From an uncultured Candidatus Saccharibacteria bacterium (GTDB lineage Bacteria; Patescibacteriota; Minisyncoccia; Phycocordibacterales; JAACPR01): a stretch of DNA of 45,116 nt. Position numbers and translations under genes: made by a program. The stretch covers positions 1 through 45,116 of the forward strand of contig CAZHOL010000004.1 in NCBI GenBank assembly GCA_964534415.1. Reading direction: 5' to 3'. The notes below the pieces were generated by a model. The model did not search any database. It saw only the letters and a program-made list of their open reading frames with translations, and was not told the DNA's origin. The stretch's first letter is position 1, and each line of letters opens with the position of its first letter. This document shows positions 1 to 45,116 of the stretch, one piece after another.

Positions 1-795
1 CAGGACGAGGCACAGGTTCTGGCAACTAGCGCAGTTCGCAAAGCTCTAGATATGGCGACACCAAAACAATATGTGGTAGATAAAACTTTATCTGGATTTG
101 GTACTGTAATTAACAACACAATTCCGTTAAATATCTTCGCGGATACAAATTCAGACACACTTTCACAGGAAGAAAAAATTGTCGCTGCAGAAAAAATTCT
201 AATTGACGCTGGTTGGAAGAAAAACGGTGACGGAATTATGGAGTTCGAAAACAAAACAGACAAAAAAGTCTTGAGTTTCTCTGTATCAACTGGCAATGTG
301 CCAGAATTAATTACTGCTGCTCAGACAGTAATTGAGGAATGGAAAAAGATCGGCGCACAAGTTGAGTTACGAATTTACGAACCATCTGATCTAAACGTTA
401 ATGCTATTCGACCAAGAAAATATGATGCCCTATTGTTCGGACTAATAATCGGACGAGATTTGGATTTCTACGCCTTTTGGCACTCTTCACAGAGAAATGA
501 TCCTGGTTTAAATATTTCAAAATATGCAAACATAAATGCAGATAAAGTTCTGGAAGAAATTCGCGAAACAAGCGACGCTGATATGTTGAAAGAAAAATTT
601 GCAGCTTTAAATAACGAAATTAGCAAAGATACTCCCGCAGTATTTCTATACTCTCCAGACTTCATCTATATTCTCTCAAAAAATATCAAAGGTTTCGAAG
701 TGAAGGACATGGTGACCGCAGAAGAAAGATTTTTAAATATTCATAAATGGTTTATTTATACGAATAAAGTATGGAAAATATTTATAAAAAATTAA
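1..795 (+). CDS. ABC transporter substrate-binding protein, family 5 (peptide/nickel type), C-terminal part; 5' end lies outside the window
   Basis: Frame 1 is open from base 1 (QDEAQVLATSAVRKALD precedes the tracked Met at 52). C-terminal lobe resembles OppA/DppA-type SBPs (YEPSDLNVNAIRPRKYDALLFG, DFYAFWHSSQ). Confidence 0.75.
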   Translation, partial: QDEAQVLATSAVRKALDMATPKQYVVDKTLSGFGTVINNTIPLNIFADTNSDTLSQEEKIVAAEKILIDAGWKKNGDGIMEFENKTDKKVLSFSVSTGNVPELITAAQTVIEEWKKIGAQVELRIYEPSDLNVNAIRPRKYDALLFGLIIGRDLDFYAFWHSSQRNDPGLNISKYANINADKVLEEIRETSDADMLKEKFAALNNEISKDTPAVFLYSPDFIYILSKNIKGFEVKDMVTAEERFLNIHKWFIYTNKVWKIFIKN

Positions 796-819
796 TAACA
801 AACAATTAACAAAAATAAA

Positions 820-2862
820 ATGGAAAACACAAATAATACAAATACAACAAATAACACGAGCTCTGCTCCTAGACAATTCAGTCGAGGAAACAGTTCTTTC
901 GGTAATAGACGGCCTTTCTCGAATCGACCACATTCTGGTGGGGCCTTCTCTAACAGACCTAGAAATAATTCTCCTAGACCTTTCGTAAAAAGAAATGATG
1001 GCACAGCCACAACTTCAACAGGAACGAATACAAACAGAACCCATGGTTCAAATTCAGGAAGAAGCAGTTTCGGCGGATCGTCTCGTAACAAAAAGAATCG
1101 CAAACCATCATTGCGAAGCACAATTCGACAAACTCGATTAAACAAAGATGCCGGCAAGGAAAAAACTCCTGACCTACCAATTCCACCTGTAGCAGAAGGA
1201 AACATCAGAATTATTCCTATCGGTGGTGTCGAAGAAATCGGAAAGAACATGACAGCAATCGAAATCGGCGAGGACATTATCGTCATCGATGCTGGTATTC
1301 AATTCACTGATTCAACAACACCCGGAGTTGATTACATCATTCCTAATACAAAATATCTCGAAGAGAGAAAAGACAGAATTCGAGCAATGTTTATCACACA
1401 CGGTCACCTCGATCACATCGGTGCTATTCCCTACGTCTTGGACAAGATTGGAAATCCGCCAATGTACTCTCGCCAATTCGGTGCGATTATGGTGTTGAAA
1501 AAAATGGAAGATTTTCCTCATCTAAAGAGACCTGACATTCATATTATCGAGGGCGATGAGACAATCACAGCGGGAAAAATCAAAGTTGAAACTTTCCCTA
1601 TTTCCCACACTATTCCAGATTCAATGGGATTAGTCATCAAAACACAGCACGGAGACATCGTATTTATCGAGGACGTGCGCGTCGACAACAGAAATGGAGT
1701 TCCAACAGAACAGGAAGAACAGCAATACAAGAGATTCAAGGACAAAAATGTTTTGATGTTGACTCTCGATTCAACTTCAATAGAAAAACACGGCTTCTCA
1801 ATTTCTGAAGATGTCGTTGTAGAAAATATTGAAAAATTCATTCGTGATACAACTGGACGTTTGATTATCGGTACTTTCGCTTCACAGGTAGAGCGAATTA
1901 TCGCAATTATCGAATTGTCAGCAAAATATGGAAAGAAAATCGCAATCGAGGGACGGTCAATGAAATCAAATCTCGAAATCATCAAGCAATTAAATTTGGT
2001 TAAAACTGAAAACGTAATTCCTGTTACTGAGATTGAAAATGTTCCACCAGATCGATTGGTCTTGCTCGTAACCGGTTCACAAGGAGAGGAATTCGCGGCC
2101 CTCATGAGAATGGCAAACGGCACACACAAACAGTTGAAATTGCGACCAACAGATACGATTTTGCTTTCTTCATCTATCATTCCTACAAACCACATGGCGG
2201 TTGTAAATTTGAAGGACAGACTTTATCGTTCAGAAGCCAAAGTTATCACATACCTCGACTCTGACGTTCACGCATCGGGTCACGGAAACAGAGATGAGTT
2301 GAAATGGATTCATCAACACATTCCATATAAATTCTTCATCCCTCTTCACGGCTATCATCATTTCTTGCGATTGCATGCTGAATTAGCAGAATCAATCGGT
2401 ACAAAGAAAGAAAACATTATCGTTCCTGATAACGGTTCAATTATTGAAATTCAAGATGGTGGTTCAAAAATTGTTAAATTACCGATGAAAGCCCCATGCA
2501 ACATCGTCACAGTTGATGGACAAGAAGTCGGAGACATCAAAGATGTGGTGATCGAAGACAGACAATTGTTGGCTTCAGCCGGAATTTTCGTTGTTGTCGC
2601 AAGCATCAATGTACGCACAGGAAAATTGAAGAAGTCTCCTGACATTATTTCTCGCGGATTCGTATATTTGCGTGAATCGCAGGAATTACTACGAAAGAGT
2701 CGATTCCTAATTCGAAAAGTTATCGAGGATCAGATTACAAAAAACAAAGGTCAAGTTGATTTCGACAAAATTCGCAAGATTCTTGCCGGGGACTTGAGCA
2801 AATTCCTATTAATAGAGACTGCAAAACAGCCGCTGGTTATCCCTGTTCTATTGGGAATGTAG
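820..2862 (+). CDS. rnj: Ribonuclease J (metallo-beta-lactamase/beta-CASP) with a ~125-aa low-complexity N-terminal extension
   Basis: 680-aa ORF. Motifs IIPIGGVEEIGKN, FITHGHLDHIGA (HxHxDH), VHASGHG, PLHGYHHF. Length and order match RNase J. Confidence 0.9.
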   Translation: MENTNNTNTTNNTSSAPRQFSRGNSSFGNRRPFSNRPHSGGAFSNRPRNNSPRPFVKRNDGTATTSTGTNTNRTHGSNSGRSSFGGSSRNKKNRKPSLRSTIRQTRLNKDAGKEKTPDLPIPPVAEGNIRIIPIGGVEEIGKNMTAIEIGEDIIVIDAGIQFTDSTTPGVDYIIPNTKYLEERKDRIRAMFITHGHLDHIGAIPYVLDKIGNPPMYSRQFGAIMVLKKMEDFPHLKRPDIHIIEGDETITAGKIKVETFPISHTIPDSMGLVIKTQHGDIVFIEDVRVDNRNGVPTEQEEQQYKRFKDKNVLMLTLDSTSIEKHGFSISEDVVVENIEKFIRDTTGRLIIGTFASQVERIIAIIELSAKYGKKIAIEGRSMKSNLEIIKQLNLVKTENVIPVTEIENVPPDRLVLLVTGSQGEEFAALMRMANGTHKQLKLRPTDTILLSSSIIPTNHMAVVNLKDRLYRSEAKVITYLDSDVHASGHGNRDELKWIHQHIPYKFFIPLHGYHHFLRLHAELAESIGTKKENIIVPDNGSIIEIQDGGSKIVKLPMKAPCNIVTVDGQEVGDIKDVVIEDRQLLASAGIFVVVASINVRTGKLKKSPDIISRGFVYLRESQELLRKSRFLIRKVIEDQITKNKGQVDFDKIRKILAGDLSKFLLIETAKQPLVIPVLLGM

Positions 2863-2882
2863 TTTTATGTGGCGATGCGTTT

Positions 2883-2891
2883 TGATATAAT
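2883..2891 (+). promoter_or_regulatory. Extended -10 promoter (TGaTATAAT) 9 nt upstream of the MFS ATG; implies a leaderless mRNA
   Basis: tttTGaTATAATgttttctatATG read directly; no Shine-Dalgarno in between. Confidence 0.55.
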
Positions 2892-2900
2892 GTTTTCTAT

Positions 2901-4067
2901 ATGAAAACATATTTGGTATATCTGCTCGCGTTTCTATTCACACTACATATCACTCCGGCATACTTTATTAATTCGAGTTTTCTCGAACAGTATGTCGGCG
3001 ACAACGGAGTCGGATACATTTACACTGTTGCTTCTGCCCTAGCCCTCAGCGGTTTGTTTCTCGCCAAAAAAGCAATCGGAAGAATCGGTAACTATCGTAT
3101 TTTCGTCGGTGCGATTTTAACTTCTTTTGTATCGTATGTTGTTTTATCGACTAGCCTCATTATTAATCCAAATTTTGCGTGGAGTGTGGTCTACATTATA
3201 TTTTATGTTGCCAGCTTTATCAGTCACTCTATTGCCTTTTTCACCCTAGATGTATTTTTGGAAAGTTTAACAAAAAATTCTGAGACGGGTGGGGTGCGTG
3301 GAATCTATCTAACTTCAATTAATCTATCATTCATTGTTGGACCACTCATTGCCGGAATAATTATATCTGGAGTTGCGGAAGCCGGTAAAATTTACGCACT
3401 CGGTGCAACTTTATTAATTCCAGTTATTTATATCGCGTTAAAATATTTTAAAGATTTTCAAGACCCTGAGTATGTTACTCACCATTTCTTTTCAACATTG
3501 AAATATGTTCGCGGGCACAAAAATTTACGAAATATATTCAAGGCAACTTTTATTTTGAATCTGTTTTACGCTGTGATGGTTATTTATACACCAATTTTTC
3601 TGAGCAGCACGGTTGGATTGGGATTAGGTCAAGTTGGAACAATTATGGGAATCGCGCTTGTTCCTTTTGTTCTATTTCAAAGTATTCTTGGTAAAATAGC
3701 AGACAAAATTTATGGCGAAAAAGAAATTTTGGTGATTGGGTTTATGATTATGGGAATGTCGACCGCCTTTATGAGTTTCGCCACATCGAATACTTTTGTA
3801 TTTTGGGCCTCCCTATTGTTCGTAACTAGAATTGGAGCAAGCATGGTCGAGATAATGTGTGACACATATTTATTCAAAAAAATCGATGAGAGCGATGTAA
3901 ACGTCATTAGTATGTATCGATCAATGTTACCGGTTGGATATATTTTTGCGCCATTTATCGCATCCATTTTACTCCTGATAATTGATATTAAATATTTGTT
4001 TGTAATTATGGGGATAATTGTGCTATGGGGAGCACGGTACGCTTTAGCCATAAAAGACACCAAATAA
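2901..4067 (+). CDS. MFS-type transporter
   Basis: 388 aa, about 12 hydrophobic segments in two halves. Basic loop KKAIGRIGNYR after TM2 resembles the MFS signature. Confidence 0.75.
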   Translation: MKTYLVYLLAFLFTLHITPAYFINSSFLEQYVGDNGVGYIYTVASALALSGLFLAKKAIGRIGNYRIFVGAILTSFVSYVVLSTSLIINPNFAWSVVYIIFYVASFISHSIAFFTLDVFLESLTKNSETGGVRGIYLTSINLSFIVGPLIAGIIISGVAEAGKIYALGATLLIPVIYIALKYFKDFQDPEYVTHHFFSTLKYVRGHKNLRNIFKATFILNLFYAVMVIYTPIFLSSTVGLGLGQVGTIMGIALVPFVLFQSILGKIADKIYGEKEILVIGFMIMGMSTAFMSFATSNTFVFWASLLFVTRIGASMVEIMCDTYLFKKIDESDVNVISMYRSMLPVGYIFAPFIASILLLIIDIKYLFVIMGIIVLWGARYALAIKDTK

Positions 4068-4122
4068 TTGCAAAAGTTAAAGAAAAGATAAAGACCAAAT
4101 CACAGGTTTTTCATCCATATAT

Positions 4123-4150
4123 TTGACTTTATTTCTGTTAGGAATAGTAT
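4123..4150 (+). promoter_or_regulatory. Sigma70-like promoter TTGACT-16-TAGTAT, 8 nt upstream of the response-regulator ATG
   Basis: TTGACTttatttctgttaggaaTAGTATtgtttcaaATG read directly. Confidence 0.5.
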
Positions 4151-4158
4151 TGTTTCAA

Positions 4159-4839
4159 ATGAAAGTATTACTGGTTGAGGACAATCTCTCGATTAGAAAT
4201 GTACTACGCATGAGTCTGGTGGCGGATGGCTTTACTGTCGACGAGGCTGACAATGGTGAGACGGGTTTTTATCTGGCACGAATAAATAGGTACGACATTA
4301 TAATTCTTGATAATGTTCTGCCGAAGAAAATGGGTAAAGCTGTGTGCGCAGATCTCAGGAGTTTGGGAATTCAAACTCCTATTTTATTGCTCTCCGCTGT
4401 AAATGACGCGCTGTCAAAAATTGATTTGTTGAACAGCGGTGCGGACGACTATGTAACAAAACCTTTTTCATACGAGGAATTAGTGGCTCGAATGCGTGCC
4501 CTGGTGCGACGCCCTGGGATAATACAGGACAATGTGCTCCGAGTTGGTAATCTGGTATTGAATATCGACAGACACGAGGTAAAGAAAAATAACAAGAGAA
4601 TTTACTTAACCAAAAAAGAATACAATCTCCTAACAATTTTAATGAAAAATCGCGGCAAGGTTCTGTCTCGTGCGGCAATTATGGAAAGCGCCTGGGACGA
4701 ACAATCGATGAATCCATTTTCAAACACTATCGAATCCCATATTTTGAATCTCAGAAAAAAACTAGGCGACCGTCGCAAGAACATGATCATGAGCATACCC
4801 GGTAGCGGATATAAATTCCTCGACCCACATAATAGCTAA
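4159..4839 (+). CDS. OmpR-family response regulator (receiver domain plus winged-helix DNA-binding domain)
   Basis: MKVLLVEDN start, IIILDNVLP acceptor Asp region, GADDYVTKPF, C-terminal wHTH (LTKKEYNLL, GSGYKF). The tracked start at 4123 is a TTG inside the promoter; the ATG at 4159 is preferred. Confidence 0.88.
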   Translation: MKVLLVEDNLSIRNVLRMSLVADGFTVDEADNGETGFYLARINRYDIIILDNVLPKKMGKAVCADLRSLGIQTPILLLSAVNDALSKIDLLNSGADDYVTKPFSYEELVARMRALVRRPGIIQDNVLRVGNLVLNIDRHEVKKNNKRIYLTKKEYNLLTILMKNRGKVLSRAAIMESAWDEQSMNPFSNTIESHILNLRKKLGDRRKNMIMSIPGSGYKFLDPHNS

Positions 4840-4842
4840 GAT

Positions 4843-5565
4843 ATGAGAAATATTTTTAACAAAAAAATATCCACATCAACCAGTGTGGAATCGTTTTCTC
4901 TAAAAGAAATCGGGAGTATTTCGTGTGGCCTATTACACGATCTCATTAATCCTATAAACGGGCTAACTCTATATTTAGAAACTTTGGACAAGAATCTATT
5001 CAAAGAATTGCTAATACCGATCAATGAAACGAGCGAGAATATTCGTACATTCATCAGAGTAATGCAAGGCGCGATGCACAACCCAAAACAAATGGAAATT
5101 ATCAACGTGTATAAAATTATTTCGCACATCGTTTCCCTCTTGCGTCACAAAGCCATCAGCAAAAATATTTCCATTGTTGTGGCCCAAGACACACAAAACG
5201 TTCTGATATTCGCTAACAAAATTAAAGTCTACCAAGTCTTCATCAATTTAGTTACGAACGCAATAGATTCGTTTGAAAAAGCTCCAGAAAGAGAAAAGAA
5301 AAACATATCCATTTCAATAACAAATAGCAACGGTCAGATTACAGTTGTGGTGAATGACAATGGTGCTGGAATTGAAAGGAGTAACCTAGACAAAATGTTT
5401 GTCAGGTCCTTTACCACAAAAAAGACCGGACTGGGAATAGGATTAATGCATACAAAATTTTTGGTCACGCGGGATTTACTAGGTACCATAAACGTTAAAA
5501 GCCAAATAGGTGTTGGGACAGAATTTCAAATTACTATTTCTAAGAAATTTTTAATTTGCAGATAG
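4843..5565 (+). CDS. Histidine kinase, soluble, DHp plus HATPase_c only (no sensor or TM domain)
   Basis: H-box GLLHDLINPINGL at residue ~32, N-box NLVTNAIDS, G-boxes NDNGAGI and GLGIGL. 240 aa. Starts 4 nt after the regulator stop. Confidence 0.8.
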   Translation: MRNIFNKKISTSTSVESFSLKEIGSISCGLLHDLINPINGLTLYLETLDKNLFKELLIPINETSENIRTFIRVMQGAMHNPKQMEIINVYKIISHIVSLLRHKAISKNISIVVAQDTQNVLIFANKIKVYQVFINLVTNAIDSFEKAPEREKKNISISITNSNGQITVVVNDNGAGIERSNLDKMFVRSFTTKKTGLGIGLMHTKFLVTRDLLGTINVKSQIGVGTEFQITISKKFLICR

Positions 5566-6888
5566 AATTCTGTACAAGGAATCTAATGCTACACGTTGCT
5601 GTTCTCCGGTATTCATATTTTTTACCGTAAAGGTATCGGTAGCGACTTCATCATCTCCAATGATAACAACAAAAGGAATGGCCTGTTTGTTTGCGTAATT
5701 TAATTTTTTCTTCATAGGCACTTCGTCCAAAAATATTTCAGAGTTTATGCCACGAGACCTCAACCCGCGCGCCAGAATTGAAGGTTTTTTCAAATCGGAT
5801 ATTAGTGGCACAATCAAAACCCGAGTCAAAGTTTTTTCTTCAGATTTAATTAGTCCTTTTTCTTTGAATGGAACAAACAATCTAGTTAATCCTAAACCTG
5901 CACCGACCCCAGGAATCTTTCTATCACCGAAACCGCTGAGCAATGTCTCGTATCTACCACCCGAACAAATTGAACCGAGACCGGTATCTTCGACCAAGAA
6001 TGTCTCAAAGACAGTTCCGCTGTAATAATCTAGACCGCGAACAATTGTTAGATCAATTTTAAAATAATCAGAAGGCACATCGAAATCCTCCAGGCAATTT
6101 ATCACCTGCACCAATTCATCCAAACCGCTTTTGAAAGTATCATTTTCAATATTTAGACTCTGTAGTTTAGCCAAAACATTTAAATTTGTGCCTGCAACAG
6201 AAACAAAATCCAGGATCTCATTCATCTGATCAACTGACAATTTTTCTTTTTGTAATAACTCGCGAACTTTGTCTGCACCGATCTTTGCCATTTTATCAAT
6301 GATGCGTAAAACATATGGCGCACGATCCTGCAAATTCAAGCTTTCGAGAAAGCCATTTAAAATTTTTCTGTTGCTAATCTTTACAACAAATGGACCAATG
6401 TTTAATTTGCTGAATGTTGTGTAAATTATGTTTATGATTTCTGCATCGTATTTCAAAGAGAGCTCGCCATCACCAACCACATCAATATCACATTGATAAA
6501 AATCTCTGTATCTGCCTCTCTGGGGTCTCTCTCCACGATAAACTCTGCCGATTTGATATTTTCTAAATGGAAAATTTAGTTCACGAGAATGTTCGCACAC
6601 ATACCTTGCAAAGGGTATCGTCAAATCGAATCGCAACGCCAAATCGTTATCCCCCTTTTTAATTCTATAAATCTCTTTCTCCGTATCTCCGCCAGCCTTG
6701 GCAAGCAGAATTTCTTCACGCTCTAGAACCGATGTGTCGAGTGGAATGTACCCAAAACTTTCGTAAATATTTTGAATTTTGGATTTCATCTTGTCAAAAG
6801 CAATTTGATCTTTGGGCAATAACTCTAAAATTCCTTGCAGTGCGCGGGTTGATAGTGTTTTCTTCTGTCTAAACATTTTGAAAAACAT
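5551..6888 (-). CDS. hisS: Histidine--tRNA ligase
   Basis: Class II motifs RYRDFYQCDIDVVG and GGRYETL, plus a C-terminal anticodon-binding domain. 445 aa. Confidence 0.93.
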   Translation of the reverse strand: MFFKMFRQKKTLSTRALQGILELLPKDQIAFDKMKSKIQNIYESFGYIPLDTSVLEREEILLAKAGGDTEKEIYRIKKGDNDLALRFDLTIPFARYVCEHSRELNFPFRKYQIGRVYRGERPQRGRYRDFYQCDIDVVGDGELSLKYDAEIINIIYTTFSKLNIGPFVVKISNRKILNGFLESLNLQDRAPYVLRIIDKMAKIGADKVRELLQKEKLSVDQMNEILDFVSVAGTNLNVLAKLQSLNIENDTFKSGLDELVQVINCLEDFDVPSDYFKIDLTIVRGLDYYSGTVFETFLVEDTGLGSICSGGRYETLLSGFGDRKIPGVGAGLGLTRLFVPFKEKGLIKSEEKTLTRVLIVPLISDLKKPSILARGLRSRGINSEIFLDEVPMKKKLNYANKQAIPFVVIIGDDEVATDTFTVKNMNTGEQQRVALDSLYRILSAN

Positions 6889-6897
6889 GTATCCATT

Positions 6898-8343
6898 TTA
6901 ACCGAAAAATGGATCAAAGTCATCATCGAAATTAGATTTGCCGGTTCTTTTCTTCGATTTCAAGGCTTTTTTTGAAGAACTATTTTTTATGAAGTCTGCG
7001 ATCACTTTCTTTACCTTGTCGCTCTCTGTTCGCTTCAACTTTAAAACGTTCTTTTCAGATTCTGTTTGAAATTTTCTATCATAATGCAAAACTGTCTGGT
7101 CAATTTCTAACGCTTTGGCATTTATTCCCTTCAAATATAGACCGCCCCAATTTTTCACACGAGACAGCGCAACATATCCCTGCCCCGGAACAAACGCCTG
7201 CGACAAATCGATGACAGCACTATCTAGAGTCATACCCTGGCTTTTATGAATAGTAACTGCCCATGCTAATTTCAAAGGCACCTGCGTGATTTCTGCTAGA
7301 ACTGTATCACGATCCTCAATTACCCAAGACTGCGGATGCGCATTGAAAGTTTGTCCGTCCTTGGTTTTGACAACTGGAAAACCATCTTCGAAATCAACGA
7401 CTTCGCCGGTTGTACCGTTAACATATCCACGAAGGGGGTTATTTTTCACAAACATCACCAATGAACCGATCTTGATATCCAAAATCTCTGGAGAGAGACA
7501 CCCTTTCTTGGCAGTTGCAACAACAGCTTCTTTACCCTTGGTTCTCATTTCGAACCTCTTCTGTTTTCCGGAAATTGATTCCAACTTTTTCAAGTTGAAA
7601 ATGTCGACATTTACGTTATGTGTGAAAAGTTTGGTCACGTCTTCGAAATCGTCTTCTACAACTTTCTCTAATAATTTTTCATAAGTATTCTGCGACACCT
7701 GACCGCCACGAATTTCATTCAACAAATCAATTAGATGTTCGTCGTCTTGGCGATGTTGTTCTGTAAGATAACAAATGCTGAGTTCCGCCTCGACCCAACT
7801 ACGCGCGCGAAATGCGAATGGCGCCAAATATTCTTCGTCTTCGTAGACGATTTCTGTCTCACCGTCAAATGATATTTTTAAAGTCTCTGATTCCGAATTT
7901 CTTTTTTCAATCGGCGGCAATTGAAAAAAATCACCGGAAAAAACTACCTGAATTCCTCCGAACGGCAAATCATTTCTCTTGAAGAATTTGCAGACTTGAT
8001 CGATAGTATTCAATGTAGAATCCTTGAGCATAGATATCTCATCGATTATGAGGACTTTTACCTTTTGAAAACGTTTCCAGAGATATGCTTTCTGTTCGAG
8101 ATGGTCAAGCTCCCTATCGGTCAGATTTTCTTTTATCCCAATGCCTGCCCAAGAATGAATTGTCATTCCTCCAATGTGTGTCGCCGCGATTCCAGTAGAA
8201 GCAGTCACCGCAACATCGATGTGATTTTGCTTTAGATATTTTATATATTGGTTCAACACAAAAGTCTTTCCCGACCCAGGAGCACCCGTCAGAAAAACAT
8301 TTTTACCCATTTTTAGAATAGTCAGTGCATCTTTCTGTGTCAT
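6898..8343 (-). CDS. PIF1/RecD-family ATP-dependent DNA helicase
   Basis: Walker A GAPGSGKT, Walker B LIIDEISM, FSGDFFQLPP, TIHKSQG, ALSRV. The tracked start at 8364 is GTG; the ATG at 8343 (MTQKDALTIL) is preferred. Confidence 0.85.
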   Translation of the reverse strand: MTQKDALTILKMGKNVFLTGAPGSGKTFVLNQYIKYLKQNHIDVAVTASTGIAATHIGGMTIHSWAGIGIKENLTDRELDHLEQKAYLWKRFQKVKVLIIDEISMLKDSTLNTIDQVCKFFKRNDLPFGGIQVVFSGDFFQLPPIEKRNSESETLKISFDGETEIVYEDEEYLAPFAFRARSWVEAELSICYLTEQHRQDDEHLIDLLNEIRGGQVSQNTYEKLLEKVVEDDFEDVTKLFTHNVNVDIFNLKKLESISGKQKRFEMRTKGKEAVVATAKKGCLSPEILDIKIGSLVMFVKNNPLRGYVNGTTGEVVDFEDGFPVVKTKDGQTFNAHPQSWVIEDRDTVLAEITQVPLKLAWAVTIHKSQGMTLDSAVIDLSQAFVPGQGYVALSRVKNWGGLYLKGINAKALEIDQTVLHYDRKFQTESEKNVLKLKRTESDKVKKVIADFIKNSSSKKALKSKKRTGKSNFDDDFDPFFG

Positions 8344-8392
8344 ACGTGAGAAATAGTATAACACATTGACCTAAAGAAAAGTTAAAGGAAAA

Positions 8393-9667
8393 TTAAGAAT
8401 TTTTTGGTTTTTCTGTCTTGATAATTAAGGTTTTTTCTATTCTGCGTACGTCCGCCAACAATTCCGCACGAGACTCGTTGAAAAGAATAATATTGCAAAT
8501 ACTTGAACCTCCGTTTTTTGCATAGAGGCATTTGTCGCCGATTTTGGCTTTAACAGAAATTTTCTTTAATGATTTTAGATCTTGAATTTTTAGAATTCCG
8601 GTTAGATTTGTTAAAACGCCCTCTGTTTTCGGGAAGAATTTCATCGCCGCAGAATATCCTTTGACTTTTTTTGGAATAATTGGTTTTCGAGGAATTCGAA
8701 TCAATACATCGTTCATTGAGTGATTGATATCGAAAGAATTTTTATATAAATCATGGCGAAATCCTCCAACACGCGGGCCGATTTCGATCACTTTCCAACC
8801 ATCTTCTGTGCGCATCAATTCAATATGCGCTGTCGAACTACGCAATCCCAGCGCGCGAACGGATTGTGAAGCAACTTCTTCGGCAGCAGCAATCGAACTC
8901 TTTTTCAAAAGTGTTGGTGTCATTTGTAAATATCCAAAAAAATCATCGAAACCAATAGATCGTCCAGTTTTAATGTGAACAAAAGGACAGAAATATATTT
9001 TGCCTTTTGAATTAACGTAGGCGTCTACCGAATACATTTCACCTTCCATAAATTGTTCGACGAGCACTTGTGGTTTTGAGTGTCTAGATTTTTCTTCATA
9101 GACTTTTTGAATCTTCTTGAAAGTCTTTTGCAGAACTTCTTTTAACTCCTGCTCATGAAAACATATGCTGACCAACAGGCTCGCAGTTAGACTGTTCGGC
9201 TTCAAAATTAATGGGAAACCAATTTTCTGTTTTATTTTTTCTAAAGTCTCATCTGAACTGTCTTCAACCACTACAAATTTTGGTGTAATATTTTTGTCAT
9301 AGGCACGAAATCTCTTTCGCATTTGAATTTTATTGCAACTCCACAGTAGAGATTCGGTGGTAGGTGTCCTCAAATATGGCACGTTTGGAATAACTTTAAT
9401 AAATTCATCAATATTTTCCTCACCCCGACATGTGACTGCTAATAGTTCGTCATAAATTGGCAAAAGTGCCTTTTGAATGGATTCACTCTTGGAGAAATCA
9501 CATTCCAAATCAAAATCAACCGTGCGTTTTTTTCTGTCCGCGGTATCCTCAATATTTCTAATTACTGCCACACGATAATGCTGGCCCGTTTCTGCGGTGT
9601 GTTTCTTTAGGCTCGTAACAAAGTCGCCTGGGACATTCTGAACAAAGAGAATAATATTCTTTGACAT
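8393..9667 (-). CDS. ATP-grasp domain protein (amino-acid ligase-like)
   Basis: 424 aa. GFPLILKPNSLTAS, LVEQFMEGEMYSVDAYV, AHIELMRTEDGWKVIEIGPRVGG are typical ATP-grasp blocks. Confidence 0.75.
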   Translation of the reverse strand: MSKNIILFVQNVPGDFVTSLKKHTAETGQHYRVAVIRNIEDTADRKKRTVDFDLECDFSKSESIQKALLPIYDELLAVTCRGEENIDEFIKVIPNVPYLRTPTTESLLWSCNKIQMRKRFRAYDKNITPKFVVVEDSSDETLEKIKQKIGFPLILKPNSLTASLLVSICFHEQELKEVLQKTFKKIQKVYEEKSRHSKPQVLVEQFMEGEMYSVDAYVNSKGKIYFCPFVHIKTGRSIGFDDFFGYLQMTPTLLKKSSIAAAEEVASQSVRALGLRSSTAHIELMRTEDGWKVIEIGPRVGGFRHDLYKNSFDINHSMNDVLIRIPRKPIIPKKVKGYSAAMKFFPKTEGVLTNLTGILKIQDLKSLKKISVKAKIGDKCLYAKNGGSSICNIILFNESRAELLADVRRIEKTLIIKTEKPKNS

Positions 9668-9770
9668 GAAGATTGGAGAGTTATTTTTAGTTCTAAAATT
9701 GTATCAAACTTACACAAAAAAGCAAGTGAACAACACTAGGGCAAAATATCATGAAAACTTAACGATATTC

Positions 9771-9779
9771 TGCTATAAT
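9771..9779 (+). promoter_or_regulatory. Extended -10 promoter (TGcTATAAT) 8 nt upstream of the RimK-like ATG
   Basis: cTGcTATAATttgttattATG read directly. Confidence 0.55.
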
Positions 9780-9787
9780 TTGTTATT

Positions 9788-10678
9788 ATGTTTGGAAGAA
9801 AAAATAACAAAAAAATTCTATTGGTAAATGGTGGGAGCAAGCAATTCGGTATGGATTTCCTCAAACACGCTGAGATGGCAGGATTAGAGTGCAGAAAAAT
9901 TCGAACCTATGTAAATTCGTCTATATTATTGGAAAAAAATAAAATTACTTTTTTTGAATCAGGAGAATTGATTGATCTGCAAAATTACAAATATGCATTT
10001 ATAAGAGTAAAATCCATCGGCACACAACTCACTTCCCTATTTTGCGAAATTCTAAACAATTTGAAAATTGATTACAACGACAAAAGCAATGTTGAGCACA
10101 CGATGGGAGATGAAAAAATTACACAGATGTTGAGATTCGCCATGAATAATGTGCCAATACCAAAAACTTTTATCTTTTCTGATCGGTCATTTGAGAAAAA
10201 CATAGAGGTTTTCAGAGAAAACTTTTCTTTCCCTTGTGTACTTAAAACAAATGGTAGCAAAGGTCGTGCTGTTTGGAAAATTAATTCAGAGAATGAGATC
10301 CGTGAAATTGTTTCTAACACAAAAAAAGAAATTTATATGGTGCAGGAGTATATACCAAATCAATATGACGTGCGCGTTGTTGTTGCATATGGAAAAATCG
10401 TCGGAGCAATTGAGAGACACTCATCAGACGGTTTCTATAATAATGTTGCTATGGGCGGCCTAACAAAAATCGCGACACTAAATAAAATTGAAAGAAAGCT
10501 ATCACTGCAAGTCTGCCAGATCATGAAACTCGAGCTGGGTGGTGTAGATTTTGTCAGAACAAATGATGGAATCAAGTTTTTTGAAGTTAATAAAGGTCCA
10601 GTGGTTTATGGATTCCAAGATGCGACAGGAATTAATGTGCCCGAGGTTTTGGTGCAAAATATCAAGAAATTAATCTAG
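9788..10678 (+). CDS. RimK-type ATP-grasp ligase (alpha-L-glutamate ligase-like)
   Basis: 296 aa. FPCVLKTNGSKGRAVWKI, MVQEYIPNQYDVRVVV, LGGVDFV match the RimK/GshB-type ATP-grasp layout. Confidence 0.8.
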   Translation: MFGRKNNKKILLVNGGSKQFGMDFLKHAEMAGLECRKIRTYVNSSILLEKNKITFFESGELIDLQNYKYAFIRVKSIGTQLTSLFCEILNNLKIDYNDKSNVEHTMGDEKITQMLRFAMNNVPIPKTFIFSDRSFEKNIEVFRENFSFPCVLKTNGSKGRAVWKINSENEIREIVSNTKKEIYMVQEYIPNQYDVRVVVAYGKIVGAIERHSSDGFYNNVAMGGLTKIATLNKIERKLSLQVCQIMKLELGGVDFVRTNDGIKFFEVNKGPVVYGFQDATGINVPEVLVQNIKKLI

Positions 10679-10679
10679 A

Positions 10680-12449
10680 ATGCGATATAAATTTGAAAAT
10701 CATCTATTCAGAGAAAGGCAATCAGATAGTGTAGATTTTTGGCTAAGTGAAATATCGAAATTAGAAAACGGAGAAACTCAAAAACACACATTAACGCCTG
10801 ATGAAATCGCAAAACTTGATACATTTGAAAGTGATTTGACCACAGAGTGGCAAAGTTTTGCTGAACTAAAATCTGTTATGTTATCTTTGGATCTAGATTT
10901 TTTACAAACCGAACCCGGTATTACAGCTTTCAGAAAGATATTTGGTTCAGAAATAAAAGATGAGGAAATCGCAAATTGGATGTTAATGAATCCTGAAATA
11001 ATTCAGGCAAACATTGATGCTGTAGAAAATGAAATAGAAAAAAAATCTCAAGAATTTCAAATGGAGAGAGTCGTCAATCAACTGAAATCGAGAATTAATA
11101 GTGACGGTACTATTGGAGACACTTCTGATATAGATCCCCCTAACAACTTTGGAATACTTGTGAATACAGAACAAATGGCAGAAAAGATTACAGCCATGCG
11201 AGCAACAAAAAATAGACTAAAGGCACTATTATCAAAATTTAGCAACCCTGGCGACAACCTTGAATATGCCAAGCGAGTACTAGTAGAAATATATTTGAAA
11301 AGAATTAATGTCTCAATTGCAAAGTTTTATCTATTTGCAAAAAGTGTCAAAGAGAAATCCGATAAATTTGGATATGCAAATTTATCTGTTTCAGAAAAAA
11401 CAATTTTATCCGAAGTAAATTTATCTCTTGATCACGACGTTCAGTTAACTAAAATAGATAAATTTATTTTTGGAGCTTCGCGGGAAGTTGATGAGGCGAC
11501 GCAAAACTATAATTCTTTATCATCGGATCTACTGAGCTATGCCAAACACCTCGATGAATTGCGATCAAAAATTAACATCAGAGAATCGATCGAACGAATG
11601 GGGCTAGATCCCGAGAAAGTACTCGAGAAAAATATATCTCCAGATGACCTGAAGAAGTTCGCGGATGTATTACTCGAAAAATATGGTCTAATCTCCAGCA
11701 CCTCTCAACCATGGAAATATGAAATTAAAAAAAGAAGAACATTTTCTGTGCAAGGAGAAATCAAAACAATTAATGGGGTCAATATCCCCAGAAATATTTT
11801 AGATGTGATGTCAGTTCTACTTGGTCATGAAATTGAGGGGCACGTCCTTCAACACGAAAATAGTTCTAAAATTCCCCTAAAAATATTCTCTGAATTCGAT
11901 GGAGGCGGCAGATCATCATTATTTGCTGAAGGTGGCGCCATGTACATGCAAGATAAAGTCACGAGAGAATTATTCGGTTTCGAAAACCTACCCAAAACCT
12001 CTTACATCAAAACTTTGGCAAAAAGATTATCTGGCGGAAACTTTATTGATTGCATGAAGGTATATTTTGAAAGCACGAATGCCGAAGACCTCGCTGATCT
12101 TACTGCTGGCAAAATCGACAAGCAAAAATATGATGAGATTGTTGAGCGCAATTTGAAGACGGCTGTTTCAAGCACAAAAAGAATATTTAAATACGGAGAC
12201 CTGAGAAAATCTCGAATAGGTATATCTACAAACTCAAAAGACCTGGCGTATCTTGAGCAAAAAAGAGTTCTCGATAAAATGGCAGGTACGCCTTTTTTCA
12301 AGCTTGCATTCGTAAGTGGAATGAATTTGGAAACCGCTCACCATCTAATTGATTTAGGTCTTTTGAAGCTTGAAGATATCAAAGAGCCCAGGACAATGAC
12401 TGCCGACATGTGGACGGAAATCAAAGACAACTACAAACTTCATCAATAG
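10680..12449 (+). CDS. DUF1704 / MATCAP-like putative metallocarboxypeptidase (QEGLA-motif family)
   Basis: 589 aa. LLGHEIEGHVLQHEN (HExxxH), LFAEGGAMYMQ at the QEGLA position, KDLAYLEQ near the C-terminus. The ATG is 1 nt after the RimK-like stop. Confidence 0.65.
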   Translation: MRYKFENHLFRERQSDSVDFWLSEISKLENGETQKHTLTPDEIAKLDTFESDLTTEWQSFAELKSVMLSLDLDFLQTEPGITAFRKIFGSEIKDEEIANWMLMNPEIIQANIDAVENEIEKKSQEFQMERVVNQLKSRINSDGTIGDTSDIDPPNNFGILVNTEQMAEKITAMRATKNRLKALLSKFSNPGDNLEYAKRVLVEIYLKRINVSIAKFYLFAKSVKEKSDKFGYANLSVSEKTILSEVNLSLDHDVQLTKIDKFIFGASREVDEATQNYNSLSSDLLSYAKHLDELRSKINIRESIERMGLDPEKVLEKNISPDDLKKFADVLLEKYGLISSTSQPWKYEIKKRRTFSVQGEIKTINGVNIPRNILDVMSVLLGHEIEGHVLQHENSSKIPLKIFSEFDGGGRSSLFAEGGAMYMQDKVTRELFGFENLPKTSYIKTLAKRLSGGNFIDCMKVYFESTNAEDLADLTAGKIDKQKYDEIVERNLKTAVSSTKRIFKYGDLRKSRIGISTNSKDLAYLEQKRVLDKMAGTPFFKLAFVSGMNLETAHHLIDLGLLKLEDIKEPRTMTADMWTEIKDNYKLHQ

Positions 12450-12450
12450 A

Positions 12451-14031
12451 TTATCTACCCAACAATCTCAACAATTTCCTGCTTCTCTTCTCCATTTCAT
12501 CTACATAGATTTTGAAGTCGTCGATTCTATTTAATTTTCCGTCTTGCAAGATATACAAACTATCTACTGCTGTTTTTTCAACAAAAAATCGATCGTGCGT
12601 AACAGTTAATACTGTGCCATGAAATTCTTTTAAAGCCTTCTCAAGCGCTTCACCCGCCTCGAGATCCAAATGGTTTGTAGGTTCATCTAAAATCAAAACG
12701 TTAACTCCTTCCAAAGCAAAATATGCAAGCAACAAACGAGCTCGGCTTCCTGGGCTCAAATATTTAATTTTAATTCCAACTTGAAATTCACTGAAACCGA
12801 AATGTAAAAGATGTTCAGTCAAAACTTCCTTTGACTGATAATTTTTTTCCATCAAGAATTGCACTGGTGATAGATCGCGAGGCAAGCTATCGTGCTCCTG
12901 CATCAAGTTTCCAATTTTCGCCCCTTCCTGAATTTCAATTTCTCCCTCAATTTTCGGAATGACTCCTGTGATAGTTTTTAGAATTGTAGATTTTCCAGAA
13001 CCATTTAATCCGAGAATACAAATTCTGCTACCGAATGTAACCGATAGATTAATTGGACCAACACGAAAATCATCGTATCCGCAGATGACATTCAGTAACG
13101 AAATGTCTTTCGGTGCACCAACATCGATTTTGGGAATATCGACTTTAAACGCTCGACGTGTTGGAATCTCTTCAATTATTTCCATACGACCCATACGTCC
13201 ATAAATCACTTGTGCATCTTTCAGAGAATTTGCAGCACGATTTCGTTTGAATCCGCGCAAAATCTTGTCCTTGTCAGTACCTTGCCATTTCATTCCTTTT
13301 CGAGCATCTTCTTTTTTCTGTTGAGCGAGCAATCTCAGCCTCTTCAACTCCTCTTTCTGTAATTTGATATCAATACTATTTCGGCGTAACTCTTTTTCTT
13401 TTTGAAGCAAATAATCAGAATATTTTCCTGCGGTGATTTTCAAAGTGCGAGTTTTCCAATCGATTTCAAAAATCTTTTTAGAAACGTTGTCGAGAAACTT
13501 TTTATCATGTGAAACCACAATGAAAGCAGAGTCTGTGTTTTGCAAGAAATTTTCCAACCAAATTAATGCTGGCAAATCCAAATTGTTTGTTGGTTCGTCT
13601 AGCAATAACAGATCGGGCTTCTTTAGCAACAATGCTGTTAAAAATACTTTTGTCTTCTGGCCACTCGAAAGCAAACCAATCTTTTTCTCCTTAATTTCTG
13701 TTGGCAAAGCAAAACCTGCAAACATAATTTCGATATTTCTATAGAATTCATCACCGCTCATTTCTGTGTAGCTTTCAATAAATTTCAGAACATTTTCTCG
13801 ATTATGCGAATCTGGGTCCTGAGGCAAAAAACCAATTGTGGTTCCCTTGTGATACTGAATTGTGCCCGTCTTGTCATTATCAATTCCCGCGAGCAACTTC
13901 AAAAGAGTAGTTTTTCCAGTACCATTAAAACCAACCAGGGCGATTTTGTTCCCCTTTTCTACAGTGAAAGAAATGTTATTAAGAATCCTTTCGCTGTCAT
14001 AATATTTGTTTAAGTTAGAAACTTTTAACAT
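12451..14031 (-). CDS. ABC-F family ATPase (two ABC cassettes, no TM domain)
   Basis: GFNGTGKTT / LSSGQKTKV / LLLLDEPTN and GLNGSGKST / LSPGSRARL / VLILDEPTN, separated by a charged linker. Confidence 0.9.
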   Translation of the reverse strand: MLKVSNLNKYYDSERILNNISFTVEKGNKIALVGFNGTGKTTLLKLLAGIDNDKTGTIQYHKGTTIGFLPQDPDSHNRENVLKFIESYTEMSGDEFYRNIEIMFAGFALPTEIKEKKIGLLSSGQKTKVFLTALLLKKPDLLLLDEPTNNLDLPALIWLENFLQNTDSAFIVVSHDKKFLDNVSKKIFEIDWKTRTLKITAGKYSDYLLQKEKELRRNSIDIKLQKEELKRLRLLAQQKKEDARKGMKWQGTDKDKILRGFKRNRAANSLKDAQVIYGRMGRMEIIEEIPTRRAFKVDIPKIDVGAPKDISLLNVICGYDDFRVGPINLSVTFGSRICILGLNGSGKSTILKTITGVIPKIEGEIEIQEGAKIGNLMQEHDSLPRDLSPVQFLMEKNYQSKEVLTEHLLHFGFSEFQVGIKIKYLSPGSRARLLLAYFALEGVNVLILDEPTNHLDLEAGEALEKALKEFHGTVLTVTHDRFFVEKTAVDSLYILQDGKLNRIDDFKIYVDEMEKRSRKLLRLLGR

Positions 14032-14070
14032 TTGACAATCCTAGCAAAAATATGCGGAAAAAGCGAGCAT

Positions 14071-14706
14071 TTATATCACTTCCACAACTTCATCAAATTC
14101 ACGTCTGGTTTTTGGCAAATTAGCATATTGATCCTCACCTCGATAGCCTAGCGCCAAAATTGTGACCGATGCCAAGTTTTTTTCATGCAATCCCAGAATT
14201 TCGTCGACTTTTTGCGCGTCGAATCCTTCCATCGGACAGTTATCAATTCCCATTAGTGAAGCTGTTTCAATCATCACACCGAGTGCAATGTATGTTTGTG
14301 CTGAAGTCCACACTTCAAAAGAGTTAGTGCTTTTCTTGTATGAGATTGCGCCATCAACCATTTGTTTCAATCCTTCCAAATCTGTAGCAGGTACTCCCTG
14401 ATTTTTTGAAGTTCTTTCAATTAATTCATTAGTGATGTTTTCAGAATCAGTTCTTCGAGCAAGTAAAATTAAATGCGACGCGTCAGTAAATTTTTGCTGG
14501 TCATATCCTACCTGGCGGATTTTTGCGCGAGTTTCAGGATTATTGATTACCAAAAATTTCCAGGCTTCAATCCCGAACGAGCTTGGTGACAATCGTGCGC
14601 TCTCTAAAATTGTCTTGATATCGTCGTCAGAAACTTTTTTGTTTGCATCAAAAACTTTTGTTGCGTATCTATTTTTTAAAGCTTCAATAATTTGATTTTG
14701 AATCAT
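14071..14706 (-). CDS. NAD(P)H nitroreductase family protein (NfsB-like)
   Basis: 211 aa. RYATKVFD near the N-terminus, SPSSFGIEAWKFLV, and overall nitroreductase-fold length and pattern. Confidence 0.82.
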   Translation of the reverse strand: MIQNQIIEALKNRYATKVFDANKKVSDDDIKTILESARLSPSSFGIEAWKFLVINNPETRAKIRQVGYDQQKFTDASHLILLARRTDSENITNELIERTSKNQGVPATDLEGLKQMVDGAISYKKSTNSFEVWTSAQTYIALGVMIETASLMGIDNCPMEGFDAQKVDEILGLHEKNLASVTILALGYRGEDQYANLPKTRREFDEVVEVI

Positions 14707-14741
14707 GGTAATTTTAATTTAAGTTAAAGAATAATTATACA

Positions 14742-15650
14742 CTATCTCAGCGTGATCTCTCCGTTTGCAAAACTCAATATTAATTCACCCTTTGAAGTGA
14801 AGTGATATTTTGAAACACTAGCAATAGCACTCGCGAAATCTCCCTCTTGCGACCCCTCACAATACATCAGTGTCGACATCATTGCTTCAAATTTTAATGA
14901 AGTGCTAGTCACAGAATATCCACCTCCCATCGAATTACAGTCGGTTTTGACCGAAACACGGCCATCTTTGCCAAAAACTAGGCCAAACCTGTCGTTTCTG
15001 GGTAGAATTTCATTACCATCTTCATATATTGTTTTTACCCATTTCCACTCTCTGTCTGTGAGTTTCATCGCTGATGGATTGGCTTCACCTTCAAAATTTG
15101 GGACAAATTCCCCAATTGTTCCGTCGCTCGCGAGCTGAACATATAGACTTTTTCCGATAGAGGGTGCTGTCGCCATAGACTCATCAACTAATCGAGTAGC
15201 AAAATTAAACACAGCACGTCCATCAACCACATTTATATTCTGAGGAGCAATTCTGTCGCCGAGATATAGAGCGTTTGTTTGTTTCAAACTGCTCAAGTCA
15301 TTAATCAAAAGAGTTGCGTAGAAAAAAGTTCCGCTTCCTCCCGGTTCGTGCGCAAGCAAAACCGCATAATCGATGTCGCCATCTTTGTCTGCATCAAACT
15401 CTAGAGGCTCATTAAAAATACTGAGTTTGTTTTTTGTTGCAGATCCTTCCATGATTGGAATTTCAACGGCGCCGTCCTTCATTTGAAAAACTTGTCCGTC
15501 AATGTTGTAGTTGAAGTTTAAAACTTGCGCCTTATTTGGTGGCAAAATTACGTCACTGTCGGAAAAATTAAACTTTACAAATCCGACAGCAACGACGATT
15601 ACGACCAAGACGACCGCCATCAAAACGATTTTAAGTAATATTTTTTTCAT
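14742..15650 (-). CDS. Membrane-anchored protein with a C-terminal META (HslJ-like) domain
   Basis: N-terminal signal anchor. C-terminal LTDREWKWV...DCNSMGGGYSVTSTSLKFEAMMSTLMYCEG resembles META domains. Confidence 0.65.
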   Translation of the reverse strand: MKKILLKIVLMAVVLVVIVVAVGFVKFNFSDSDVILPPNKAQVLNFNYNIDGQVFQMKDGAVEIPIMEGSATKNKLSIFNEPLEFDADKDGDIDYAVLLAHEPGGSGTFFYATLLINDLSSLKQTNALYLGDRIAPQNINVVDGRAVFNFATRLVDESMATAPSIGKSLYVQLASDGTIGEFVPNFEGEANPSAMKLTDREWKWVKTIYEDGNEILPRNDRFGLVFGKDGRVSVKTDCNSMGGGYSVTSTSLKFEAMMSTLMYCEGSQEGDFASAIASVSKYHFTSKGELILSFANGEITLR

Positions 15651-15680
15651 AGGGGTATTATATCAATTTTAAACTTTAGT

Positions 15681-16451
15681 CTAAATATCAAAATCCAACA
15701 TCAGCGCGTTGTGATCGGAGACTTCATCAGGCAACACACGAAAATCATTCACCTTCACCCCAGGAGAAACAAAAACATAGTCGGCATATCGCACTTCTGG
15801 TTTGTAAAATGAAGTCCTTGTCGAAGTAATTCCATACTCCTTTATCAAATTTCGTAGACCGAATTCTTCGAACATCTTCAAGCTTTGAGTATCTGGGAGC
15901 AAATTAAAGTCCCCACACAAAATATATTCACCTTGTATTGTCTTGAGAAAGTTTATTATATTTTGTGACTGTAAAATTCGATCGTCCGAGTCTCCTTTTC
16001 CCTGACCATTCCAAAGCCCGTGGAAATTTATTATCGCAAACAACTTCCCATCATTTTCTAATTTTAGCCATTGAATATTTCTTGCGTGTTTTCCTAGATC
16101 ATCTTTGGGAAAGTAACCCTTTTCCTTGTGCACATAAACTTCACCCTCATCTTGCACGCGAATCTTTTTATTCACCATAGTCATGATTCCGTAATGGTCA
16201 GTAAAGTGTGGTCGAAAATATTCTTTAAAATTTGAAAGAGTGCCGCAAATATCCTGCATTATTCGAGTGGCAACATCCGCATTAGTTAACGGCTTACCAG
16301 CAGTAGAATATCCCTCGAGGTGATCATGTGGCGCCGACCAAATTTCTTGAAGACAAAAAACGTCTGTTTCTTGCTCATACTTAGGAAAAAACGATAGTAA
16401 AAGATCTCTCCCCGCTCGACCACCCCAAGTATTCAGAGTAATTAATTTCAT
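15681..16451 (-). CDS. Endonuclease/exonuclease/phosphatase (EEP) family protein
   Basis: 256 aa. LNTWGG, VFCLQE, ILCGDFN and C-terminal SDHNAL are EEP catalytic blocks. Confidence 0.8.
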   Translation of the reverse strand: MKLITLNTWGGRAGRDLLLSFFPKYEQETDVFCLQEIWSAPHDHLEGYSTAGKPLTNADVATRIMQDICGTLSNFKEYFRPHFTDHYGIMTMVNKKIRVQDEGEVYVHKEKGYFPKDDLGKHARNIQWLKLENDGKLFAIINFHGLWNGQGKGDSDDRILQSQNIINFLKTIQGEYILCGDFNLLPDTQSLKMFEEFGLRNLIKEYGITSTRTSFYKPEVRYADYVFVSPGVKVNDFRVLPDEVSDHNALMLDFDI

Positions 16452-16483
16452 GACTAAATAATATCAATAATTTACCTTAAAAT

Positions 16484-17098
16484 CTAATAGCTTTCATCCG
16501 CAAAAAACTCATTCAATTTCTTCAACAATACATCGTGTTTAACGAATTTTAGATAGAAAAAGCCGGCAGTACAAGAAATCAGTGCCCCAATCATATCGAC
16601 AATCAGGTCTGTCATCGTATCTCGCAAACCGGATTTTTGCATATTCAATCCAAAAGTCTGATCCATAGTAAATTCAAAAATTTCCCACAACGCACCAATT
16701 GCCACCGCGAATGCGAAAGCAAACATACTGATCACGACTGGACTGGCTTTCAATTTATCTCCTCGGAACAAAGCAATCAAAATAATCATTCCAATTAAAC
16801 CGAAACCGAGAGCCGAGCTCGCGTGTAAAATAATATCCCACCACCAAAACTTTTCATAGAATTTGAAAGCTTCACCTAAAAATAGCGAAGCATAGATGAA
16901 AAAGATCGCAAGAACAATAATTGAGCTCGGTAATCTGAAATTTATTCTGGAATTCAATCTGATAATGTAAAAGACACTGAATGTTGTCAGCGAACTCACC
17001 AACACTGCTAGCCAATTTTTTTCATAAACCGCAAAAGCGATGGATAGAAAAAGAGAAATCCAAACTGCGGAAAGATAATTTGGTGTGGGCTTTAACAT
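16484..17098 (-). CDS. Polytopic membrane protein, function unknown (possibly YjdF/DUF2238-like)
   Basis: 204 aa with about 6 hydrophobic helices and a WWWDIILHASSALGFG block. Family assignment is from memory only. Confidence 0.55.
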   Translation of the reverse strand: MLKPTPNYLSAVWISLFLSIAFAVYEKNWLAVLVSSLTTFSVFYIIRLNSRINFRLPSSIIVLAIFFIYASLFLGEAFKFYEKFWWWDIILHASSALGFGLIGMIILIALFRGDKLKASPVVISMFAFAFAVAIGALWEIFEFTMDQTFGLNMQKSGLRDTMTDLIVDMIGALISCTAGFFYLKFVKHDVLLKKLNEFFADESY

Positions 17099-17276
17099 TT
17101 AAATTTAGACTACGCCTTTGCCTTCTTTGGTTTCTTCTTTTCTTTTCTGTGTCTATTATTTCCTTTTGCCATGTTGATTGTATTATTTGTTAATATATTA
17201 ATACTATCACATTTTGTAGACGTCTAATCGTTGTTTATCGATTATCACAGATGTAATTGAAAACTTTTTGAAGTTC

Positions 17277-17302
17277 AAAACGCGCCGAGTGTGGCGCGTT
17301 TT
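17277..17302 (-). terminator. Intrinsic terminator downstream of gltX (bidirectional shape)
   Basis: AAAACGCGCC-gagtgt-GGCGCGTTTT, a 10-bp stem flanked by A/T runs, 11 nt beyond the gltX stop. Confidence 0.75.
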
Positions 17303-17312
17303 GTTTTGCAAA

Positions 17313-18983
17313 CTAAATAATCGAACCTAATCTTTTAAATACCCTCTCTCGGCCCATAACCGCCATGATTGCATGAAGATCTGGAGTTTGAACTCTGCCG
17401 GTTAATAGCACGCGGAAGATTTTAGCGACATCAGCGACATTACCCTTAAATCCTGACGGATTAGCTTTAAATTCCTTCATATTGTCAGCAAAACCGTTCG
17501 CTTTAGCGATTTCTTTGATCTTTGCAAACCATTCGTCTTTTGTGAATTTGTCGTCATGAATTTGCATGTATGAATCAACAATATTTTTTATGTCTTCCTC
17601 CCTGAGATTTCCAATAGTTTTAATCGCATCGTCTTTTGTTAAAGTAAATTTCTCATCAAAGAAATATTCAATTTCATTTTTCACATCAGACCATTTTGCA
17701 ATATCTTTGCGAGCCATTCCATCCGCACCTCGTTCAATATTAAAAATTTTCACAACATAATCACGGTTAGCTTTCACAAATTCTCCAAACTCTGGCTGAT
17801 ATTTTTCTGCCCAATCCAAATATTCCTCACATACTCTATCGGCCGAGTATCTAGCAATGATTTCCTTGCCAATATCACCAAGTTTCACGAAATCAAATAG
17901 CGGACCGTTCGAGCCTGCCAATTTTTCTAGAGTGATTTGGAATTCACTATTGCCGAGAGTTGGGTTTGCCTTGCGCCAATCTTCAAAATTTGAATTGGCG
18001 AGATTGATCAAATATTCAATCACCGCATTTTTTGGATAACCTTGCTCGTCATAGAAAATTGCGTTGGCCTCAGGATCCTTTCGCTTGCTAATTTTTCTTT
18101 TTGATTTTCCATCCATCTTTTGAATTGGAGGAATGTGTCCGTATTGAGGCGCGGTCCAACCCATCGCTGTGAACAATTGCAAATGAAGCGAGACAGAAGA
18201 AAACCATTCATCGCCACGAATGACATGCGTTGTTTGCATGAGGTGATCGTCGACAACGTGCGCCAAGTGATATGTTGGCAATCCATCTGATTTCATTACG
18301 ACAATGTCTTGATCATTCTCAGAAATTTTTCGATCGCCGAGAAGGAGGTCAGTCATCGCAACATAATTATCAAAATTTCCTGGAGATTTGAATCGTATGA
18401 CGAATGGAAGTCCGGCGTCGAGAGCGGAGAGAACCTCTTCATCTGTTTTATTTCGCCACATCGCCCATTTTCCATAGTAGCCGGGACGAATTTTCAGTGA
18501 CTCCTGTTCGGCGCGCATTTTGTCCAATTCTTCTGAAGTTGTGAAGCACGGATAAGCCAGCCCTCGTTCAACGAGAGACTTAACATACGCTTTGTAAATT
18601 GTGGCGCGATCACTCTGTTTGTATGGACCATAATTTCCCTTCTCGGTGCCGTCGATTGTCGGTCCTTCATCAACTGCGATTCCATAGTGCGCAAGAGATT
18701 GCAAAATTATTTCGATTGCACCCGCAACCTCGCGTTTTTTGTCGGTGTCTTCGATTCGCAAAAAGAAAATTCCGCCAGATTGATGTGCCAATCGTTCGTT
18801 GATGAGGGCGGTATAAACAGAACCGACATGCATAAAACCAGTTGGGCTCGGTGCGATTCTGGTGACCATTTGGCCTGACTGCAAATTTCGTGGAGCGTAT
18901 TTGGCCTCGATTTCTGCGATAGTTGGCAAAGCTTCCGGAAAGAGTCGGCTGATAATCTGTTGCTTGATTTCCTGTTGATTCAT
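17313..18983 (-). CDS. gltX: Glutamate--tRNA ligase
   Basis: PSPTGFMHVGSVYTALIN (HIGH region), KISKRK (KMSKS), class I GluRS core. 556 aa. Confidence 0.93.
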   Translation of the reverse strand: MNQQEIKQQIISRLFPEALPTIAEIEAKYAPRNLQSGQMVTRIAPSPTGFMHVGSVYTALINERLAHQSGGIFFLRIEDTDKKREVAGAIEIILQSLAHYGIAVDEGPTIDGTEKGNYGPYKQSDRATIYKAYVKSLVERGLAYPCFTTSEELDKMRAEQESLKIRPGYYGKWAMWRNKTDEEVLSALDAGLPFVIRFKSPGNFDNYVAMTDLLLGDRKISENDQDIVVMKSDGLPTYHLAHVVDDHLMQTTHVIRGDEWFSSVSLHLQLFTAMGWTAPQYGHIPPIQKMDGKSKRKISKRKDPEANAIFYDEQGYPKNAVIEYLINLANSNFEDWRKANPTLGNSEFQITLEKLAGSNGPLFDFVKLGDIGKEIIARYSADRVCEEYLDWAEKYQPEFGEFVKANRDYVVKIFNIERGADGMARKDIAKWSDVKNEIEYFFDEKFTLTKDDAIKTIGNLREEDIKNIVDSYMQIHDDKFTKDEWFAKIKEIAKANGFADNMKEFKANPSGFKGNVADVAKIFRVLLTGRVQTPDLHAIMAVMGRERVFKRLGSII

Positions 18984-19026
18984 ATTGAAAGTTTAGCAAT
19001 TTGAGGGGGTTGGGGCAAGGCGATTG

Positions 19027-19275
19027 TCACTTCCCCCTAACCAAATTCATTTTCTCCTCTCGCGTCATTCTTTTCAATTCGGCCTCTTTCGCGCGAGCAT
19101 CGGCGTAATTTTCACATTCGCAATTCCAAACCATTGTGACTGGTCGGCGAATTTTGGTGTAATGCGCGCCGGATTTAGCGTGATTGTGTTGATGAAGTCT
19201 TTTTTCCAAATCATTCGTCGATCCAACATAGAAAGTCTCATCGGCGCAAAGCAGAATGTAGGCAAAGTACTTCAT
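19027..19275 (-). CDS. GIY-YIG nuclease family protein (small stand-alone type)
   Basis: FAYILLCADETFYVGSTNDLEKRLHQHN is a GIY-YIG core. 82 aa. Confidence 0.85.
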   Translation of the reverse strand: MKYFAYILLCADETFYVGSTNDLEKRLHQHNHAKSGAHYTKIRRPVTMVWNCECENYADARAKEAELKRMTREEKMNLVRGK

Positions 19276-19290
19276 TTTATAAAAATAGTT

Positions 19291-19836
19291 TTAAACTTCT
19301 CTAAAATTTACACCGCTCGGCAATACAAACATGCTAGCGTCCGCACTCCAAGCTTCACAAGAATAATCACCAATCTGCTCTGCGTTCCAAGAGTATGAGG
19401 CAGACATCGCAGCACCCGTGTTTACAGCGGCACTCTCGACAACCTTAGCCTTGAATCCCATCGTCGGTGCCATCGAAGTCCACGAGTATGTGTATCCGTC
19501 GCGCACGATCAAAGATGAAGTTACGCTGATGCCCTGAGTTTGAGTTTTATATTCTCCGCGAATCAATCCACCGTTTATGTAAGTCGTTCCAACAGTATCG
19601 ACACCGGCAACGCTTTGATTTACTGTACATTTGTATGCCCCACCCTGTTTGATAAATTCTGAGAAAGCCATTTTCTTGCCAGATACTGCAGGTGCCTGAG
19701 TCGTTTCGCTCACAGTCGTTGTTGAAGTTTTCTCTGCGCTTTCTGCTGGTACCTGACTATCGTTCGGTTTAAAAATCACCCCAGCCACAACTGCCACCAC
19801 CACAACAGCAATTGATGCAATTATTTTTGTTTTCAT
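19291..19836 (-). CDS. Secreted or membrane-anchored hypothetical protein
   Basis: 181 aa. N-terminal hydrophobic anchor (IIASIAVVVVAVVAGVIF), then a T/S-rich linker and a beta-rich domain. No family recognised. Confidence 0.55.
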   Translation of the reverse strand: MKTKIIASIAVVVVAVVAGVIFKPNDSQVPAESAEKTSTTTVSETTQAPAVSGKKMAFSEFIKQGGAYKCTVNQSVAGVDTVGTTYINGGLIRGEYKTQTQGISVTSSLIVRDGYTYSWTSMAPTMGFKAKVVESAAVNTGAAMSASYSWNAEQIGDYSCEAWSADASMFVLPSGVNFREV

Positions 19837-19895
19837 ATTCTAATTTTCGCAGAAATAGAGGTGAATGGCAAATGAAATTTTTATGAATTTTTTGT

Positions 19896-19923
19896 TTGAC
19901 TTCCCAACTCAATTTGATATATT
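19896..19923 (+). promoter_or_regulatory. Strong sigma70-like promoter TTGACT-16-(TGa)TATATT with no downstream plus-strand gene
   Basis: TTGACTtcccaactcaattTGaTATATT read directly. The next plus-strand CDS is about 600 nt away, beyond an antisense gene. Confidence 0.55.
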
Positions 19924-19929
19924 TAAATT

Positions 19930-20018
19930 ACAAATGCCTTCGGGCCCGCTCATCGCACGGTGCAATGAGAGAAAAAGGAAAGCCGTCAAATCATATTTTT
20001 GATGGCTTTTCTAATTTT
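19930..20018 (+). ncRNA. Candidate small RNA (~85-90 nt), convergent with and overlapping the 3' end of mazF
   Basis: Bounded by the promoter at 19896-19923 and the terminator at 19981-20018. Contains a GCC-UUCG-GGC hairpin (19936-19945) and a CTCAT...ATGAG hairpin (19949-19969). Confidence 0.35.
19981..20018. terminator. Bidirectional intrinsic terminator containing the mazF stop codon
   Basis: AGCCGTCAAA-tcatatt-TTTGATGGCT, a 10-bp stem with one G-T pair, followed by TTTCTAATTTT on plus and TTCCTTTTT on minus. Confidence 0.65.
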
Positions 20019-20366
20019 ATTGAATATGTCTATATCTAATATTTCCACCCTTCCCAAAAAGCGCTTAGTATCAATTAATCGAATTTGCGAAATGATTGCA
20101 CTCGCGGGTTTTCCATCAACCATTCCGACTTGTATGTAATATGGATTCACTTTTGTAGAAGTTGTAAGCGGAACCACTAAACAAACCTGTCTGCTAAAAC
20201 CACGGAGAATTAAAACTGGCCTTTCGTGATTCTTACCTTTTCCATCTTCTTCAAATCCGATATTTACACCCAACCGACACCACCAAATTTCTCTGATTTT
20301 ATAGAAAACATTTATGCCGCTGTTAATGTCTTTCTTCGCAACATTCCATTCATCAAATTTTTTCAT
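19986..20366 (-). CDS. PemK/MazF-family toxin (endoribonuclease-like), no adjacent antitoxin ORF
   Basis: WWCRLGVNIGFEEDGKGKNHERPVLIL, CLVVPLTTS, SAIISQIRLIDTKR match the PemK/MazF fold. Start set at MKKFDEW, with TATAAT 6 nt upstream. Confidence 0.78.
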   Translation of the reverse strand: MKKFDEWNVAKKDINSGINVFYKIREIWWCRLGVNIGFEEDGKGKNHERPVLILRGFSRQVCLVVPLTTSTKVNPYYIQVGMVDGKPASAIISQIRLIDTKRFLGRVEILDIDIFNKIRKAIKNMI

Positions 20367-20529
20367 CTGTGCATTATATATGAAGCAGATAAAATCCTGA
20401 TAAAGATTCAAATTGCAACACATTGTTTGACGACCTACTCGTTTTCTGACAATATAACAATAGAAACCGAGCCCACCGATTTGCGCCGCAAATCCGCTCG
20501 AGTTCCTTCACTCAAAACTGAGGCCAGAT

Positions 20530-20985
20530 ATGAAAAATATATCCGATAGTGCTTTCAATGTGCTCATCATCACTTTTTCAGTAATCCTGTTCTTATTGAT
20601 CGTTATCTCGATAGCGTACCTTATTCGCAACCTGATTCGTGAATATTCACAATCCATAAAGTACATCTTGCTTGAGAAACGGCACACGACTTCACAATCT
20701 CTAGAGTGTCGTAGAATGCGCGAACTAAATAGACAGGTTGAACAATACGACAAAATAGTCAGAGCGCTAATGCTTCAATTCGACTGGCCGATGCCTATCG
20801 CCAAATCCGTCCTGATGTCTGGCAAGCATACAGACAAAGCGAACAGAAATTTCACCCTCTGCCAATACAAGGATGAAAACGGAGAAATGTGTTGGGCACT
20901 CAAACCTGTTGAAATGCGGGTAAATCAGCGACCCGAGATATCTCCACACCCCGCCGCAGGCAACTGCGGTGGGGTTTTATTTTAA
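20530..20985 (+). CDS. Hypothetical membrane-anchored protein
   Basis: 151 aa. GAGG 7 nt upstream of the ATG, one N-terminal TM helix, no recognisable domain. The 3' half is visibly GC-richer. Confidence 0.4.
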   Translation: MKNISDSAFNVLIITFSVILFLLIVISIAYLIRNLIREYSQSIKYILLEKRHTTSQSLECRRMRELNRQVEQYDKIVRALMLQFDWPMPIAKSVLMSGKHTDKANRNFTLCQYKDENGEMCWALKPVEMRVNQRPEISPHPAAGNCGGVLF

Positions 20986-21443
20986 TGTTTCAGATTTTTG
21001 GGGTATCTAGAAATCGCAAACCTCGCCAACGCCCGCACCTGTTCGAAGGTCGGCAAATCGGCGAGCTCGTCGGCGGAAAACCATTTCGCGCTGTGGAGCT
21101 CGTCGGCTTGGAGGCGGACAATTTGATTTTCGTCCAAGAGCTTTACATAGAAAAAGTAGCCGATGTGCGGGACGTCGAATCCTTCCCTTTCTAAATCGAT
21201 GTGAAAAGGCATCGGAATTGGCGTTGCATTGCTGTCACCAGCGAAAGCACTCTCATGAGCCGGCACAACTTCGACATCCAAATTCAACTCTTCCTTCCAC
21301 TCTCTGACGACGGCCTGATCCGGAGTTTCGTTTTCTTCGATATGCCCTCCGGGTGGAGTCCACTTGTTGAACTTTTTATGATGAGCCAAAAAGACCTTGC
21401 CGTCTTTGATTAGATAACCTGCGGAGAATGATTTGTAGGGCAT
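20982..21443 (-). CDS. NUDIX hydrolase
   Basis: Nudix box GGHIEENETPDQAVVREWKEELNL. 153 aa. Confidence 0.88.
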   Translation of the reverse strand: MPYKSFSAGYLIKDGKVFLAHHKKFNKWTPPGGHIEENETPDQAVVREWKEELNLDVEVVPAHESAFAGDSNATPIPMPFHIDLEREGFDVPHIGYFFYVKLLDENQIVRLQADELHSAKWFSADELADLPTFEQVRALARFAISRYPKNLKH

Positions 21444-21450
21444 GTGAGGA

Positions 21451-21816
21451 TTATATATTATTTATCAAACGTACACCAATCGCATAAATACCAAACTTCT
21501 TAATCCTGTCCTCGTAACCCTCCAAACTGTTATAACTTTTAATTCCACCCTCTAAATCAAGCCCGCTTGAAAGCACATTCTCTGTCCCTTCCGTTTCTAA
21601 CATCGCCCTAACATCTGCATATTTATGAACGAAAACGACTTCCACAATCATCTGTTCATTCGTAATATTGTTTATAAAGGTAATAGTGTCGCCCTGAGTC
21701 ATTTCGTCGAAGCGCTTGTCTAATTCATCATCTGGAGTGCGTCCTTCGACCTTTTTTGTACCAGCTAGAATTGCCTTGAATGGTCGATCGTTCAATTCTA
21801 AAGCATAATTTGTCAT
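21451..21816 (-). CDS. ASCH domain protein
   Basis: 121 aa. RPFKAILAGTKKVEGR near the N-terminus and the size fit the ASCH beta-barrel family. Confidence 0.7.
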   Translation of the reverse strand: MTNYALELNDRPFKAILAGTKKVEGRTPDDELDKRFDEMTQGDTITFINNITNEQMIVEVVFVHKYADVRAMLETEGTENVLSSGLDLEGGIKSYNSLEGYEDRIKKFGIYAIGVRLINNI

Positions 21817-22295
21817 CTAAAAATTGTATCAAAAATCCTCCCCGCCGTCTCCTCCGCCGTCATATCCGAATTATCAATGATTTCCCCGAATTTCGGCGAA
21901 GTGATGCCGATGCTGTAGTGATGTGTTATTCTGTCCTTCTCGGCCTCGTTCAATTCTCGTGTTCCCCTATTTGTTAAAGCTTTCTCCAATCGAGGCGCCA
22001 GTGTGAAGAAATACTTTTCGCAGTCGAGATCTTTTAATTGCGAATTCATGTACTCATAATTTTTCTGTGAGAGCGGATATGGGATGATGACATTCAGATT
22101 CCTTTTTGCAAAGTTTCTAATCGTCGAGACTGCGTTTTCCAAATTCAAGGGCACCGCTTGTTCAATCGGCATCCACTCGATCATTTCATGGAAAGCGTCA
22201 ATCTCCACCACCGCAGTATTAGGAATTCGACTCGCAAGAAGCTTTGCGATTGTGGATTTGCCTGCGTTGATTGAGCCGTTGAGGAAGAGGAGCAT
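21813..22295 (-). CDS. P-loop kinase-like protein (AAA_33 / TmrB-like)
   Basis: Walker A LNGSINAGKST at the N-terminus. 160 aa. Its stop overlaps the ASCH start (ATGA). Confidence 0.65.
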   Translation of the reverse strand: MLLFLNGSINAGKSTIAKLLASRIPNTAVVEIDAFHEMIEWMPIEQAVPLNLENAVSTIRNFAKRNLNVIIPYPLSQKNYEYMNSQLKDLDCEKYFFTLAPRLEKALTNRGTRELNEAEKDRITHHYSIGITSPKFGEIIDNSDMTAEETAGRIFDTIFR

Positions 22296-22386
22296 GTTCT
22301 TGATGAAGTTTTAGGTGGTTTTAATGAATATATCTATTTAAGTATTATTTAGATATCGTTTCTAAAATTTGTAGCGATCCAATATT

Positions 22387-22821
22387 CTAAAGATAATGTA
22401 ATGAATAATATAATAATGGAAATTCCAATAGCCAAGAGTATCCTGTTATAAAATAAATTAAATCTTTCGGCATAGTTCGGGTGTCATTTAGGGAAAGTCT
22501 TCCTCCATAACGAATCTCCCAAATTAAATCTGGAATTCTCATTATCATCATGACTATTGCTACTGCCATTACACCAATATTCCAATATCTATACAAGATA
22601 ATTAGAAAAAGCAAATTCAAAATTAACGCAAATATATTGATGAAAATATCAGTGCGCTTATTTTTAATAATCTCCCCTTTAACAAATTCACTGCCAGTTT
22701 TTTCTAAATCACTAATCGCTGTATCAGTAAAAAATCCTCTAACTAAAAATCCAATTAGATTTATACTTATATACAACATGGCGAAAAAATATATGGCTAT
22801 TATTACTATATTAACTAACAT
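22387..22821 (-). CDS. Small 4-TM membrane protein, unknown function
   Basis: 144 aa with four hydrophobic helices. Lies 27 nt downstream of the DUF262/HNH gene. Confidence 0.5.
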   Translation of the reverse strand: MLVNIVIIAIYFFAMLYISINLIGFLVRGFFTDTAISDLEKTGSEFVKGEIIKNKRTDIFINIFALILNLLFLIILYRYWNIGVMAVAIVMMIMRIPDLIWEIRYGGRLSLNDTRTMPKDLIYFITGYSWLLEFPLLYYSLHYL

Positions 22822-22848
22822 AATTTTTATTACTTTATAACCATTATA

Positions 22849-23952
22849 CTACACGCCCGACTTTCTCCTATTACACTCTTTGCAAAGCATTTGGCAATTT
22901 TCTGCAATACTACGTCCTCCGTCGTGCCAAGGATCAATATGATCCGCCTCCATTTCTGCAATAGTAAATTCTTTTTTACATTTTGGACAAATACCTTCCT
23001 GCTTTTCAAATGCCTCGCGCTTCATATTTGGAGTGAACGCGCGTATAGACAAATATCTTTCTTGCCGAGTTAAGACATACGGATAAATACCAGATTTCTT
23101 TGTGACATCTTCGTCTTGCATCAATTGCTTAATTTCTTTTTCTAATTTTTCCGAGCTTAGTTTTTTATCTTTAAATTCATTGTAAAGTTCGCCCCAATTC
23201 ACACTCGACATTTCTTTTCGATAATTTGGGAATACATTTCTAACCCAATGAATAACATCCTGAAAATATTTCCATAATTTCTCGGCATTTTTGTCGTGCT
23301 GGTGTTTCGCCATGTACTCCTCTATTTTCTCATTATTAATCCAAGACAAAGCAGTTTCCAAGTATTCCTGTCGAATTGGTGATCCTGTTAATAACTGCCC
23401 GCCGTCATTAGCCAAAAGATATGCCGCACAATTCGATTTACTAAATTTTAATTTAGCATCAGATAACCATGGGCCAGTATAAACCGCATTTCTTAATTCT
23501 TGATCAGTTAATTTTTCTCCCGCAATGTTAATAATTTTAAACCAATCAAGTTTCTCCTTATCATTTCCCTCACAAAAATAAATCATCAACTCATAATTTT
23601 TTATTTGATCCTGTTCCTCTTTCGTTAAATTATGAAACATTGCAATTCTTCCATTGAATTCAATTGAGAAATCACCATTTACGAATTGAGCGAGACTAAT
23701 AGTTCTTTGTTGACCGTCTAGCACCTCAAAATTTCCATCTTCTTTTTTCACCCAGTACATAACGTTTAGAGGAAAACCATTCTTTACAGTTCTAATTACT
23801 TCATCACGCTGTTTCCCACTATAAACGAATTCTCGCTGATATTTCGGACGAATATCTAATTTCCCGCCAAATGCAGATACACCTTCTTCGGCGCTGTCTT
23901 TGTAATCTTTTAAAACTTCGGACACTTTTATTTTGTGCAGGTCAATTTTCAT
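22849..23952 (-). CDS. DUF262 (ParB/GmrSD N-terminal-like) plus C-terminal HNH nuclease
   Basis: LDGQQRTIS (the DGQQR motif of DUF262). C-terminal CPKCKK...EADHIDPWHDGGRSIAENCQMLCKECNRRKSG (HNH with CxxC pairs). Confidence 0.85.
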   Translation of the reverse strand: MKIDLHKIKVSEVLKDYKDSAEEGVSAFGGKLDIRPKYQREFVYSGKQRDEVIRTVKNGFPLNVMYWVKKEDGNFEVLDGQQRTISLAQFVNGDFSIEFNGRIAMFHNLTKEEQDQIKNYELMIYFCEGNDKEKLDWFKIINIAGEKLTDQELRNAVYTGPWLSDAKLKFSKSNCAAYLLANDGGQLLTGSPIRQEYLETALSWINNEKIEEYMAKHQHDKNAEKLWKYFQDVIHWVRNVFPNYRKEMSSVNWGELYNEFKDKKLSSEKLEKEIKQLMQDEDVTKKSGIYPYVLTRQERYLSIRAFTPNMKREAFEKQEGICPKCKKEFTIAEMEADHIDPWHDGGRSIAENCQMLCKECNRRKSGV

Positions 23953-23953
23953 T

Positions 23954-25117
23954 TTATTTTGTGTTCAATGCCTCTGGTATAAACTTCTCTTCGATTAGCA
24001 CCTTAACCAGACTTCTGAGCAGGAAGTTTTCAGAAAAAGTAATTGAGTACGCTCGGCTTTTCTCATCTCCGATTGTTTTAATCATTTTAATATCTTTTAA
24101 CTTTTTTATCATTCTTGATCTCTTAATATTAGAATCCATGTTCTCTAGAATTGATAAATCACCAGCAGAGATAATCATATCCTCTTTTTTGATTATGACA
24201 GATAATGCGTCAAAAATATTTTTATCAATGTATTTCTTTTCCAACGCATCGCTCAAGACTTTCTTAAATAAGTCTGAAACATATTCCACATTACTAATTC
24301 TATCAATTTTACCTATTTCTTCTTTGAGTCCAGACAAAACGTAAGTACACCATTTGTTTGTGTCTCCATTATCTGCCTCTGAGAGCATTTGATAGTAGAT
24401 ATTTCTGTCATTACAGAATATCGCTGTTGGGTTCAATATATTACCCTTTTTAATATTGAAGCCGTATTTAATAAGCATCAAAAAAGTTAAGAGTCTAACA
24501 ACTCTTCCGTTACCATTATCGAATGGATGTATTACTGTAAAATAGTGGTGTGCGACAGCGACTCTCAATAAATGATTCTCCTTATCATCTGCTTCATTTA
24601 TAAATTTGTACAAACTCTCCATAAAATCATGGACTTGAAGATGATCTGGTGTTTTTATAATCGCACGAGAAATACTGACATTTTCTTTTCGATAATCACC
24701 CACAACTTTTGCACCTTCTCTATTTAGCCCATCCACCACGATTTTGTGAATCTCTAGCAATAAACCTTTATCTATTACCTTATCGTCAGTCATGAATTCA
24801 TTTATGAAACTGATCGCTTTGTTGATATTTAATATCTCTGCGAGACTTTCGTCCTTTTTTGGATTGGCGTCTTCAATAATCTTCTCAACAAATTCAGAAA
24901 TGGTTGTATGGTTTCCCTCGATTCGGGCAGAACCTATACTTTCAAGAAATTGAAAAACATTTTTAATTTCAAAAAACACGTGGGGTGGTGTAGTGCCACG
25001 TAATTCTCTCTTTCTTAATGCTTCGAGGTCGATGATTATATTTGCAAGCTCACTACCCCACTCTGGTTTGGGTACTTTTAAATCTATTTGTGATATATCT
25101 CTGAGTGTTTTTGACAT
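23954..25117 (-). CDS. Fic family protein (putative AMPylase) with an N-terminal inhibitory motif and a C-terminal wHTH-like tail
   Basis: Fic motif HPFDNGNGRVVR. SARIEGN matches the (S/T)xxxE(G/N) inhibitory helix. 387 aa. Confidence 0.9.
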   Translation of the reverse strand: MSKTLRDISQIDLKVPKPEWGSELANIIIDLEALRKRELRGTTPPHVFFEIKNVFQFLESIGSARIEGNHTTISEFVEKIIEDANPKKDESLAEILNINKAISFINEFMTDDKVIDKGLLLEIHKIVVDGLNREGAKVVGDYRKENVSISRAIIKTPDHLQVHDFMESLYKFINEADDKENHLLRVAVAHHYFTVIHPFDNGNGRVVRLLTFLMLIKYGFNIKKGNILNPTAIFCNDRNIYYQMLSEADNGDTNKWCTYVLSGLKEEIGKIDRISNVEYVSDLFKKVLSDALEKKYIDKNIFDALSVIIKKEDMIISAGDLSILENMDSNIKRSRMIKKLKDIKMIKTIGDEKSRAYSITFSENFLLRSLVKVLIEEKFIPEALNTK

Positions 25118-25255
25118 GTATCAATGCTACAACAAATAGCCTTTAAATACAAGATATTATTCTATAATAACTATATAATCATGTATCATTTTTCAAAACA
25201 ACAAATATCATTCTTTACGAGAAAATTAATACCTGCTATCCGATCCCGCCTCCAA

Positions 25256-26362
25256 TTATTTCTGTAGTTTTTTGCTTTTAATCAAGATACGAGTAAAAAG
25301 AGCCTTACCCAGCAATACTGGCCCAACATATTTCTTATGCTGCTCATCAACATATGTCGGCACTCCTTGTATAAAGGCGTCATCATTTTCCCTCTTATCA
25401 TCATATATTCCCAAAATTTCAAATTGATCTGGATTATATTTATCAAGAAAAGTTATAGGAACACCCATAATACCAGCATAGTCTTGCGGTATCTGGGTAA
25501 TTTTTGAAACCTCAATAGCGTTGTAATTATCGTATTTAATGTAATCTTTTGCCAAATATTTTTTATAAAAAATTAGCGGTTCGTGACGTTTTGAGATGTC
25601 GAGATTCGTAAACCAACAAGTATTGCCCATTTTTGCATATTTTTTACCATCTTCACCAATAATAATATTCTTTTGGTCATAGTTATCTGGGACTTGATAA
25701 GATTTGGCTCCATTATTATAACCAAGCCAGCATTTATTATTTTTTATTAATTTAAAGATAAAATTATATTTAATTGCATTTAAGCTACCGATAATTAGAA
25801 ACTTCTTATCATATTCTACTAACTGAGACACATATTCTCTAAACAAAGAAAACGGAGGATTTGTAACAACAATGTCAGCTTGTTTCAACAATTCAATACT
25901 TTCAGGACTTCTGAAATCTCCATCGCCTTCCATTGGCGACCATTCATTATTTTTATTAGCTTTCAACTGTTCTGCAATATCTCTCAAATCAAATGCGCCA
26001 TCTTTATCCAAATCTTTAACTTCATTAATAATAAATTTATTTGCGTTCATCTTTGGTCTTCCTTTTGTTTGTTTCAAAGTTTTATCATTTCCGAAAAGAC
26101 CGAGCTGTGTGTTAGCAATCGGAGATGGTTTGTAACTTGTTGCAATCAAACGTTTTAAACCAAGTGCATTAAAATTTGATGCGAAATATTTGAAAAAGTT
26201 GCTTTCGAAAGGGTCGTCGCAATTACAATAGACGACCTTGCCCTTAAACTGCTCTTTGTAATGCTTCATTTCCTTCTCAATATCAATTAACTGAGTATAG
26301 AACTCGTCTTTTTTGGCTTTATTGGCTTTATGTAGATTACTGTTCTTATTTTTCTCCGCCAT
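25256..26362 (-). CDS. N6-adenine DNA methyltransferase, EcoRI-methylase-like family
   Basis: KKDEFYTQ, VVYCNCDDP, VVTNPPFSLF (NPPF catalytic motif). Start set at MAEKNKN; the tracked upstream extension crosses a terminator hairpin. Confidence 0.83.
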   Translation of the reverse strand: MAEKNKNSNLHKANKAKKDEFYTQLIDIEKEMKHYKEQFKGKVVYCNCDDPFESNFFKYFASNFNALGLKRLIATSYKPSPIANTQLGLFGNDKTLKQTKGRPKMNANKFIINEVKDLDKDGAFDLRDIAEQLKANKNNEWSPMEGDGDFRSPESIELLKQADIVVTNPPFSLFREYVSQLVEYDKKFLIIGSLNAIKYNFIFKLIKNNKCWLGYNNGAKSYQVPDNYDQKNIIIGEDGKKYAKMGNTCWFTNLDISKRHEPLIFYKKYLAKDYIKYDNYNAIEVSKITQIPQDYAGIMGVPITFLDKYNPDQFEILGIYDDKRENDDAFIQGVPTYVDEQHKKYVGPVLLGKALFTRILIKSKKLQK

Positions 26363-26412
26363 ATAATTATCTTCAAGATACCACAAATATTGAAAAATTT
26401 GAAGGGTAGAAT

Positions 26413-26447
26413 ATAAAAGCGAACAGGACATACGAAATGTCCTGTTC
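26413..26447 (-). terminator. Intrinsic terminator downstream of the GC-rich segment and upstream of the methyltransferase
   Basis: GAACAGGACAT-ttcgt-ATGTCCTGTTC, a perfect 11-bp stem, followed by GCTTTTAT on the minus strand. Confidence 0.7.
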
Positions 26448-26557
26448 AGGTCTAGTGAAAATATTATATCACCTCTACTACACACGGCAAACCAGCAACA
26501 ACCTTAACCATAATCCACCATAGTTAAACTTCCCGCAGTAACTTTAACTATAAAAAC

Positions 26558-26836
26558 CTAAAACCCCCTCTCCTCCCCCCCCTCCTTCATCACCACAAAC
26601 TCTATCCCATGCCGCGCGAGCACTGTTTCGGGAGCTTTGTGGACGGCACCGATGCGGTCGGGTTGCAACATTCCGTCGTGAATTGGGAAAGCTTTCTGTG
26701 GATGAAGAAGAATTGCGTAACGAATCGCGTCGGCAATGCGACACCATGGGCCAGAGACAGGCAAAGCCAGGATCGGACCCATAAGAAAAGCCCGGGGTGT
26801 CGTTCCCGGGCTCAGACGCGATGTCCAAAGATTCAA
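26558..26836 (-). pseudogene. Remnant of an MBL-fold metallo-hydrolase gene (about the C-terminal 75-90 aa only)
   Basis: ILALPVSGPW...AILLHPQKAFPIHDGML...GIEFVVMKEGGE resembles the C-terminal end of UlaG-type MBL-fold hydrolases. There is no HxHxDH region upstream. Visibly GC-rich. Confidence 0.5.
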
Positions 26837-26854
26837 TTTTTTCGCGAGCTCTGG

Positions 26855-27148
26855 CTATTGAGCCCGCGCCAAACGATTGACGTAGACGCTCACATTTAAT
26901 GCGTTGAACGCAGCGAGAGCATCTTTGACTGCATTGGTAGCTGGATCCAATCTCTCCTGCATATCCCAATTGATGTGAATGACCTGACAAGGTTCACGAG
27001 TTTCTGAATCGAGGCATACACTTTCAACAACCCCAACTGCGGCGCGAATCTGATTTTGCTCAATCAACCTCGCGATCTCATTCTGAACGGCTCCTGCAAT
27101 ATTCGAATCGAAACCATACAATTGTATATGGAAAGATGACGTTTTCAT
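26855..27148 (-). CDS. Hypothetical 97-aa protein (GC-rich cassette G)
   Basis: ATG at 27148 preceded by GAAGGG 5 nt upstream. Extended -10 promoter at 27202-27210. No family recognised. Confidence 0.45.
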   Translation of the reverse strand: MKTSSFHIQLYGFDSNIAGAVQNEIARLIEQNQIRAAVGVVESVCLDSETREPCQVIHINWDMQERLDPATNAVKDALAAFNALNVSVYVNRLARAQ

Positions 27149-27201
27149 TCTTACCCTTCTTGTTTGATGTGATGGTATGTGGTGAACAAAGCTAGTCACA
27201 G

Positions 27202-27228
27202 ACTATAGCAAAATCACTCGACAGTCAA
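27202..27228 (-). promoter_or_regulatory. Promoter of cassette G (TTGACT-15-TGcTATAGT)
   Basis: Minus strand reads TTGACTgtcgagtgatttTGcTATAGT. Confidence 0.45.
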
Positions 27229-27255
27229 TTAGCCTTCATTAACCAAAAAATTTTG

Positions 27256-27326
27256 TTGCCCGACAGGGACTCGAACCCCAATTAACGGTTCCAGAAACCG
27301 TCGTCCTACCTTTAGACGATCGGGCA
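27256..27326 (-). tRNA. tRNA-Gln (anticodon CTG)
   Basis: Manual cloverleaf: acceptor TGCCCGA/TCGGGCA, anticodon arm ACGGT-TTCTGGA-ACCGT, T arm GGGG-TTCGAGT-CCCT. No encoded CCA. Confidence 0.92.
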
Positions 27327-27346
27327 ATGTAAATCTGAATGCGGTT

Positions 27347-27375
27347 ACTTTATCACAGTTTATGCGGTTTGACAA
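27347..27375 (-). promoter_or_regulatory. tRNA-Gln promoter TTGTCA-17-TAAAGT
   Basis: Minus strand reads TTGTCAaaccgcataaactgtgaTAAAGT, 20 nt upstream of the tRNA 5' end. Confidence 0.55.
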
Positions 27376-27396
27376 AAAGATTTGGTGGAATATAAT
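27369..27396 (+). promoter_or_regulatory. Promoter TTGACA-16-TATAAT, back-to-back with the tRNA-Gln promoter (the -35 boxes overlap)
   Basis: TTGACAaaaagatttggtggaaTATAAT read directly. The palindrome-like TTTGACAAA serves both strands. Confidence 0.6.
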
Positions 27397-27402
27397 TGTG
27401 GT

Positions 27403-27476
27403 GTTGACTTTGGCATTCTGCGCAAAGCAGGACAGTCCGGCTGAGAAATCCCACCTAATGGTGGGATTTCGTTTTT
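27403..27476 (+). ncRNA. Candidate small RNA (~75 nt) with its own promoter and terminator
   Basis: Lies between the promoter at 27369-27396 and the terminator at 27445-27476. Internal hairpin UUCUGC-GCAAA-GCAGGA. No plus-strand ORF or gene follows. Confidence 0.35.
27445..27476 (+). terminator. Intrinsic terminator oriented for the plus strand; its T-run overlaps the ROK stop codon
   Basis: GAAATCCCACC-taat-GGTGGGATTTC, an 11-bp stem, followed by GTTTTT. Confidence 0.7.
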
Positions 27477-28284
27477 ATTTCCCCTTCATTTTTAAATACG
27501 CAAACCCTCCATAAATTCCGCCGATAGAACCAAGCTCCGCGATTTTCAAATCCGGCAAGGTTGGGTGAACTTTCATCAGAATCGCCAATTTTTTGGAGAT
27601 TCGTTCCGCGCTGAAATCTCGAGACATAGATCCGCCGAGCACTACCACCTCTGGCGACCAATGCAGAATTGAATTGTATACACCGACCGCAGTGTTGGTC
27701 TCGATCACTTCCCAAGCATCGGTTTGTGCCACCTTTTTTGGTGCCATTCCAAATTTTTTCTCTACCGCTGTGCCAGAACATAAATCTTCAAAAGTCGCAC
27801 CTGTCTCGTTATTCAAAATCTGATGTCCAGGTTCGAATCCAAATTTATTATGTTCAAATTCCCCGTTCACGATTTTCACACCACCAATACCAGTACTGAT
27901 TGTCATGTAGACAACATTTTTATAACCACGGCCTGCGCCAGCAACTGCTTCACCCAAACCAACAATCGCTGTATCGTTTTCGATGAGTACCTCGGTATTG
28001 AGTGCCCTCTCCAATTTTTCTTTCAACGGAATTTTTTCCCAGTCGCCGAGATGTGGAGATTTCACAATCATTGAGTGTTGTTCATTCAACACACCCGCAA
28101 TTCCGATCGCCACTGCACGAATTGGTCCACCATTTGCCATTCGCAAAATAGTTTCAATCAGTAATTGAATTCCGTCAGCCGGTCTTTTAGGAGTTGGTTC
28201 AATAATCGGTTCGTCAAATTTCACCAAATCGTCAGATCGAGCGATTCTCATTTGTGTTCCACCAATGTCACATGCAAAGTACAT
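27475..28284 (-). CDS. ROK family sugar kinase (glucokinase-like)
   Basis: CDIGGTQMRIA, ENDTAIVGLGEA, TISTGIGGV. 269 aa. Confidence 0.85.
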   Translation of the reverse strand: MYFACDIGGTQMRIARSDDLVKFDEPIIEPTPKRPADGIQLLIETILRMANGGPIRAVAIGIAGVLNEQHSMIVKSPHLGDWEKIPLKEKLERALNTEVLIENDTAIVGLGEAVAGAGRGYKNVVYMTISTGIGGVKIVNGEFEHNKFGFEPGHQILNNETGATFEDLCSGTAVEKKFGMAPKKVAQTDAWEVIETNTAVGVYNSILHWSPEVVVLGGSMSRDFSAERISKKLAILMKVHPTLPDLKIAELGSIGGIYGGFAYLKMKGK

Positions 28285-28296
28285 ATAAATATTATA

Positions 28297-29304
28297 TCAC
28301 TTTTTAAAAATCTCTTTTCCAAATTCCCAAAATTCTGGATGTTCATTTTTCTTCATCCAATACCACCACTCTGCTCCCCACAAATATTGTTTTTCAAATC
28401 GCGTATTTTCCGCATACTTCAAAATTTCTCCCATTTTTTTCAAATCCATTCTATCGAGCTGTGTTTCAATTGGAACCTCCGCGACTGATTTAATTAACCA
28501 AGGCTCGAGCGATAATTCAATGAGAAAAGTCTCCTTCTTGCCGAGCAACAACTGCATTAAATTTGCTTTGGCACGATAGAATGCAGATGGCAAAAGAGTT
28601 TTAAATCTTCCTAACTCCGGATTCCAGAAATATAAATAGACCGAAGTTCCAAACGCATCACCCCTCTTGTATGGACCAAACCATGTACCCAAATTTCCGC
28701 TGTCGGTTATCAACACTTTTCTTGAAGGATCCAATTCACGCACCAAAGCAATTTCTTTATCCAAAAATTCTACATCCAAATTTCCACAATGTTCATTCGC
28801 AAAAGCATTCAGGAATGGCTCATTTTCAACTTGCCAATATTTTATGGCATCATATTTTTTGTATCGATTCACCACAATCTCCAAATACTCGAGAACCTCC
28901 TCCTGCCATTGCGAGTCATTAAATCTCTCTGCCCATTCCGGAATGTGACATTCTGGCCATCTAGGCAATCTTCGCCCGACACCAAAAATGACTTCGGCCC
29001 CGCGCTTTTGGGCTTCAATAATTTGGAAGTCCATTTCCTCGAAATTATATTTATCTTTTTCTGGTTCAATAATTGGCCAGTGCGCAGATAGTCGCAAATG
29101 ACGTACCCCGAGATCATCTAGAATCGCGAGATAGACTTCTTTCCAATCCAAATTAATTTCGCGCGCGTACGGAACGTTGAATGACATGCCGTAAATTATT
29201 TTTTCTGGAACACTTTTTTTAGACAAAATCATCATAATCACAATCAAAAGAACAATCGCGCCGATGAAAACTTTCAAAAATGTTTTGAGAATTTTTTTAA
29301 TCAT
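28297..29304 (-). CDS. Membrane-anchored clan GH-A glycoside hydrolase (GH5/GH42-like)
   Basis: N-terminal TM anchor. RLSAHWPIIEP and YWQVENEPF (NEP acid/base motif). 335 aa. Confidence 0.65.
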   Translation of the reverse strand: MIKKILKTFLKVFIGAIVLLIVIMMILSKKSVPEKIIYGMSFNVPYAREINLDWKEVYLAILDDLGVRHLRLSAHWPIIEPEKDKYNFEEMDFQIIEAQKRGAEVIFGVGRRLPRWPECHIPEWAERFNDSQWQEEVLEYLEIVVNRYKKYDAIKYWQVENEPFLNAFANEHCGNLDVEFLDKEIALVRELDPSRKVLITDSGNLGTWFGPYKRGDAFGTSVYLYFWNPELGRFKTLLPSAFYRAKANLMQLLLGKKETFLIELSLEPWLIKSVAEVPIETQLDRMDLKKMGEILKYAENTRFEKQYLWGAEWWYWMKKNEHPEFWEFGKEIFKK

Positions 29305-29307
29305 GTT

Positions 29308-30246
29308 CTATACAAATACAAAAAACAATCCTGCCGCAATTATCGCCGCGGCGATTCCTTTGTGAACAATTTCCAATATTCCGCCATTTTCACCAAAATG
29401 TACATGCGTAATTCGACCGAACAACGCAGAGAAGATAATCAGGAACAAAAATTGCACGCCTCCAATCGCCTGAACTATTGCAACACTTCCCAACTGTACC
29501 GCCTTCAATGTCATGATGCTCGCCAATCCCGCCATCATTTTGATTCCCAAAACATACGCGCTGGCTTTGGGTTTCGATACAACTCTATTTTGAAGCTTTC
29601 TGAAGATTCGGCGACGATACATAGGCAGAGAGATCACCAATAGTGCCGCGACAACCAATCCAATTCGAGTATATAGAAATCCTGAATCAAAATTCGTCAA
29701 ATCAAAAATGTGTTTTGTTAAAGCATAATATGCCGCGAAAGCAAAACCGGACAACAACGTGTGAAGAATTAAAACTTTATCAAATTTGAGATGAGAAACT
29801 AAAACAGTACCGAGGGCTAGCAAGAAAAAACCAATCAGCTTGTCTTCTGAAAAACTATCGTGCAAAAATAGATACTCAAACAAAATTGTTCCAATCGCTG
29901 CGATTGACGTCACAACAGGCACAGCATCGGATGCGTCTGTTTTCGAAAAAGCTTCATACAAATTCACGAGTGCGATGAACATTAAAAACCCAGACAACAA
30001 ACACAGACCGATTAGCACAATGTCTGGCCTCACCAAATTATCAAACGAAGGTATCGCGATTCCACGAGGCAACTTGACCCAATCAAAAAAGAACACGCCG
30101 ACCGAAAGAGACGATAGAATTGAAACATAAAATGCATATGAGAACGGATGCAAAACCGTTTTCGAAGTCACAACGTATTTATCAAGGATCGCAACAACTG
30201 CGTTGATGATTTGTGCACCAATTGCGAGTAGTAACCAGATTTCCAT
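29308..30246 (-). CDS. DMT/EamA-like transporter
   Basis: 312 aa with about 10 hydrophobic helices arranged as two similar halves. Confidence 0.7.
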   Translation of the reverse strand: MEIWLLLAIGAQIINAVVAILDKYVVTSKTVLHPFSYAFYVSILSSLSVGVFFFDWVKLPRGIAIPSFDNLVRPDIVLIGLCLLSGFLMFIALVNLYEAFSKTDASDAVPVVTSIAAIGTILFEYLFLHDSFSEDKLIGFFLLALGTVLVSHLKFDKVLILHTLLSGFAFAAYYALTKHIFDLTNFDSGFLYTRIGLVVAALLVISLPMYRRRIFRKLQNRVVSKPKASAYVLGIKMMAGLASIMTLKAVQLGSVAIVQAIGGVQFLFLIIFSALFGRITHVHFGENGGILEIVHKGIAAAIIAAGLFFVFV

Positions 30247-30250
30247 TCCT

Positions 30251-31411
30251 CTATTCTATCGTTAAAGCGTTGCTTTCACAAATAGTTTTATATACATATG
30301 CAGATTCTCGTGGAATTCTTTTTAAAGTTTTCGGCTCGATGTGCACCATTCCAAATTCTTGAGTGTATCCGGCGGCCCATTCAAAATTGTCAGCGAATGA
30401 CCAATACATAAATCCACGCAAATCCAAGCCTTTTTGTAATGCATTATGTGCCCACAAGACGAGCCCCCTGATGTATTTGGGGCGCATGCTGTCAGCGCGA
30501 TCTGCGATGCCCGCCTCTGTGACGTACACAGGTTTTTTGTATCGCTTGAGGTCGATTAGGACGTGATAGAGGCCACTAGGGTCAAAATCCCAGCCGAAAT
30601 CATTTTTTGGAAGCCCCAGCGAGCGACCGAGATGTGAGTGGAAATAATAATTGAGACCGATGTGATCACATTTTTTGTGCACAGCATTCAAGAATCTGCG
30701 ATTCCAAAACCATCTCATGAATTTCGCTGCGACCCAGTTCCACGGCTTCCAATCCGAAGAAAAATGCATGTTGTTTTTAACGACGCCGAGATTGATTTGC
30801 GGAATTTCTTTTTTGATTTTTGAGTACGCAAGATTGTGCGAACGAATCAAATTTTTGATAACACGCAAAAATGCAAAATAATTTTTCTTGAAGGGTGGCC
30901 ACTGCCCGTTTCTATAACCGTTGCTCGAAAAAACCATCGGTTCGTTCATGGTGTCGAACATATCAGCGTATTCATGCAAATGTTTTGTGACAAATTGTGC
31001 GTAACGCGCGAAAATTTCTGACGACCGTCGATTTGCAAAACCTCCCATGTCAGAAAACCAAACAGGAATTGTGAAATGCCACAATGTCACCATCGATTTC
31101 AAACCTCGCTCGTGCATTGCGGTGAGGACTTTTTTGTAGTGTTCGATTTCGGCGAGATCGAATTTCCCTTCTTCAGGTTCTATGCGAGACCATTCAATAG
31201 AGATTCGGTGGGCGTTGTGCCCGAGCGATTTTGCTAAATCAAAATCCTCTGCATAGCGATTGTAGTGATCTGTCGATTCGCCAGCTGATGGGACTTTACC
31301 TAATCTGGATGCCTCTGCCCAATCATTGTTGTAAATTCCTCCCTCCACCTGATATGAAGCGCTGGCCGCGCCCCATAGAAAATTTTCTGGAAATTTTAGA
31401 ATTTGTTTCAT
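30251..31411 (-). CDS. GH1 beta-glucosidase
   Basis: FLWGAASASYQVEGG, TMNEPMVF (acid/base), YVTEAGIAD (nucleophile). Start set at MKQILKF, with TGtTATAAT 6 nt upstream. Confidence 0.87.
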   Translation of the reverse strand: MKQILKFPENFLWGAASASYQVEGGIYNNDWAEASRLGKVPSAGESTDHYNRYAEDFDLAKSLGHNAHRISIEWSRIEPEEGKFDLAEIEHYKKVLTAMHERGLKSMVTLWHFTIPVWFSDMGGFANRRSSEIFARYAQFVTKHLHEYADMFDTMNEPMVFSSNGYRNGQWPPFKKNYFAFLRVIKNLIRSHNLAYSKIKKEIPQINLGVVKNNMHFSSDWKPWNWVAAKFMRWFWNRRFLNAVHKKCDHIGLNYYFHSHLGRSLGLPKNDFGWDFDPSGLYHVLIDLKRYKKPVYVTEAGIADRADSMRPKYIRGLVLWAHNALQKGLDLRGFMYWSFADNFEWAAGYTQEFGMVHIEPKTLKRIPRESAYVYKTICESNALTIE

Positions 31412-31454
31412 GGGAATATTATAACAAAATAAAACTTGCACAAATTTGAGTAAT

Positions 31455-31480
31455 AAAAAAAGCTGCATTAGGGGCAGCTT
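31455..31480 (-). terminator. Intrinsic terminator of cassette A
   Basis: Minus strand AAGCTGC-ccctaat-GCAGCTT followed by TTTTTTT, 11 nt after the stop. Confidence 0.7.
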
Positions 31481-31490
31481 CCCATCGTTT

Positions 31491-31685
31491 TCATGCGGTT
31501 CGAGGACGGACAGCCACACAGTCTTGCGGTGGTCTTCCGTCGAACACGAATTCGCAAGGTTGTGTCTCTCCAGTTTTTTGTCTGGACTCGACTTGTTCCA
31601 GCACATCATCGAACCTGGTTCGTTCTCCCGGTCGTGCACAACGTGCGAACAGAGCGGGCCAACGTTTACCGTGCTCGTTAGTCAT
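31491..31685 (-). CDS. Hypothetical 64-aa protein (GC-rich cassette A)
   Basis: Strong SD GAGAGGAAGGTGA 7 nt upstream of the ATG, with its own promoter and terminator. No family recognised. Several frames are open, so a structured-RNA alternative is not excluded. Confidence 0.4.
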   Translation of the reverse strand: MTNEHGKRWPALFARCARPGERTRFDDVLEQVESRQKTGETQPCEFVFDGRPPQDCVAVRPRTA

Positions 31686-31730
31686 CTTGAATCACCTTCC
31701 TCTCGTGTTATAAGTTGTTCTCCTTGCAAA

Positions 31731-31759
31731 ACTTTACACAAAGCCCCATAATAATGCAA
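31731..31759 (-). promoter_or_regulatory. Promoter of cassette A, TTGCAT-17-TAAAGT
   Basis: Minus strand TTGCATtattatggggctttgtgTAAAGT, immediately after the pyrG stop. Confidence 0.5.
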
Positions 31760-31761
31760 CC

Positions 31762-33408
31762 CTATTTCTTCCCCAAAATCACTTTCATAAATTCACTAAA
31801 CAACGGGTGCGGCGACAATGGTCGTGCCAAAAATTCTGGGTGAAATTGTGTACCGAGCATGAATGGATGTTTTGATTTTGGAAGTTCGGCAATTTCCATC
31901 AACTTTCCATCAGGTGAAGTTCCAGAAAAAACCAAACCCGCGTCGACTAACTGATCGATGAAATTCGGATTAACTTCATATCGATGACGATGTCTCTCAA
32001 CAATTTCCGCTGTGCCATATGCAGACCGTGCGATAGTTCCCTCTTTCAATTTACAAACATATGAACCGAGGCGCATAGATCCGCCGTAATCTTTGTCTTC
32101 CAATTTCTTTTTCTGGTCTGGCATAATGTCGATGACATTTTCTGCATGATCAGGACGAATTTCTGCAGTATGCGCATCAATTCCCAAAACATTTCTGGCA
32201 TATTCAATCACCAACAATTGCATTCCATAACACAAACCAAAATACGGAATCTTATTTTCTCGGGCAAATTTTATGACAGCAATTTTTCCTTCAATTCCCT
32301 TTTCACCGAATCCTCCTGGGACAATGATTCCGTCGAAGTCTTTCAGTTCTTTGACCTTCGCAGGATTTTCATCATAGACTTTTGAATTTATCCAAGTCAA
32401 TTCCGGTTTCGCACCGAATTTGTACGCAGAATATTTTATGGCTTCAATGACAGAATAGTACGAGTCGGCCAAAACAAAATCTCCTGTATCAAAATATTTT
32501 CCGACCACAGCGATTTTGACTTTCTTTTCTGCAGTCTGTCTACTCTTTACGAAAGCTCGCCACTTTTTCAAATCTGGTTTTCTATGGGTCAGCCCGAGCG
32601 CACGCGTAATCATTTTCCCGATCTCATCTTTTTCAAAGTTCAACGGCACATCATAGATACTGTCGATGTCGGGCGCAGAGATAACATTTTCCTTCAAAAT
32701 ATTACAGGTGTTTGCTAATTTTTCTTTTCGTTTATCATCGAGCGCAATTTCACTTCTGGCAACGATGAAGTCAGCATTAATCCCGTACGAATTCAATTGT
32801 CGTGCGGCATTTTGTGTCGGTCGAGTTTTCATTTCTCCTAATTTTCCTGGCACCGGCAAATATGAAACCATAATAAACAAGACATCTTGCGGATATTTCA
32901 GTTTAAGAACGCGAGCGGCTTCCATAAAAAGAGCGTTTTGATAGTCACCAATAGTTCCTCCAATTTCAATCAGCGTAATATCAGACCCTTCGATCGCGCC
33001 GATCTTTTTGTAACGTGCGAGAATTTCATCGCGAATGTCTGGGATAGCTTCAATACATTTTCCGCCGTATCCAAGACTGCGCTCTTTGTCGATGACATGT
33101 TTATAAATCATTCCGCTCGTCATGTAATTTTGCGGAGCTAAATCCTGATTTAAAAATCGCTCGTAGTTTCCCATATCCTGATCTGTCTCGAGTCCAGAAT
33201 TCATGACGAAAACTTCACCATGCTCTGTCGGATTCATCGTACCAGCGTCCACATTTAAATAAGGATCAACCTTTGCGAGGTTGACCTGATATCCCATAGA
33301 CTGCAAAATTGTTCCTATTGAAGCTGTTGTAATTCCCTTTCCGACTCCCGACATCACTCCACCCGCCACGAAAATATATTTATGATTTTTCTTTCTGCGC
33401 GCTGCCAT
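31762..33408 (-). CDS. pyrG: CTP synthase
   Basis: GGVMSGVGKG N-terminal synthetase, GLCYGMQ and HPEF glutamine amidotransferase motifs. 548 aa. Confidence 0.95.
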   Translation of the reverse strand: MAARRKKNHKYIFVAGGVMSGVGKGITTASIGTILQSMGYQVNLAKVDPYLNVDAGTMNPTEHGEVFVMNSGLETDQDMGNYERFLNQDLAPQNYMTSGMIYKHVIDKERSLGYGGKCIEAIPDIRDEILARYKKIGAIEGSDITLIEIGGTIGDYQNALFMEAARVLKLKYPQDVLFIMVSYLPVPGKLGEMKTRPTQNAARQLNSYGINADFIVARSEIALDDKRKEKLANTCNILKENVISAPDIDSIYDVPLNFEKDEIGKMITRALGLTHRKPDLKKWRAFVKSRQTAEKKVKIAVVGKYFDTGDFVLADSYYSVIEAIKYSAYKFGAKPELTWINSKVYDENPAKVKELKDFDGIIVPGGFGEKGIEGKIAVIKFARENKIPYFGLCYGMQLLVIEYARNVLGIDAHTAEIRPDHAENVIDIMPDQKKKLEDKDYGGSMRLGSYVCKLKEGTIARSAYGTAEIVERHRHRYEVNPNFIDQLVDAGLVFSGTSPDGKLMEIAELPKSKHPFMLGTQFHPEFLARPLSPHPLFSEFMKVILGKK

Positions 33409-33409
33409 G

Positions 33410-34333
33410 TTATTTTTTAATGTATCTATTAATTGCTAACAAACTCGACAAAGAACCAACGATAATTCCCGAAAGGAAAACGATGACAAACAATTCTCCA
33501 AAATTGGACAAATAATATTTGAAGACATTCATGTCAAAAAATATTGGAGCGATTTTTGGTCCAACCCAATATGTAATCGGATATAGGATTATGAGGACAA
33601 ATATTGCAGAGACAATTCCATACATTGCTCCTGTGACCATGAATGGTCCGCTAATGTACGAATTGTCAGCACCAACGAGATTCATCACCTTTATTTCATC
33701 TCGAGAAATAAACATTGCGAGACGAATTGTGTTCAAGGTAATCAAAATAGAGAGCAATATGAACACAAAAGTAATCATTGCGCCGAATTTTTCTCCTGCC
33801 TTAATTATTGTATTCAACCTATCAATTGCAATTTTCTTTTTAGCGTAATTGACATTGTCGACAATTGAATCTGGACTGTCTGTTCTATAATTTTGTTCGA
33901 GGAAGTTTTGAATGCTTTCATAATGATCAGGATTTTTTGCACGCACATTCAAAGTTGCACCAAATGGATTTTCAGAAAGCTCGTCTAATGCTGAAAGTAT
34001 TTTTTGATCATCAGCGTGTCGCTCACGATAATTCTTTAACACATTTTCTTTGCTGATGTATTCGACTGACTCAACCTCTGGTAGCGCCTGCAAAGATTTC
34101 TGCAATAGCAAAGCATCATCTTCAAATGCTGTTGGATACAAATTAACATTCACATCTACTTTTTCTTTCAAACCTTGCAAAGTATTGTCGAGCAACGCGC
34201 TTGTGAAAATCACAGACGAAATGATGAGGAGTGTGACAGACATAACGAGCACTGCAGAGAGCGACACAACTCCATTTCTCCAAAAATTCACAAACCCTGT
34301 TCGCAATATTCTTTTAAAGTTTATCCAAATCAT
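33410..34333 (-). CDS. ftsX: Cell-division ABC transporter permease FtsX
   Basis: 307 aa. TM1, a large extracytoplasmic loop, then three C-terminal TMs. Directly follows ftsE. Confidence 0.87.
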   Translation of the reverse strand: MIWINFKRILRTGFVNFWRNGVVSLSAVLVMSVTLLIISSVIFTSALLDNTLQGLKEKVDVNVNLYPTAFEDDALLLQKSLQALPEVESVEYISKENVLKNYRERHADDQKILSALDELSENPFGATLNVRAKNPDHYESIQNFLEQNYRTDSPDSIVDNVNYAKKKIAIDRLNTIIKAGEKFGAMITFVFILLSILITLNTIRLAMFISRDEIKVMNLVGADNSYISGPFMVTGAMYGIVSAIFVLIILYPITYWVGPKIAPIFFDMNVFKYYLSNFGELFVIVFLSGIIVGSLSSLLAINRYIKK

Positions 34334-34351
34334 TTTTATATTATACTAGAT

Positions 34352-35020
34352 TTAATTATTTTTTTCGTCTTTAATAATGCGACCATTTTCCATCGTAATT
34401 ACTCGACTTCCTAGTTCGGCAACAACACCAGTGTTATGTGTAGTTAGAATAACAGTCGTGCCCAAATCATTGATTTTCTTCAGGATTTGAACAATTTCAT
34501 AAGTGTTCACAGGATCTAGATTTCCTGTTGGCTCATCGGCAATAATGACGTCCGGCTGATTAACAATTGCGCGAGCAATCGCAACCCTCTGCTGTTCTCC
34601 ACCTGATAATTCATGCGGGAAGTTTGCGTGTTTCCCCTCCAATCCAACCAATTGCAAAACGTGCGGTACATCTGCTGCGATTTCAGAATCGTGTCTACCA
34701 GCTACCTCCATGGCAAAAGCAATATTCTCGTAAACTGTTTTATTCGGTAACAATCTAAAATCCTGAAATATTGTTCCAATTTTTCTGCGCAACTTTTTAA
34801 CTTCTCTCTTTTTCAGTTTATGAATTTCTCGAGATTCAAAATACACGGACCCAGTAGTTGGTTGTTCCTCTGCCAAAATTAATTTTATTAAAGTAGTTTT
34901 CCCCGCACCAGAGTGACCAACAATAGAGACGAATTCTTTGGGAGCAATTTTCAGACTAATGTCCTCCAAAGCCTTGGTGTTGTCACTATAAATTTTTGTT
35001 ACGAGGTCAAAGTAAATCAT
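34352..35020 (-). CDS. ftsE: Cell-division ABC transporter ATPase FtsE
   Basis: GHSGAGKTT, LSGGEQQRVAIARA, VIIADEPTGNLD. 222 aa. Confidence 0.92.
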   Translation of the reverse strand: MIYFDLVTKIYSDNTKALEDISLKIAPKEFVSIVGHSGAGKTTLIKLILAEEQPTTGSVYFESREIHKLKKREVKKLRRKIGTIFQDFRLLPNKTVYENIAFAMEVAGRHDSEIAADVPHVLQLVGLEGKHANFPHELSGGEQQRVAIARAIVNQPDVIIADEPTGNLDPVNTYEIVQILKKINDLGTTVILTTHNTGVVAELGSRVITMENGRIIKDEKNN

Positions 35021-35027
35021 TTCCTCT

Positions 35028-35903
35028 CTATTTTTTCATAGATTCTATGAAGATGTCAATTTCTCCAGCCAGTACACCATTAATATCTGAAGTTTCAACC
35101 TTGGTTCGATGATCTTTGACCAGTTTGTACGGATGCATTACGTATGAGCGGATTTGGCTTCCCCATTCTGCGCTGGTGGTTTTGGAGATAGACATACCAG
35201 ATTGATGGGCTTCCTCCTCTGATTTTCGCAATGCGAATAATTTTCCTTTCAAAATTTCCAAAGCTTTTTCTTTGTTTTGTGCCTGACTACGTTCGTTACT
35301 TACGAATGCCGAAAGTTTTGTGGCTTTGTGGATGACGCGAACTGCAGTTTCTCTTTTGTTGACGTTTTGTCCACCTGGGCCGGATGCCTTGGTGAACTCA
35401 ACTTCAATCTCATCTGGCGAAATTTTTATGGAGTCATCAGATTTATCGAATTGAGGGACAACTTCGACCATAGAGAATGAAGTTTGCCTCTTGGCCGCCG
35501 CATTGAAAGGAGAAATTCTCACCAGTCGGTGAACGCCAGATTCGTGTTTCAAATTTCCGTAGGCATTTTTGCCAACGATTTCAAATGTCGCCGTTCGATA
35601 TCCACCATTATCATTTTTGTTTTCATACAAAAAATTAATCAAATAGTTGTGCTTCTCTGCATATTTGGAATACATATTCAAAAGAATCGCCGACCAGTCC
35701 TCGGCATCGTCACCTCCAACTCCAGAAAAAATCGTCACGACAGCGTTACCTTTGTCGTATTTTCCTATACCCTCGAGTGAATCTTTCAAATCCTGCATTT
35801 CGCGAATTTTTGATTGTGCCAAATTTTTATCATTCCAAAAATCTGCCTGCATCATGGCGTTTTCGATTTCAGAGATTTTCTTTTGAATTTCGTCTTTATT
35901 CAT
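35028..35903 (-). CDS. prfB: Peptide chain release factor 2 (short form, single ORF, no frameshift site)
   Basis: SPF tripeptide (RISPFNAAAKRQTSF), GGQ (SGPGGQNVNK). Start set at MNKDEIQ; the tracked N-terminal extension is a translated tRNA gene. Confidence 0.9.
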   Translation of the reverse strand: MNKDEIQKKISEIENAMMQADFWNDKNLAQSKIREMQDLKDSLEGIGKYDKGNAVVTIFSGVGGDDAEDWSAILLNMYSKYAEKHNYLINFLYENKNDNGGYRTATFEIVGKNAYGNLKHESGVHRLVRISPFNAAAKRQTSFSMVEVVPQFDKSDDSIKISPDEIEVEFTKASGPGGQNVNKRETAVRVIHKATKLSAFVSNERSQAQNKEKALEILKGKLFALRKSEEEAHQSGMSISKTTSAEWGSQIRSYVMHPYKLVKDHRTKVETSDINGVLAGEIDIFIESMKK

Positions 35904-35905
35904 CT

Positions 35906-35981
35906 TGGAGCCAATAACCGGGATTGAACCGGTGACCTCGCCCTTACCAAGGACGTGCTCTACCAACTGAGCTATATTGGC
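35906..35981 (-). tRNA. tRNA-Thr (anticodon GGT), with encoded CCA
   Basis: Manual cloverleaf: acceptor GCCAATA/TATTGGC, anticodon arm CGTCC-TTGGTAA-GGGCG, T arm CACCGG-TTCAATC-CCGGT, 3' TCCA. Confidence 0.92.
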
Positions 35982-35993
35982 AATTATCAAACT

Positions 35994-36002
35994 ATTCTAT
36001 CA
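35994..36002 (-). promoter_or_regulatory. Extended -10 promoter (TGaTAGAAT) of the tRNA-Thr-prfB-ftsEX-pyrG unit
   Basis: Minus strand cTGaTAGAATagtttgataatt, then the tRNA 5' end. Confidence 0.5.
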
Positions 36003-36016
36003 GGAAATGAGGAAGT

Positions 36017-36046
36017 AAAAAAGCGGTCCCTTTCGAGACCGCTTTT
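36017..36046 (-). terminator. Intrinsic terminator of cassette B (bidirectional shape)
   Basis: AGCGGTC-8 nt-GACCGCT flanked by an A-run and a T-run, 14 nt after the stop of the 72-aa ORF. Confidence 0.7.
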
Positions 36047-36059
36047 CTTGGGCCGTTGA

Positions 36060-36278
36060 TCAACCATGCTTCGTCAATTCAGCCCCTTTACCACCCCGCA
36101 GGCCGATTCGACCCGTGGAATCACGATTTCTCCTGACAATGTCATCCAAATCAGGATGGGGAACGACGGGCATTCCTGGCCCCTGGAAAATTTCCGCCCC
36201 GGTCGTGGGGTCGGTCCTGAGGAATTTCGGCCCGGCCACCGTGACACACCCGGATCTTTTACCACTCGGCTTTTTCAT
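36060..36278 (-). CDS. Hypothetical 72-aa Gly/Pro-rich protein (GC-rich cassette B)
   Basis: SD GAGAGGTGGAGGT 8 nt upstream of the ATG at 36278, with its own promoter and terminator. Four frames are open across the segment. No family recognised. Confidence 0.4.
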   Translation of the reverse strand: MKKPSGKRSGCVTVAGPKFLRTDPTTGAEIFQGPGMPVVPHPDLDDIVRRNRDSTGRIGLRGGKGAELTKHG

Positions 36279-36340
36279 CTGTACTAACCTCCACCTCTCG
36301 TCATCACACACCATGTGCAACATACGAAAGTCTGCAAAAT

Positions 36341-36368
36341 ACTTTACCACATAATTATATTAAATCAA
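36341..36368 (-). promoter_or_regulatory. Promoter of cassette B, TTGATT-16-TAAAGT
   Basis: Minus strand TTGATTtaatataattatgtggTAAAGT. Confidence 0.5.
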
Positions 36369-36385
36369 CTTTTTCCACAATTCAG

Positions 36386-36458
36386 AGCCACCTCGCAGAA
36401 TCGAACTGCGGACCTACGCGCTACGAGTGCGTTGCTCTGCCAACTGAGCTAAGGTGGC
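36386..36458 (-). tRNA. tRNA-Thr (anticodon CGT)
   Basis: Manual cloverleaf: acceptor GCCACCT/AGGTGGC, anticodon loop CTCGTAG, T arm CGCAG-TTCGATT-CTGCG. One A-C mismatch closes the anticodon stem. Confidence 0.9.
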
Positions 36459-36498
36459 TTGGGCTTTCAAAATTCCTAAAAACAAGTATATTGTAGCT

Positions 36499-37221
36499 AT
36501 GAATGACATTGAAATGCAATACCCCATCAGAATCAACAAATATCTGCATGCGCAAAATATCTGTTCTCGTAGAAAGGCGGATGAATTAATCGAGCAAGGA
36601 AAAATTAAAGTAAACGGCGTGGTCGCTGTGCTCGGGCAGAAAATCAACGAGGGCGACAAAGTGGAGTTGACTGAAGAAGTTAAAAAGATGCCGATGAATT
36701 ACGAATATTTCATTTTCTACAAACCGCGCGGAGTTGTCTCACACAGCCCTCAGCTCGGCGAAAAAAGCGTCGATGATTTTTTCAATCCATCGAAAAAACT
36801 TTCGCATGTTGGGAGACTCGATAAAGATTCAGAGGGTCTGATGCTAATGACCAACGACGGACGAATCGTAGACAAAATGTTGAATCCAGAAAACGAGCAC
36901 GAGAAAGAATATTTAGTCAAAGTCGACAAAGAAATCAAAGAGTCTTTTAAGGCCAAGATGGAGCGCGGTGTGCAAATCGAAGATTACAAAACTCGTCCTT
37001 GTCAGGTGAAAATTACCGGCGACCGTTCCTTCAAAATAATTTTAACCGAAGGCAAGAAGCACCAAATTCGCCGAATGTGTGCGGCGTTTGGTTACACTGT
37101 CATGGACCTAAAACGAATTCGAATGATGAACCTGAAACTGGCCGGCCTATTTCCAGGTCAGAGTCGCGCAATTAAAATGGACGAGAAAGTTGAATTACTA
37201 AAGTCAGTAGGGCTAATGTAA
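36499..37221 (+). CDS. RsuA/RluB/RluF-family pseudouridine synthase with an S4 domain
   Basis: S4 domain IRINKYLHAQNICSRRKADELIEQGKIKVNG, catalytic GRLDKDSEGLMLMTNDG. The ATG at 36499 has TATATT 6 nt upstream. Confidence 0.88.
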   Translation: MNDIEMQYPIRINKYLHAQNICSRRKADELIEQGKIKVNGVVAVLGQKINEGDKVELTEEVKKMPMNYEYFIFYKPRGVVSHSPQLGEKSVDDFFNPSKKLSHVGRLDKDSEGLMLMTNDGRIVDKMLNPENEHEKEYLVKVDKEIKESFKAKMERGVQIEDYKTRPCQVKITGDRSFKIILTEGKKHQIRRMCAAFGYTVMDLKRIRMMNLKLAGLFPGQSRAIKMDEKVELLKSVGLM

Positions 37222-37227
37222 TCTAAA

Positions 37228-37776
37228 TTAATTCAAAGTGAAATTAAATTTAATTAAGATATTCTGATCAACTCCTGTGAACTTGAAATTGAATGGTTTT
37301 GAATCAAGTAAAAATTCTCCGCTATATTTTTCTGCTTTGTCAGCCATAAATGAAATTTGCTGGGTTGCACCCTTCACGGTTAGATCACCAACTACTACAG
37401 CTCGACTCTCTCTCGTATCTACACTTTTCAAAACAAATTTAGATTGTGGGAATTGTTCACAACTAAAGAAATCGTCTGTGCAAAGATGCTGATCCAATTT
37501 TTCTATGCCAGTTGAAATCGATTTCATTTCGAAAATTATTTCTGATCCAGAAATTGTGGATGTGGCAAATACTCCTTCGTGCTTTTTTCCTGCTGGACCA
37601 AATCCTGTGAAAGTTAACTCTGCAGTTTTTAATGTTGGTGTAGAAGTCGCCACCTGTTCTGTTGATGATACTATTGTTGCCCTCTCAACATTTGTTGGAG
37701 TAGATCGATAATTGATAACTACATATACAACTGCGGCTATTAAAATGACTCCACCAATTATTTTTTTCTTGTTCAT
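37228..37776 (-). CDS. YceI-like domain protein, membrane anchored
   Basis: N-terminal anchor. DDFFSCEQFPQSKF and GDLTVKGATQQISF are typical YceI blocks. Confidence 0.78.
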   Translation of the reverse strand: MNKKKIIGGVILIAAVVYVVINYRSTPTNVERATIVSSTEQVATSTPTLKTAELTFTGFGPAGKKHEGVFATSTISGSEIIFEMKSISTGIEKLDQHLCTDDFFSCEQFPQSKFVLKSVDTRESRAVVVGDLTVKGATQQISFMADKAEKYSGEFLLDSKPFNFKFTGVDQNILIKFNFTLN

Positions 37777-37806
37777 AGTCCGAAAATTATATCACGTTTG
37801 GGAAAT

Positions 37807-37839
37807 AAAAAAGCCCCGGGTTGTCAGCCCGAAGCTTTT
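37807..37839 (-). terminator. Intrinsic terminator of cassette C (bidirectional shape)
   Basis: Minus strand GCTTCGGG-ctgacaa-CCCGGGGC followed by TTTTTT. Confidence 0.7.
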
Positions 37840-37855
37840 GCTGAGATGATGTCGG

Positions 37856-38227
37856 TCAGGACATCACCTCTTTGTTGGTGAGCATACCGTGGCGATGCTC
37901 GGGTGAACTCGTGGGTCGCAAATTGACCCCAGAGATCAAGCCGAGTCCTGCGACGAGGCAGATCACCCCAGTGGTGAGCCCGGCTCCCCAGACCCAACCC
38001 TGATATCCTTCAGGGACATAGCAACCCCCGACCAGAATCGTGGTCGCCAATGCGGATCCGAGTACGATAGTTGCTCCTCCAGCCTTGCTGCACAGGGCAA
38101 CAAGGGTCAGAAGCGCCAATCCCATAACGACGAACCCGCAGCTTCCGAGCTGCGTATCGATGGGCAACTTGCTCTCGACAAACAGGACGGCGGCCGCCCC
38201 AATGAACGCAACAATGACGTTTTTCAT
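37856..38227 (-). CDS. Small Gly/Ala-rich membrane protein, about 4 TM (GC-rich cassette C)
   Basis: 123 aa from MKNVIVAFIGAAAV. GGAAAGG 4 nt upstream of the ATG. Strong promoter at 38290-38318. Confidence 0.5.
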   Translation of the reverse strand: MKNVIVAFIGAAAVLFVESKLPIDTQLGSCGFVVMGLALLTLVALCSKAGGATIVLGSALATTILVGGCYVPEGYQGWVWGAGLTTGVICLVAGLGLISGVNLRPTSSPEHRHGMLTNKEVMS

Positions 38228-38289
38228 GACGCCTTTCCGAGGGTTTAACCCCTCTTTTTTCGTTTTTTGATAACTGAAGGAACCTTTGT

Positions 38290-38318
38290 ATATTATCACA
38301 CTTCAATCTGCCTGTCAA
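38290..38318 (-). promoter_or_regulatory. Promoter of cassette C, TTGACA-17-TAATAT
   Basis: Minus strand TTGACAggcagattgaagtgtgaTAATAT. Confidence 0.55.
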
Positions 38319-38369
38319 CCCTCAACATTTCCTAACATAATACTACCATCAAATCACCATTTGTCTAAA

Positions 38370-38403
38370 GAAAAAGGGCCCATATCAAAGCTATGCGGGC
38401 CCT
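38370..38403 (-). terminator. Intrinsic terminator of the 58-aa gene
   Basis: Minus strand AGGGCCC-15 nt-GGGCCCT followed by TTTTC, 6 nt after the stop. Confidence 0.6.
38392..38403. repeat. Left arm of a perfect 12-bp inverted repeat (TATGCGGGCCCT)
   Basis: It is the reverse complement of 38698-38709. Confidence 0.6.
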
Positions 38404-38409
38404 CTTGCG

Positions 38410-38586
38410 TTATTCTACTTTTTTATCCAATTCTTCTTTGACACTTTGATGGATTTCTTTGATTTCTGTGCCAAATCTCTCAAGTCTTTTTAAGATTTTG
38501 GATCTTCTCCTCTCTTCAATCTCGTGTAACAATTCCAATCTTGTTACCCGTCTTTCCAACTCTTCAATTCTCGACTCTATATCCAT
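38410..38586 (-). CDS. Hypothetical 58-aa coiled-coil protein (below the ORF-track length cut-off)
   Basis: AAGGAGG 5 nt upstream of the ATG. Translates to MDIESRIEELERRVTRLELLHEIEERRRSKILKRLERFGTEIKEIHQSVKEELDKKVE. A terminator follows. Confidence 0.5.
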   Translation of the reverse strand: MDIESRIEELERRVTRLELLHEIEERRRSKILKRLERFGTEIKEIHQSVKEELDKKVE

Positions 38587-38697
38587 TCTTCCTCCTTTTG
38601 TTGTTATTTTATTCTGGGTTCTCTCGCTACAATGTACTTCTGCAAAATCATCTGCCTCGACACTATCATTTTAGTGAAATTTGTAAAGCAATTAGAA

Positions 38698-38709
38698 AGG
38701 GCCCGCATA
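38698..38709. repeat. Right arm of a perfect 12-bp inverted repeat (AGGGCCCGCATA)
   Basis: It is the reverse complement of 38392-38403 and lies inside the hairpin at 38699-38727. Confidence 0.6.
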
Positions 38710-38745
38710 CGCAAGCGTAGCGAGCCCATTTCGAGTCATCAGGAT

Positions 38746-38955
38746 TTAATTCCTGGGACAATTATCCGCGATCAACTCGCTTCTATTGTTGTATAACTCT
38801 ACTTGACCATTATTCCGAATGGTCCACGAAGTTGCTCTTCTTTCGAAGTCCAAATTTCGTGTCTGACCAATTTCGCAATTGGCCCTCTCTTTTCGGATTA
38901 AATTTCTTCTTTCCGAATTTTGATTCTCATCATCTTTTTCGCTTGTACTAACCAT
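38746..38955 (-). CDS. Hypothetical 69-aa protein
   Basis: AAAGGAAAA 8 nt upstream of the ATG. The GC-rich hairpin at 38699-38727 lies 19 nt after the stop. No family recognised. Confidence 0.3.
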   Translation of the reverse strand: MVSTSEKDDENQNSERRNLIRKERANCEIGQTRNLDFERRATSWTIRNNGQVELYNNRSELIADNCPRN

Positions 38956-39086
38956 TTTCTGTATTTTCCTTTTGTTTGCCTGCCAACTATCAAACCTGAT
39001 AAATTCATACGACTACGAGCCGACTTCATTATCATTAAATAAATCAACAGGTCCTTTACGAATATAGCAAACTTGCACAAAAAAAT

Positions 39087-39299
39087 CTACCTCTCCACCT
39101 TATTATCAAAAATCGCTTGTGCTTGTTGCATCGCATCTACTTCTCCCAATTCCCCTTTTCTGTACATCTCTTCAATTGCATTCACTCGATTAAATTCGGA
39201 ATCATTATTACCATAAGTACCAAGTTGCTGTCTCACATATCCAAAAAAATTCAAAACCTCTTCTTTAACGATTGATTTTTCTAAGGTTTCAATGCTCAT
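39087..39299 (-). CDS. Hypothetical 70-aa protein downstream of murI
   Basis: TGaTATAAT box 6 nt upstream of the ATG, overlapping the murI stop. No family recognised. Confidence 0.45.
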   Translation of the reverse strand: MSIETLEKSIVKEEVLNFFGYVRQQLGTYGNNDSEFNRVNAIEEMYRKGELGEVDAMQQAQAIFDNKVER

Positions 39300-39306
39300 G
39301 TCAATA

Positions 39307-40125
39307 TTATATCAAACTCGCTTTCTTTACCATAATTTTCTTGCCAAAGAATTTTCCACCCAGAATGCGGAATTTTTCAGTCAGATCAGTTGAATAGAAA
39401 GTAACATTCCCTCCCCTGGTTAATCTGCCATCGTATTCTGGATGTCGCTTCAAATAATTTTGAAGTTTTCCGGGAATTATTTTTTCTTCCGAAACAATTG
39501 CGATTTTCTTGCCAACAATTTTTCGAATCAATTTCTCTAGGAAACCATAATGAGTGCAACCCAGAATCAATGTATCAATTTTCTTATCAAGCAGCGGTTT
39601 GAGATATTGCACTAAAATAATTTCAGTTGCCTTTTGATGTTTTTCGAGAGCTTCAACAATTGGGACGAGGAGAGGTGCCGATTTCTGAAAAACTTGCACA
39701 CCCTTCTTTTCTTTTTTTAGTTGCACCTCAAATGCCCGCGAACGAACAGTGGCCTCAGTAGCGATTACACCAATCCGATTGTTTTTAGTAACTTCAACAG
39801 CGGTCTCTGAAGCTGGCTTCAAAACTCCGAGAACATTTTTCCCTGGATATTTCGCTGGCAAATATTCTTGTTGAATTTTGCGTAGGGCTTCAGCAGAAAC
39901 AGTATTGCACGCAAAGATAATTAATTCACAACCTTGTGCAAAGAGAAAATCGACCGCCTGTTTCGTGAATTCATAGATGGTTTCTTGTGAGCGAGTGCCG
40001 TAGGGCGTGCGGGCTGTGTCCCCCAAATATATATAGTCGTATTCAGGCGTTTTATTCACAATTCCGCGTAGAATACTGATTCCACCGAAGCCAGAGTCGA
40101 AGATGCCTATTTTTCCTTTATTCAT
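39307..40125 (-). CDS. murI: Glutamate racemase
   Basis: IGIFDSGFGG, IIFACNTVS, LILGCTHY (the two catalytic Cys blocks). 272 aa. Confidence 0.92.
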   Translation of the reverse strand: MNKGKIGIFDSGFGGISILRGIVNKTPEYDYIYLGDTARTPYGTRSQETIYEFTKQAVDFLFAQGCELIIFACNTVSAEALRKIQQEYLPAKYPGKNVLGVLKPASETAVEVTKNNRIGVIATEATVRSRAFEVQLKKEKKGVQVFQKSAPLLVPIVEALEKHQKATEIILVQYLKPLLDKKIDTLILGCTHYGFLEKLIRKIVGKKIAIVSEEKIIPGKLQNYLKRHPEYDGRLTRGGNVTFYSTDLTEKFRILGGKFFGKKIMVKKASLI

Positions 40126-40156
40126 GAGATAATACTAACAAATCTTAGTAAGAATA

Positions 40157-41341
40157 TTAAATACAGACACTTTCAAATGACTCCTTTATTTCAAAAGACT
40201 GTACTATCTTGTCTTGTAATGTTATTTCTTCTTGTGTAACATCACAATCTTGCAATGTACTAATTACAACCAGTTTTTCATCTGCGGTTATAAAAATATA
40301 GTCACTTACAGAAGCACACATATCTCCGGTTGAGAATTTAGTATATTTGAAACCCTTGTTAAAAAAATCTACGTTGAAATTTGTCTTATTTATCTTGTCA
40401 GACTTACACATATCACCATAAAATTCATCAAACCAAATATTTTTTTCTGAAAGATACTTAAAATTACCAACATCCACACCGACATGAAAACGGTAATCTT
40501 CCGGCTTATATACTGATACGACCAAACTGTCGAGTTCAACAAATTTAATCTTGTCTGCAGAAACATTTTTATCAAACTCAAAAAGAGTTAGCTCATTAGG
40601 GTATCTAAAAGAAAAATTATAATAATCACTTTGATAAGTATTCCAATTAGACTGATCACTCTCTTTTATAAAAGTAAAGTTATCTTTGTTTATATGACTC
40701 AAACAATCATATTGCAGCTCTTTATTTGAAATGGTTTTGCATATACTAGGATTTTCCTGAGCTAAAATTTTATATACTTCGCTTTGACACGAATATTTTG
40801 GCCGATATTTTTCGTTCTCAACAATGTTGTCGCAAATAGAAATATCTTTATGTTTCAAAGCCAAGCCACCATAGCAACTTGCCCTCGTTCCATCAGAAGA
40901 ATCCGTTGGCAAAGTGCTACATTTTTGCAAATCATCTCTCTGTACTGCAACTTTTGAAATACAATTACTCATGAAAAATTCCCTTGACTGTTCTGAGCGA
41001 AAATCATTTTGAAGATTACAAAGTTCGTAATCAGCAAACTTAAGGGCTTCGTCTTCAATACAATTCGCAATAGAATACTCCCTGTAATATTCCCCATCAT
41101 TTTGCTCCTGACAGAAAGAGATGATTGTAGATGTAGAATTATTTTTATTTATAATATCTTGACTGGATGTAGTACTTTCGATAGAAACTTCAGAATCAAT
41201 TTTATCTTCTCCAAAAAACATAGAACCAATAATTAAAAGAATAGTAAGCACGAGAGAAAAAATTGCCATTTTTAATTTTCTCTCAATAAATTTGACGAGA
41301 AAATCATAAATCCTAAAAGTAATTTCGAATAGTCTTAGCAT
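40157..41341 (-). CDS. Cys-rich secreted or membrane-anchored protein, unknown function
   Basis: Signal anchor MAIFSLVLTILLIIGSMFFG (alternative start at 41269), followed by about 12 regularly spaced Cys and a beta-rich C-terminal domain. Confidence 0.55.
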   Translation of the reverse strand: MLRLFEITFRIYDFLVKFIERKLKMAIFSLVLTILLIIGSMFFGEDKIDSEVSIESTTSSQDIINKNNSTSTIISFCQEQNDGEYYREYSIANCIEDEALKFADYELCNLQNDFRSEQSREFFMSNCISKVAVQRDDLQKCSTLPTDSSDGTRASCYGGLALKHKDISICDNIVENEKYRPKYSCQSEVYKILAQENPSICKTISNKELQYDCLSHINKDNFTFIKESDQSNWNTYQSDYYNFSFRYPNELTLFEFDKNVSADKIKFVELDSLVVSVYKPEDYRFHVGVDVGNFKYLSEKNIWFDEFYGDMCKSDKINKTNFNVDFFNKGFKYTKFSTGDMCASVSDYIFITADEKLVVISTLQDCDVTQEEITLQDKIVQSFEIKESFESVCI

Positions 41342-41415
41342 TAAATAATTAATTATTGAGTAAATACAATATCAATAATACCACAACATATTTATTAAAA
41401 GGTTAAATAAACAAT

Positions 41416-41448
41416 AAAAAAGCCCTACCACAAAGTCGTGGTTAGAGC
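41416..41448 (-). terminator. Intrinsic terminator overlapping the stop of the 71-aa ORF
   Basis: Minus strand GCTCTAACCAC-gacttt-GTGGTAGGGC (one bulge) followed by TTTTTT. Confidence 0.6.
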
Positions 41449-41657
41449 TGGTAAACAAAAAGCTTCTCCTCGGCAATCTCAACTGTTGCCAAAAATATTC
41501 CATTCCGAACGTGCATCGATTCTGGAGAGCCAACCACTATTCCAGGAAATCCAGGAATGTCGATTCCTGCCTCTCGATTGTCGCGAATTGAAATCAGTGC
41601 TGTGATTTCAGCGGTTTGTATGGCCACTTCAAGATCTGATGCAATTTTGATTTTCAT
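41442..41657 (-). CDS. Hypothetical 71-aa protein
   Basis: AAGGAGA 8 nt upstream of the ATG at 41657 (MKIKIASDLEV), with a terminator at its end. No family recognised. Confidence 0.45.
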   Translation of the reverse strand: MKIKIASDLEVAIQTAEITALISIRDNREAGIDIPGFPGIVVGSPESMHVRNGIFLATVEIAEEKLFVYQL

Positions 41658-41707
41658 CGCCTCATCTCCTTGATGGTTGTATTGTTCAGGGCTTTTCATA
41701 TAATATA

Positions 41708-42427
41708 TTAACTATTAAGACTTGTCAAATGCTTGGCTGTTTCCCGCATTACCTTTCGCAAAGAATTTTCATCACTAGTGAAATGAATCGTCTGCCCATC
41801 TGGTAGTTGTTCGCTGAAAATATCTTCACTAGCCCCGGGTTGATGAATTGATGAGCCAAAATCAATTACCCAAGGATTTCCTTCTCTATCAACCATAATA
41901 TTACCGGCGTGTAGATCTCGATGATAATATCCATCATTATTAAAATCTTCAATAAATTTTTCCAATTTTCCAAAGAAGACATCCATATCAAAATTATCAG
42001 GCAAACTCGCCTCTCCATTAAAAATCTGTCTCAAGCTATTTCCATCAACCTTATCCATGAAGAAAAAGTCTAGGCCCGTTTCTGGATCTGATACGCTACT
42101 CAACACCCGAGGAATTTGGACACGATCTGCACGGCTCATTCTAGAAACCATACTCTGAAAATCGAACTCGTGATCAAATGAGTAGTTATTCTGAACAGTT
42201 CTATGCTCTGGCTTTTTTATAATTTTAATACAACAAGGGTGAATGTGCCCAACAGAAAAAACTTTTGCCAAATTTCCCTCACCAAGTTTTTCATGTTCGT
42301 TACTGTCATAATCCTCAGATAAAAGATTCTCTACCATTTTCAACATCAACTTATAATGATGCTCAACCATCTGCTCGAAATGAGCTTTTTTCTCTGTCCA
42401 ACCAGCTAAAAAATCAGAATTTTCCAT
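41708..42427 (-). CDS. Minimal eukaryotic-like protein kinase fold protein (ePK/RIO/Kdo-like)
   Basis: CCIKIIKK (beta-3 Lys), YHRDLHAGNIMVD (catalytic loop), VIDFGSS (DFG). 239 aa. Confidence 0.72.
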   Translation of the reverse strand: MENSDFLAGWTEKKAHFEQMVEHHYKLMLKMVENLLSEDYDSNEHEKLGEGNLAKVFSVGHIHPCCIKIIKKPEHRTVQNNYSFDHEFDFQSMVSRMSRADRVQIPRVLSSVSDPETGLDFFFMDKVDGNSLRQIFNGEASLPDNFDMDVFFGKLEKFIEDFNNDGYYHRDLHAGNIMVDREGNPWVIDFGSSIHQPGASEDIFSEQLPDGQTIHFTSDENSLRKVMRETAKHLTSLNS

Positions 42428-42442
42428 ATAAGAATTATATCA

Positions 42443-42697
42443 TTAATATAATTGCGCGTGGCTACCTATATTCATCAAAACAATGCCTCCCTCAACTTCC
42501 TCATAATGAACTCTAATGTCGCTGGTGACGTTAAAACTTCGGGTTCCAATAAATTTACCAGTTAGTGCGTGATTATTTAAAGAATAATGAAATTGATCGT
42601 TTTGAAAAATCATAAATTTGAGTTTAAATTTATTTTGTATTGCTTTTGGCTGCTTATCAAAAGACTTGATAAATTTTTTGTGAAATCTGATTTGCAT
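42443..42697 (-). CDS. RelE/YafQ-family type II toxin (mRNA interferase)
   Basis: 84 aa. NNHALTGKFIGTRSFNVTSDIRVHYEE...MNIGSHAQLY matches the YafQ/RelE C-terminal pattern. Starts 4 nt after the antitoxin stop. Confidence 0.85.
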   Translation of the reverse strand: MQIRFHKKFIKSFDKQPKAIQNKFKLKFMIFQNDQFHYSLNNHALTGKFIGTRSFNVTSDIRVHYEEVEGGIVLMNIGSHAQLY

Positions 42698-42700
42698 TAG

Positions 42701-42973
42701 CTATATTTTTAAAGCCTTAAACAAATCGTCCGCATTGTTATATATTTTTGAAAGATTTTTTCCCTTCTTTATATCATTCTTTATCTGCAAAAATTCTTTC
42801 TTTGTTTTTTCATTAAACTCTGGAGCAACGCTCAAAACCACTCGACGCTCGTCGACAAATTTCTTGAGTGTGGCATTTATGACAACGCTCAACGATAGTC
42901 CGAGCTCGTTTGCCAATGCAGATGCACGATCTTTAATATCCTTATCTAATTTAACACTAGTTGTTGTTTTCAT
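42701..42973 (-). CDS. RelB/DinJ-family antitoxin (ribbon-helix-helix)
   Basis: MKTTTSVKLDKDIKDRASALANELGLSLSVVINATLKKFV is an RHH of the DinJ type. The tracked longer ORF runs through the promoter and operator. Confidence 0.85.
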   Translation of the reverse strand: MKTTTSVKLDKDIKDRASALANELGLSLSVVINATLKKFVDERRVVLSVAPEFNEKTKKEFLQIKNDIKKGKNLSKIYNNADDLFKALKI

Positions 42974-42997
42974 ATTACAAAGTATATACTTTGTAAT
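42974..42997. promoter_or_regulatory. Perfect 24-bp palindrome (ATTACAAAGTAT|ATACTTTGTAAT), putative antitoxin operator
   Basis: Read directly. It abuts the dinJ-like ATG and covers the -10 box. Confidence 0.65.
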
Positions 42998-43008
42998 ACT
43001 TATGTCAA
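42981..43008 (-). promoter_or_regulatory. TA-operon promoter TTGACA-16-TATACT, 7 nt upstream of the antitoxin ATG
   Basis: Minus strand TTGACAtaagtattacaaagtaTATACTttgtaatATG. Confidence 0.6.
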
Positions 43009-43160
43009 TCCTTGTACCCTTCAGCCTGCGCATTATACATCTCGGCATAAAGCCCACCCAATTTCAGAAGCTCTTCGTGTGTTCCGATTTCCTTGATATT
43101 TTGACCGTCAATCACCGCTATCTTGTCGGCGTTGCGAACCGTGGCGAATCTATGCGAAAT
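43005..43160 (-). pseudogene. Remnant of an ABC exporter ATPase gene (last ~51 codons only)
   Basis: Minus strand translates to ISHRFATVRNADKIAVIDGQNIKEIGTHEELLKLGGLYAEMYNAQAEGYKD-stop, the typical C-terminal tail of MsbA-type ABC exporters. An in-frame TAA lies directly upstream and there is no Walker or signature region. Confidence 0.7.
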
Positions 43161-43173
43161 TTATTTAACATAT

Positions 43174-43208
43174 AAAAAGAAAAGCGCCCCTGAACGTTCA
43201 GGCGGCGC
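43174..43208 (-). terminator. Intrinsic terminator of cassette D
   Basis: Minus strand GCGCCGCCTGAAC/GTTCAGGGGCGC hairpin followed by TTTTCTTTT. Confidence 0.7.
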
Positions 43209-43232
43209 GTCAATAAACCGAGTAAATTAATA

Positions 43233-43763
43233 TCATGCAGATATGCTCGACCATGTCCCAGTGAGCAATGCCTGCCGATGTGCTTCGTCCATTTGGAATC
43301 GGAAGCTGAAATAATTGCTCACCCCACCCTCCAGAGATGTGAGATCCACGCTGCCGTCGCACTCAAATTTATTGGTCACTCGAATCAATTCGGTGTGATT
43401 TTCTGTTGTCAGTTCGCAACACACAATCCCGCACCTCGTCGCCGACTGAATGAATCGCGGCGTGAACGCTGGGGTTGTACTCTCAGCCCTTCCGATGATT
43501 GCTCCGATGCTCAAACTCGACAGAATCCTCGCCGACTCGTCGCAAGCACTTCCTAGACCGACTCCAGGATCGAGAATCAGAATTCGCCCTGGCCGTTCCA
43601 CCTGGACGAGACATCGCCCATCAGTTGGCGCAAAGGCCTCATTGATTCGCTCTACGAAACCTTCGCGCTCCATTATTCCGGTCGTCATCTGCCCGGGGAC
43701 ATAAACAACAGGTCCCATGACACACAATATTTCACCCGTGCAGGGTTTTTCTGGCTTCATCAT
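43233..43763 (-). CDS. Hypothetical 176-aa protein (GC-rich cassette D)
   Basis: AAAGGAGAG 7 nt upstream of ATGATG at 43763. A long open frame in GC-rich DNA, with a terminator. No family recognised. Confidence 0.5.
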   Translation of the reverse strand: MMKPEKPCTGEILCVMGPVVYVPGQMTTGIMEREGFVERINEAFAPTDGRCLVQVERPGRILILDPGVGLGSACDESARILSSLSIGAIIGRAESTTPAFTPRFIQSATRCGIVCCELTTENHTELIRVTNKFECDGSVDLTSLEGGVSNYFSFRFQMDEAHRQALLTGTWSSISA

Positions 43764-43921
43764 GACACACTCTCCTTTCAAAGAGCGACACACATCGTAA
43801 TTGATGCATGTTCTGATTGAAGAATAGTATAGATTTAATTTTAAAGCAATGAGGTCACCTATGTGCGAATAATTTTATTTTGCTTCTTTACTTCATACAA
43901 AACACATCGTTATATCAAAAC

Positions 43922-43947
43922 AAAAAACACCCTCACGAAGAGAGTGT
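43922..43947 (-). terminator. Intrinsic terminator after tRNA-Asp (bidirectional shape)
   Basis: Minus strand ACACTCTC-ttcgt-GAGGGTGT (one G-U pair) followed by TTTTTT, 11 nt after the tRNA 3' end. Confidence 0.65.
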
Positions 43948-43957
43948 CTTTTTTATG

Positions 43958-44031
43958 CGCGAGTGATGGGACTTGAACCCACGACCTTCCGCGTGACAGG
44001 CGGACGCTCTAACCAGCTGAGCTACACCCGC
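43958..44031 (-). tRNA. tRNA-Asp (anticodon GTC)
   Basis: Manual cloverleaf: acceptor GCGGGTG/CACTCGC, anticodon arm TCCGC-CTGTCAC-GCGGA, T arm GTGGG-TTCAAGT-CCCAT. No encoded CCA. Confidence 0.92.
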
Positions 44032-44094
44032 ATAATTTTACTTCAATTATGCGATGCTTAATAATGTATCAGATTTTGAAGTTTTGGGCAATAG

Positions 44095-44122
44095 AAAAAA
44101 GCGTAGCCGGGGGCGCTACGCT
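44095..44122 (-). terminator. Intrinsic terminator of cassette E (contains the ORF stop codon)
   Basis: Minus strand AGCGTAGC-7 nt-GCTACGCT followed by TTTTTT. Confidence 0.7.
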
Positions 44123-44319
44123 TTTGGGACACGCTTGCGGGAAACCCCGCTGTCATGTCCCCAGTTCTTTTGGCTCCAACCTCGCCACGGGGGCCGAGTT
44201 GAAACTGAAGAAGAACTCGCTGCAGCCAAACGCGCTCGACACTCCTTGCACGTTCCTCCGCAGTCACCATCACATCCCCGCTCCGAGCGGGTAAGAATCT
44301 CGATGCCATTGTGTTGCAT
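44116..44319 (-). CDS. Hypothetical 67-aa Cys-rich protein (GC-rich cassette E)
   Basis: AAAGGAGAA 6 nt upstream of the ATG. Strong promoter at 44342-44369. Motif CDGDCGGTCKEC. Several frames are open, so coding status is uncertain. Confidence 0.35.
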   Translation of the reverse strand: MQHNGIEILTRSERGCDGDCGGTCKECRARLAAASSSSVSTRPPWRGWSQKNWGHDSGVSRKRVPKA

Positions 44320-44341
44320 TGGCTTCTCCTTTCTTATCTGA

Positions 44342-44369
44342 ATAATACCATATCTAGAGATATTGTCAA
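44342..44369 (-). promoter_or_regulatory. Promoter of cassette E, TTGACA-16-TATTAT
   Basis: Minus strand TTGACAatatctctagatatggTATTAT, directly after the cassette F stop. The spacer holds the ATATCT/AGATAT inverted repeat. Confidence 0.6.
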
Positions 44370-44741
44370 CTACTTTCTCGTTTCCCTAAAATCAGGCAAC
44401 CTTTCATAAGGAAATGGGAACTCGTCCTCGTCATAATTCATCTCCCACCATCCGTATGGTTTCGCAGGCAACTCGATTGAATTTCCTTCCTTATCCAAAC
44501 TACATGTTGGTGTCATTACCAATTTGCCGCTCGCGTCCACTTCGAAAGCACTGACTGCGCCACAACACCAGTCGCGCGACGGGTCACCAATATTGGCTAG
44601 TTCACGTGCCGTGCGTACGATTTGAATTGGTCTACCCAAATTTTCACTTCCCACTCTCTGAAGCAGAGCATCACAAGGGTGAAAAGAAAAAAGCTCTCTC
44701 AAGAAATTTAGCTGTCTTGGTCTCTTTAATCTCTTCTTCAT
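44370..44741 (-). CDS. Hypothetical 123-aa protein (GC-rich cassette F)
   Basis: GTGGAGGT 6 nt upstream of the ATG at 44741 (MKKRLKRPRQ). Promoter at 44799-44827. No family recognised. Confidence 0.5.
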   Translation of the reverse strand: MKKRLKRPRQLNFLRELFSFHPCDALLQRVGSENLGRPIQIVRTARELANIGDPSRDWCCGAVSAFEVDASGKLVMTPTCSLDKEGNSIELPAKPYGWWEMNYDEDEFPFPYERLPDFRETRK

Positions 44742-44798
44742 GACATACCTCCACTTCTTGGTTAAAAAGTTAAAGGATCGGTCGTGACTCTGATAATC

Positions 44799-44827
44799 AT
44801 TATACCCACCCCCTCCCAAAACCGCAA
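44799..44827 (-). promoter_or_regulatory. Promoter of cassette F, TTGCGG-17-TATAAT
   Basis: Minus strand TTGCGGttttgggagggggtgggTATAAT, starting 6 nt after the tRNA-Met 3' end. Confidence 0.55.
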
Positions 44828-44832
44828 TGTTG

Positions 44833-44906
44833 TGTCGACGGGTGGAATCGAACCACCGACCTTAGCTTTATGAGTGCTATGCTCTAACCTTCTGAGCTAC
44901 GTCGAC
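44833..44906 (-). tRNA. tRNA with CAT anticodon, elongator type (Met, or Ile if lysidine-modified)
   Basis: Manual cloverleaf: acceptor GTCGACG/CGTCGAC with G1-C72, anticodon loop CTCATAA, T arm GGTGG-TTCGATT-CCACC. Confidence 0.88.
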
Positions 44907-44915
44907 ATGACCTAC

Positions 44916-44944
44916 AATATAATACGTTTTTCGCATTTCCGCAA
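44916..44944 (-). promoter_or_regulatory. tRNA-Met promoter TTGCGG-17-TATATT
   Basis: Minus strand TTGCGGaaatgcgaaaaacgtatTATATT, 9 nt upstream of the tRNA 5' end. Confidence 0.55.
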
Positions 44945-45041
44945 CGCCTTCTCACATACGAGAACGAGATGCATTTTCACGATAGTGAAAATGACATCGT
45001 GCTTGAAAAACAGGTAATGCGAAGGCAAACTTCAATAATTG

Positions 45042-45112
45042 TTGCGGGGCCCGGATTTGCACCGGGGTCTAGAGGTTATGAGCCTCTCGAGGTACTACTC
45101 CTCTACCCCGCG
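45042..45112 (-). tRNA. Initiator-type tRNA (anticodon CAT) with an atypical D-loop and T-loop
   Basis: C1-A72 mismatch (CGCGGGG/CCCCGCA), anticodon arm AGAGG-CTCATAA-CCTCT, T arm CCCGG-TGCAAAT-CCGGG, D arm GAGG-AGTAGTA-CCTC. Close to E. coli tRNA-fMet in the acceptor stem and anticodon loop. Confidence 0.8.
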
Positions 45113-45116
45113 ATTA

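Follow-up and report, generated by a model that had tools for sequence, protein, structure and literature searches.

Gene organization of the locus

The window, by which we mean the whole 45,116-nucleotide stretch of Candidatus Saccharibacteria DNA that was analyzed, carries three neighboring open reading frames. The features discussed in this work are as follows.

8393-9667, minus strand: L-amino-acid-ligase (LAL)-type ATP-grasp protein, 424 aa, divergently transcribed
9668-9787, no strand: divergent intergenic region, 120 bp
9788-10678, plus strand: RimK-family ATP-grasp ligase (alpha-L-glutamate-ligase type), 296 aa; putative writer
10676-10682, plus strand: stop/start junction, TAG (10676-10678), 1 nt, ATG at 10680
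10680-12449, plus strand: MATCAP-like protein, whole open reading frame, 589 aa
10680-11615, plus strand: N-terminal part (aa 1-312) of the 589-aa protein; a helical, family-specific region
11616-12449, plus strand: MATCAP/DUF1704-homologous gluzincin catalytic domain (aa 313-589); putative eraser, a carboxypeptidase
11826-11843, plus strand: HEIEGH (HExxxH; H383, E384, H388), metal-binding/catalytic motif as predicted by alignment
11922-11939, plus strand: FAEGGA (E417, predicted as the third metal ligand), counterpart of the EEG or QEGLA motif
12237-12260, plus strand: KDLAYLEQ (Y524 and E526 invariant), counterpart of DUF1704 KD.VYLEG and MATCAP KDQVYLDG

Re-examination of the sequence and its translation reproduced exactly the coordinates, reading frames, motifs, 1-nt junction, and 120-bp region of the initial annotation. 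The three are real genes and not chance open reading frames, since each has homologues and all three keep their synteny in relatives with 62-63% protein identity. The 1-nt spacing between the RimK-like and peptidase genes recurs in the relatives L001-L005, and tight or overlapping ligase-peptidase junctions are found in other lineages, such as a 4-nt overlap (L027) or a 7-nt gap (L013). The TAG-1 nt-ATG junction suggests that the two genes are translationally coupled. Upstream, a promoter-like site with an extended -10 element (TG-n-TATAAT; 9751-9779, plus strand) ends 9 nt before the RimK-like ATG; it is a consensus match alone (10/12 with the TG), within a 120-bp region that is overall not enriched relative to shuffles. 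The best explanation of the arrangement is that 9788-12449 is a two-gene operon, with the RimK-family ligase and the MATCAP-like peptidase as its core unit.

The 296-aa protein is a RimK-like ATP-grasp ligase

In profile HMM searches with the three proteins, the two ATP-grasp assignments of the initial annotation were recovered (PF08443 and PF13535), and the DUF1704 models gave no match. The 296-aa protein matched PF08443 (RimK) at 5.6e-29 and fell just under the cut-off of TIGR00768 (rimK_fam; 137.7 bits, cut-off 143.4). Its best structural homologues are RimK proteins (PDB 5zct and 4iwx, both at 2e-15), followed by LysX/ArgX. Judged from the alignments, the RimK-like active site is intact: the catalytic residues K110, K153, Q186, R196, D254, E266, and N268 are kept among 34 peptidase-linked RimK-like proteins, and GVD and EVN of RimK are retained. 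The protein is, however, not an equivalog of the bS6 ligase (63 bits against a cut-off of 331), and the RSNLHRGG segment of RimK reads YNNVAMGG. Because of this replacement and of scores below both the rimK_fam and the bS6-ligase cut-offs, glutamate specificity is only putative.

The 589-aa protein belongs to a sister family of DUF1704/MATCAP

Direct HMM scanning of the 589-aa protein gave no match to PF08014 or TIGR02421, nor to any other Pfam or NCBIfam model, and the protein falls outside PF08014 by that family's own threshold. Among 71 family members, PF08014 was matched by two and TIGR02421 by three, this being the sole family matched by more than one of them. The DUF1704 label rests on profile-profile and structural evidence, not on the direct scan. 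When the alignment of the peptidase family (A2) was compared by hhalign with an alignment of DUF1704 proteins (A4), the two matched with 99.3% probability (E 7.9e-21, 235 columns); a comparison with a single true DUF1704 protein gave 94.3%. The A4 profile in turn matched the human MATCAP crystal structures 7z5g and 7z5h (E 6.4e-18). Foldseek searches with the model of the catalytic domain returned MATCAP as the top three PDB matches (7z5g, probability 1.00), a modest structural likeness (TM 0.38-0.45, E ~0.01) that was not seen with the full-length model. Next came the M32 carboxypeptidases (Taq/TcMCP-1) and the M2 enzymes ACE/ACE2, which are likewise all-helical proteins of ~500-600 aa whose active site sits on a central helix. 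These, however, use HExxH and not HExxxH, reach a TM of just 0.2-0.3, and have no sequence-level relationship to the 589-aa protein.

The motifs read from the sequence at the outset proved correctly matched in both hhalign and Foldseek. The HExxxH, the Glu of EEG(L)A, and KD.VYLEG of MATCAP1/TMCP1, KIAA0895/TMCP2 (PF08014), and the bacterial DUF1704/TIGR02421 "QEGLA motif protein" all have counterparts, and H383, E384, H388, E417, Y524, and E526 are invariant in the 71 diverse members (~20-30% identity). HEIEGH, located on helix 373-395 of the AF2 model, aligns with HELGVH of DUF1704 and HEIGTH of MATCAP, such that E384 corresponds to E281, whose replacement by alanine inactivates MATCAP (PMC10499314). 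E417 of FAEGGA aligns with the second Glu of EEGLA. In KIAA0895L, the third ligand is putatively supplied by the EEG motif (PMC10499314), whose first Glu is replaced by Ala in the 589-aa protein (AEGGA).

The protein also differs from DUF1704 in its length, exceeding the DUF1704 proteins collected (~400-440 aa) by ~170-190 aa. The hhalign alignment begins only at aa 313, leaving a conserved N-terminal region of ~310 aa without counterpart in it. In the AF2 model, aa 1-312 are helical with high pLDDT, and Foldseek aligned a portion of aa 190-312 to the N-lobe of MATCAP. This region has a conserved LYPER-type motif (LFRER in the 589-aa protein), and its R13, E50, Y74, G80, N210, D260, and G265 are strictly or almost strictly conserved.

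As judged by profile comparison and structural modeling, DUF1704/MATCAP and the 589-aa protein are genuinely, if remotely, homologous, and the latter is a predicted metallopeptidase of that superfamily. Its family is a separate, longer, previously unannotated sister family. The MATCAP/DUF1704-type similarity that had been proposed was therefore found, at the level of superfamily homology and not of PF08014 membership. The protein is prokaryotic, so, unlike MATCAP, it has no tubulin substrate, and it is a putative peptidase known from sequence and model.

The ligase-peptidase pair is conserved across Patescibacteria

Clustered at 50% identity, the family of the 589-aa protein forms at least 480 clusters; within our census, this long form was seen only in Patescibacteria. 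One to four RimK-like ligase genes adjoin the peptidase gene at ~22 of 26 informative, de-duplicated loci, in at least six arrangements, in which both the side and the orientation of the ligase vary. At four loci (L010, L011, L012, and L030), the peptidase has no ligase nearby. In Saccharibacteria, Paceibacterota, Moranbacteria-type, and other Patescibacteria, the pairing has persisted while genes were rearranged or inverted and the number of ligase copies changed, and in Andersenbacteria, two ATP-grasp genes flank a bona fide DUF1704 gene. The RimK-like gene and the long-form peptidase gene are a conserved, tightly coupled pair, as the adjacency noticed in the window had led one to expect. 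Such adjacency shows functional linkage, not opposition of the two activities.

In other Patescibacteria, the pair often lies inside a poly-glutamate cassette resembling RloABC, although much of this conservation stems from one lineage with shared synteny, so that the independent observations are fewer than the loci. In Pseudomonas aeruginosa, RloB is a 7TM protein with an inactive transglutaminase, RloC an ATP-grasp protein, and RloA a secreted retropepsin. The Patescibacteria cassettes contain an RloB-like 7TM protein (NF052267) and an RloC-like glutamate ligase fused to an RloA/RimB-like retropepsin (RloA3, NF052264). The ligases match TIGR02291 and rimK_fam; TIGR02291 ("alpha-L-glutamate ligase-like") was taken as the RloC counterpart, no RloC model having matched. 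In contrast to RloABC, the RloB-like protein lacks the transglutaminase domain, the retropepsin, being fused to the ligase, is presumably cytoplasmic, and the cassettes include one to three further RimK paralogues as well as the MATCAP-like gene. No Rlo-like parts are present at the window locus.

The divergent LAL-type ligase is loosely linked to the pair

The 424-aa protein matched PF13535 (ATP-grasp_4) at 1e-22, with LAL_C2 below threshold (24.7 bits, cut-off 29.4). Its top PDB matches were the L-amino-acid ligase BL00235 (3vot, 1.7e-12) and BacD (1e-6), and the ATP-grasp residues K113, K156, E204, E283, E295, and R299 are kept in 39 homologues. The initial annotation counted this second ligase as part of the module. 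In a reverse census of 35 loci with LAL-type homologues, it turned out not to be generally peptidase-linked: seven had a RimK-like (five) or DUF1704 (two) neighbor and none a long-form peptidase neighbor. At L009, a LAL-type homologue adjoins both a long-form peptidase and a true DUF1704. The LAL-type gene has only a weak, lineage-specific link to the pair.

Proposed function of the pair and alternative explanations

RimK polyglutamylates the C terminus of bS6, and RimB shortens the tail (PMC11957051); MATCAP/TMCP1-2 remove C-terminal Tyr or Glu and trim polyE chains (PMC10499314). By analogy, and on the basis of the organization of the genes, their homology, the preserved catalytic residues, and the conserved linkage described above, we consider it somewhat probable that the RimK-family ligase and the MATCAP-like carboxypeptidase add and remove C-terminal amino acids on one target. 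The reaction itself, the identity of the added amino acid, the opposition of the two enzymes, and the nature of the acceptor are what we infer here. The ligase would activate the C-terminal alpha-carboxylate of the acceptor with ATP, giving an acyl-phosphate, and then append amino acids singly, with glutamate or another acidic residue the most likely choice. The MATCAP-like enzyme, a cytoplasmic zinc- or metal-dependent carboxypeptidase of ~600 aa, would trim residues off the same C terminus using the HExxxH plus Glu417 metal site, with Tyr524 as a transition-state helper. Together, the two may set the length of the tail or recycle it. The LAL-type ligase may provide a dipeptide or an initiating residue, but it is only weakly linked to the pair.

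This arrangement resembles the RimK-RimB (with or without RimA) system of bS6, in which a RimK-family ATP-grasp protein likewise shares an operon with a tail-shortening peptidase (PMC11957051, PMC10092738), except that the putative eraser here is a homologue of gluzincin exo-carboxypeptidases and not a retropepsin endopeptidase. It also recalls the tubulin TTL/TTLL enzymes, the partner of the MATCAP-like protein being an ATP-grasp ligase. RloA cuts runs of at least eight Glu (PMC11957051), and in the cassettes, the retropepsin could act as an endo-cleaving eraser beside the exo-trimming MATCAP-like one.

The acceptor could be a protein tail, as bS6 is for RimK, or an oligo- or poly-amino acid that is free or associated with the envelope. 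No bS6 gene and no open reading frame with an acidic C terminus were found in the window. The RloB/RloC/RloA-like cassettes and the cyanophycin-synthetase-like parts described below suggest that a free or envelope-associated peptide polymer and a protein tail are equally plausible acceptors. In a rival reading, the ligases might build not protein tails but a free nonribosomal acidic peptide or polyamide (poly-alpha-glutamate or cyanophycin-like) for osmoprotection, the envelope, or storage, with the MATCAP-like exo-hydrolase serving turnover or length control and the RloB-like 7TM protein exporting or anchoring the product. Most family members lie in cassettes with the RloB-like 7TM protein and the RloC::RloA-like fusion, with up to four ligases in one cassette. 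A Mur ligase at L032 resembles the cyanophycin-synthetase M-domain, and at L033, an ATP-grasp protein resembling the G-domain adjoins a true DUF1704. The Rlo authors regard free polyglutamate as a possible substrate and connect the system with osmotic and envelope-related phenotypes (PMC11957051), and RimK is reported to form poly-alpha-Glu in vitro (PMC10375531). PBP1A adjoins the cassette in many loci, although this may be inherited synteny in one lineage. The window and its Saccharibacteria relatives, however, lack the 7TM, RloC-like, and Mur-ligase genes, and the core chemistry is common to both explanations, the acceptor being the sole difference. We regard a free polymer as possible but unlikely.

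Amino-group carrier protein (LysW) pathways have a RimK-family ligase at one end and a metallo-hydrolase at the other. Ligase and peptidase could be consecutive steps of a LysW/LysX/LysK-style biosynthesis, the former coupling a metabolite to the Glu at the C terminus of a small carrier (protein or peptide) and the latter freeing the product at the end. The match of the 296-aa ligase to LysX (6e-30) and to LysX/ArgX structures would fit, but its LysX score is 104 bits against a cut-off of 276, LysK belongs to family M20, unrelated to MATCAP, and neither the window nor the cassettes contain a small LysW-like open reading frame or any enzyme acting on pathway intermediates (kinase, reductase, aminotransferase), making this very improbable.

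It is very improbable that the LAL- and RimK-type ligases make a bacilysin- or rhizocticin-like di- or tripeptide for host-bacterium interaction that the peptidase matures or detoxifies. Saccharibacteria are episymbionts, the 424-aa ligase is closest to dipeptide-forming enzymes, and its paralogues occur in tandem arrays and, in five of the 35 loci, beside RimK-like genes; yet no warhead-biosynthesis or exporter genes lie beside the trio, the LAL-type gene is mostly unlinked to the peptidase, and the conserved partner of the peptidase is of the RimK type.

CPR bacteria rely on imported peptides, and the peptidase stands alone at four loci, but incidental adjacency of a general peptide-scavenging carboxypeptidase of an auxotroph to unrelated housekeeping ligases is extremely unlikely given the tight or overlapping junctions and a pairing that outlasts rearrangement.

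The reading we prefer remains the addition and removal of C-terminal amino acids by the pair. The pairing of a RimK-like ligase with a MATCAP-like peptidase recurs across candidate-phyla-radiation bacteria and is found here in a tiny, Saccharibacteria-like genome, and the peptidase family constitutes unannotated, distant bacterial kin of MATCAP, the enzyme that trims tubulin tails.

Gene organization of the locus

The initial annotation had placed two ATP-grasp ligase genes beside a peptidase gene, and its three ORFs, their coordinates, the TAG/ATG junction, the 120-bp gap and the three motifs all proved exact. The features are as follows (motifs are in translation):

8393-9667, minus strand: LAL-type ATP-grasp ORF, 424 aa
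9788-10678, plus strand: RimK-like ORF, 296 aa
10676-10678, plus strand: TAG stop of the RimK-like ORF, with the next ATG at 10680
10680-12449, plus strand: long-form peptidase ORF, 589 aa
11826-11843, plus strand: HEIEGH, aa 383-388
11922-11939, plus strand: FAEGGA
12237-12260, plus strand: KDLAYLEQ
120 bp: divergent intergenic region between the LAL-type and RimK-like genes
9751-9779, before the RimK-like ATG: promoter-like site with an extended -10, a consensus match only

A promoter scan of the intergenic region gave no enrichment over shuffled sequences. With a single nucleotide separating the end of the convergent ABC-F gene from the stop codon of the peptidase gene (12449-12451), 9788-12449 constitutes a two-gene unit. 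The source annotation leaves the window proteins and their close relatives without a name.

Gene packing in the window is very tight. The HisRS gene (5551-6888, minus strand) shares the last 15 nt of its 3′ end (5551-5565) with a histidine-kinase-like ORF (4843-5565, plus strand). Near its end the window has a closely spaced pair of tRNA-Met genes (44832-45112), and it also carries two tRNA-Thr genes, with anticodons GGT and CGT (35906-36458). A TTG-start ORF called mechanically at 35028-35990 overlaps with the tRNA-Thr(GGT) gene (35906-35981), and the 5′ end of that ORF is thus probably called too far out.

The 589-aa protein belongs to a sister family of DUF1704/MATCAP

When scanned against Pfam and NCBIfam, the 589-aa protein gave no match at E<=0.1, and so none to PF08014 or TIGR02421. 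A direct search of the PDB with its sequence produced no hit, and phmmer and profile searches of PDB sequences with the protein and its family (profiles A1 and A2) did not retrieve MATCAP. The annotated database holds 11 clusters of this long-form family, and a repeated search with a 71-sequence profile recovered the same 11 proteins only. An exhaustive library, in turn, yielded at least 480 representatives when clustered at 50% identity, 224 of which lie at E<=1e-30, and nearly all are about 600 aa in length. Across 71 members, which share about 20-30% identity, G265, H383, E384, H388, E417, Y524, and E526 are invariant.

DUF1704 is the sole family matched by more than one long-form member (PF08014 by 2 of 71, TIGR02421 by 3 of 71), with one member, P0008, lying just above the PF08014 cut-off (29.8 bits versus 27). 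On a Paceibacterota contig (L009), the gene directly after a long-form member encodes a genuine PF08014 protein (E 3.7e-14), named [quoted passage not shown] by NCBI, so that two paralogous MATCAP-superfamily peptidases stand side by side; the order at 5926-10621 is long-form (656 aa), DUF1704 (421-439 aa), and a convergent LAL-type homolog. Profile-profile comparison by hhalign gave 94.3% for the long-form family against the single L009 DUF1704 sequence, and 99.3% probability (E 7.9e-21, 235 columns) for A2 against A4, an alignment of 16 true DUF1704 proteins. The A4 alignment itself matches the human MATCAP structures 7Z5G, 7Z5H, and 7Z6S (E 6e-18 to 9e-17). Three motifs fall in register in these alignments.

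Motifs of the long-form family, DUF1704, and MATCAP, in register
HExxxH motif: long-form HEIEGH; DUF1704 HELGVH; MATCAP HEIGTH
EEG motif: long-form AEGGA; DUF1704 EEGLA; MATCAP EEGLA
YLE block: long-form KDLAYLEQ; DUF1704 xDLVYLEG; MATCAP KDQVYLDG

The HExxxH motif of the 589-aa protein retains the catalytic glutamate, as E384 aligns with MATCAP E281. E417 of AEGGA aligns with the second glutamate of EEGLA, the predicted third metal ligand, and the first glutamate is an alanine in the long-form family. The MATCAP E281A variant is inactive, and the EEG motif holds the putative third metal ligand (PMC10499314). The assignment of the peptidase to the MATCAP/DUF1704 type thus stands as superfamily-level homology over the catalytic domain with motifs in register, and does not extend to membership in PF08014 or TIGR02421, whose curated cut-offs the protein does not reach.

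Structural models were built with AF2. The full-length model (pLDDT 86.7) gave only weak Foldseek matches to ACE2-type helical gluzincins. With a model of aa 190-589 (pLDDT 80.4), the top three PDB matches were to MATCAP 7Z5G (probability 1.00, E 0.008-0.02, TM 0.38-0.45), matches absent with the full-length model, followed by M32 carboxypeptidases and ACE. H383, E384, and H388 are modeled on a helix (residues 373-395) and E417 at the start of the next, with a three-stranded sheet preceding the two, a predicted arrangement that corresponds to the gluzincin layout.

The N-terminal region of about 310 residues (aa 1-312, 10680-11615) is helical and specific to the long-form family. It carries a near-invariant "LYPER"-type motif, LFRER in the window protein (10704-10721), and conserved residues of the N-terminal part include E50, Y74, G80, N210, D260, and G265. 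Two overlapping ORFs take the place of one continuous peptidase gene at L025:7959-9822 and L026:7962-9819; the gene is either a pseudogene with a frameshift or misassembled.

The upstream gene encodes a RimK-family ATP-grasp protein

The 296-aa product belongs to the RimK family of ATP-grasp proteins (PF08443, 5.6e-29, 101.5 bits versus a cut-off of 21). It falls narrowly below the cut-off of TIGR00768 (137.7 bits versus 143.4). With the RimK bS6 ligase it shares the RimK-type ATP-grasp but not an equivalog-level score, reaching 63.2 bits against PRK10446, the bS6-ligase equivalog, versus a cut-off of 331. Its nearest solved structures are RimK (2e-15) and then LysX/ArgX. The ATP/Mg residues K110, K153, Q186, R196, D254, E266, and N268 are conserved among 34 RimK-like neighbors of the peptidase family. 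The RSNLHRGG motif of RimK is replaced by YNNVAMGG in the window ligase, and its substrate specificity may therefore differ from that of RimK.

RimK-like ligase genes adjoin the peptidase gene across loci

Close relatives, which are 62-63% identical and include one labelled Saccharibacteria, keep the whole block, in the order HisRS, PIF1, LAL-type ligase, RimK-like ligase, peptidase, and ABC-F. For distant loci, annotation relied on iterated HMMs together with Pfam and NCBIfam. Among 26 informative, de-duplicated loci, one to four RimK-like ligase genes adjoin the peptidase gene in about 22, in the arrangements listed below, and the ligase/peptidase junctions are tight or overlapping in many; the adjacency of the two genes, first noted at this locus, is thus conserved beyond the window. 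The loci of arrangement (iii) are not independent, because they come from one lineage with a conserved YebC-RuvC-cassette-PBP1A synteny. The peptidase gene lacks a ligase neighbor at four loci.

Gene arrangements around the long-form peptidase gene (MP)
(i) LAL<>RimK>MP, in Saccharibacteria
(ii) MP>DUF1704 <LAL, at L009
(iii) 7TM>RloC::RloA-like>RimK(1-3)>MP
(iv) MP> <RimKx3<RloC-like<7TM
(v) MP>RimK> <RimK
(vi) MP>RimK/TTL-like
(vii) as (iii), with an inserted cyanophycin-synthetase M-domain-like Mur ligase

Several individual loci deserve description. The 406-aa Mur-ligase-family gene at L032:4503-5723 lies between the RimK-like and peptidase genes and matches the cyanophycin synthetase M domain (E 1e-30). 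A Peptidase_M15_4 (D-Ala-D-Ala carboxypeptidase-like) gene is found upstream of a ligase-less peptidase gene at L011:412-1014 and L012:3442-4044; at L013, which has the same downstream synteny, a 256-aa RimK/TTL-like ATP-grasp gene is kept between the peptidase and MBL-fold genes. In Andersenbacteria, a true DUF1704 gene sits between a cyanophycin-synthetase G-domain-like ATP-grasp gene and another ATP-grasp gene.

Seven loci (L010, L011, L016, L017, L021, L024, and L025) are labelled "uncultured Bdellovibrionales", "Pseudobdellovibrionaceae", or "Micavibrio sp.", and a reading of the census as "CPR plus predatory bacteria" was rejected on account of their Moranbacteria-like proteins and synteny. 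The PBP1A (55-64%) and RuvC (52-62%) proteins of these MAGs are as near to a Moranbacteria locus as those of other Moranbacteria/Parcubacteria loci, and the YebC-RuvC-cassette-PBP1A synteny is common to Bdellovibrionales/Micavibrio-labelled and Moranbacteria loci. The taxonomic labels on these MAGs are therefore probably wrong.

Most loci of the family resemble Rlo cassettes

Neither a retropepsin-like peptidase nor a 7TM RloB protein is present at the locus in the window or in its close relatives. Elsewhere in the peptidase family, most loci have both and in this respect resemble the RloABC and RimB systems. In these systems, glutamates added to the bS6 C terminus by RimK are trimmed by RimB, RloA cleaves runs of eight or more glutamates, and loss of RloA is suppressed by RloB and RloC mutations (PMC11957051). 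The cassette ligases match "alpha-L-glutamate ligase-like" models.

At L014:5498-6925 and its counterparts, a fusion protein of about 470 aa joins an N-terminal TIGR02291/ATPgrasp_ST glutamate-ligase-like domain to a RloA/RimB-like retropepsin at the C-terminal end. Similarity of the neighboring 7TM protein to RloB is confined to the membrane part, and the transglutaminase domain is missing.

The LAL-type ligase is peripheral to the peptidase

The 424-aa protein is an ATP-grasp_4 enzyme (PF13535, 80.9 bits, above cut-off) with conserved catalytic residues. The L-amino-acid ligases BL00235 and BacD resemble it most (best PDB match 3vot, 1.7e-12), with LAL_C2 scoring 24.7 bits versus a cut-off of 29.4 and NCBIfam equivalogs far under theirs. 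A reverse census from this protein recovered 35 homolog loci (45-82% identity) with no common synteny. A DUF1704 neighbor occurs in 2 of the 35 and a RimK-like neighbor in 5, the long peptidase form in none, and many carry tandem LAL paralogs. Two nearby ORFs of similar length to the long-form peptidase proved to encode an HlyD-like protein and a PolX. On the basis of this census we rejected the LAL-type ligase as a core partner and conclude that it is peripheral to the peptidase; the description of two ligases wired to the peptidase therefore overstated the case, and the conserved unit is the RimK-like ligase with the peptidase.

At six metagenome loci (L045, L051, L055, L060, L064, and L067), the LAL-type homologs form tandem arrays of two to three paralogs, sometimes followed by a RimK-like gene, which suggests multi-step peptide assembly without the peptidase.

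Proposed function and significance

MATCAP/TMCP enzymes take off a C-terminal tyrosine or glutamate and shorten polyE chains (PMC10499314). By analogy, the most economical reading of the pair is that the RimK-like ligase would extend a C terminus, probably with acidic residues, and that the MATCAP-like peptidase would trim it. A local search of the window for a substrate found no bS6 gene and no acidic-tailed ORF. A serious alternative is that the acceptor is a free or envelope-linked peptide polymer. Rather doubtful, in our judgment, is a broader proposal in which the logic of the tubulin code, with an ATP-grasp ligase writing C-terminal glutamate or tyrosine and a MATCAP-type metallocarboxypeptidase erasing it, would already have existed in prokaryotes as a physically coupled module encoded in one operon; in the ultra-small Patescibacteria, reversible tailing of a specific protein (e.g., ribosomal, division, or envelope) would serve as a regulatory switch, and the eukaryotic TTL/TTLL-MATCAP pair would be a descendant or a parallel reuse.

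The logic of a writer ligase with an eraser peptidase is already known. New here are a putative MATCAP-type eraser in bacteria, a long family that had no annotation, and the placement of this family within Rlo-like cassettes. Within the searchable literature, which did not extend to the amidoligase survey of Iyer et al. 2009, we found no papers joining DUF1704 or MATCAP with ATP-grasp or RimK. Bacterial proteins of the MATCAP/DUF1704 superfamily, otherwise essentially uncharacterized bar a "flavohemoglobin expression-modulating" annotation label, thereby gain a functional context open to testing.

Patescibacteria have reduced genomes with little space for dispensable genes, and a sizeable unannotated family, of at least 480 clusters at 50% identity, is now defined in them. 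Should the pair indeed write and erase C-terminal tails, bacteria would have a second type of reversible C-terminal tailing in addition to RimK-RimB, and the cycle of tubulin tyrosination and glutamylation would have a counterpart in prokaryotes. MATCAP-like peptidases are also tied here to the recently described Rlo poly-glutamate module, and understanding either of them could explain the other.

Follow-up and report, generated by a model that had tools for sequence, protein, structure and literature searches.

A putative Type II-like restriction–modification locus with an embedded Fic module in a Patescibacteria genome

The reading we favour for this locus, with a probability of about 0.72, is a Type II-like restriction–modification (RM) system made of a methylase (M) and a nuclease (R), in which an autoregulated Fic module is embedded, with the 4-TM protein gene next to it as an unrelated neighbour. 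It is a variant of the known embedding of genes in defence systems and not a new kind of system. An earlier sequence-only reading of the same DNA had proposed a defence locus, and this holds. Its three ORFs (Fic, R and membrane protein) were also right, but it took Fic for the first gene and missed M, which lies one gene further upstream. The genes are given below with their positions in the window, which is the whole 45,116-nt stretch of DNA that was analysed.

26362..25256, minus strand: M, an EcoRI-family N6-adenine DNA methyltransferase, 368 aa from ATG 26362, with an NPPF motif
25117..23954, minus strand: Fic ORF, 387 aa, embedded cargo
23952..22849, minus strand: R (DUF262/HNH) ORF, 367 aa, predicted restriction endonuclease
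22821..22387, minus strand: membrane ORF, 144 aa, with 3-4 hydrophobic segments

On recheck, the three ORFs and both junctions were exactly as reported before: a single base lies between the Fic stop codon (23956-23954) and the ATG of R (23952), and the spacer from R to the membrane ORF is 27 nt. Fic, R and the membrane ORF are real genes, each with homologues, which number more than 8000 for R and more than 3700 for Fic, and 3 only for the membrane protein. M sits 138 nt upstream of Fic on the same strand; its mechanical ORF begins at GTG 26485, and the 368 aa are counted from ATG 26362. The GC content is 0.28-0.36 over 22296-26560 and 0.44-0.49 in the flanks. The domain calls made earlier for Fic and DUF262/HNH were upheld by Pfam, which matched the Fic protein to Fic (E 5.5e-16) and R to GmrSD_N (2.3e-18) and HNH (1.1e-12).

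M matched Pfam PF13651 with an E-value of 1.3e-137 and the PADLOC profile MTase_II with an E-value of 2.2e-122. Of 80 related species-level loci of Patescibacteria, 77 had an M homologue as the same-strand gene just before R, and every locus with enough upstream DNA had M except L042, where no methylase was found in the 882 nt of upstream DNA available. The M-R pair with the same junction was also present on plasmids of Bacillota, Actinomycetota, Pseudomonadota and Bacteroidota, with 47-60% identity. The constant partner of the DUF262/HNH nuclease is the methylase M, whose gene is adjacent to and conserved with the nuclease gene. Judged from their sequences, M and R form a widespread two-gene Type II-like RM system, in which the "Type II" label refers to the gene organisation and to one PADLOC profile whose pedigree is unknown. 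As in classical Type II RM (M.EcoRI family, PF13651; PADLOC RM type II), M and the nuclease are separate proteins of one co-directional operon, their pairing is near-obligate across hundreds of genomes and plasmids, the His-Me (HNH) active site of R is intact, and R expression appears tied to the upstream ORF. Unlike in classical Type II RM, R has an N-terminal ParB/Srx-like DUF262 with DGQQR, a domain whose other known carriers are NTP-stimulated Type IV enzymes.

R is built of this DUF262 domain, a helical middle and a C-terminal zinc-ribbon HNH domain with the motif CxxC...DH...N...CxxC. Residues D79, G80, R83 and N352 are invariant in the R family, and Q81, Q82, H338 and the zinc cysteines are near-invariant. 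Along with these intact catalytic motifs, R has the profile of a restriction-enzyme family, as PADLOC REase_II (PDLC03418) matched residues 1-365 of 367 with an E-value of 1.2e-132. The AF2 model of R had a pLDDT of 92, and its domains resemble ParB/Noc, BrxU and the Gme HNH nuclease; the PDB matches were domain-level only. In the literature and the PDB we found no characterised member, biochemistry, recognition sequence or solved structure of the R family, and NCBI labels the relatives of R merely as "DUF262 domain-containing protein".

The sequence-only reading had likened R to GmrSD, BrxU and SspE. R does join an N-terminal DUF262 (ParB/Srx, DGQQR) to a C-terminal His-Me finger nuclease as these enzymes do, and BrxU was a structural match, so the DUF262/DGQQR part of that claim stands. 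A GmrSD-like or stand-alone nuclease does not fit with the M partner, the REase_II profile and the PF01844 HNH domain. R is shorter, at about 370 aa compared with about 580 or more in GmrSD, BrxU and SspE, and its C-terminus is a PF01844/PF14279 HNH with a zinc ribbon in place of DUF1524, to which R gave no match in Pfam. R also differs from these enzymes, which act without a cognate protective methylase, in its near-obligate pairing with M. One could still take R for a modification-dependent nuclease of the GmrSD/BrxU kind, with an unrelated or orphan methylase beside it, and DGQQR in DUF262, BrxU among the fold matches and the weak PADLOC matches to NsnA, PD-T4-2_A and mREase_IV point in this direction. 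We regard this as highly improbable: near-obligate adjacency on one strand and translational coupling to one methylase family are kept in Patescibacteria and on plasmids of other phyla, the C-terminal nuclease is not DUF1524, and REase_II was the best PADLOC match by about 100 orders of magnitude. That R is always paired with a methylase implies restriction of unmodified, not modified, DNA. In GmrSD, BrxU and SspE, DUF262 has NTPase activity, so R may depart from textbook Type II behaviour. A "DUF262 domain-containing protein" that is very common can be reclassified here as the nuclease of a widespread mobile RM family. This nuclease combines a ParB-like NTPase fold with HNH; Patescibacteria hold thousands of copies, and plasmids of staphylococcal relatives, Aeromonas, Variovorax, actinomycetes and lactobacilli hold more.

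The DNA between M and R was found to be variable. In 37/77 pairs R follows M directly across a stop-1 nt-ATG junction, and in 35/77 an insert of more than 150 bp lies between the two, with the ORFs counted as cargo all on the same strand, which means that about 45% of the sampled loci have the slot occupied. The cargo included RhuM, T5orf172, Bro-N, AAA_15/21 ATPase, trypsin-like protease, DUF2130 and unannotated small TM proteins, and cargo other than Fic matched the PADLOC embedded-candidate families PDC-S05, PDC-S57 and PDC-S23. In most cargo-bearing loci the cargo ATG is 1-4 nt past the M stop, and the stop-1 nt-ATG junction precedes R in 67 of 81 related loci examined, irrespective of the upstream gene, M included. 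Nested in the core operon, with the same orientation and variable among homologous loci (35/77), the cargo has the features of embedded accessory genes. The M-R junction is a recurrent insertion slot and Fic is one such cargo, present in the slot in 1 of the 80 REase loci. Translational coupling of Fic to R had been taken earlier as a sign of a functional pair, but the junction is generic (67/81) and Fic is rare in front of it, so this argument could not be kept.

Genes embedded in defence operons have been documented, for example BrxU in BREX and, in Type I RM, the Rlo genes and PrrC; Payne et al. (2024, bioRxiv 10.1101/2024.01.29.577857) surveyed Hma, BREX, DISARM and Type I RM for guilt-by-embedding candidates. 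The locus is like these cases in having a same-strand accessory gene nested between modification and restriction genes, and its cargo families (Fic/PDC-S04, RhuM/PDC-S05, T5orf172/PDC-S57, PDC-S23 and ABC-type ATPases) are the embedding-derived ones of PADLOC. It differs from the surveyed embeddings in having a Type II-like RM of two genes as its host, and in the use of a single junction, where the insert is in most loci tightly coupled in translation to both neighbours. The sequence-only reading knew of no such combination among described defence systems; a PADLOC profile search matched MTase_II, REase_II, SoFic and PDC-S04, which cover the components, and the embedding itself is already described. 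Guilt-by-embedding, documented for Type I RM, BREX, DISARM and Hma, thereby extends to a minimal two-gene RM, and the M-R junction, filled in nearly half of the sampled loci, offers a compact place to look for new defence genes of the candidate phyla radiation.

The order M-Fic-R was found in four instances with different genomic contexts (the window, L035, L081/L082 and L083), and the order M-R-Fic in one (L110). Conservation of the Fic-R adjacency had been expected of a real module, and the adjacency does recur beyond this genome, but it is rare (1/80 REase loci). Nucleotide homology of the window to L035 or L081 is limited to 26338..22856, and the three have three different flanking contexts; the M-Fic-R unit is a mobile, horizontally acquired low-GC cassette. 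Elsewhere, a close Fic relative precedes HsdR with the same 1-nt junction in L084, and in L089 and L092 such a close relative precedes HsdR via an ORF of 61-62 aa, all three lying between hsdS and hsdR. L085, L086 and L090 hold members of this Fic subfamily, again with the promoter and boxes described below, and no RM genes nearby. Among metagenome loci of the wider Fic family, restriction subunits (HsdR) made up 4/59 downstream neighbours, so embedding is an exception for this wider family. In L081/L082 an in-frame TAA is present at codon 114 of R, and Fic and M are intact.

These neighbourhoods bear on whether Fic guards R in the manner of PrrC, that is, whether it stays silent as long as R is intact and active, and AMPylates a host target once a phage anti-restriction factor disables R. 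PrrC/EcoprrI gives a precedent, close Fic relatives directly precede the restriction subunit in two RM types that are unrelated (DUF262/HNH and HsdR), and the HsdR share of 4/59 is far above that of a random gene. Such a guard is nonetheless unlikely in our judgement, as the subfamily keeps its promoter and boxes where RM is not nearby (also in most of the 59 metagenome loci), Fic stays intact beside the interrupted R of L081/L082, HsdR and the DUF262/HNH protein have no common domain as a docking surface, Fic follows R in L110, and about 34 other M-R loci have unrelated cargo in the slot.

The Fic protein has the active-site motif HPFDNGNGRVVR, with His, GNG and both Arg present. Position 5 of the motif is Asn and not Asp/Glu as in the canonical HxFx(D/E)GNGRxxR; this Asn is invariant in the Fic subfamily and common to CccR, which is reported active. 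The N-terminal inhibitory helix SARIEGN (S63-A-R-I-E67-G68-N69) has the (S/T)xxxE(G/N) form of class II Fic proteins, with S63, E67 and G68 invariant in the subfamily, as are the catalytic His and both Arg. A winged-helix DNA-binding domain is located at the C-terminus, and the homology to CccR (PDB 7XUX_A, E 1.2e-79) is full-length including this HTH, as residues 10-382 aligned onto 6-379 of 380. The protein is probably an AMP-transferase under autoinhibition.

CccR of Yersinia pseudotuberculosis represses its own gene by binding to boxes of the ATGATAATCT type and AMPylates FtsZ, and its regulatory and toxic activities are separable; it is reported to be a T6SS-secreted interbacterial toxin, adjoins T6SS effector genes and is not described as a defence protein (PMC9755527). 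The window Fic shares with CccR the class II type, the SARIEG helix, the Asn at motif position 5, the C-terminal HTH and ATGATA-type repeated boxes around its own promoter. Unlike CccR, it is found in a Patescibacteria genome inside an RM operon, and no T6SS genes were evident in the 45-kb window. SoFic, a single-gene anti-phage system (Millman et al. 2022; EcSofic/AS1, PMC12249575), is also a class II Fic with an extra C-terminal domain and typically lies, like the Fic here, in defence islands. The PADLOC SoFic profile matched most of its length (E 5.5e-47, positions 53-349 of 361) and PDC-S04 matched with an E-value of 5.6e-20, whereas the NCBIfam SoFic equivalog NF046030 gave 65 bits, far under its 550-bit cut-off, and similarity to SoFic structures was only remote (E about 4e-10). 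A small AS1-like ORF as in EcSofic/AS1 is absent downstream of the window Fic, because R starts 1 nt past the Fic stop.

The DNA between M and Fic contains the following features.

25118..25255, minus strand: Fic regulatory region, with its own putative promoter and repeated TGATAYATC boxes
25210-25202, minus strand: box 1, TGATATTTG, degenerate in the window
25188-25180, minus strand: box 2, TGATACATG, a TGATAYATC box
25152-25147 and 25129-25124, minus strand: putative Fic promoter, -35 TTGTAT and -10 TAGCAT with a 17-nt spacer
25123-25115, minus strand: box 3, TGATACATG, over the Fic start codon

The promoter calls, this one and the one upstream of M given below, are consensus matches from a scan that yielded no more sites than shuffled sequence. 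The Fic transcript is probably leaderless. An alignment showed that the layout of the region is kept in L035, L081, L083, L084 and L085, which makes six loci with the window. TGATAYATS had 3 matches in the 45-kb window, all inside 25091-25188, and the box starts are 22 and 65 nt apart. The footprinted operator boxes of CccR are AGATAATCAT-N26-ATGATAATCT (PMC9755527), and the repeated candidate operator boxes at the Fic promoter appear to resemble ATGATAATCT. CccR has inverted 10-mers with 26 bp between them, while the TGATAYATC boxes start 22-23 nt apart with a third over the start codon. Ahead of close Fic relatives the boxes and promoter are conserved within this RM family, inside a Type I RM operon and at one site where RM genes are absent. 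In a more distant subfamily of Fic the layout is kept but the boxes differ and read ATGTTAAAT, and such subfamily-specific boxes are expected if Fic's own DNA-binding domain reads them.

This arrangement would also suit a mainly regulatory Fic, whose winged helix acts like a C protein and delays or caps R after entry into a new host, with the Fic domain as a switch modulator or as an addiction toxin that stabilises the cassette. Fic stands where a C gene classically does (just ahead of R, in the same direction and coupled to it), the repeated boxes at its own putative promoter include one at the start site, and CccR is experimentally an autorepressor with separable activities. But the position is empty in about half of the M-R pairs, the other cargo is for the most part not obviously regulatory (protease, ATPase, T5orf172 and TM proteins), stand-alone Fic copies have the same regulatory region, and the invariant catalytic His, both Arg and inhibitory helix argue for selection on enzymatic activity. 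We therefore give such a controller little chance.

We infer instead, for the favoured RM locus with an embedded Fic module, a restriction activity with its specificity, a Fic enzymatic activity with its target, autorepression and an anti-phage role, which would work together as follows. M would mark the host DNA, and R would cut unmarked incoming DNA. R would be translated only in the wake of the upstream ORF via the stop-1 nt-ATG junction, this ORF being M in the basic form. The slot here holds a self-contained Fic module, in which a class II Fic with a winged helix comes with a putative promoter and three TGATAYAT boxes. By analogy with CccR, Fic probably represses its own promoter through the boxes, and the same repression probably also sets R expression because R follows without a gap. 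Fic released during infection would modify a host protein and lead to cell arrest, a SoFic-like second layer behind restriction, and embedding would keep both layers co-expressed and co-transferred. A bolder extension, which we mention tentatively and think rather unlikely, is that the M-R junction is a dedicated plug-in site for swapping diverse second-line defence genes with the coupling kept on both sides, and that the Fic version is wired into restriction twice, its winged helix controlling R expression as a surrogate controller protein and its AMP-transferase serving as a PrrC-like backup when restriction is blocked. CccR-type Fic proteins, described as secreted toxins, appear here as autonomous, self-regulated modules that repeatedly land before restriction subunits, so a role in immunity and cross-regulation with restriction is straightforward to test.

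The membrane ORF, for which 3-4 TM segments were predicted, is located inside the same low-GC block (GC 0.28), but the homology of the window to L035/L081 stops at 22856, before this ORF, and no homologue of the membrane protein was found in the 80 REase loci or at any Fic locus examined. Its 3 known homologues occur as tandem pairs; L094, the sole longer contig with one, has SmpB and FtsH as neighbours and no RM or Fic genes near it. The membrane gene lies beside the conserved cassette as an unrelated neighbour and is not the module member that it was first taken for. A dedicated new three-gene defence system of Fic, DUF262/HNH and 4-TM protein (an AMPylating effector or regulator, a nuclease sensor and a membrane effector), as the sequence-only reading had it, is consistent with the co-directional, tightly spaced genes in one low-GC block and with the Fic-R adjacency in four contexts. 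With the 4-TM gene missing from all these loci, Fic in 1/80 REase loci, the methylase as the constant partner of the nuclease and a generic junction, we think that such a system has almost no probability.

Three further features lie upstream of M.

26420..26448, minus strand: hairpin with a 12-bp stem and then a T-run, between the promoter-like site and the M ATG
26463..26490, minus strand: promoter-like site TTGCCG-16-TG-TATAAT upstream of M, from the consensus scan with 10/12 matches
27255..27326, minus strand: tRNA-Gln(CTG), about 0.7-0.9 kb past the upstream edge of the low-GC island

The promoter-like site is a candidate for the operon promoter, and the hairpin may serve either to end transcription coming from upstream or as a regulatory element. 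The tRNA gene is a possible landmark for integration.

Comparison of ORF coordinates and domain matches bore out the three ORFs, both gaps and the domain calls of the sequence-only reading, which had proposed a defence module of a Fic protein, a DUF262/HNH nuclease (R) and a four-transmembrane (4-TM) protein: the Fic stop codon and the ATG of R are separated by 1 base, and the spacer 5' of the 144-aa ORF has 27 bases. But these three ORFs were not the complete unit, because an EcoRI-family methyltransferase gene (M), located 138 nt upstream of Fic on the same strand, had been overlooked. The genes are as follows:

26362..25256, minus strand: EcoRI-family N6-adenine methyltransferase (M), 368 aa; PF13651, E 1.3e-137; PADLOC MTase_II, 2.2e-122
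25117..23954, minus strand: Fic protein, 387 aa; Fic domain, E 5.5e-16
23952..22849, minus strand: DUF262+HNH protein (R), 367 aa; GmrSD_N, 2.3e-18; HNH, 1.1e-12
22821..22387, minus strand: hydrophobic membrane protein, 144 aa; ORF

In 77 of 80 species-level R loci, a homologue of the window M lay directly upstream of R and on its strand. Of the other three loci, two were cut by a contig end and one (L042) had no visible methylase in the 882 nt available. Plasmids of Macrococcoides, Aeromonas, Variovorax, Gordonia, Dietzia, Ligilactobacillus and others also carried M-R pairs with the 1-nt junction (47-60% identity), with the R copies annotated merely as "DUF262 domain-containing protein"; Macrococcoides canis pMiCAN82a and Aeromonas caviae NZ_CP068231 are examples. 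PADLOC analysis showed that R matched the Type II restriction-enzyme profile PDLC03418 from end to end (residues 1-365, E 1.2e-132), whereas GmrSD-related profiles matched its N-terminal domain only and were about 100 orders of magnitude weaker. R had been likened to Type IV nucleases (GmrSD, BrxU, SspE), but the upstream M and the full-length Type II match contradict that classification. On these comparisons we conclude that M and R form a predicted classical two-gene restriction-modification (RM) module with an unusual nuclease architecture, and that R is not a stand-alone Type IV enzyme.

The R family gave more than 8000 matches at E <1e-10 and 487 cluster representatives (50% identity) at E <1e-30; the best 120 matches all had 78-89% identity and were spread across many Patescibacteria lineages. 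At least 300 loci of the family lie in GTDB species representatives, and thousands in metagenomes. Residues D79, G80, R83 and N352 were invariant, and Q81, Q82, H338 and the zinc cysteines were near-invariant. An AF2 model from 65 diverse homologues reached a pLDDT of 92 (an earlier one from 30 close homologues, with a pLDDT of 56, was unusable), and it predicted three parts: a ParB/Srx-like domain at the N-terminus, whose fold matched Noc/ParB, BrxU and sulfiredoxin best, then a helical stretch, and lastly a zinc-ribbon HNH domain, for which the matches were the Gme HNH nuclease and McrA. The fold search found no full-length structural relative in the PDB (domain-level matches were weak, all E >1e-3), and a profile search of PDB sequences recovered the HNH domain alone. 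Palindrome counts over 1.07 Mb of genomes with the system showed a generic mild avoidance of GGCC, ACGT, GATC and TCGA, which is not diagnostic of the recognition site, and the GAATTC ratio of 0.80 was not diagnostic either. Our literature search found no characterised DUF262+HNH enzyme partnered with an EcoRI-family methylase. In one 688-aa protein (P0259), the whole DUF262/HNH region made up the C-terminal half (residues 317-685), which could reflect either fusion to the gene upstream or an error of gene calling.

The M-R junction turned out to be a slot for other genes. M and R abut in 37 of the 77 pairs (M stop, one base, R ATG), and more than 150 bp lie between them in 35. The intervening same-strand ORFs (cargo) belong to many unrelated families, including RhuM (PF13310), T5orf172, Bro-N/DinD-like proteins, an AAA_15/AAA_21 ATPase, a trypsin-like protease, DUF2130, DUF4145 and various unannotated proteins, several of them with N-terminal membrane segments. 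In PADLOC the cargo matched PDC-S05 (6 proteins), PDC-S57 (6) and PDC-S23 (4). Payne et al. (bioRxiv 10.1101/2024.01.29.577857) selected the PDC models as "phage defence candidates" for their embedding in Type I RM, BREX, DISARM or Hma loci. A stop codon and one base preceded the R start codon in 67 of 81 related loci, whatever the upstream gene, and likewise in the window; the cargo ATG followed 1-4 nt past the M stop in most cargo-bearing loci. Thus, the stop-1 nt-ATG junction is a built-in property of the R gene, which in the basic system couples R to M, and the translational coupling is no evidence of a Fic-nuclease partnership, for which it had been taken. Within L001-L080 (the fetched R loci), aaaaaTAAnATG preceded R even where the cargo ORF ended earlier. 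The edges of the inserts, the 5' edge included, showed no conserved recombination site; cargo could be exchanged through homologous recombination within the conserved 3' end of M and 5' end of R.

The window Fic showed full-length homology to the Yersinia Fic-HTH protein CccR (PDB 7XUX; residues 10-382, E 1.2e-79). CccR is reported to be a class II Fic protein that has SARIEG as its inhibitory helix, HPFGNGNGRTVR as its Fic motif and a C-terminal HTH domain, to AMPylate FtsZ, and to repress its own promoter by binding AGATAATCAT-N26-ATGATAATCT (PMC9755527). The window Fic has SARIEGN and HPFDNGNGRVVR as the corresponding motifs, and the Asn at the canonical Asp/Glu position of the Fic motif was invariant in the subfamily. 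It matched PADLOC SoFic and PDC-S04 but failed the NCBIfam SoFic equivalog (65 bits against a cut-off of 550). SoFic-type proteins are reported single-gene anti-phage systems, with toxic AMPylation thought to be the mode. No AS1-like small antitoxin ORF followed Fic in the window.

Unlike other cargo, Fic follows an AT-rich spacer 100-139 nt long. Alignment of the spacer from six loci (the window, L035, L081, L083, the Type I locus L084 and the RM-free locus L085) showed a kept layout: two (A)TGATAYATC boxes 22-23 nt apart, a promoter TTGnTT-17-TAnnAT, and a third box TTGATAYATG over the start codon. In the window these are located at:

25210-25202, minus strand: box 1 (degenerate), Fic spacer
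25188-25180, minus strand: box 2, Fic spacer
25152-25147, minus strand: -35 of the predicted Fic promoter
25129-25124, minus strand: -10 of the predicted Fic promoter
25123-25115, minus strand: box 3, over the Fic start codon

TGATAYATS had three matches in the 45-kb window, all within 25091-25188. A more distant Fic subfamily (L086, L089, L090, L092) had two to three ATGTTAAAT-type boxes, partly degenerate (e.g. ATGATAAAT), instead of TGATAYATC, within about 110 nt upstream of the Fic ATG and arranged alike, with boxes ahead of the promoter and shortly before the start codon. Operator and DNA-binding domain of Fic would thus seem to co-vary, and subfamily-specific boxes in a common layout are expected if Fic's own DNA-binding domain reads them. 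By analogy with CccR, we infer that Fic would be an autonomous, autorepressed module; expression of R in the window is probably also subject to the Fic promoter, because R follows Fic without a gap or terminator. Our main reading, to which we give a probability of about 0.7, is a Type II-like RM system in which a self-regulated, CccR/SoFic-like Fic module is embedded. This module would act as an independent second layer, or at least be a hitch-hiking toxin-like gene, and would be expressed and transferred together with restriction. Fic might also be a C-protein-like controller, with which the place of its gene, the boxes at its own promoter and the autorepression known from CccR would agree, but no such gene is present in half of the M-R pairs, and the catalytic residues do not vary.

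The Fic-nuclease adjacency recurred in L035, L081/L082 and L083, but Fic occupied the slot in one of the 80 R loci (L035, Fic 79% identity) and its relatives also occurred without RM genes. The gene order was M-Fic-R in L081/L082, with an in-frame TAA at codon 114 of R, M-DUF4145-Fic-R in L083, and HsdS-ORF-Fic-HsdR in L084, where the junction was 1 nt too; L085 had a close Fic relative with no RM genes nearby. Relatives at about 48% identity lay between hsdS and hsdR (L089, L092) or were isolated (L086, L090). A metagenome locus (L110:2460-6155) had the order M-R-Fic, with Fic about 380 nt downstream of R and 47% identical to the window Fic, so that the two families are associated here independently and in another order; metagenome Fic relatives were found with an alignment query, whereas a single-sequence query gave no match. 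For distant family members, HsdR was 4 of 59 downstream neighbours, and most were housekeeping genes. These mixed contexts (RM, isolated, housekeeping) therefore mean that this Fic type is a free-standing gene, which enters RM operons far above chance, usually ahead of the restriction gene, and is not bound to them.

The repeated position of Fic ahead of two unrelated restriction subunits would suit a guard like PrrC in Type I RM. Stand-alone Fic copies with an identical regulatory region, one genome with R knocked out and Fic intact, and the lack of a shared domain between DUF262/HNH and HsdR argue against such a guard. Nucleotide homology between the window and L035 or L081 spanned 26338 to 22856, which is exactly M, Fic and R and nothing more, and the flanks of the three loci were three different contexts, which argues that M-Fic-R moves as a unit.

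Second to L035, the L081/L082 locus is the nearest M-Fic-R relative of the window locus, and its R stop at codon 114 (…LTKEE*NQIL…; L081:6166-7269, L082:2495-3598) occurs with intact M and Fic; the two records were identical over the R region and may be a single genome. Between Fic and hsdR of two Type I loci, a 61-62 aa zinc-ribbon ORF was present (L089:6198-6386, L092:6199-6384), for which the Lar family of restriction-alleviation proteins gave a weak, sub-threshold match (E 6e-4). A role as antitoxin-like or anti-restriction-like Fic partner is conceivable for this ORF, and the window has no equivalent.

A search of 5.8 billion sequences detected only three homologues of the 144-aa membrane protein, at 32-48% identity, which marks its gene as real but rare. 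The homologues formed tandem pairs of genes of about 141-145 aa (L094:93-1011, L095:95-985), whereas the window has a single gene. In L094, the one longer contig, the pair adjoined smpB and ftsH, and neither RM nor Fic genes lay near it; no homologue was present in the 80 R loci, where the genes downstream of R were essentially all different. The 4-TM protein was thus rejected as an effector, having no linkage to the cassette, and dropped out as a member of a defence module; its gene lies in a low-GC block shared with the cassette and could have arrived with it, but nothing ties the two functionally. These comparative data contradict the idea of a previously undescribed three-gene system. Current defence databases include a model for each component, and accessory genes nested in defence operons have been described before. 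In the literature searched, three points seem undescribed: that a very common DUF262+HNH protein serves as the nuclease in a widespread RM family, that a two-gene RM system with a single tightly coupled junction has varied cargo in about 45% of loci, and that CccR-type Fic genes with a conserved operator/promoter unit recurrently lie ahead of restriction genes.

GC content was 0.28-0.36 across 22296-26560 and 0.44-0.49 in the flanks, and the edge of the low-GC block lay about 0.7 kb from a tRNA-Gln gene. The stretch from M to tRNA-Gln (26363-27254) had no ORF with a Pfam match, and its distal part (26561-27254) was GC-rich (0.49). Upstream of the M ATG, a promoter-like site (26490-26463) was followed by a hairpin with a 12-bp stem and a T-run (26448-26420). 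The stretch could be a disrupted-gene remnant or an island border. A MazF/PemK-type toxin (19986-20423, minus strand, E 2e-11) and a small GIY-YIG protein (19027-19275, minus strand, E 1e-15) are encoded 2-3 kb beyond the cassette, with NUDIX, ASCH and P-loop kinase-like genes separating them from it. The NUDIX protein matched PADLOC PDC-S07, and a small defence or mobile island may lie here.

Follow-up and report, generated by a model that had tools for sequence, protein, structure and literature searches.

Candidate autonomous small-gene units in variable slots of a Paceibacteria chromosome

The moron, a concept reportedly due to Juhala and Hendrix, is among the closest described counterparts of the small units considered here. 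Integron cassettes are generally promoterless, and type I toxin-antitoxin loci pair a hydrophobic toxin of fewer than ~60 amino acids with an antisense RNA that overlaps it, the Shine-Dalgarno (SD) site being sequestered. Phage morons are transcribed independently, from a promoter and to a terminator that belong to them, and have a GC content unlike that of their neighbours; where gene order is conserved they stand out as additional DNA, and their products are often small membrane or uncharacterised proteins (Cumby, Davidson and Maxwell 2012, PMC3594210).

We report the analysis of a 45,116-nucleotide stretch (the window) of an AT-rich chromosome of the Paceibacteria (candidate phyla radiation, CPR), compared with three related lineages. 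A preliminary description had proposed that seven GC-rich small-gene cassettes, here units A to G, are foreign or mobile elements inserted at tRNA-proximal hotspots. Judged from sequence comparison, at least four of these units are genuine, fast-evolving, lineage-restricted protein genes, which are neither RNAs nor demonstrably mobile.

Composition and expression signals of the units

In 100-bp windows the GC content reaches 0.50-0.65 at 26600-27100, 31500-31700, 36000-36300, 37800-38200, 43200-43800, 44100-44300 and 44500-44600, against ~0.30-0.44 outside. The ORFs of the seven cassettes have a GC content of 0.45-0.58 and 12 resident genes one of 0.31-0.44, ranges that do not overlap. The proposed compositional deviation is present at all seven islands. 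The features of the region are as follows.

26558-26782, minus strand: GC-rich remnant directly after the terminator of G; its translation probably corresponds to the C-terminal end (~74 codons) of an MBL-fold hydrolase
26781-27236, minus strand: unit G; -35 TTGACT (27228-27223), extended -10 TGcTATAGT (27207-27202), ~50-nt leader, weak AAGG, ORF 26855-27148 (97 aa), terminator 26788-26813
27255-27326: tRNA-Gln
31455-31760, minus strand: unit A; -35 TTGCAT (31759-31754), -10 TAAAGT (31736-31731), SD GAGAGGAAGGTGA, ORF 31491-31685 (64 aa), terminator 31457-31483
35906-35981: tRNA-Thr(GGU)
36015-36368, minus strand: unit B, between both tRNA-Thr genes; -35 TTGATT (36368-36363), -10 TAAAGT (36346-36341), SD GGAGGT, ORF 36060-36278 (72 aa), terminator about 36017-36042
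36192-36249, minus strand: mosaic or hypervariable patch in ORF B (contig L094 against the window)
36385-36458: tRNA-Thr(CGU)
37805-38318, minus strand: unit C; promoter 38318-38290, hairpin in the leader, weak SD, ORF 37856-38227 (123 aa, four transmembrane segments, TM), terminator 37809-37839
38366-38700, minus strand: eighth unit, AT-rich; SD AAGGAGG, orf58 38410-38586 (coiled-coil), own hairpin terminator
43007-43160, minus strand: remnant (~50 codons) of the 3' end of a resident ABC-transporter gene, after the terminator of D
43175-43849, minus strand: unit D; -35 TTGCTT (43849-43844), -10 TATTCT (43826-43821), SD AAAGGAGAG, ORF 43233-43763 (176 aa, degenerate LeuD-like), terminator about 43175-43209
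43957-44031: tRNA-Asp
44095-44369, minus strand: unit E; promoter 44369-44342, SD AAAGGAG, ORF 44116-44319 (67 aa, Cx3Cx3Cx2C), terminator 44097-44125
44370-44827, minus strand: unit F; -35 TTGCGG (44827-44822, 5 nt past tRNA-Met), -10 TATAAT (44804-44799), SD GGAGGT, ORF 44370-44741 (123 aa), own terminator lacking, stop abutting the promoter of E
44832-44906: tRNA-Met

A consensus scan recovers the promoters of E (TTGACA-16-TATTAT) and C (TTGACA-17-TAATAT) and the terminators of G, A, C and E; the remaining promoters were read from the sequence, in which the terminators of B and D are also visible. Promoter-like boxes, described earlier as sigma70-like, are present in all seven cassettes, those read from the sequence being TTGACT-15-TATAGT with a TG extension (G), TTGCAT-17-TAAAGT (A), TTGATT-16-TAAAGT (B), TTGCTT-17-TATTCT (D) and TTGCGG-17-TATAAT (F). 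The earlier assignment of a terminator to every cassette but F likewise agrees with our reading. Leaders are present as described. The claim of a strong SD holds for A, B, D, E and F, where motifs of 6-7 nt lie 5-8 nt from the ATG, and fails for G and C, which have only a weak AAGG. Except for F, which has the promoter only, the seven cassettes are single genes with their own promoter and terminator, the arrangement of a moron. These signals support the view that each unit would be an autonomous promoter-to-terminator module, with the exception of F, which runs into the promoter of E. The orf58 unit had been overlooked in the preliminary description.

The resident genes are leaderless, as had been stated: a TATAAT-like box starts 15 to 11 nt (~12 nt) ahead of the ATG in 11 of 26, whereas an SD-like motif, even a weak one, precedes just two of the 26 (orf58, a third SD-bearing ORF of that set, being counted apart as the eighth cassette). 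The anti-SD is absent from the 16S rRNA of one related species and, if it is also missing here, the 'SD' motifs cannot act canonically. Other Paceibacteria show a ~3-fold enrichment of SD-led ORFs at canonical spacing. These ORFs exceed leaderless-type ORFs in GC by a small margin (+2.7%), which is of borderline significance when set against a composition control (p 0.07). Other Paceibacteria also have GC-rich ORFs in slots next to tRNA genes.

Five cassettes flank tRNA genes (Gln, the two Thr, Asp and Met), as first described. Cassettes occupy four of eight tRNA-adjacent junctions and two of 16 other junctions, which by simple arithmetic gives a hypergeometric p of ~0.07. Other window neighbours of the cassettes include pyrG, ftsEX, prfB and murI.

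Coding constraint and turnover of the slots

Three to four reading frames are open across A, B, C and E, in agreement with the earlier account. Because an ORF of 64-72 codons at 55% GC is open by chance in ~6-8% of cases (simple arithmetic; ~8% for 64 codons), A, B and E required comparative evidence. By their substitution patterns, B, E, F and G are protein-coding and under purifying selection (dN/dS 0.11-0.24; F by pN/pS). Differences at the three codon positions number 12/7/37 for B against a relative (dN/dS 0.11), 13/15/40 for G against its homolog P0022 (75% amino acid identity, dN/dS 0.16) and 15/13/27 for E against its homolog in L092 (dN/dS 0.24), in which indels are in frame and the Cys residues conserved. 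For F and its sole homolog, P0017 (72% identity, equal length), they number 27/20/64, with pN 0.17 against pS 0.78 (dS saturated). The rate at which the cassette proteins evolve is 2-60 times that of core proteins (core genes: dN/dS 0.02-0.08, dS 0.8-1.6).

The two units with unalignable ORF interiors, A and C, keep their edges in the relative. In A the promoter, SD (13/13 nt), start, last 11 codons and terminator are kept and the product has 62 rather than 64 aa, while its interior is near random; dN/dS is ~0.5 on a gappy alignment, with little protein-level constraint. In C the promoter, the SD, the ATGAAAA, the final codons (VMS-stop) and the terminator, the latter with a compensatory pair, are preserved, and the products of both species have four hydrophobic segments at similar positions; pN is 0.51 and pS 0.76 (saturated), a divergence that allows no dN/dS estimate. 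The terminator of B is similarly preserved through a compensatory change. Among the relatives the regulatory flanks are 68-90% identical, against ~35-50% for synonymous sites, which are saturated.

Slots A, B, C and D are filled by homologous units in a species of ~83% nucleotide identity, and E and F recur in a lineage more distant than that; most units are therefore, by this distribution, not recent insertions. The comparison also supports the view that the units sit in variable slots, the content of which differs between close relatives. B is missing from the more distant relative L013. The orf58 unit is absent from the relative, a clean ~315-bp insertion downstream of the orf69 terminator stem bordered by an imperfect ~15-nt direct repeat. 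The ABC gene deleted in the window is intact in the relative (612 aa), to whose 3' end the remnant has 84% nucleotide identity. A relative's F/E slot has the same architecture, with the same promoter and leader, but its small ORFs are different ones; its F/E-tRNA-Asp slot also contains a group I intron and a LAGLIDADG ORF. G occurs in a relative in other surroundings: the homology begins slightly (a few nt) before the -35 box and stops where the terminator ends, and the flanks are unrelated. The change of context could also have arisen if the gene stayed in place and DNA was inserted around it.

The strain contig L094 (1277 nt) and the window disagree at 22 positions, a 3-nt in-frame indel among them; every difference falls within the 58 nt of the patch in B, outside which the two sequences are identical. 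We rejected a diversity-generating retroelement for this patch, which contains that indel, and for the hypervariable interiors: there is no second copy of any slot sequence in the 45-kb window and no reverse transcriptase among the window ORFs scanned, that is, those outside 12.4-17.3 kb.

Origin of the units and competing explanations

No product matches a known family except, remotely, that of D, for which the earlier statement has to be amended. The distant homologs of D are exclusively LeuD proteins (31% identity over ~120 residues), whose genes follow leuC in other genomes. We rejected D as a bona fide LeuD: it reaches 27 bits (E 2e-6) against the NCBIfam LeuD model with its cutoff of 167, has no Pfam Aconitase_C match, carries GLGSACDESA as a degenerate form of the GCGSSREHA-type motif, and adjoins no LeuC in the window. 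Of D the relative has only ~60 codons from the C-terminal part, which are not in the frame of the SD-led ATG, with codon-position differences of 18/16/30 and a dN/dS of 0.18. These comparisons support a derivation of D from a leuD gene, as a solitary, stranded and degenerate LeuD-like protein. As to the two truncated genes said to abut cassettes, the ABC remnant is well founded and the MBL remnant less firm, with a weak PDB match (MBL-fold hydrolase TM_1162, residues 161-221, E 0.036) and no Pfam match.

Homologs of F, B and G are confined to this narrow clade among 5.8 billion proteins; searches found no close homolog outside it for D, F, B or G, nor, among viral contigs, for C. No relatives of C, G or F were found in IMG/VR, no PHROGs match for any product and no defence family or phage relative for the cassette products. 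With no donor identified for any unit and no close out-of-clade homolog, the case for foreign origin rests on composition, design and the two fragments.

We favour, with some reserve, the reading of the units as accessory micro-genes that are autonomous in the manner of morons, occupy slots of high turnover and are in part foreign (the LeuD and probable MBL fragments). The seven features and orf58 would be independent small transcription units, each with a sigma-70-type promoter, a 5' leader, mostly an SD, an ORF and an intrinsic terminator, which is missing in F, possibly read through into E. They would encode lineage-restricted accessory micro-proteins and fill a few permissive gaps between conserved genes, mainly adjacent to tRNAs, where insertion, deletion and recombination would exchange the content and selection would preserve the expression signals of each unit. 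High GC, SD-led design and gene fragments may reflect the acquisition of foreign DNA, which would then be retained, or rebuilt, in self-sufficient form, since initiation on the host's own genes is leaderless. F, B and G have no terminator toward the upstream tRNA gene, and read-through from tRNA promoters may add to their expression. The candidate products comprise a 4-TM protein, a Cys-rich protein that probably binds metal, a domain of predicted ferredoxin-like fold (G; AF2 pLDDT 77) and small basic proteins, which we would guess probably serve strain-specific interactions with host, phage or competitor.

A reading of the units as decaying, functionless foreign DNA, with few stop codons owing to GC-richness, would suit the MBL and ABC remnants, the degenerate and solitary D with its truncated, out-of-frame counterpart, the randomised interiors of A and C and the ~8% chance of an open 64-codon frame; but purifying selection acts on B, E, F and G, the conservation of promoters, SDs and terminators, which includes compensatory terminator changes, greatly exceeds what neutrality would leave, and A and C retain start, stop, length and, in C, the 4-TM layout despite saturated divergence, and we regard such debris as unlikely. 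Much the same low probability attaches to native, highly expressed small genes whose GC and SD mark a separate expression regime (codon or mRNA selection, or GC-biased gene conversion at recombination-prone sites) instead of foreign origin. GC3 is high in both orthologs (C 0.67/0.67, B 0.58/0.51, E 0.54/0.62) at about one substitution per synonymous site, which is better explained by selection or biased gene conversion than by un-ameliorated foreign DNA; near-consensus promoters, conserved SDs and terminators, recombination at such loci as seen in the mosaic patch of B, and the GC-richer SD-led minority of the clade point the same way. However, D and the MBL piece can be recognised as parts of genes that are foreign to the host metabolism, units are absent or replaced in close relatives, and the clade-wide GC effect is small and borderline.

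Structured non-coding RNAs in A, B and E, with the ORFs as by-products of GC-richness, are very improbable. Fold z-scores of -2.4 (A), -2.6 (B) and -4.6 (E), partly terminator-driven, the additional open frames, and a pairing of the SD of A with its own conserved 3' coding end in both species (n=2 sequences) would suit them, but Rfam 15 covariance models match only tRNAs, even at E <= 10, and the RNA alternative raised in the preliminary description is rejected for B and E because of their third-position-biased substitutions and in-frame indels. A is the remaining candidate, with an unconserved interior and a pairing testable on two sequences only. We give equally little credence to actively mobile cassettes, whether integron-like, MITE-like or tRNA-targeting islets, with a dedicated recombinase. 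G in two contexts with boundaries near its module ends, the repeat flanking orf58, the tRNA-adjoining slots and the LAGLIDADG ORF and intron would fit mobility; against it, the units share no repeats, end motifs or attC-like sites within the window, the ORFs scanned include no integrase, transposase or reverse transcriptase, no genome has a second copy of any unit, and most units are syntenic in relatives. A search of each slot against the window (blastn-short) gave only chance 12-14-mers and no tRNA-end duplications. The autonomous modules and variable slots of the original proposal thus stand, but not a mobility mechanism nor, for most units, recent insertion.

Comparison with known systems

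Some candidate systems were rejected. A location in a phage or prophage, between conserved phage genes, is contradicted by the housekeeping neighbours and the empty PHROGs and IMG/VR searches; integron cassettes by the missing attC repeats among the units and the missing intI among the window ORFs scanned; and a tRNA-integrating genomic island by the absence of an integrase among the ORFs scanned and, in the blastn-short search within the window, of any far-boundary direct repeat of a tRNA 3' end. Considered as type I toxins, the product of C has 123 aa and four TM segments, and that of A is not hydrophobic, while the SD of A is able to pair with the 3' coding end in two species.

D resembles LeuD, the 3-isopropylmalate dehydratase small subunit (Aconitase_C swivel domain), by sequence match, and differs from it in score, motif and neighbourhood. 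Integron cassettes share with the units the form of small, strain-variable single-gene modules in tandem (F then E), whereas here the units have their own promoters and, F excepted, terminators. Morons share the possession of own signals, a deviant GC content and small membrane or no-family products; the cassettes differ in that their setting is the chromosome of a CPR cell, with housekeeping genes around them, and several are syntenic across species rather than sporadic. Like tRNA-proximal islets and ORFan accessory genes, finally, they are lineage-restricted, compositionally deviant, tRNA-adjacent and variably present, with remnants alongside; unlike those islets, they come without integrase or tRNA 3'-end repeats, each consists of one micro-gene of 0.3-0.7 kb, and their composition deviates towards GC in a host rich in AT, together with a change from leaderless to SD-led initiation.

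Anatomy and setting of the GC-rich units

The genomes of CPR/Patescibacteria are small and mostly metagenome-derived, and their flexible gene content and expression rules are poorly described. The window is an AT-rich bacterial chromosome segment of about 39% GC, which encodes RNase J, HisRS, GluRS, a ROK kinase, GH1, EamA, PyrG, FtsEX, RF2, a pseudouridine synthase, YceI and MurI, together with a small defence/accessory cluster (MazF, GmrSD-HNH, Fic and an EcoRI-type methylase). Set among these resident genes are seven autonomous units, accessory micro-genes of a moron-like kind, in gaps (or slots) of high turnover that mostly adjoin tRNA genes:

26855-27148, minus strand, ORF of unit G
31491-31685, minus strand, ORF of unit A
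36060-36278, minus strand, ORF of unit B
37856-38227, minus strand, ORF of unit C
43233-43763, minus strand, ORF of unit D
44116-44319, minus strand, ORF of unit E
44370-44741, minus strand, ORF of unit F

The preliminary description of these units, made from the sequence alone, was accurate as description and half right as interpretation. All seven GC-rich islands are real, with an ORF GC content of 0.45-0.58 against 0.31-0.44 in 12 resident genes, and their tRNA neighbours (Gln for G, the two Thr genes for B, Asp for D and E, Met for F) are those originally named. Each unit had been assigned a promoter and all but F a terminator; a consensus scan recovers the promoter in C and E and the terminator in G, A, C and E, while the remainder are legible in the sequence. 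These signals are kept in relatives, with compensatory stem changes in the terminators of B and C. A strong Shine-Dalgarno (SD) sequence, claimed as a general feature, is present in A, B, D, E and F (6-7 nt, 5-8 nt upstream of the ATG), but G and C have AAGG only. An additional SD-led unit, orf58 (38410-38586), had been overlooked and is AT-rich; it is a 58-aa coiled-coil ORF with the SD AAGGAGG and its own terminator (window 38366-38700). Units A and B are missing from the protein collection, and gene callers miss or mis-start micro-genes of this kind.

The units were compared with those of R, a species whose core genes are about 83% identical to those of the window at the nucleotide level (loci L001-L012 and L096-L098), and of S, a lineage more distant than R and known from 1.5-kb contigs only (L092/L093). 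Two further contigs, L094 and L095, belong to the window's own population, and L013 is an outgroup whose RF2 is 73% identical.

Coding potential and products

For the shortest units, A, B and E, a structured RNA had been offered as the alternative to a protein gene. Rfam, searched at the gathering threshold and at E <= 10, returns tRNAs only, and for B and E the comparative data reject the RNA reading through their codon-position counts and dN/dS values (below).

Table. Codon-position differences and dN/dS between window genes and their homologs.
Comparison; codon-position differences; dN/dS
F vs S; 27/20/64; not estimable (pN 0.17, pS 0.78, saturated)
E vs S; 15/13/27; 0.24
B vs R; 12/7/37; 0.11
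G vs R; 13/15/40; 0.16
D C-terminus vs R; 18/16/30; 0.18
Core genes vs R; no counts listed; 0.02-0.08 (dS 0.8-1.6)

Taken with the indels of E against S, which are all in-frame and leave its four cysteines in place, and with the equal length of the F homolog in S, this pattern identifies B, E, F and G as protein genes on comparative grounds. By the same comparison, at least four units are genuine protein genes that evolve several-fold faster than the core.

Units A and C diverge in another manner. Conservation between the window and R extends to the promoter, SD, start codon, last 4-11 codons, stop codon and terminator, while the interiors are essentially unalignable; ORF length is nevertheless held, at 64 vs 62 aa for A and 123 vs 128 aa for C. 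Aligned directly at the protein level, C and its positional counterpart give no significant match. Each of the two products has four hydrophobic segments, in corresponding places, and a hydrophilic tail whose last residues are VMS. The SD of unit A (GAGGAAGG, 31690-31700) is complementary to a conserved segment of its 3' coding region (CCGTCCTC, 31491-31536), and this pairing is kept in R with one G-U (two sequences). Sequestration of the SD is therefore possible in unit A, for which the RNAalifold alignment comprised two sequences only.

None of the products had been recognised as belonging to a known family, and this is borne out for six of them: Pfam, NCBIfam, PADLOC and PHROGs give no match for any product except a remote LeuD match for D (27 bits in NCBIfam, cutoff 167). 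Homologs of F, B and G among 5.8 billion proteins are confined to the same narrow clade, and scans of IMG/VR for C, G and F gave no relatives. Outside the clade, a full HMMER search of 1.8 billion representatives yielded for D two distant LeuD-type proteins only. These lie directly after leuC in their own genomes; D is solitary and has a degenerate catalytic-loop motif, and R retains only about 60 C-terminal codons of it, out of frame with the SD-led ATG. G has a confident AF2 model (pLDDT 77) of a beta-alpha-beta-beta-alpha ferredoxin-like domain, with generic ferredoxin-like structural neighbours only (Foldseek, TM about 0.5); the model of F (pLDDT 36) was unusable. C is a 4-TM protein, and E is probably a metal binder, judging from its Cx3Cx3Cx2C motif. 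Our working guess is that the products are strain-specific interaction or immunity proteins; were they to mediate strain-specific interactions of these episymbionts, they would be candidate host-range or immunity factors.

Turnover of the slots and origin of the units

The gaps that hold the units differ between lineages. In R the F/E slot shares its tRNA-Met, promoter and leader with the window, but the ORFs that follow are others: one of 61 aa and, behind a second promoter, a different one of 63 aa that is Cys-rich and has a terminator. Further downstream lie a LAGLIDADG ORF and a tRNA-Asp that a probable group I intron interrupts. F and E themselves are retained in the more distant S. L013 lacks B, its two tRNA-Thr genes being 82 bp apart, and the ABC-transporter gene kept in R is lost from the window except for its last 50 or so codons, beside D. 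Relative to R, orf58 is an insertion of about 315 bp after the orf69 terminator stem, flanked by an imperfect repeat of about 15 nt (ATGCGGGCCCTTTCT / ATATGGGCCCTTTTTCT). Within L008 5033-5988, the tRNA-Asp of R is split after the anticodon by an insertion of about 213 nt that matches Rfam Intron_gpI below gathering (40 bits, E 7e-7); the LAGLIDADG ORF ends at the 5' end of this tRNA, and the window tRNA-Asp is uninterrupted.

Foreign or mobile cassettes, inserted at tRNA-proximal hotspots, had been proposed to explain the units. G does have different surroundings in R: it follows tRNA-Gln in the window, and its homolog in R lies about 4.7 kb further downstream, preceded by MacAB, Fic and a 285-aa ORF and followed by a PemK-like gene, with homology from just upstream of the -35 box through the last base of the terminator. 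Mobility is not demonstrable from this, however: the window contains neither repeats between units nor template-repeat-like copies, the slots carry no tRNA-end duplications, and there is no integrase or RT among the window ORFs scanned. Nor are most units recent arrivals. As to hotspots, the gaps are of high turnover and mostly tRNA-adjacent, but the association with tRNA genes is no more than suggestive (p about 0.07). It may simply come about because tRNA genes mark operon boundaries and because F, B and G, with no terminator in between, can borrow the tRNA promoters. The accessory/defence neighbourhood downstream of tRNA-Gln is itself variable: window 19986-26485 holds MazF, NUDIX, ASCH, a GmrSD-HNH endonuclease, Fic and an EcoRI-type methylase, and R at L096 4072-12291 instead has MacAB, Fic, a PemK-like gene, RhuM, MazG and a Schlafen-like helicase. 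The R slot after tRNA-Gln (L001 16770-17290) has an apparent CYTH-like ORF with an in-frame stop, by eye probably a pseudogene.

A foreign origin is plausible for D and possible for the weakly MBL-like piece beside G. High GC3 is found in both members of ortholog pairs (C 0.67/0.67, E 0.54/0.62, B 0.58/0.51, G 0.45/0.55) and persists despite about one substitution per synonymous site, so un-ameliorated foreign DNA alone does not account for it fully; selection acting on mRNA or codons is one possible source, GC-biased conversion at recombining loci another. GC-rich ORFs also occur in tRNA-adjacent gaps of other Paceibacteria, and a survey of 80 related loci shows GC islands to be frequent, many of them within ordinary genes; the cases inspected were selected tRNA-adjacent ones. 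B bears a probable trace of recombination. Over 1277 nt, L094 differs from the window at 22 positions, an in-frame 3-nt indel included, all within 36192-36249 (58 nt inside ORF B), and is otherwise identical; this confinement speaks for patch-wise recombination and against point mutation, and the window holds no template-like copy of the patch. A metagenome scan for the tRNA-Met/promoter junction matched one contig, identical to the window, and no other.

A bolder reading, which we consider unlikely, is that SD-led GC-rich micro-genes in fixed 'expression sockets' form a slot-based diversification system for small proteins. A socket would be framed on one side by a conserved promoter, leader and GGAGG motif and on the opposite side by a conserved terminator, and its coding interior would be repeatedly swapped or patch-converted by recombination, as F/E and C and A against their counterparts in R, and the 58-nt B patch, might exemplify. 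Short of sockets, the locus shows that the micro-genes are real, being under selection, are concentrated in a few high-turnover gaps and carry self-contained signals.

Initiation signals of units and residents

The proposed contrast between SD-led units and leaderless residents is real and striking. ROK, GH1, FtsX, orf70, orf239, NUDIX, MurI, EamA, RluB, YceI and orf85 lack an SD and instead carry a TATAAT-like box that starts 15 to 11 nt ahead of the ATG, which as a sequence pattern is the signature of leaderless mRNAs. Examples between 26000 and 45116, with the box starting some 12 nt ahead of the start codon, are the ATGs at 28284, 31411, 34333, 39299 and 42427. Among prfB genes of 79 related species (L013-L091), 41 have TANNNT at -15 to -10 and only 5 an SD-like motif, the listed examples of which fall inside a tRNA 3' end.

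The 16S rRNA 3' end of a related Paceibacteria species (L019 1-602) reads GGAUUAUUUCAAAA, from which the anti-SD CCUCC is absent, consistent with the reported presence of the motif in only 48% of Parcubacteria (PMC9297842). The GGAGG motifs of the units are kept across species (13/13 nt in A, for example), which argues that they are functional; under the socket reading, if the anti-SD is absent, a reader other than the 16S tail would have to recognise them. In 78 species loci there is an enrichment of SD motifs of about 3-fold at canonical spacing, and SD-led ORFs are GC-richer than leaderless-type ones (+2.7% vs -0.7%, p 2e-5), with p 0.07 only under a composition control. At nucleotide resolution, the locus presents two initiation designs in one genome, leaderless housekeeping genes and SD-led, GC-rich, fast-evolving micro-genes, and if the lineage is without an anti-SD the latter would be a concrete puzzle of translation initiation.

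The window prfB is one short ORF (291 aa) in which nothing points to the usual programmed frameshift. Its start codon (35903) lies 2-3 nt past the 3' end (35906) of tRNA-Thr(GGU) (35906-35981), and this abutment recurs in many relatives (many of L012-L091). Processing of the tRNA would free a leaderless prfB mRNA, in an arrangement that resembles tRNA punctuation.
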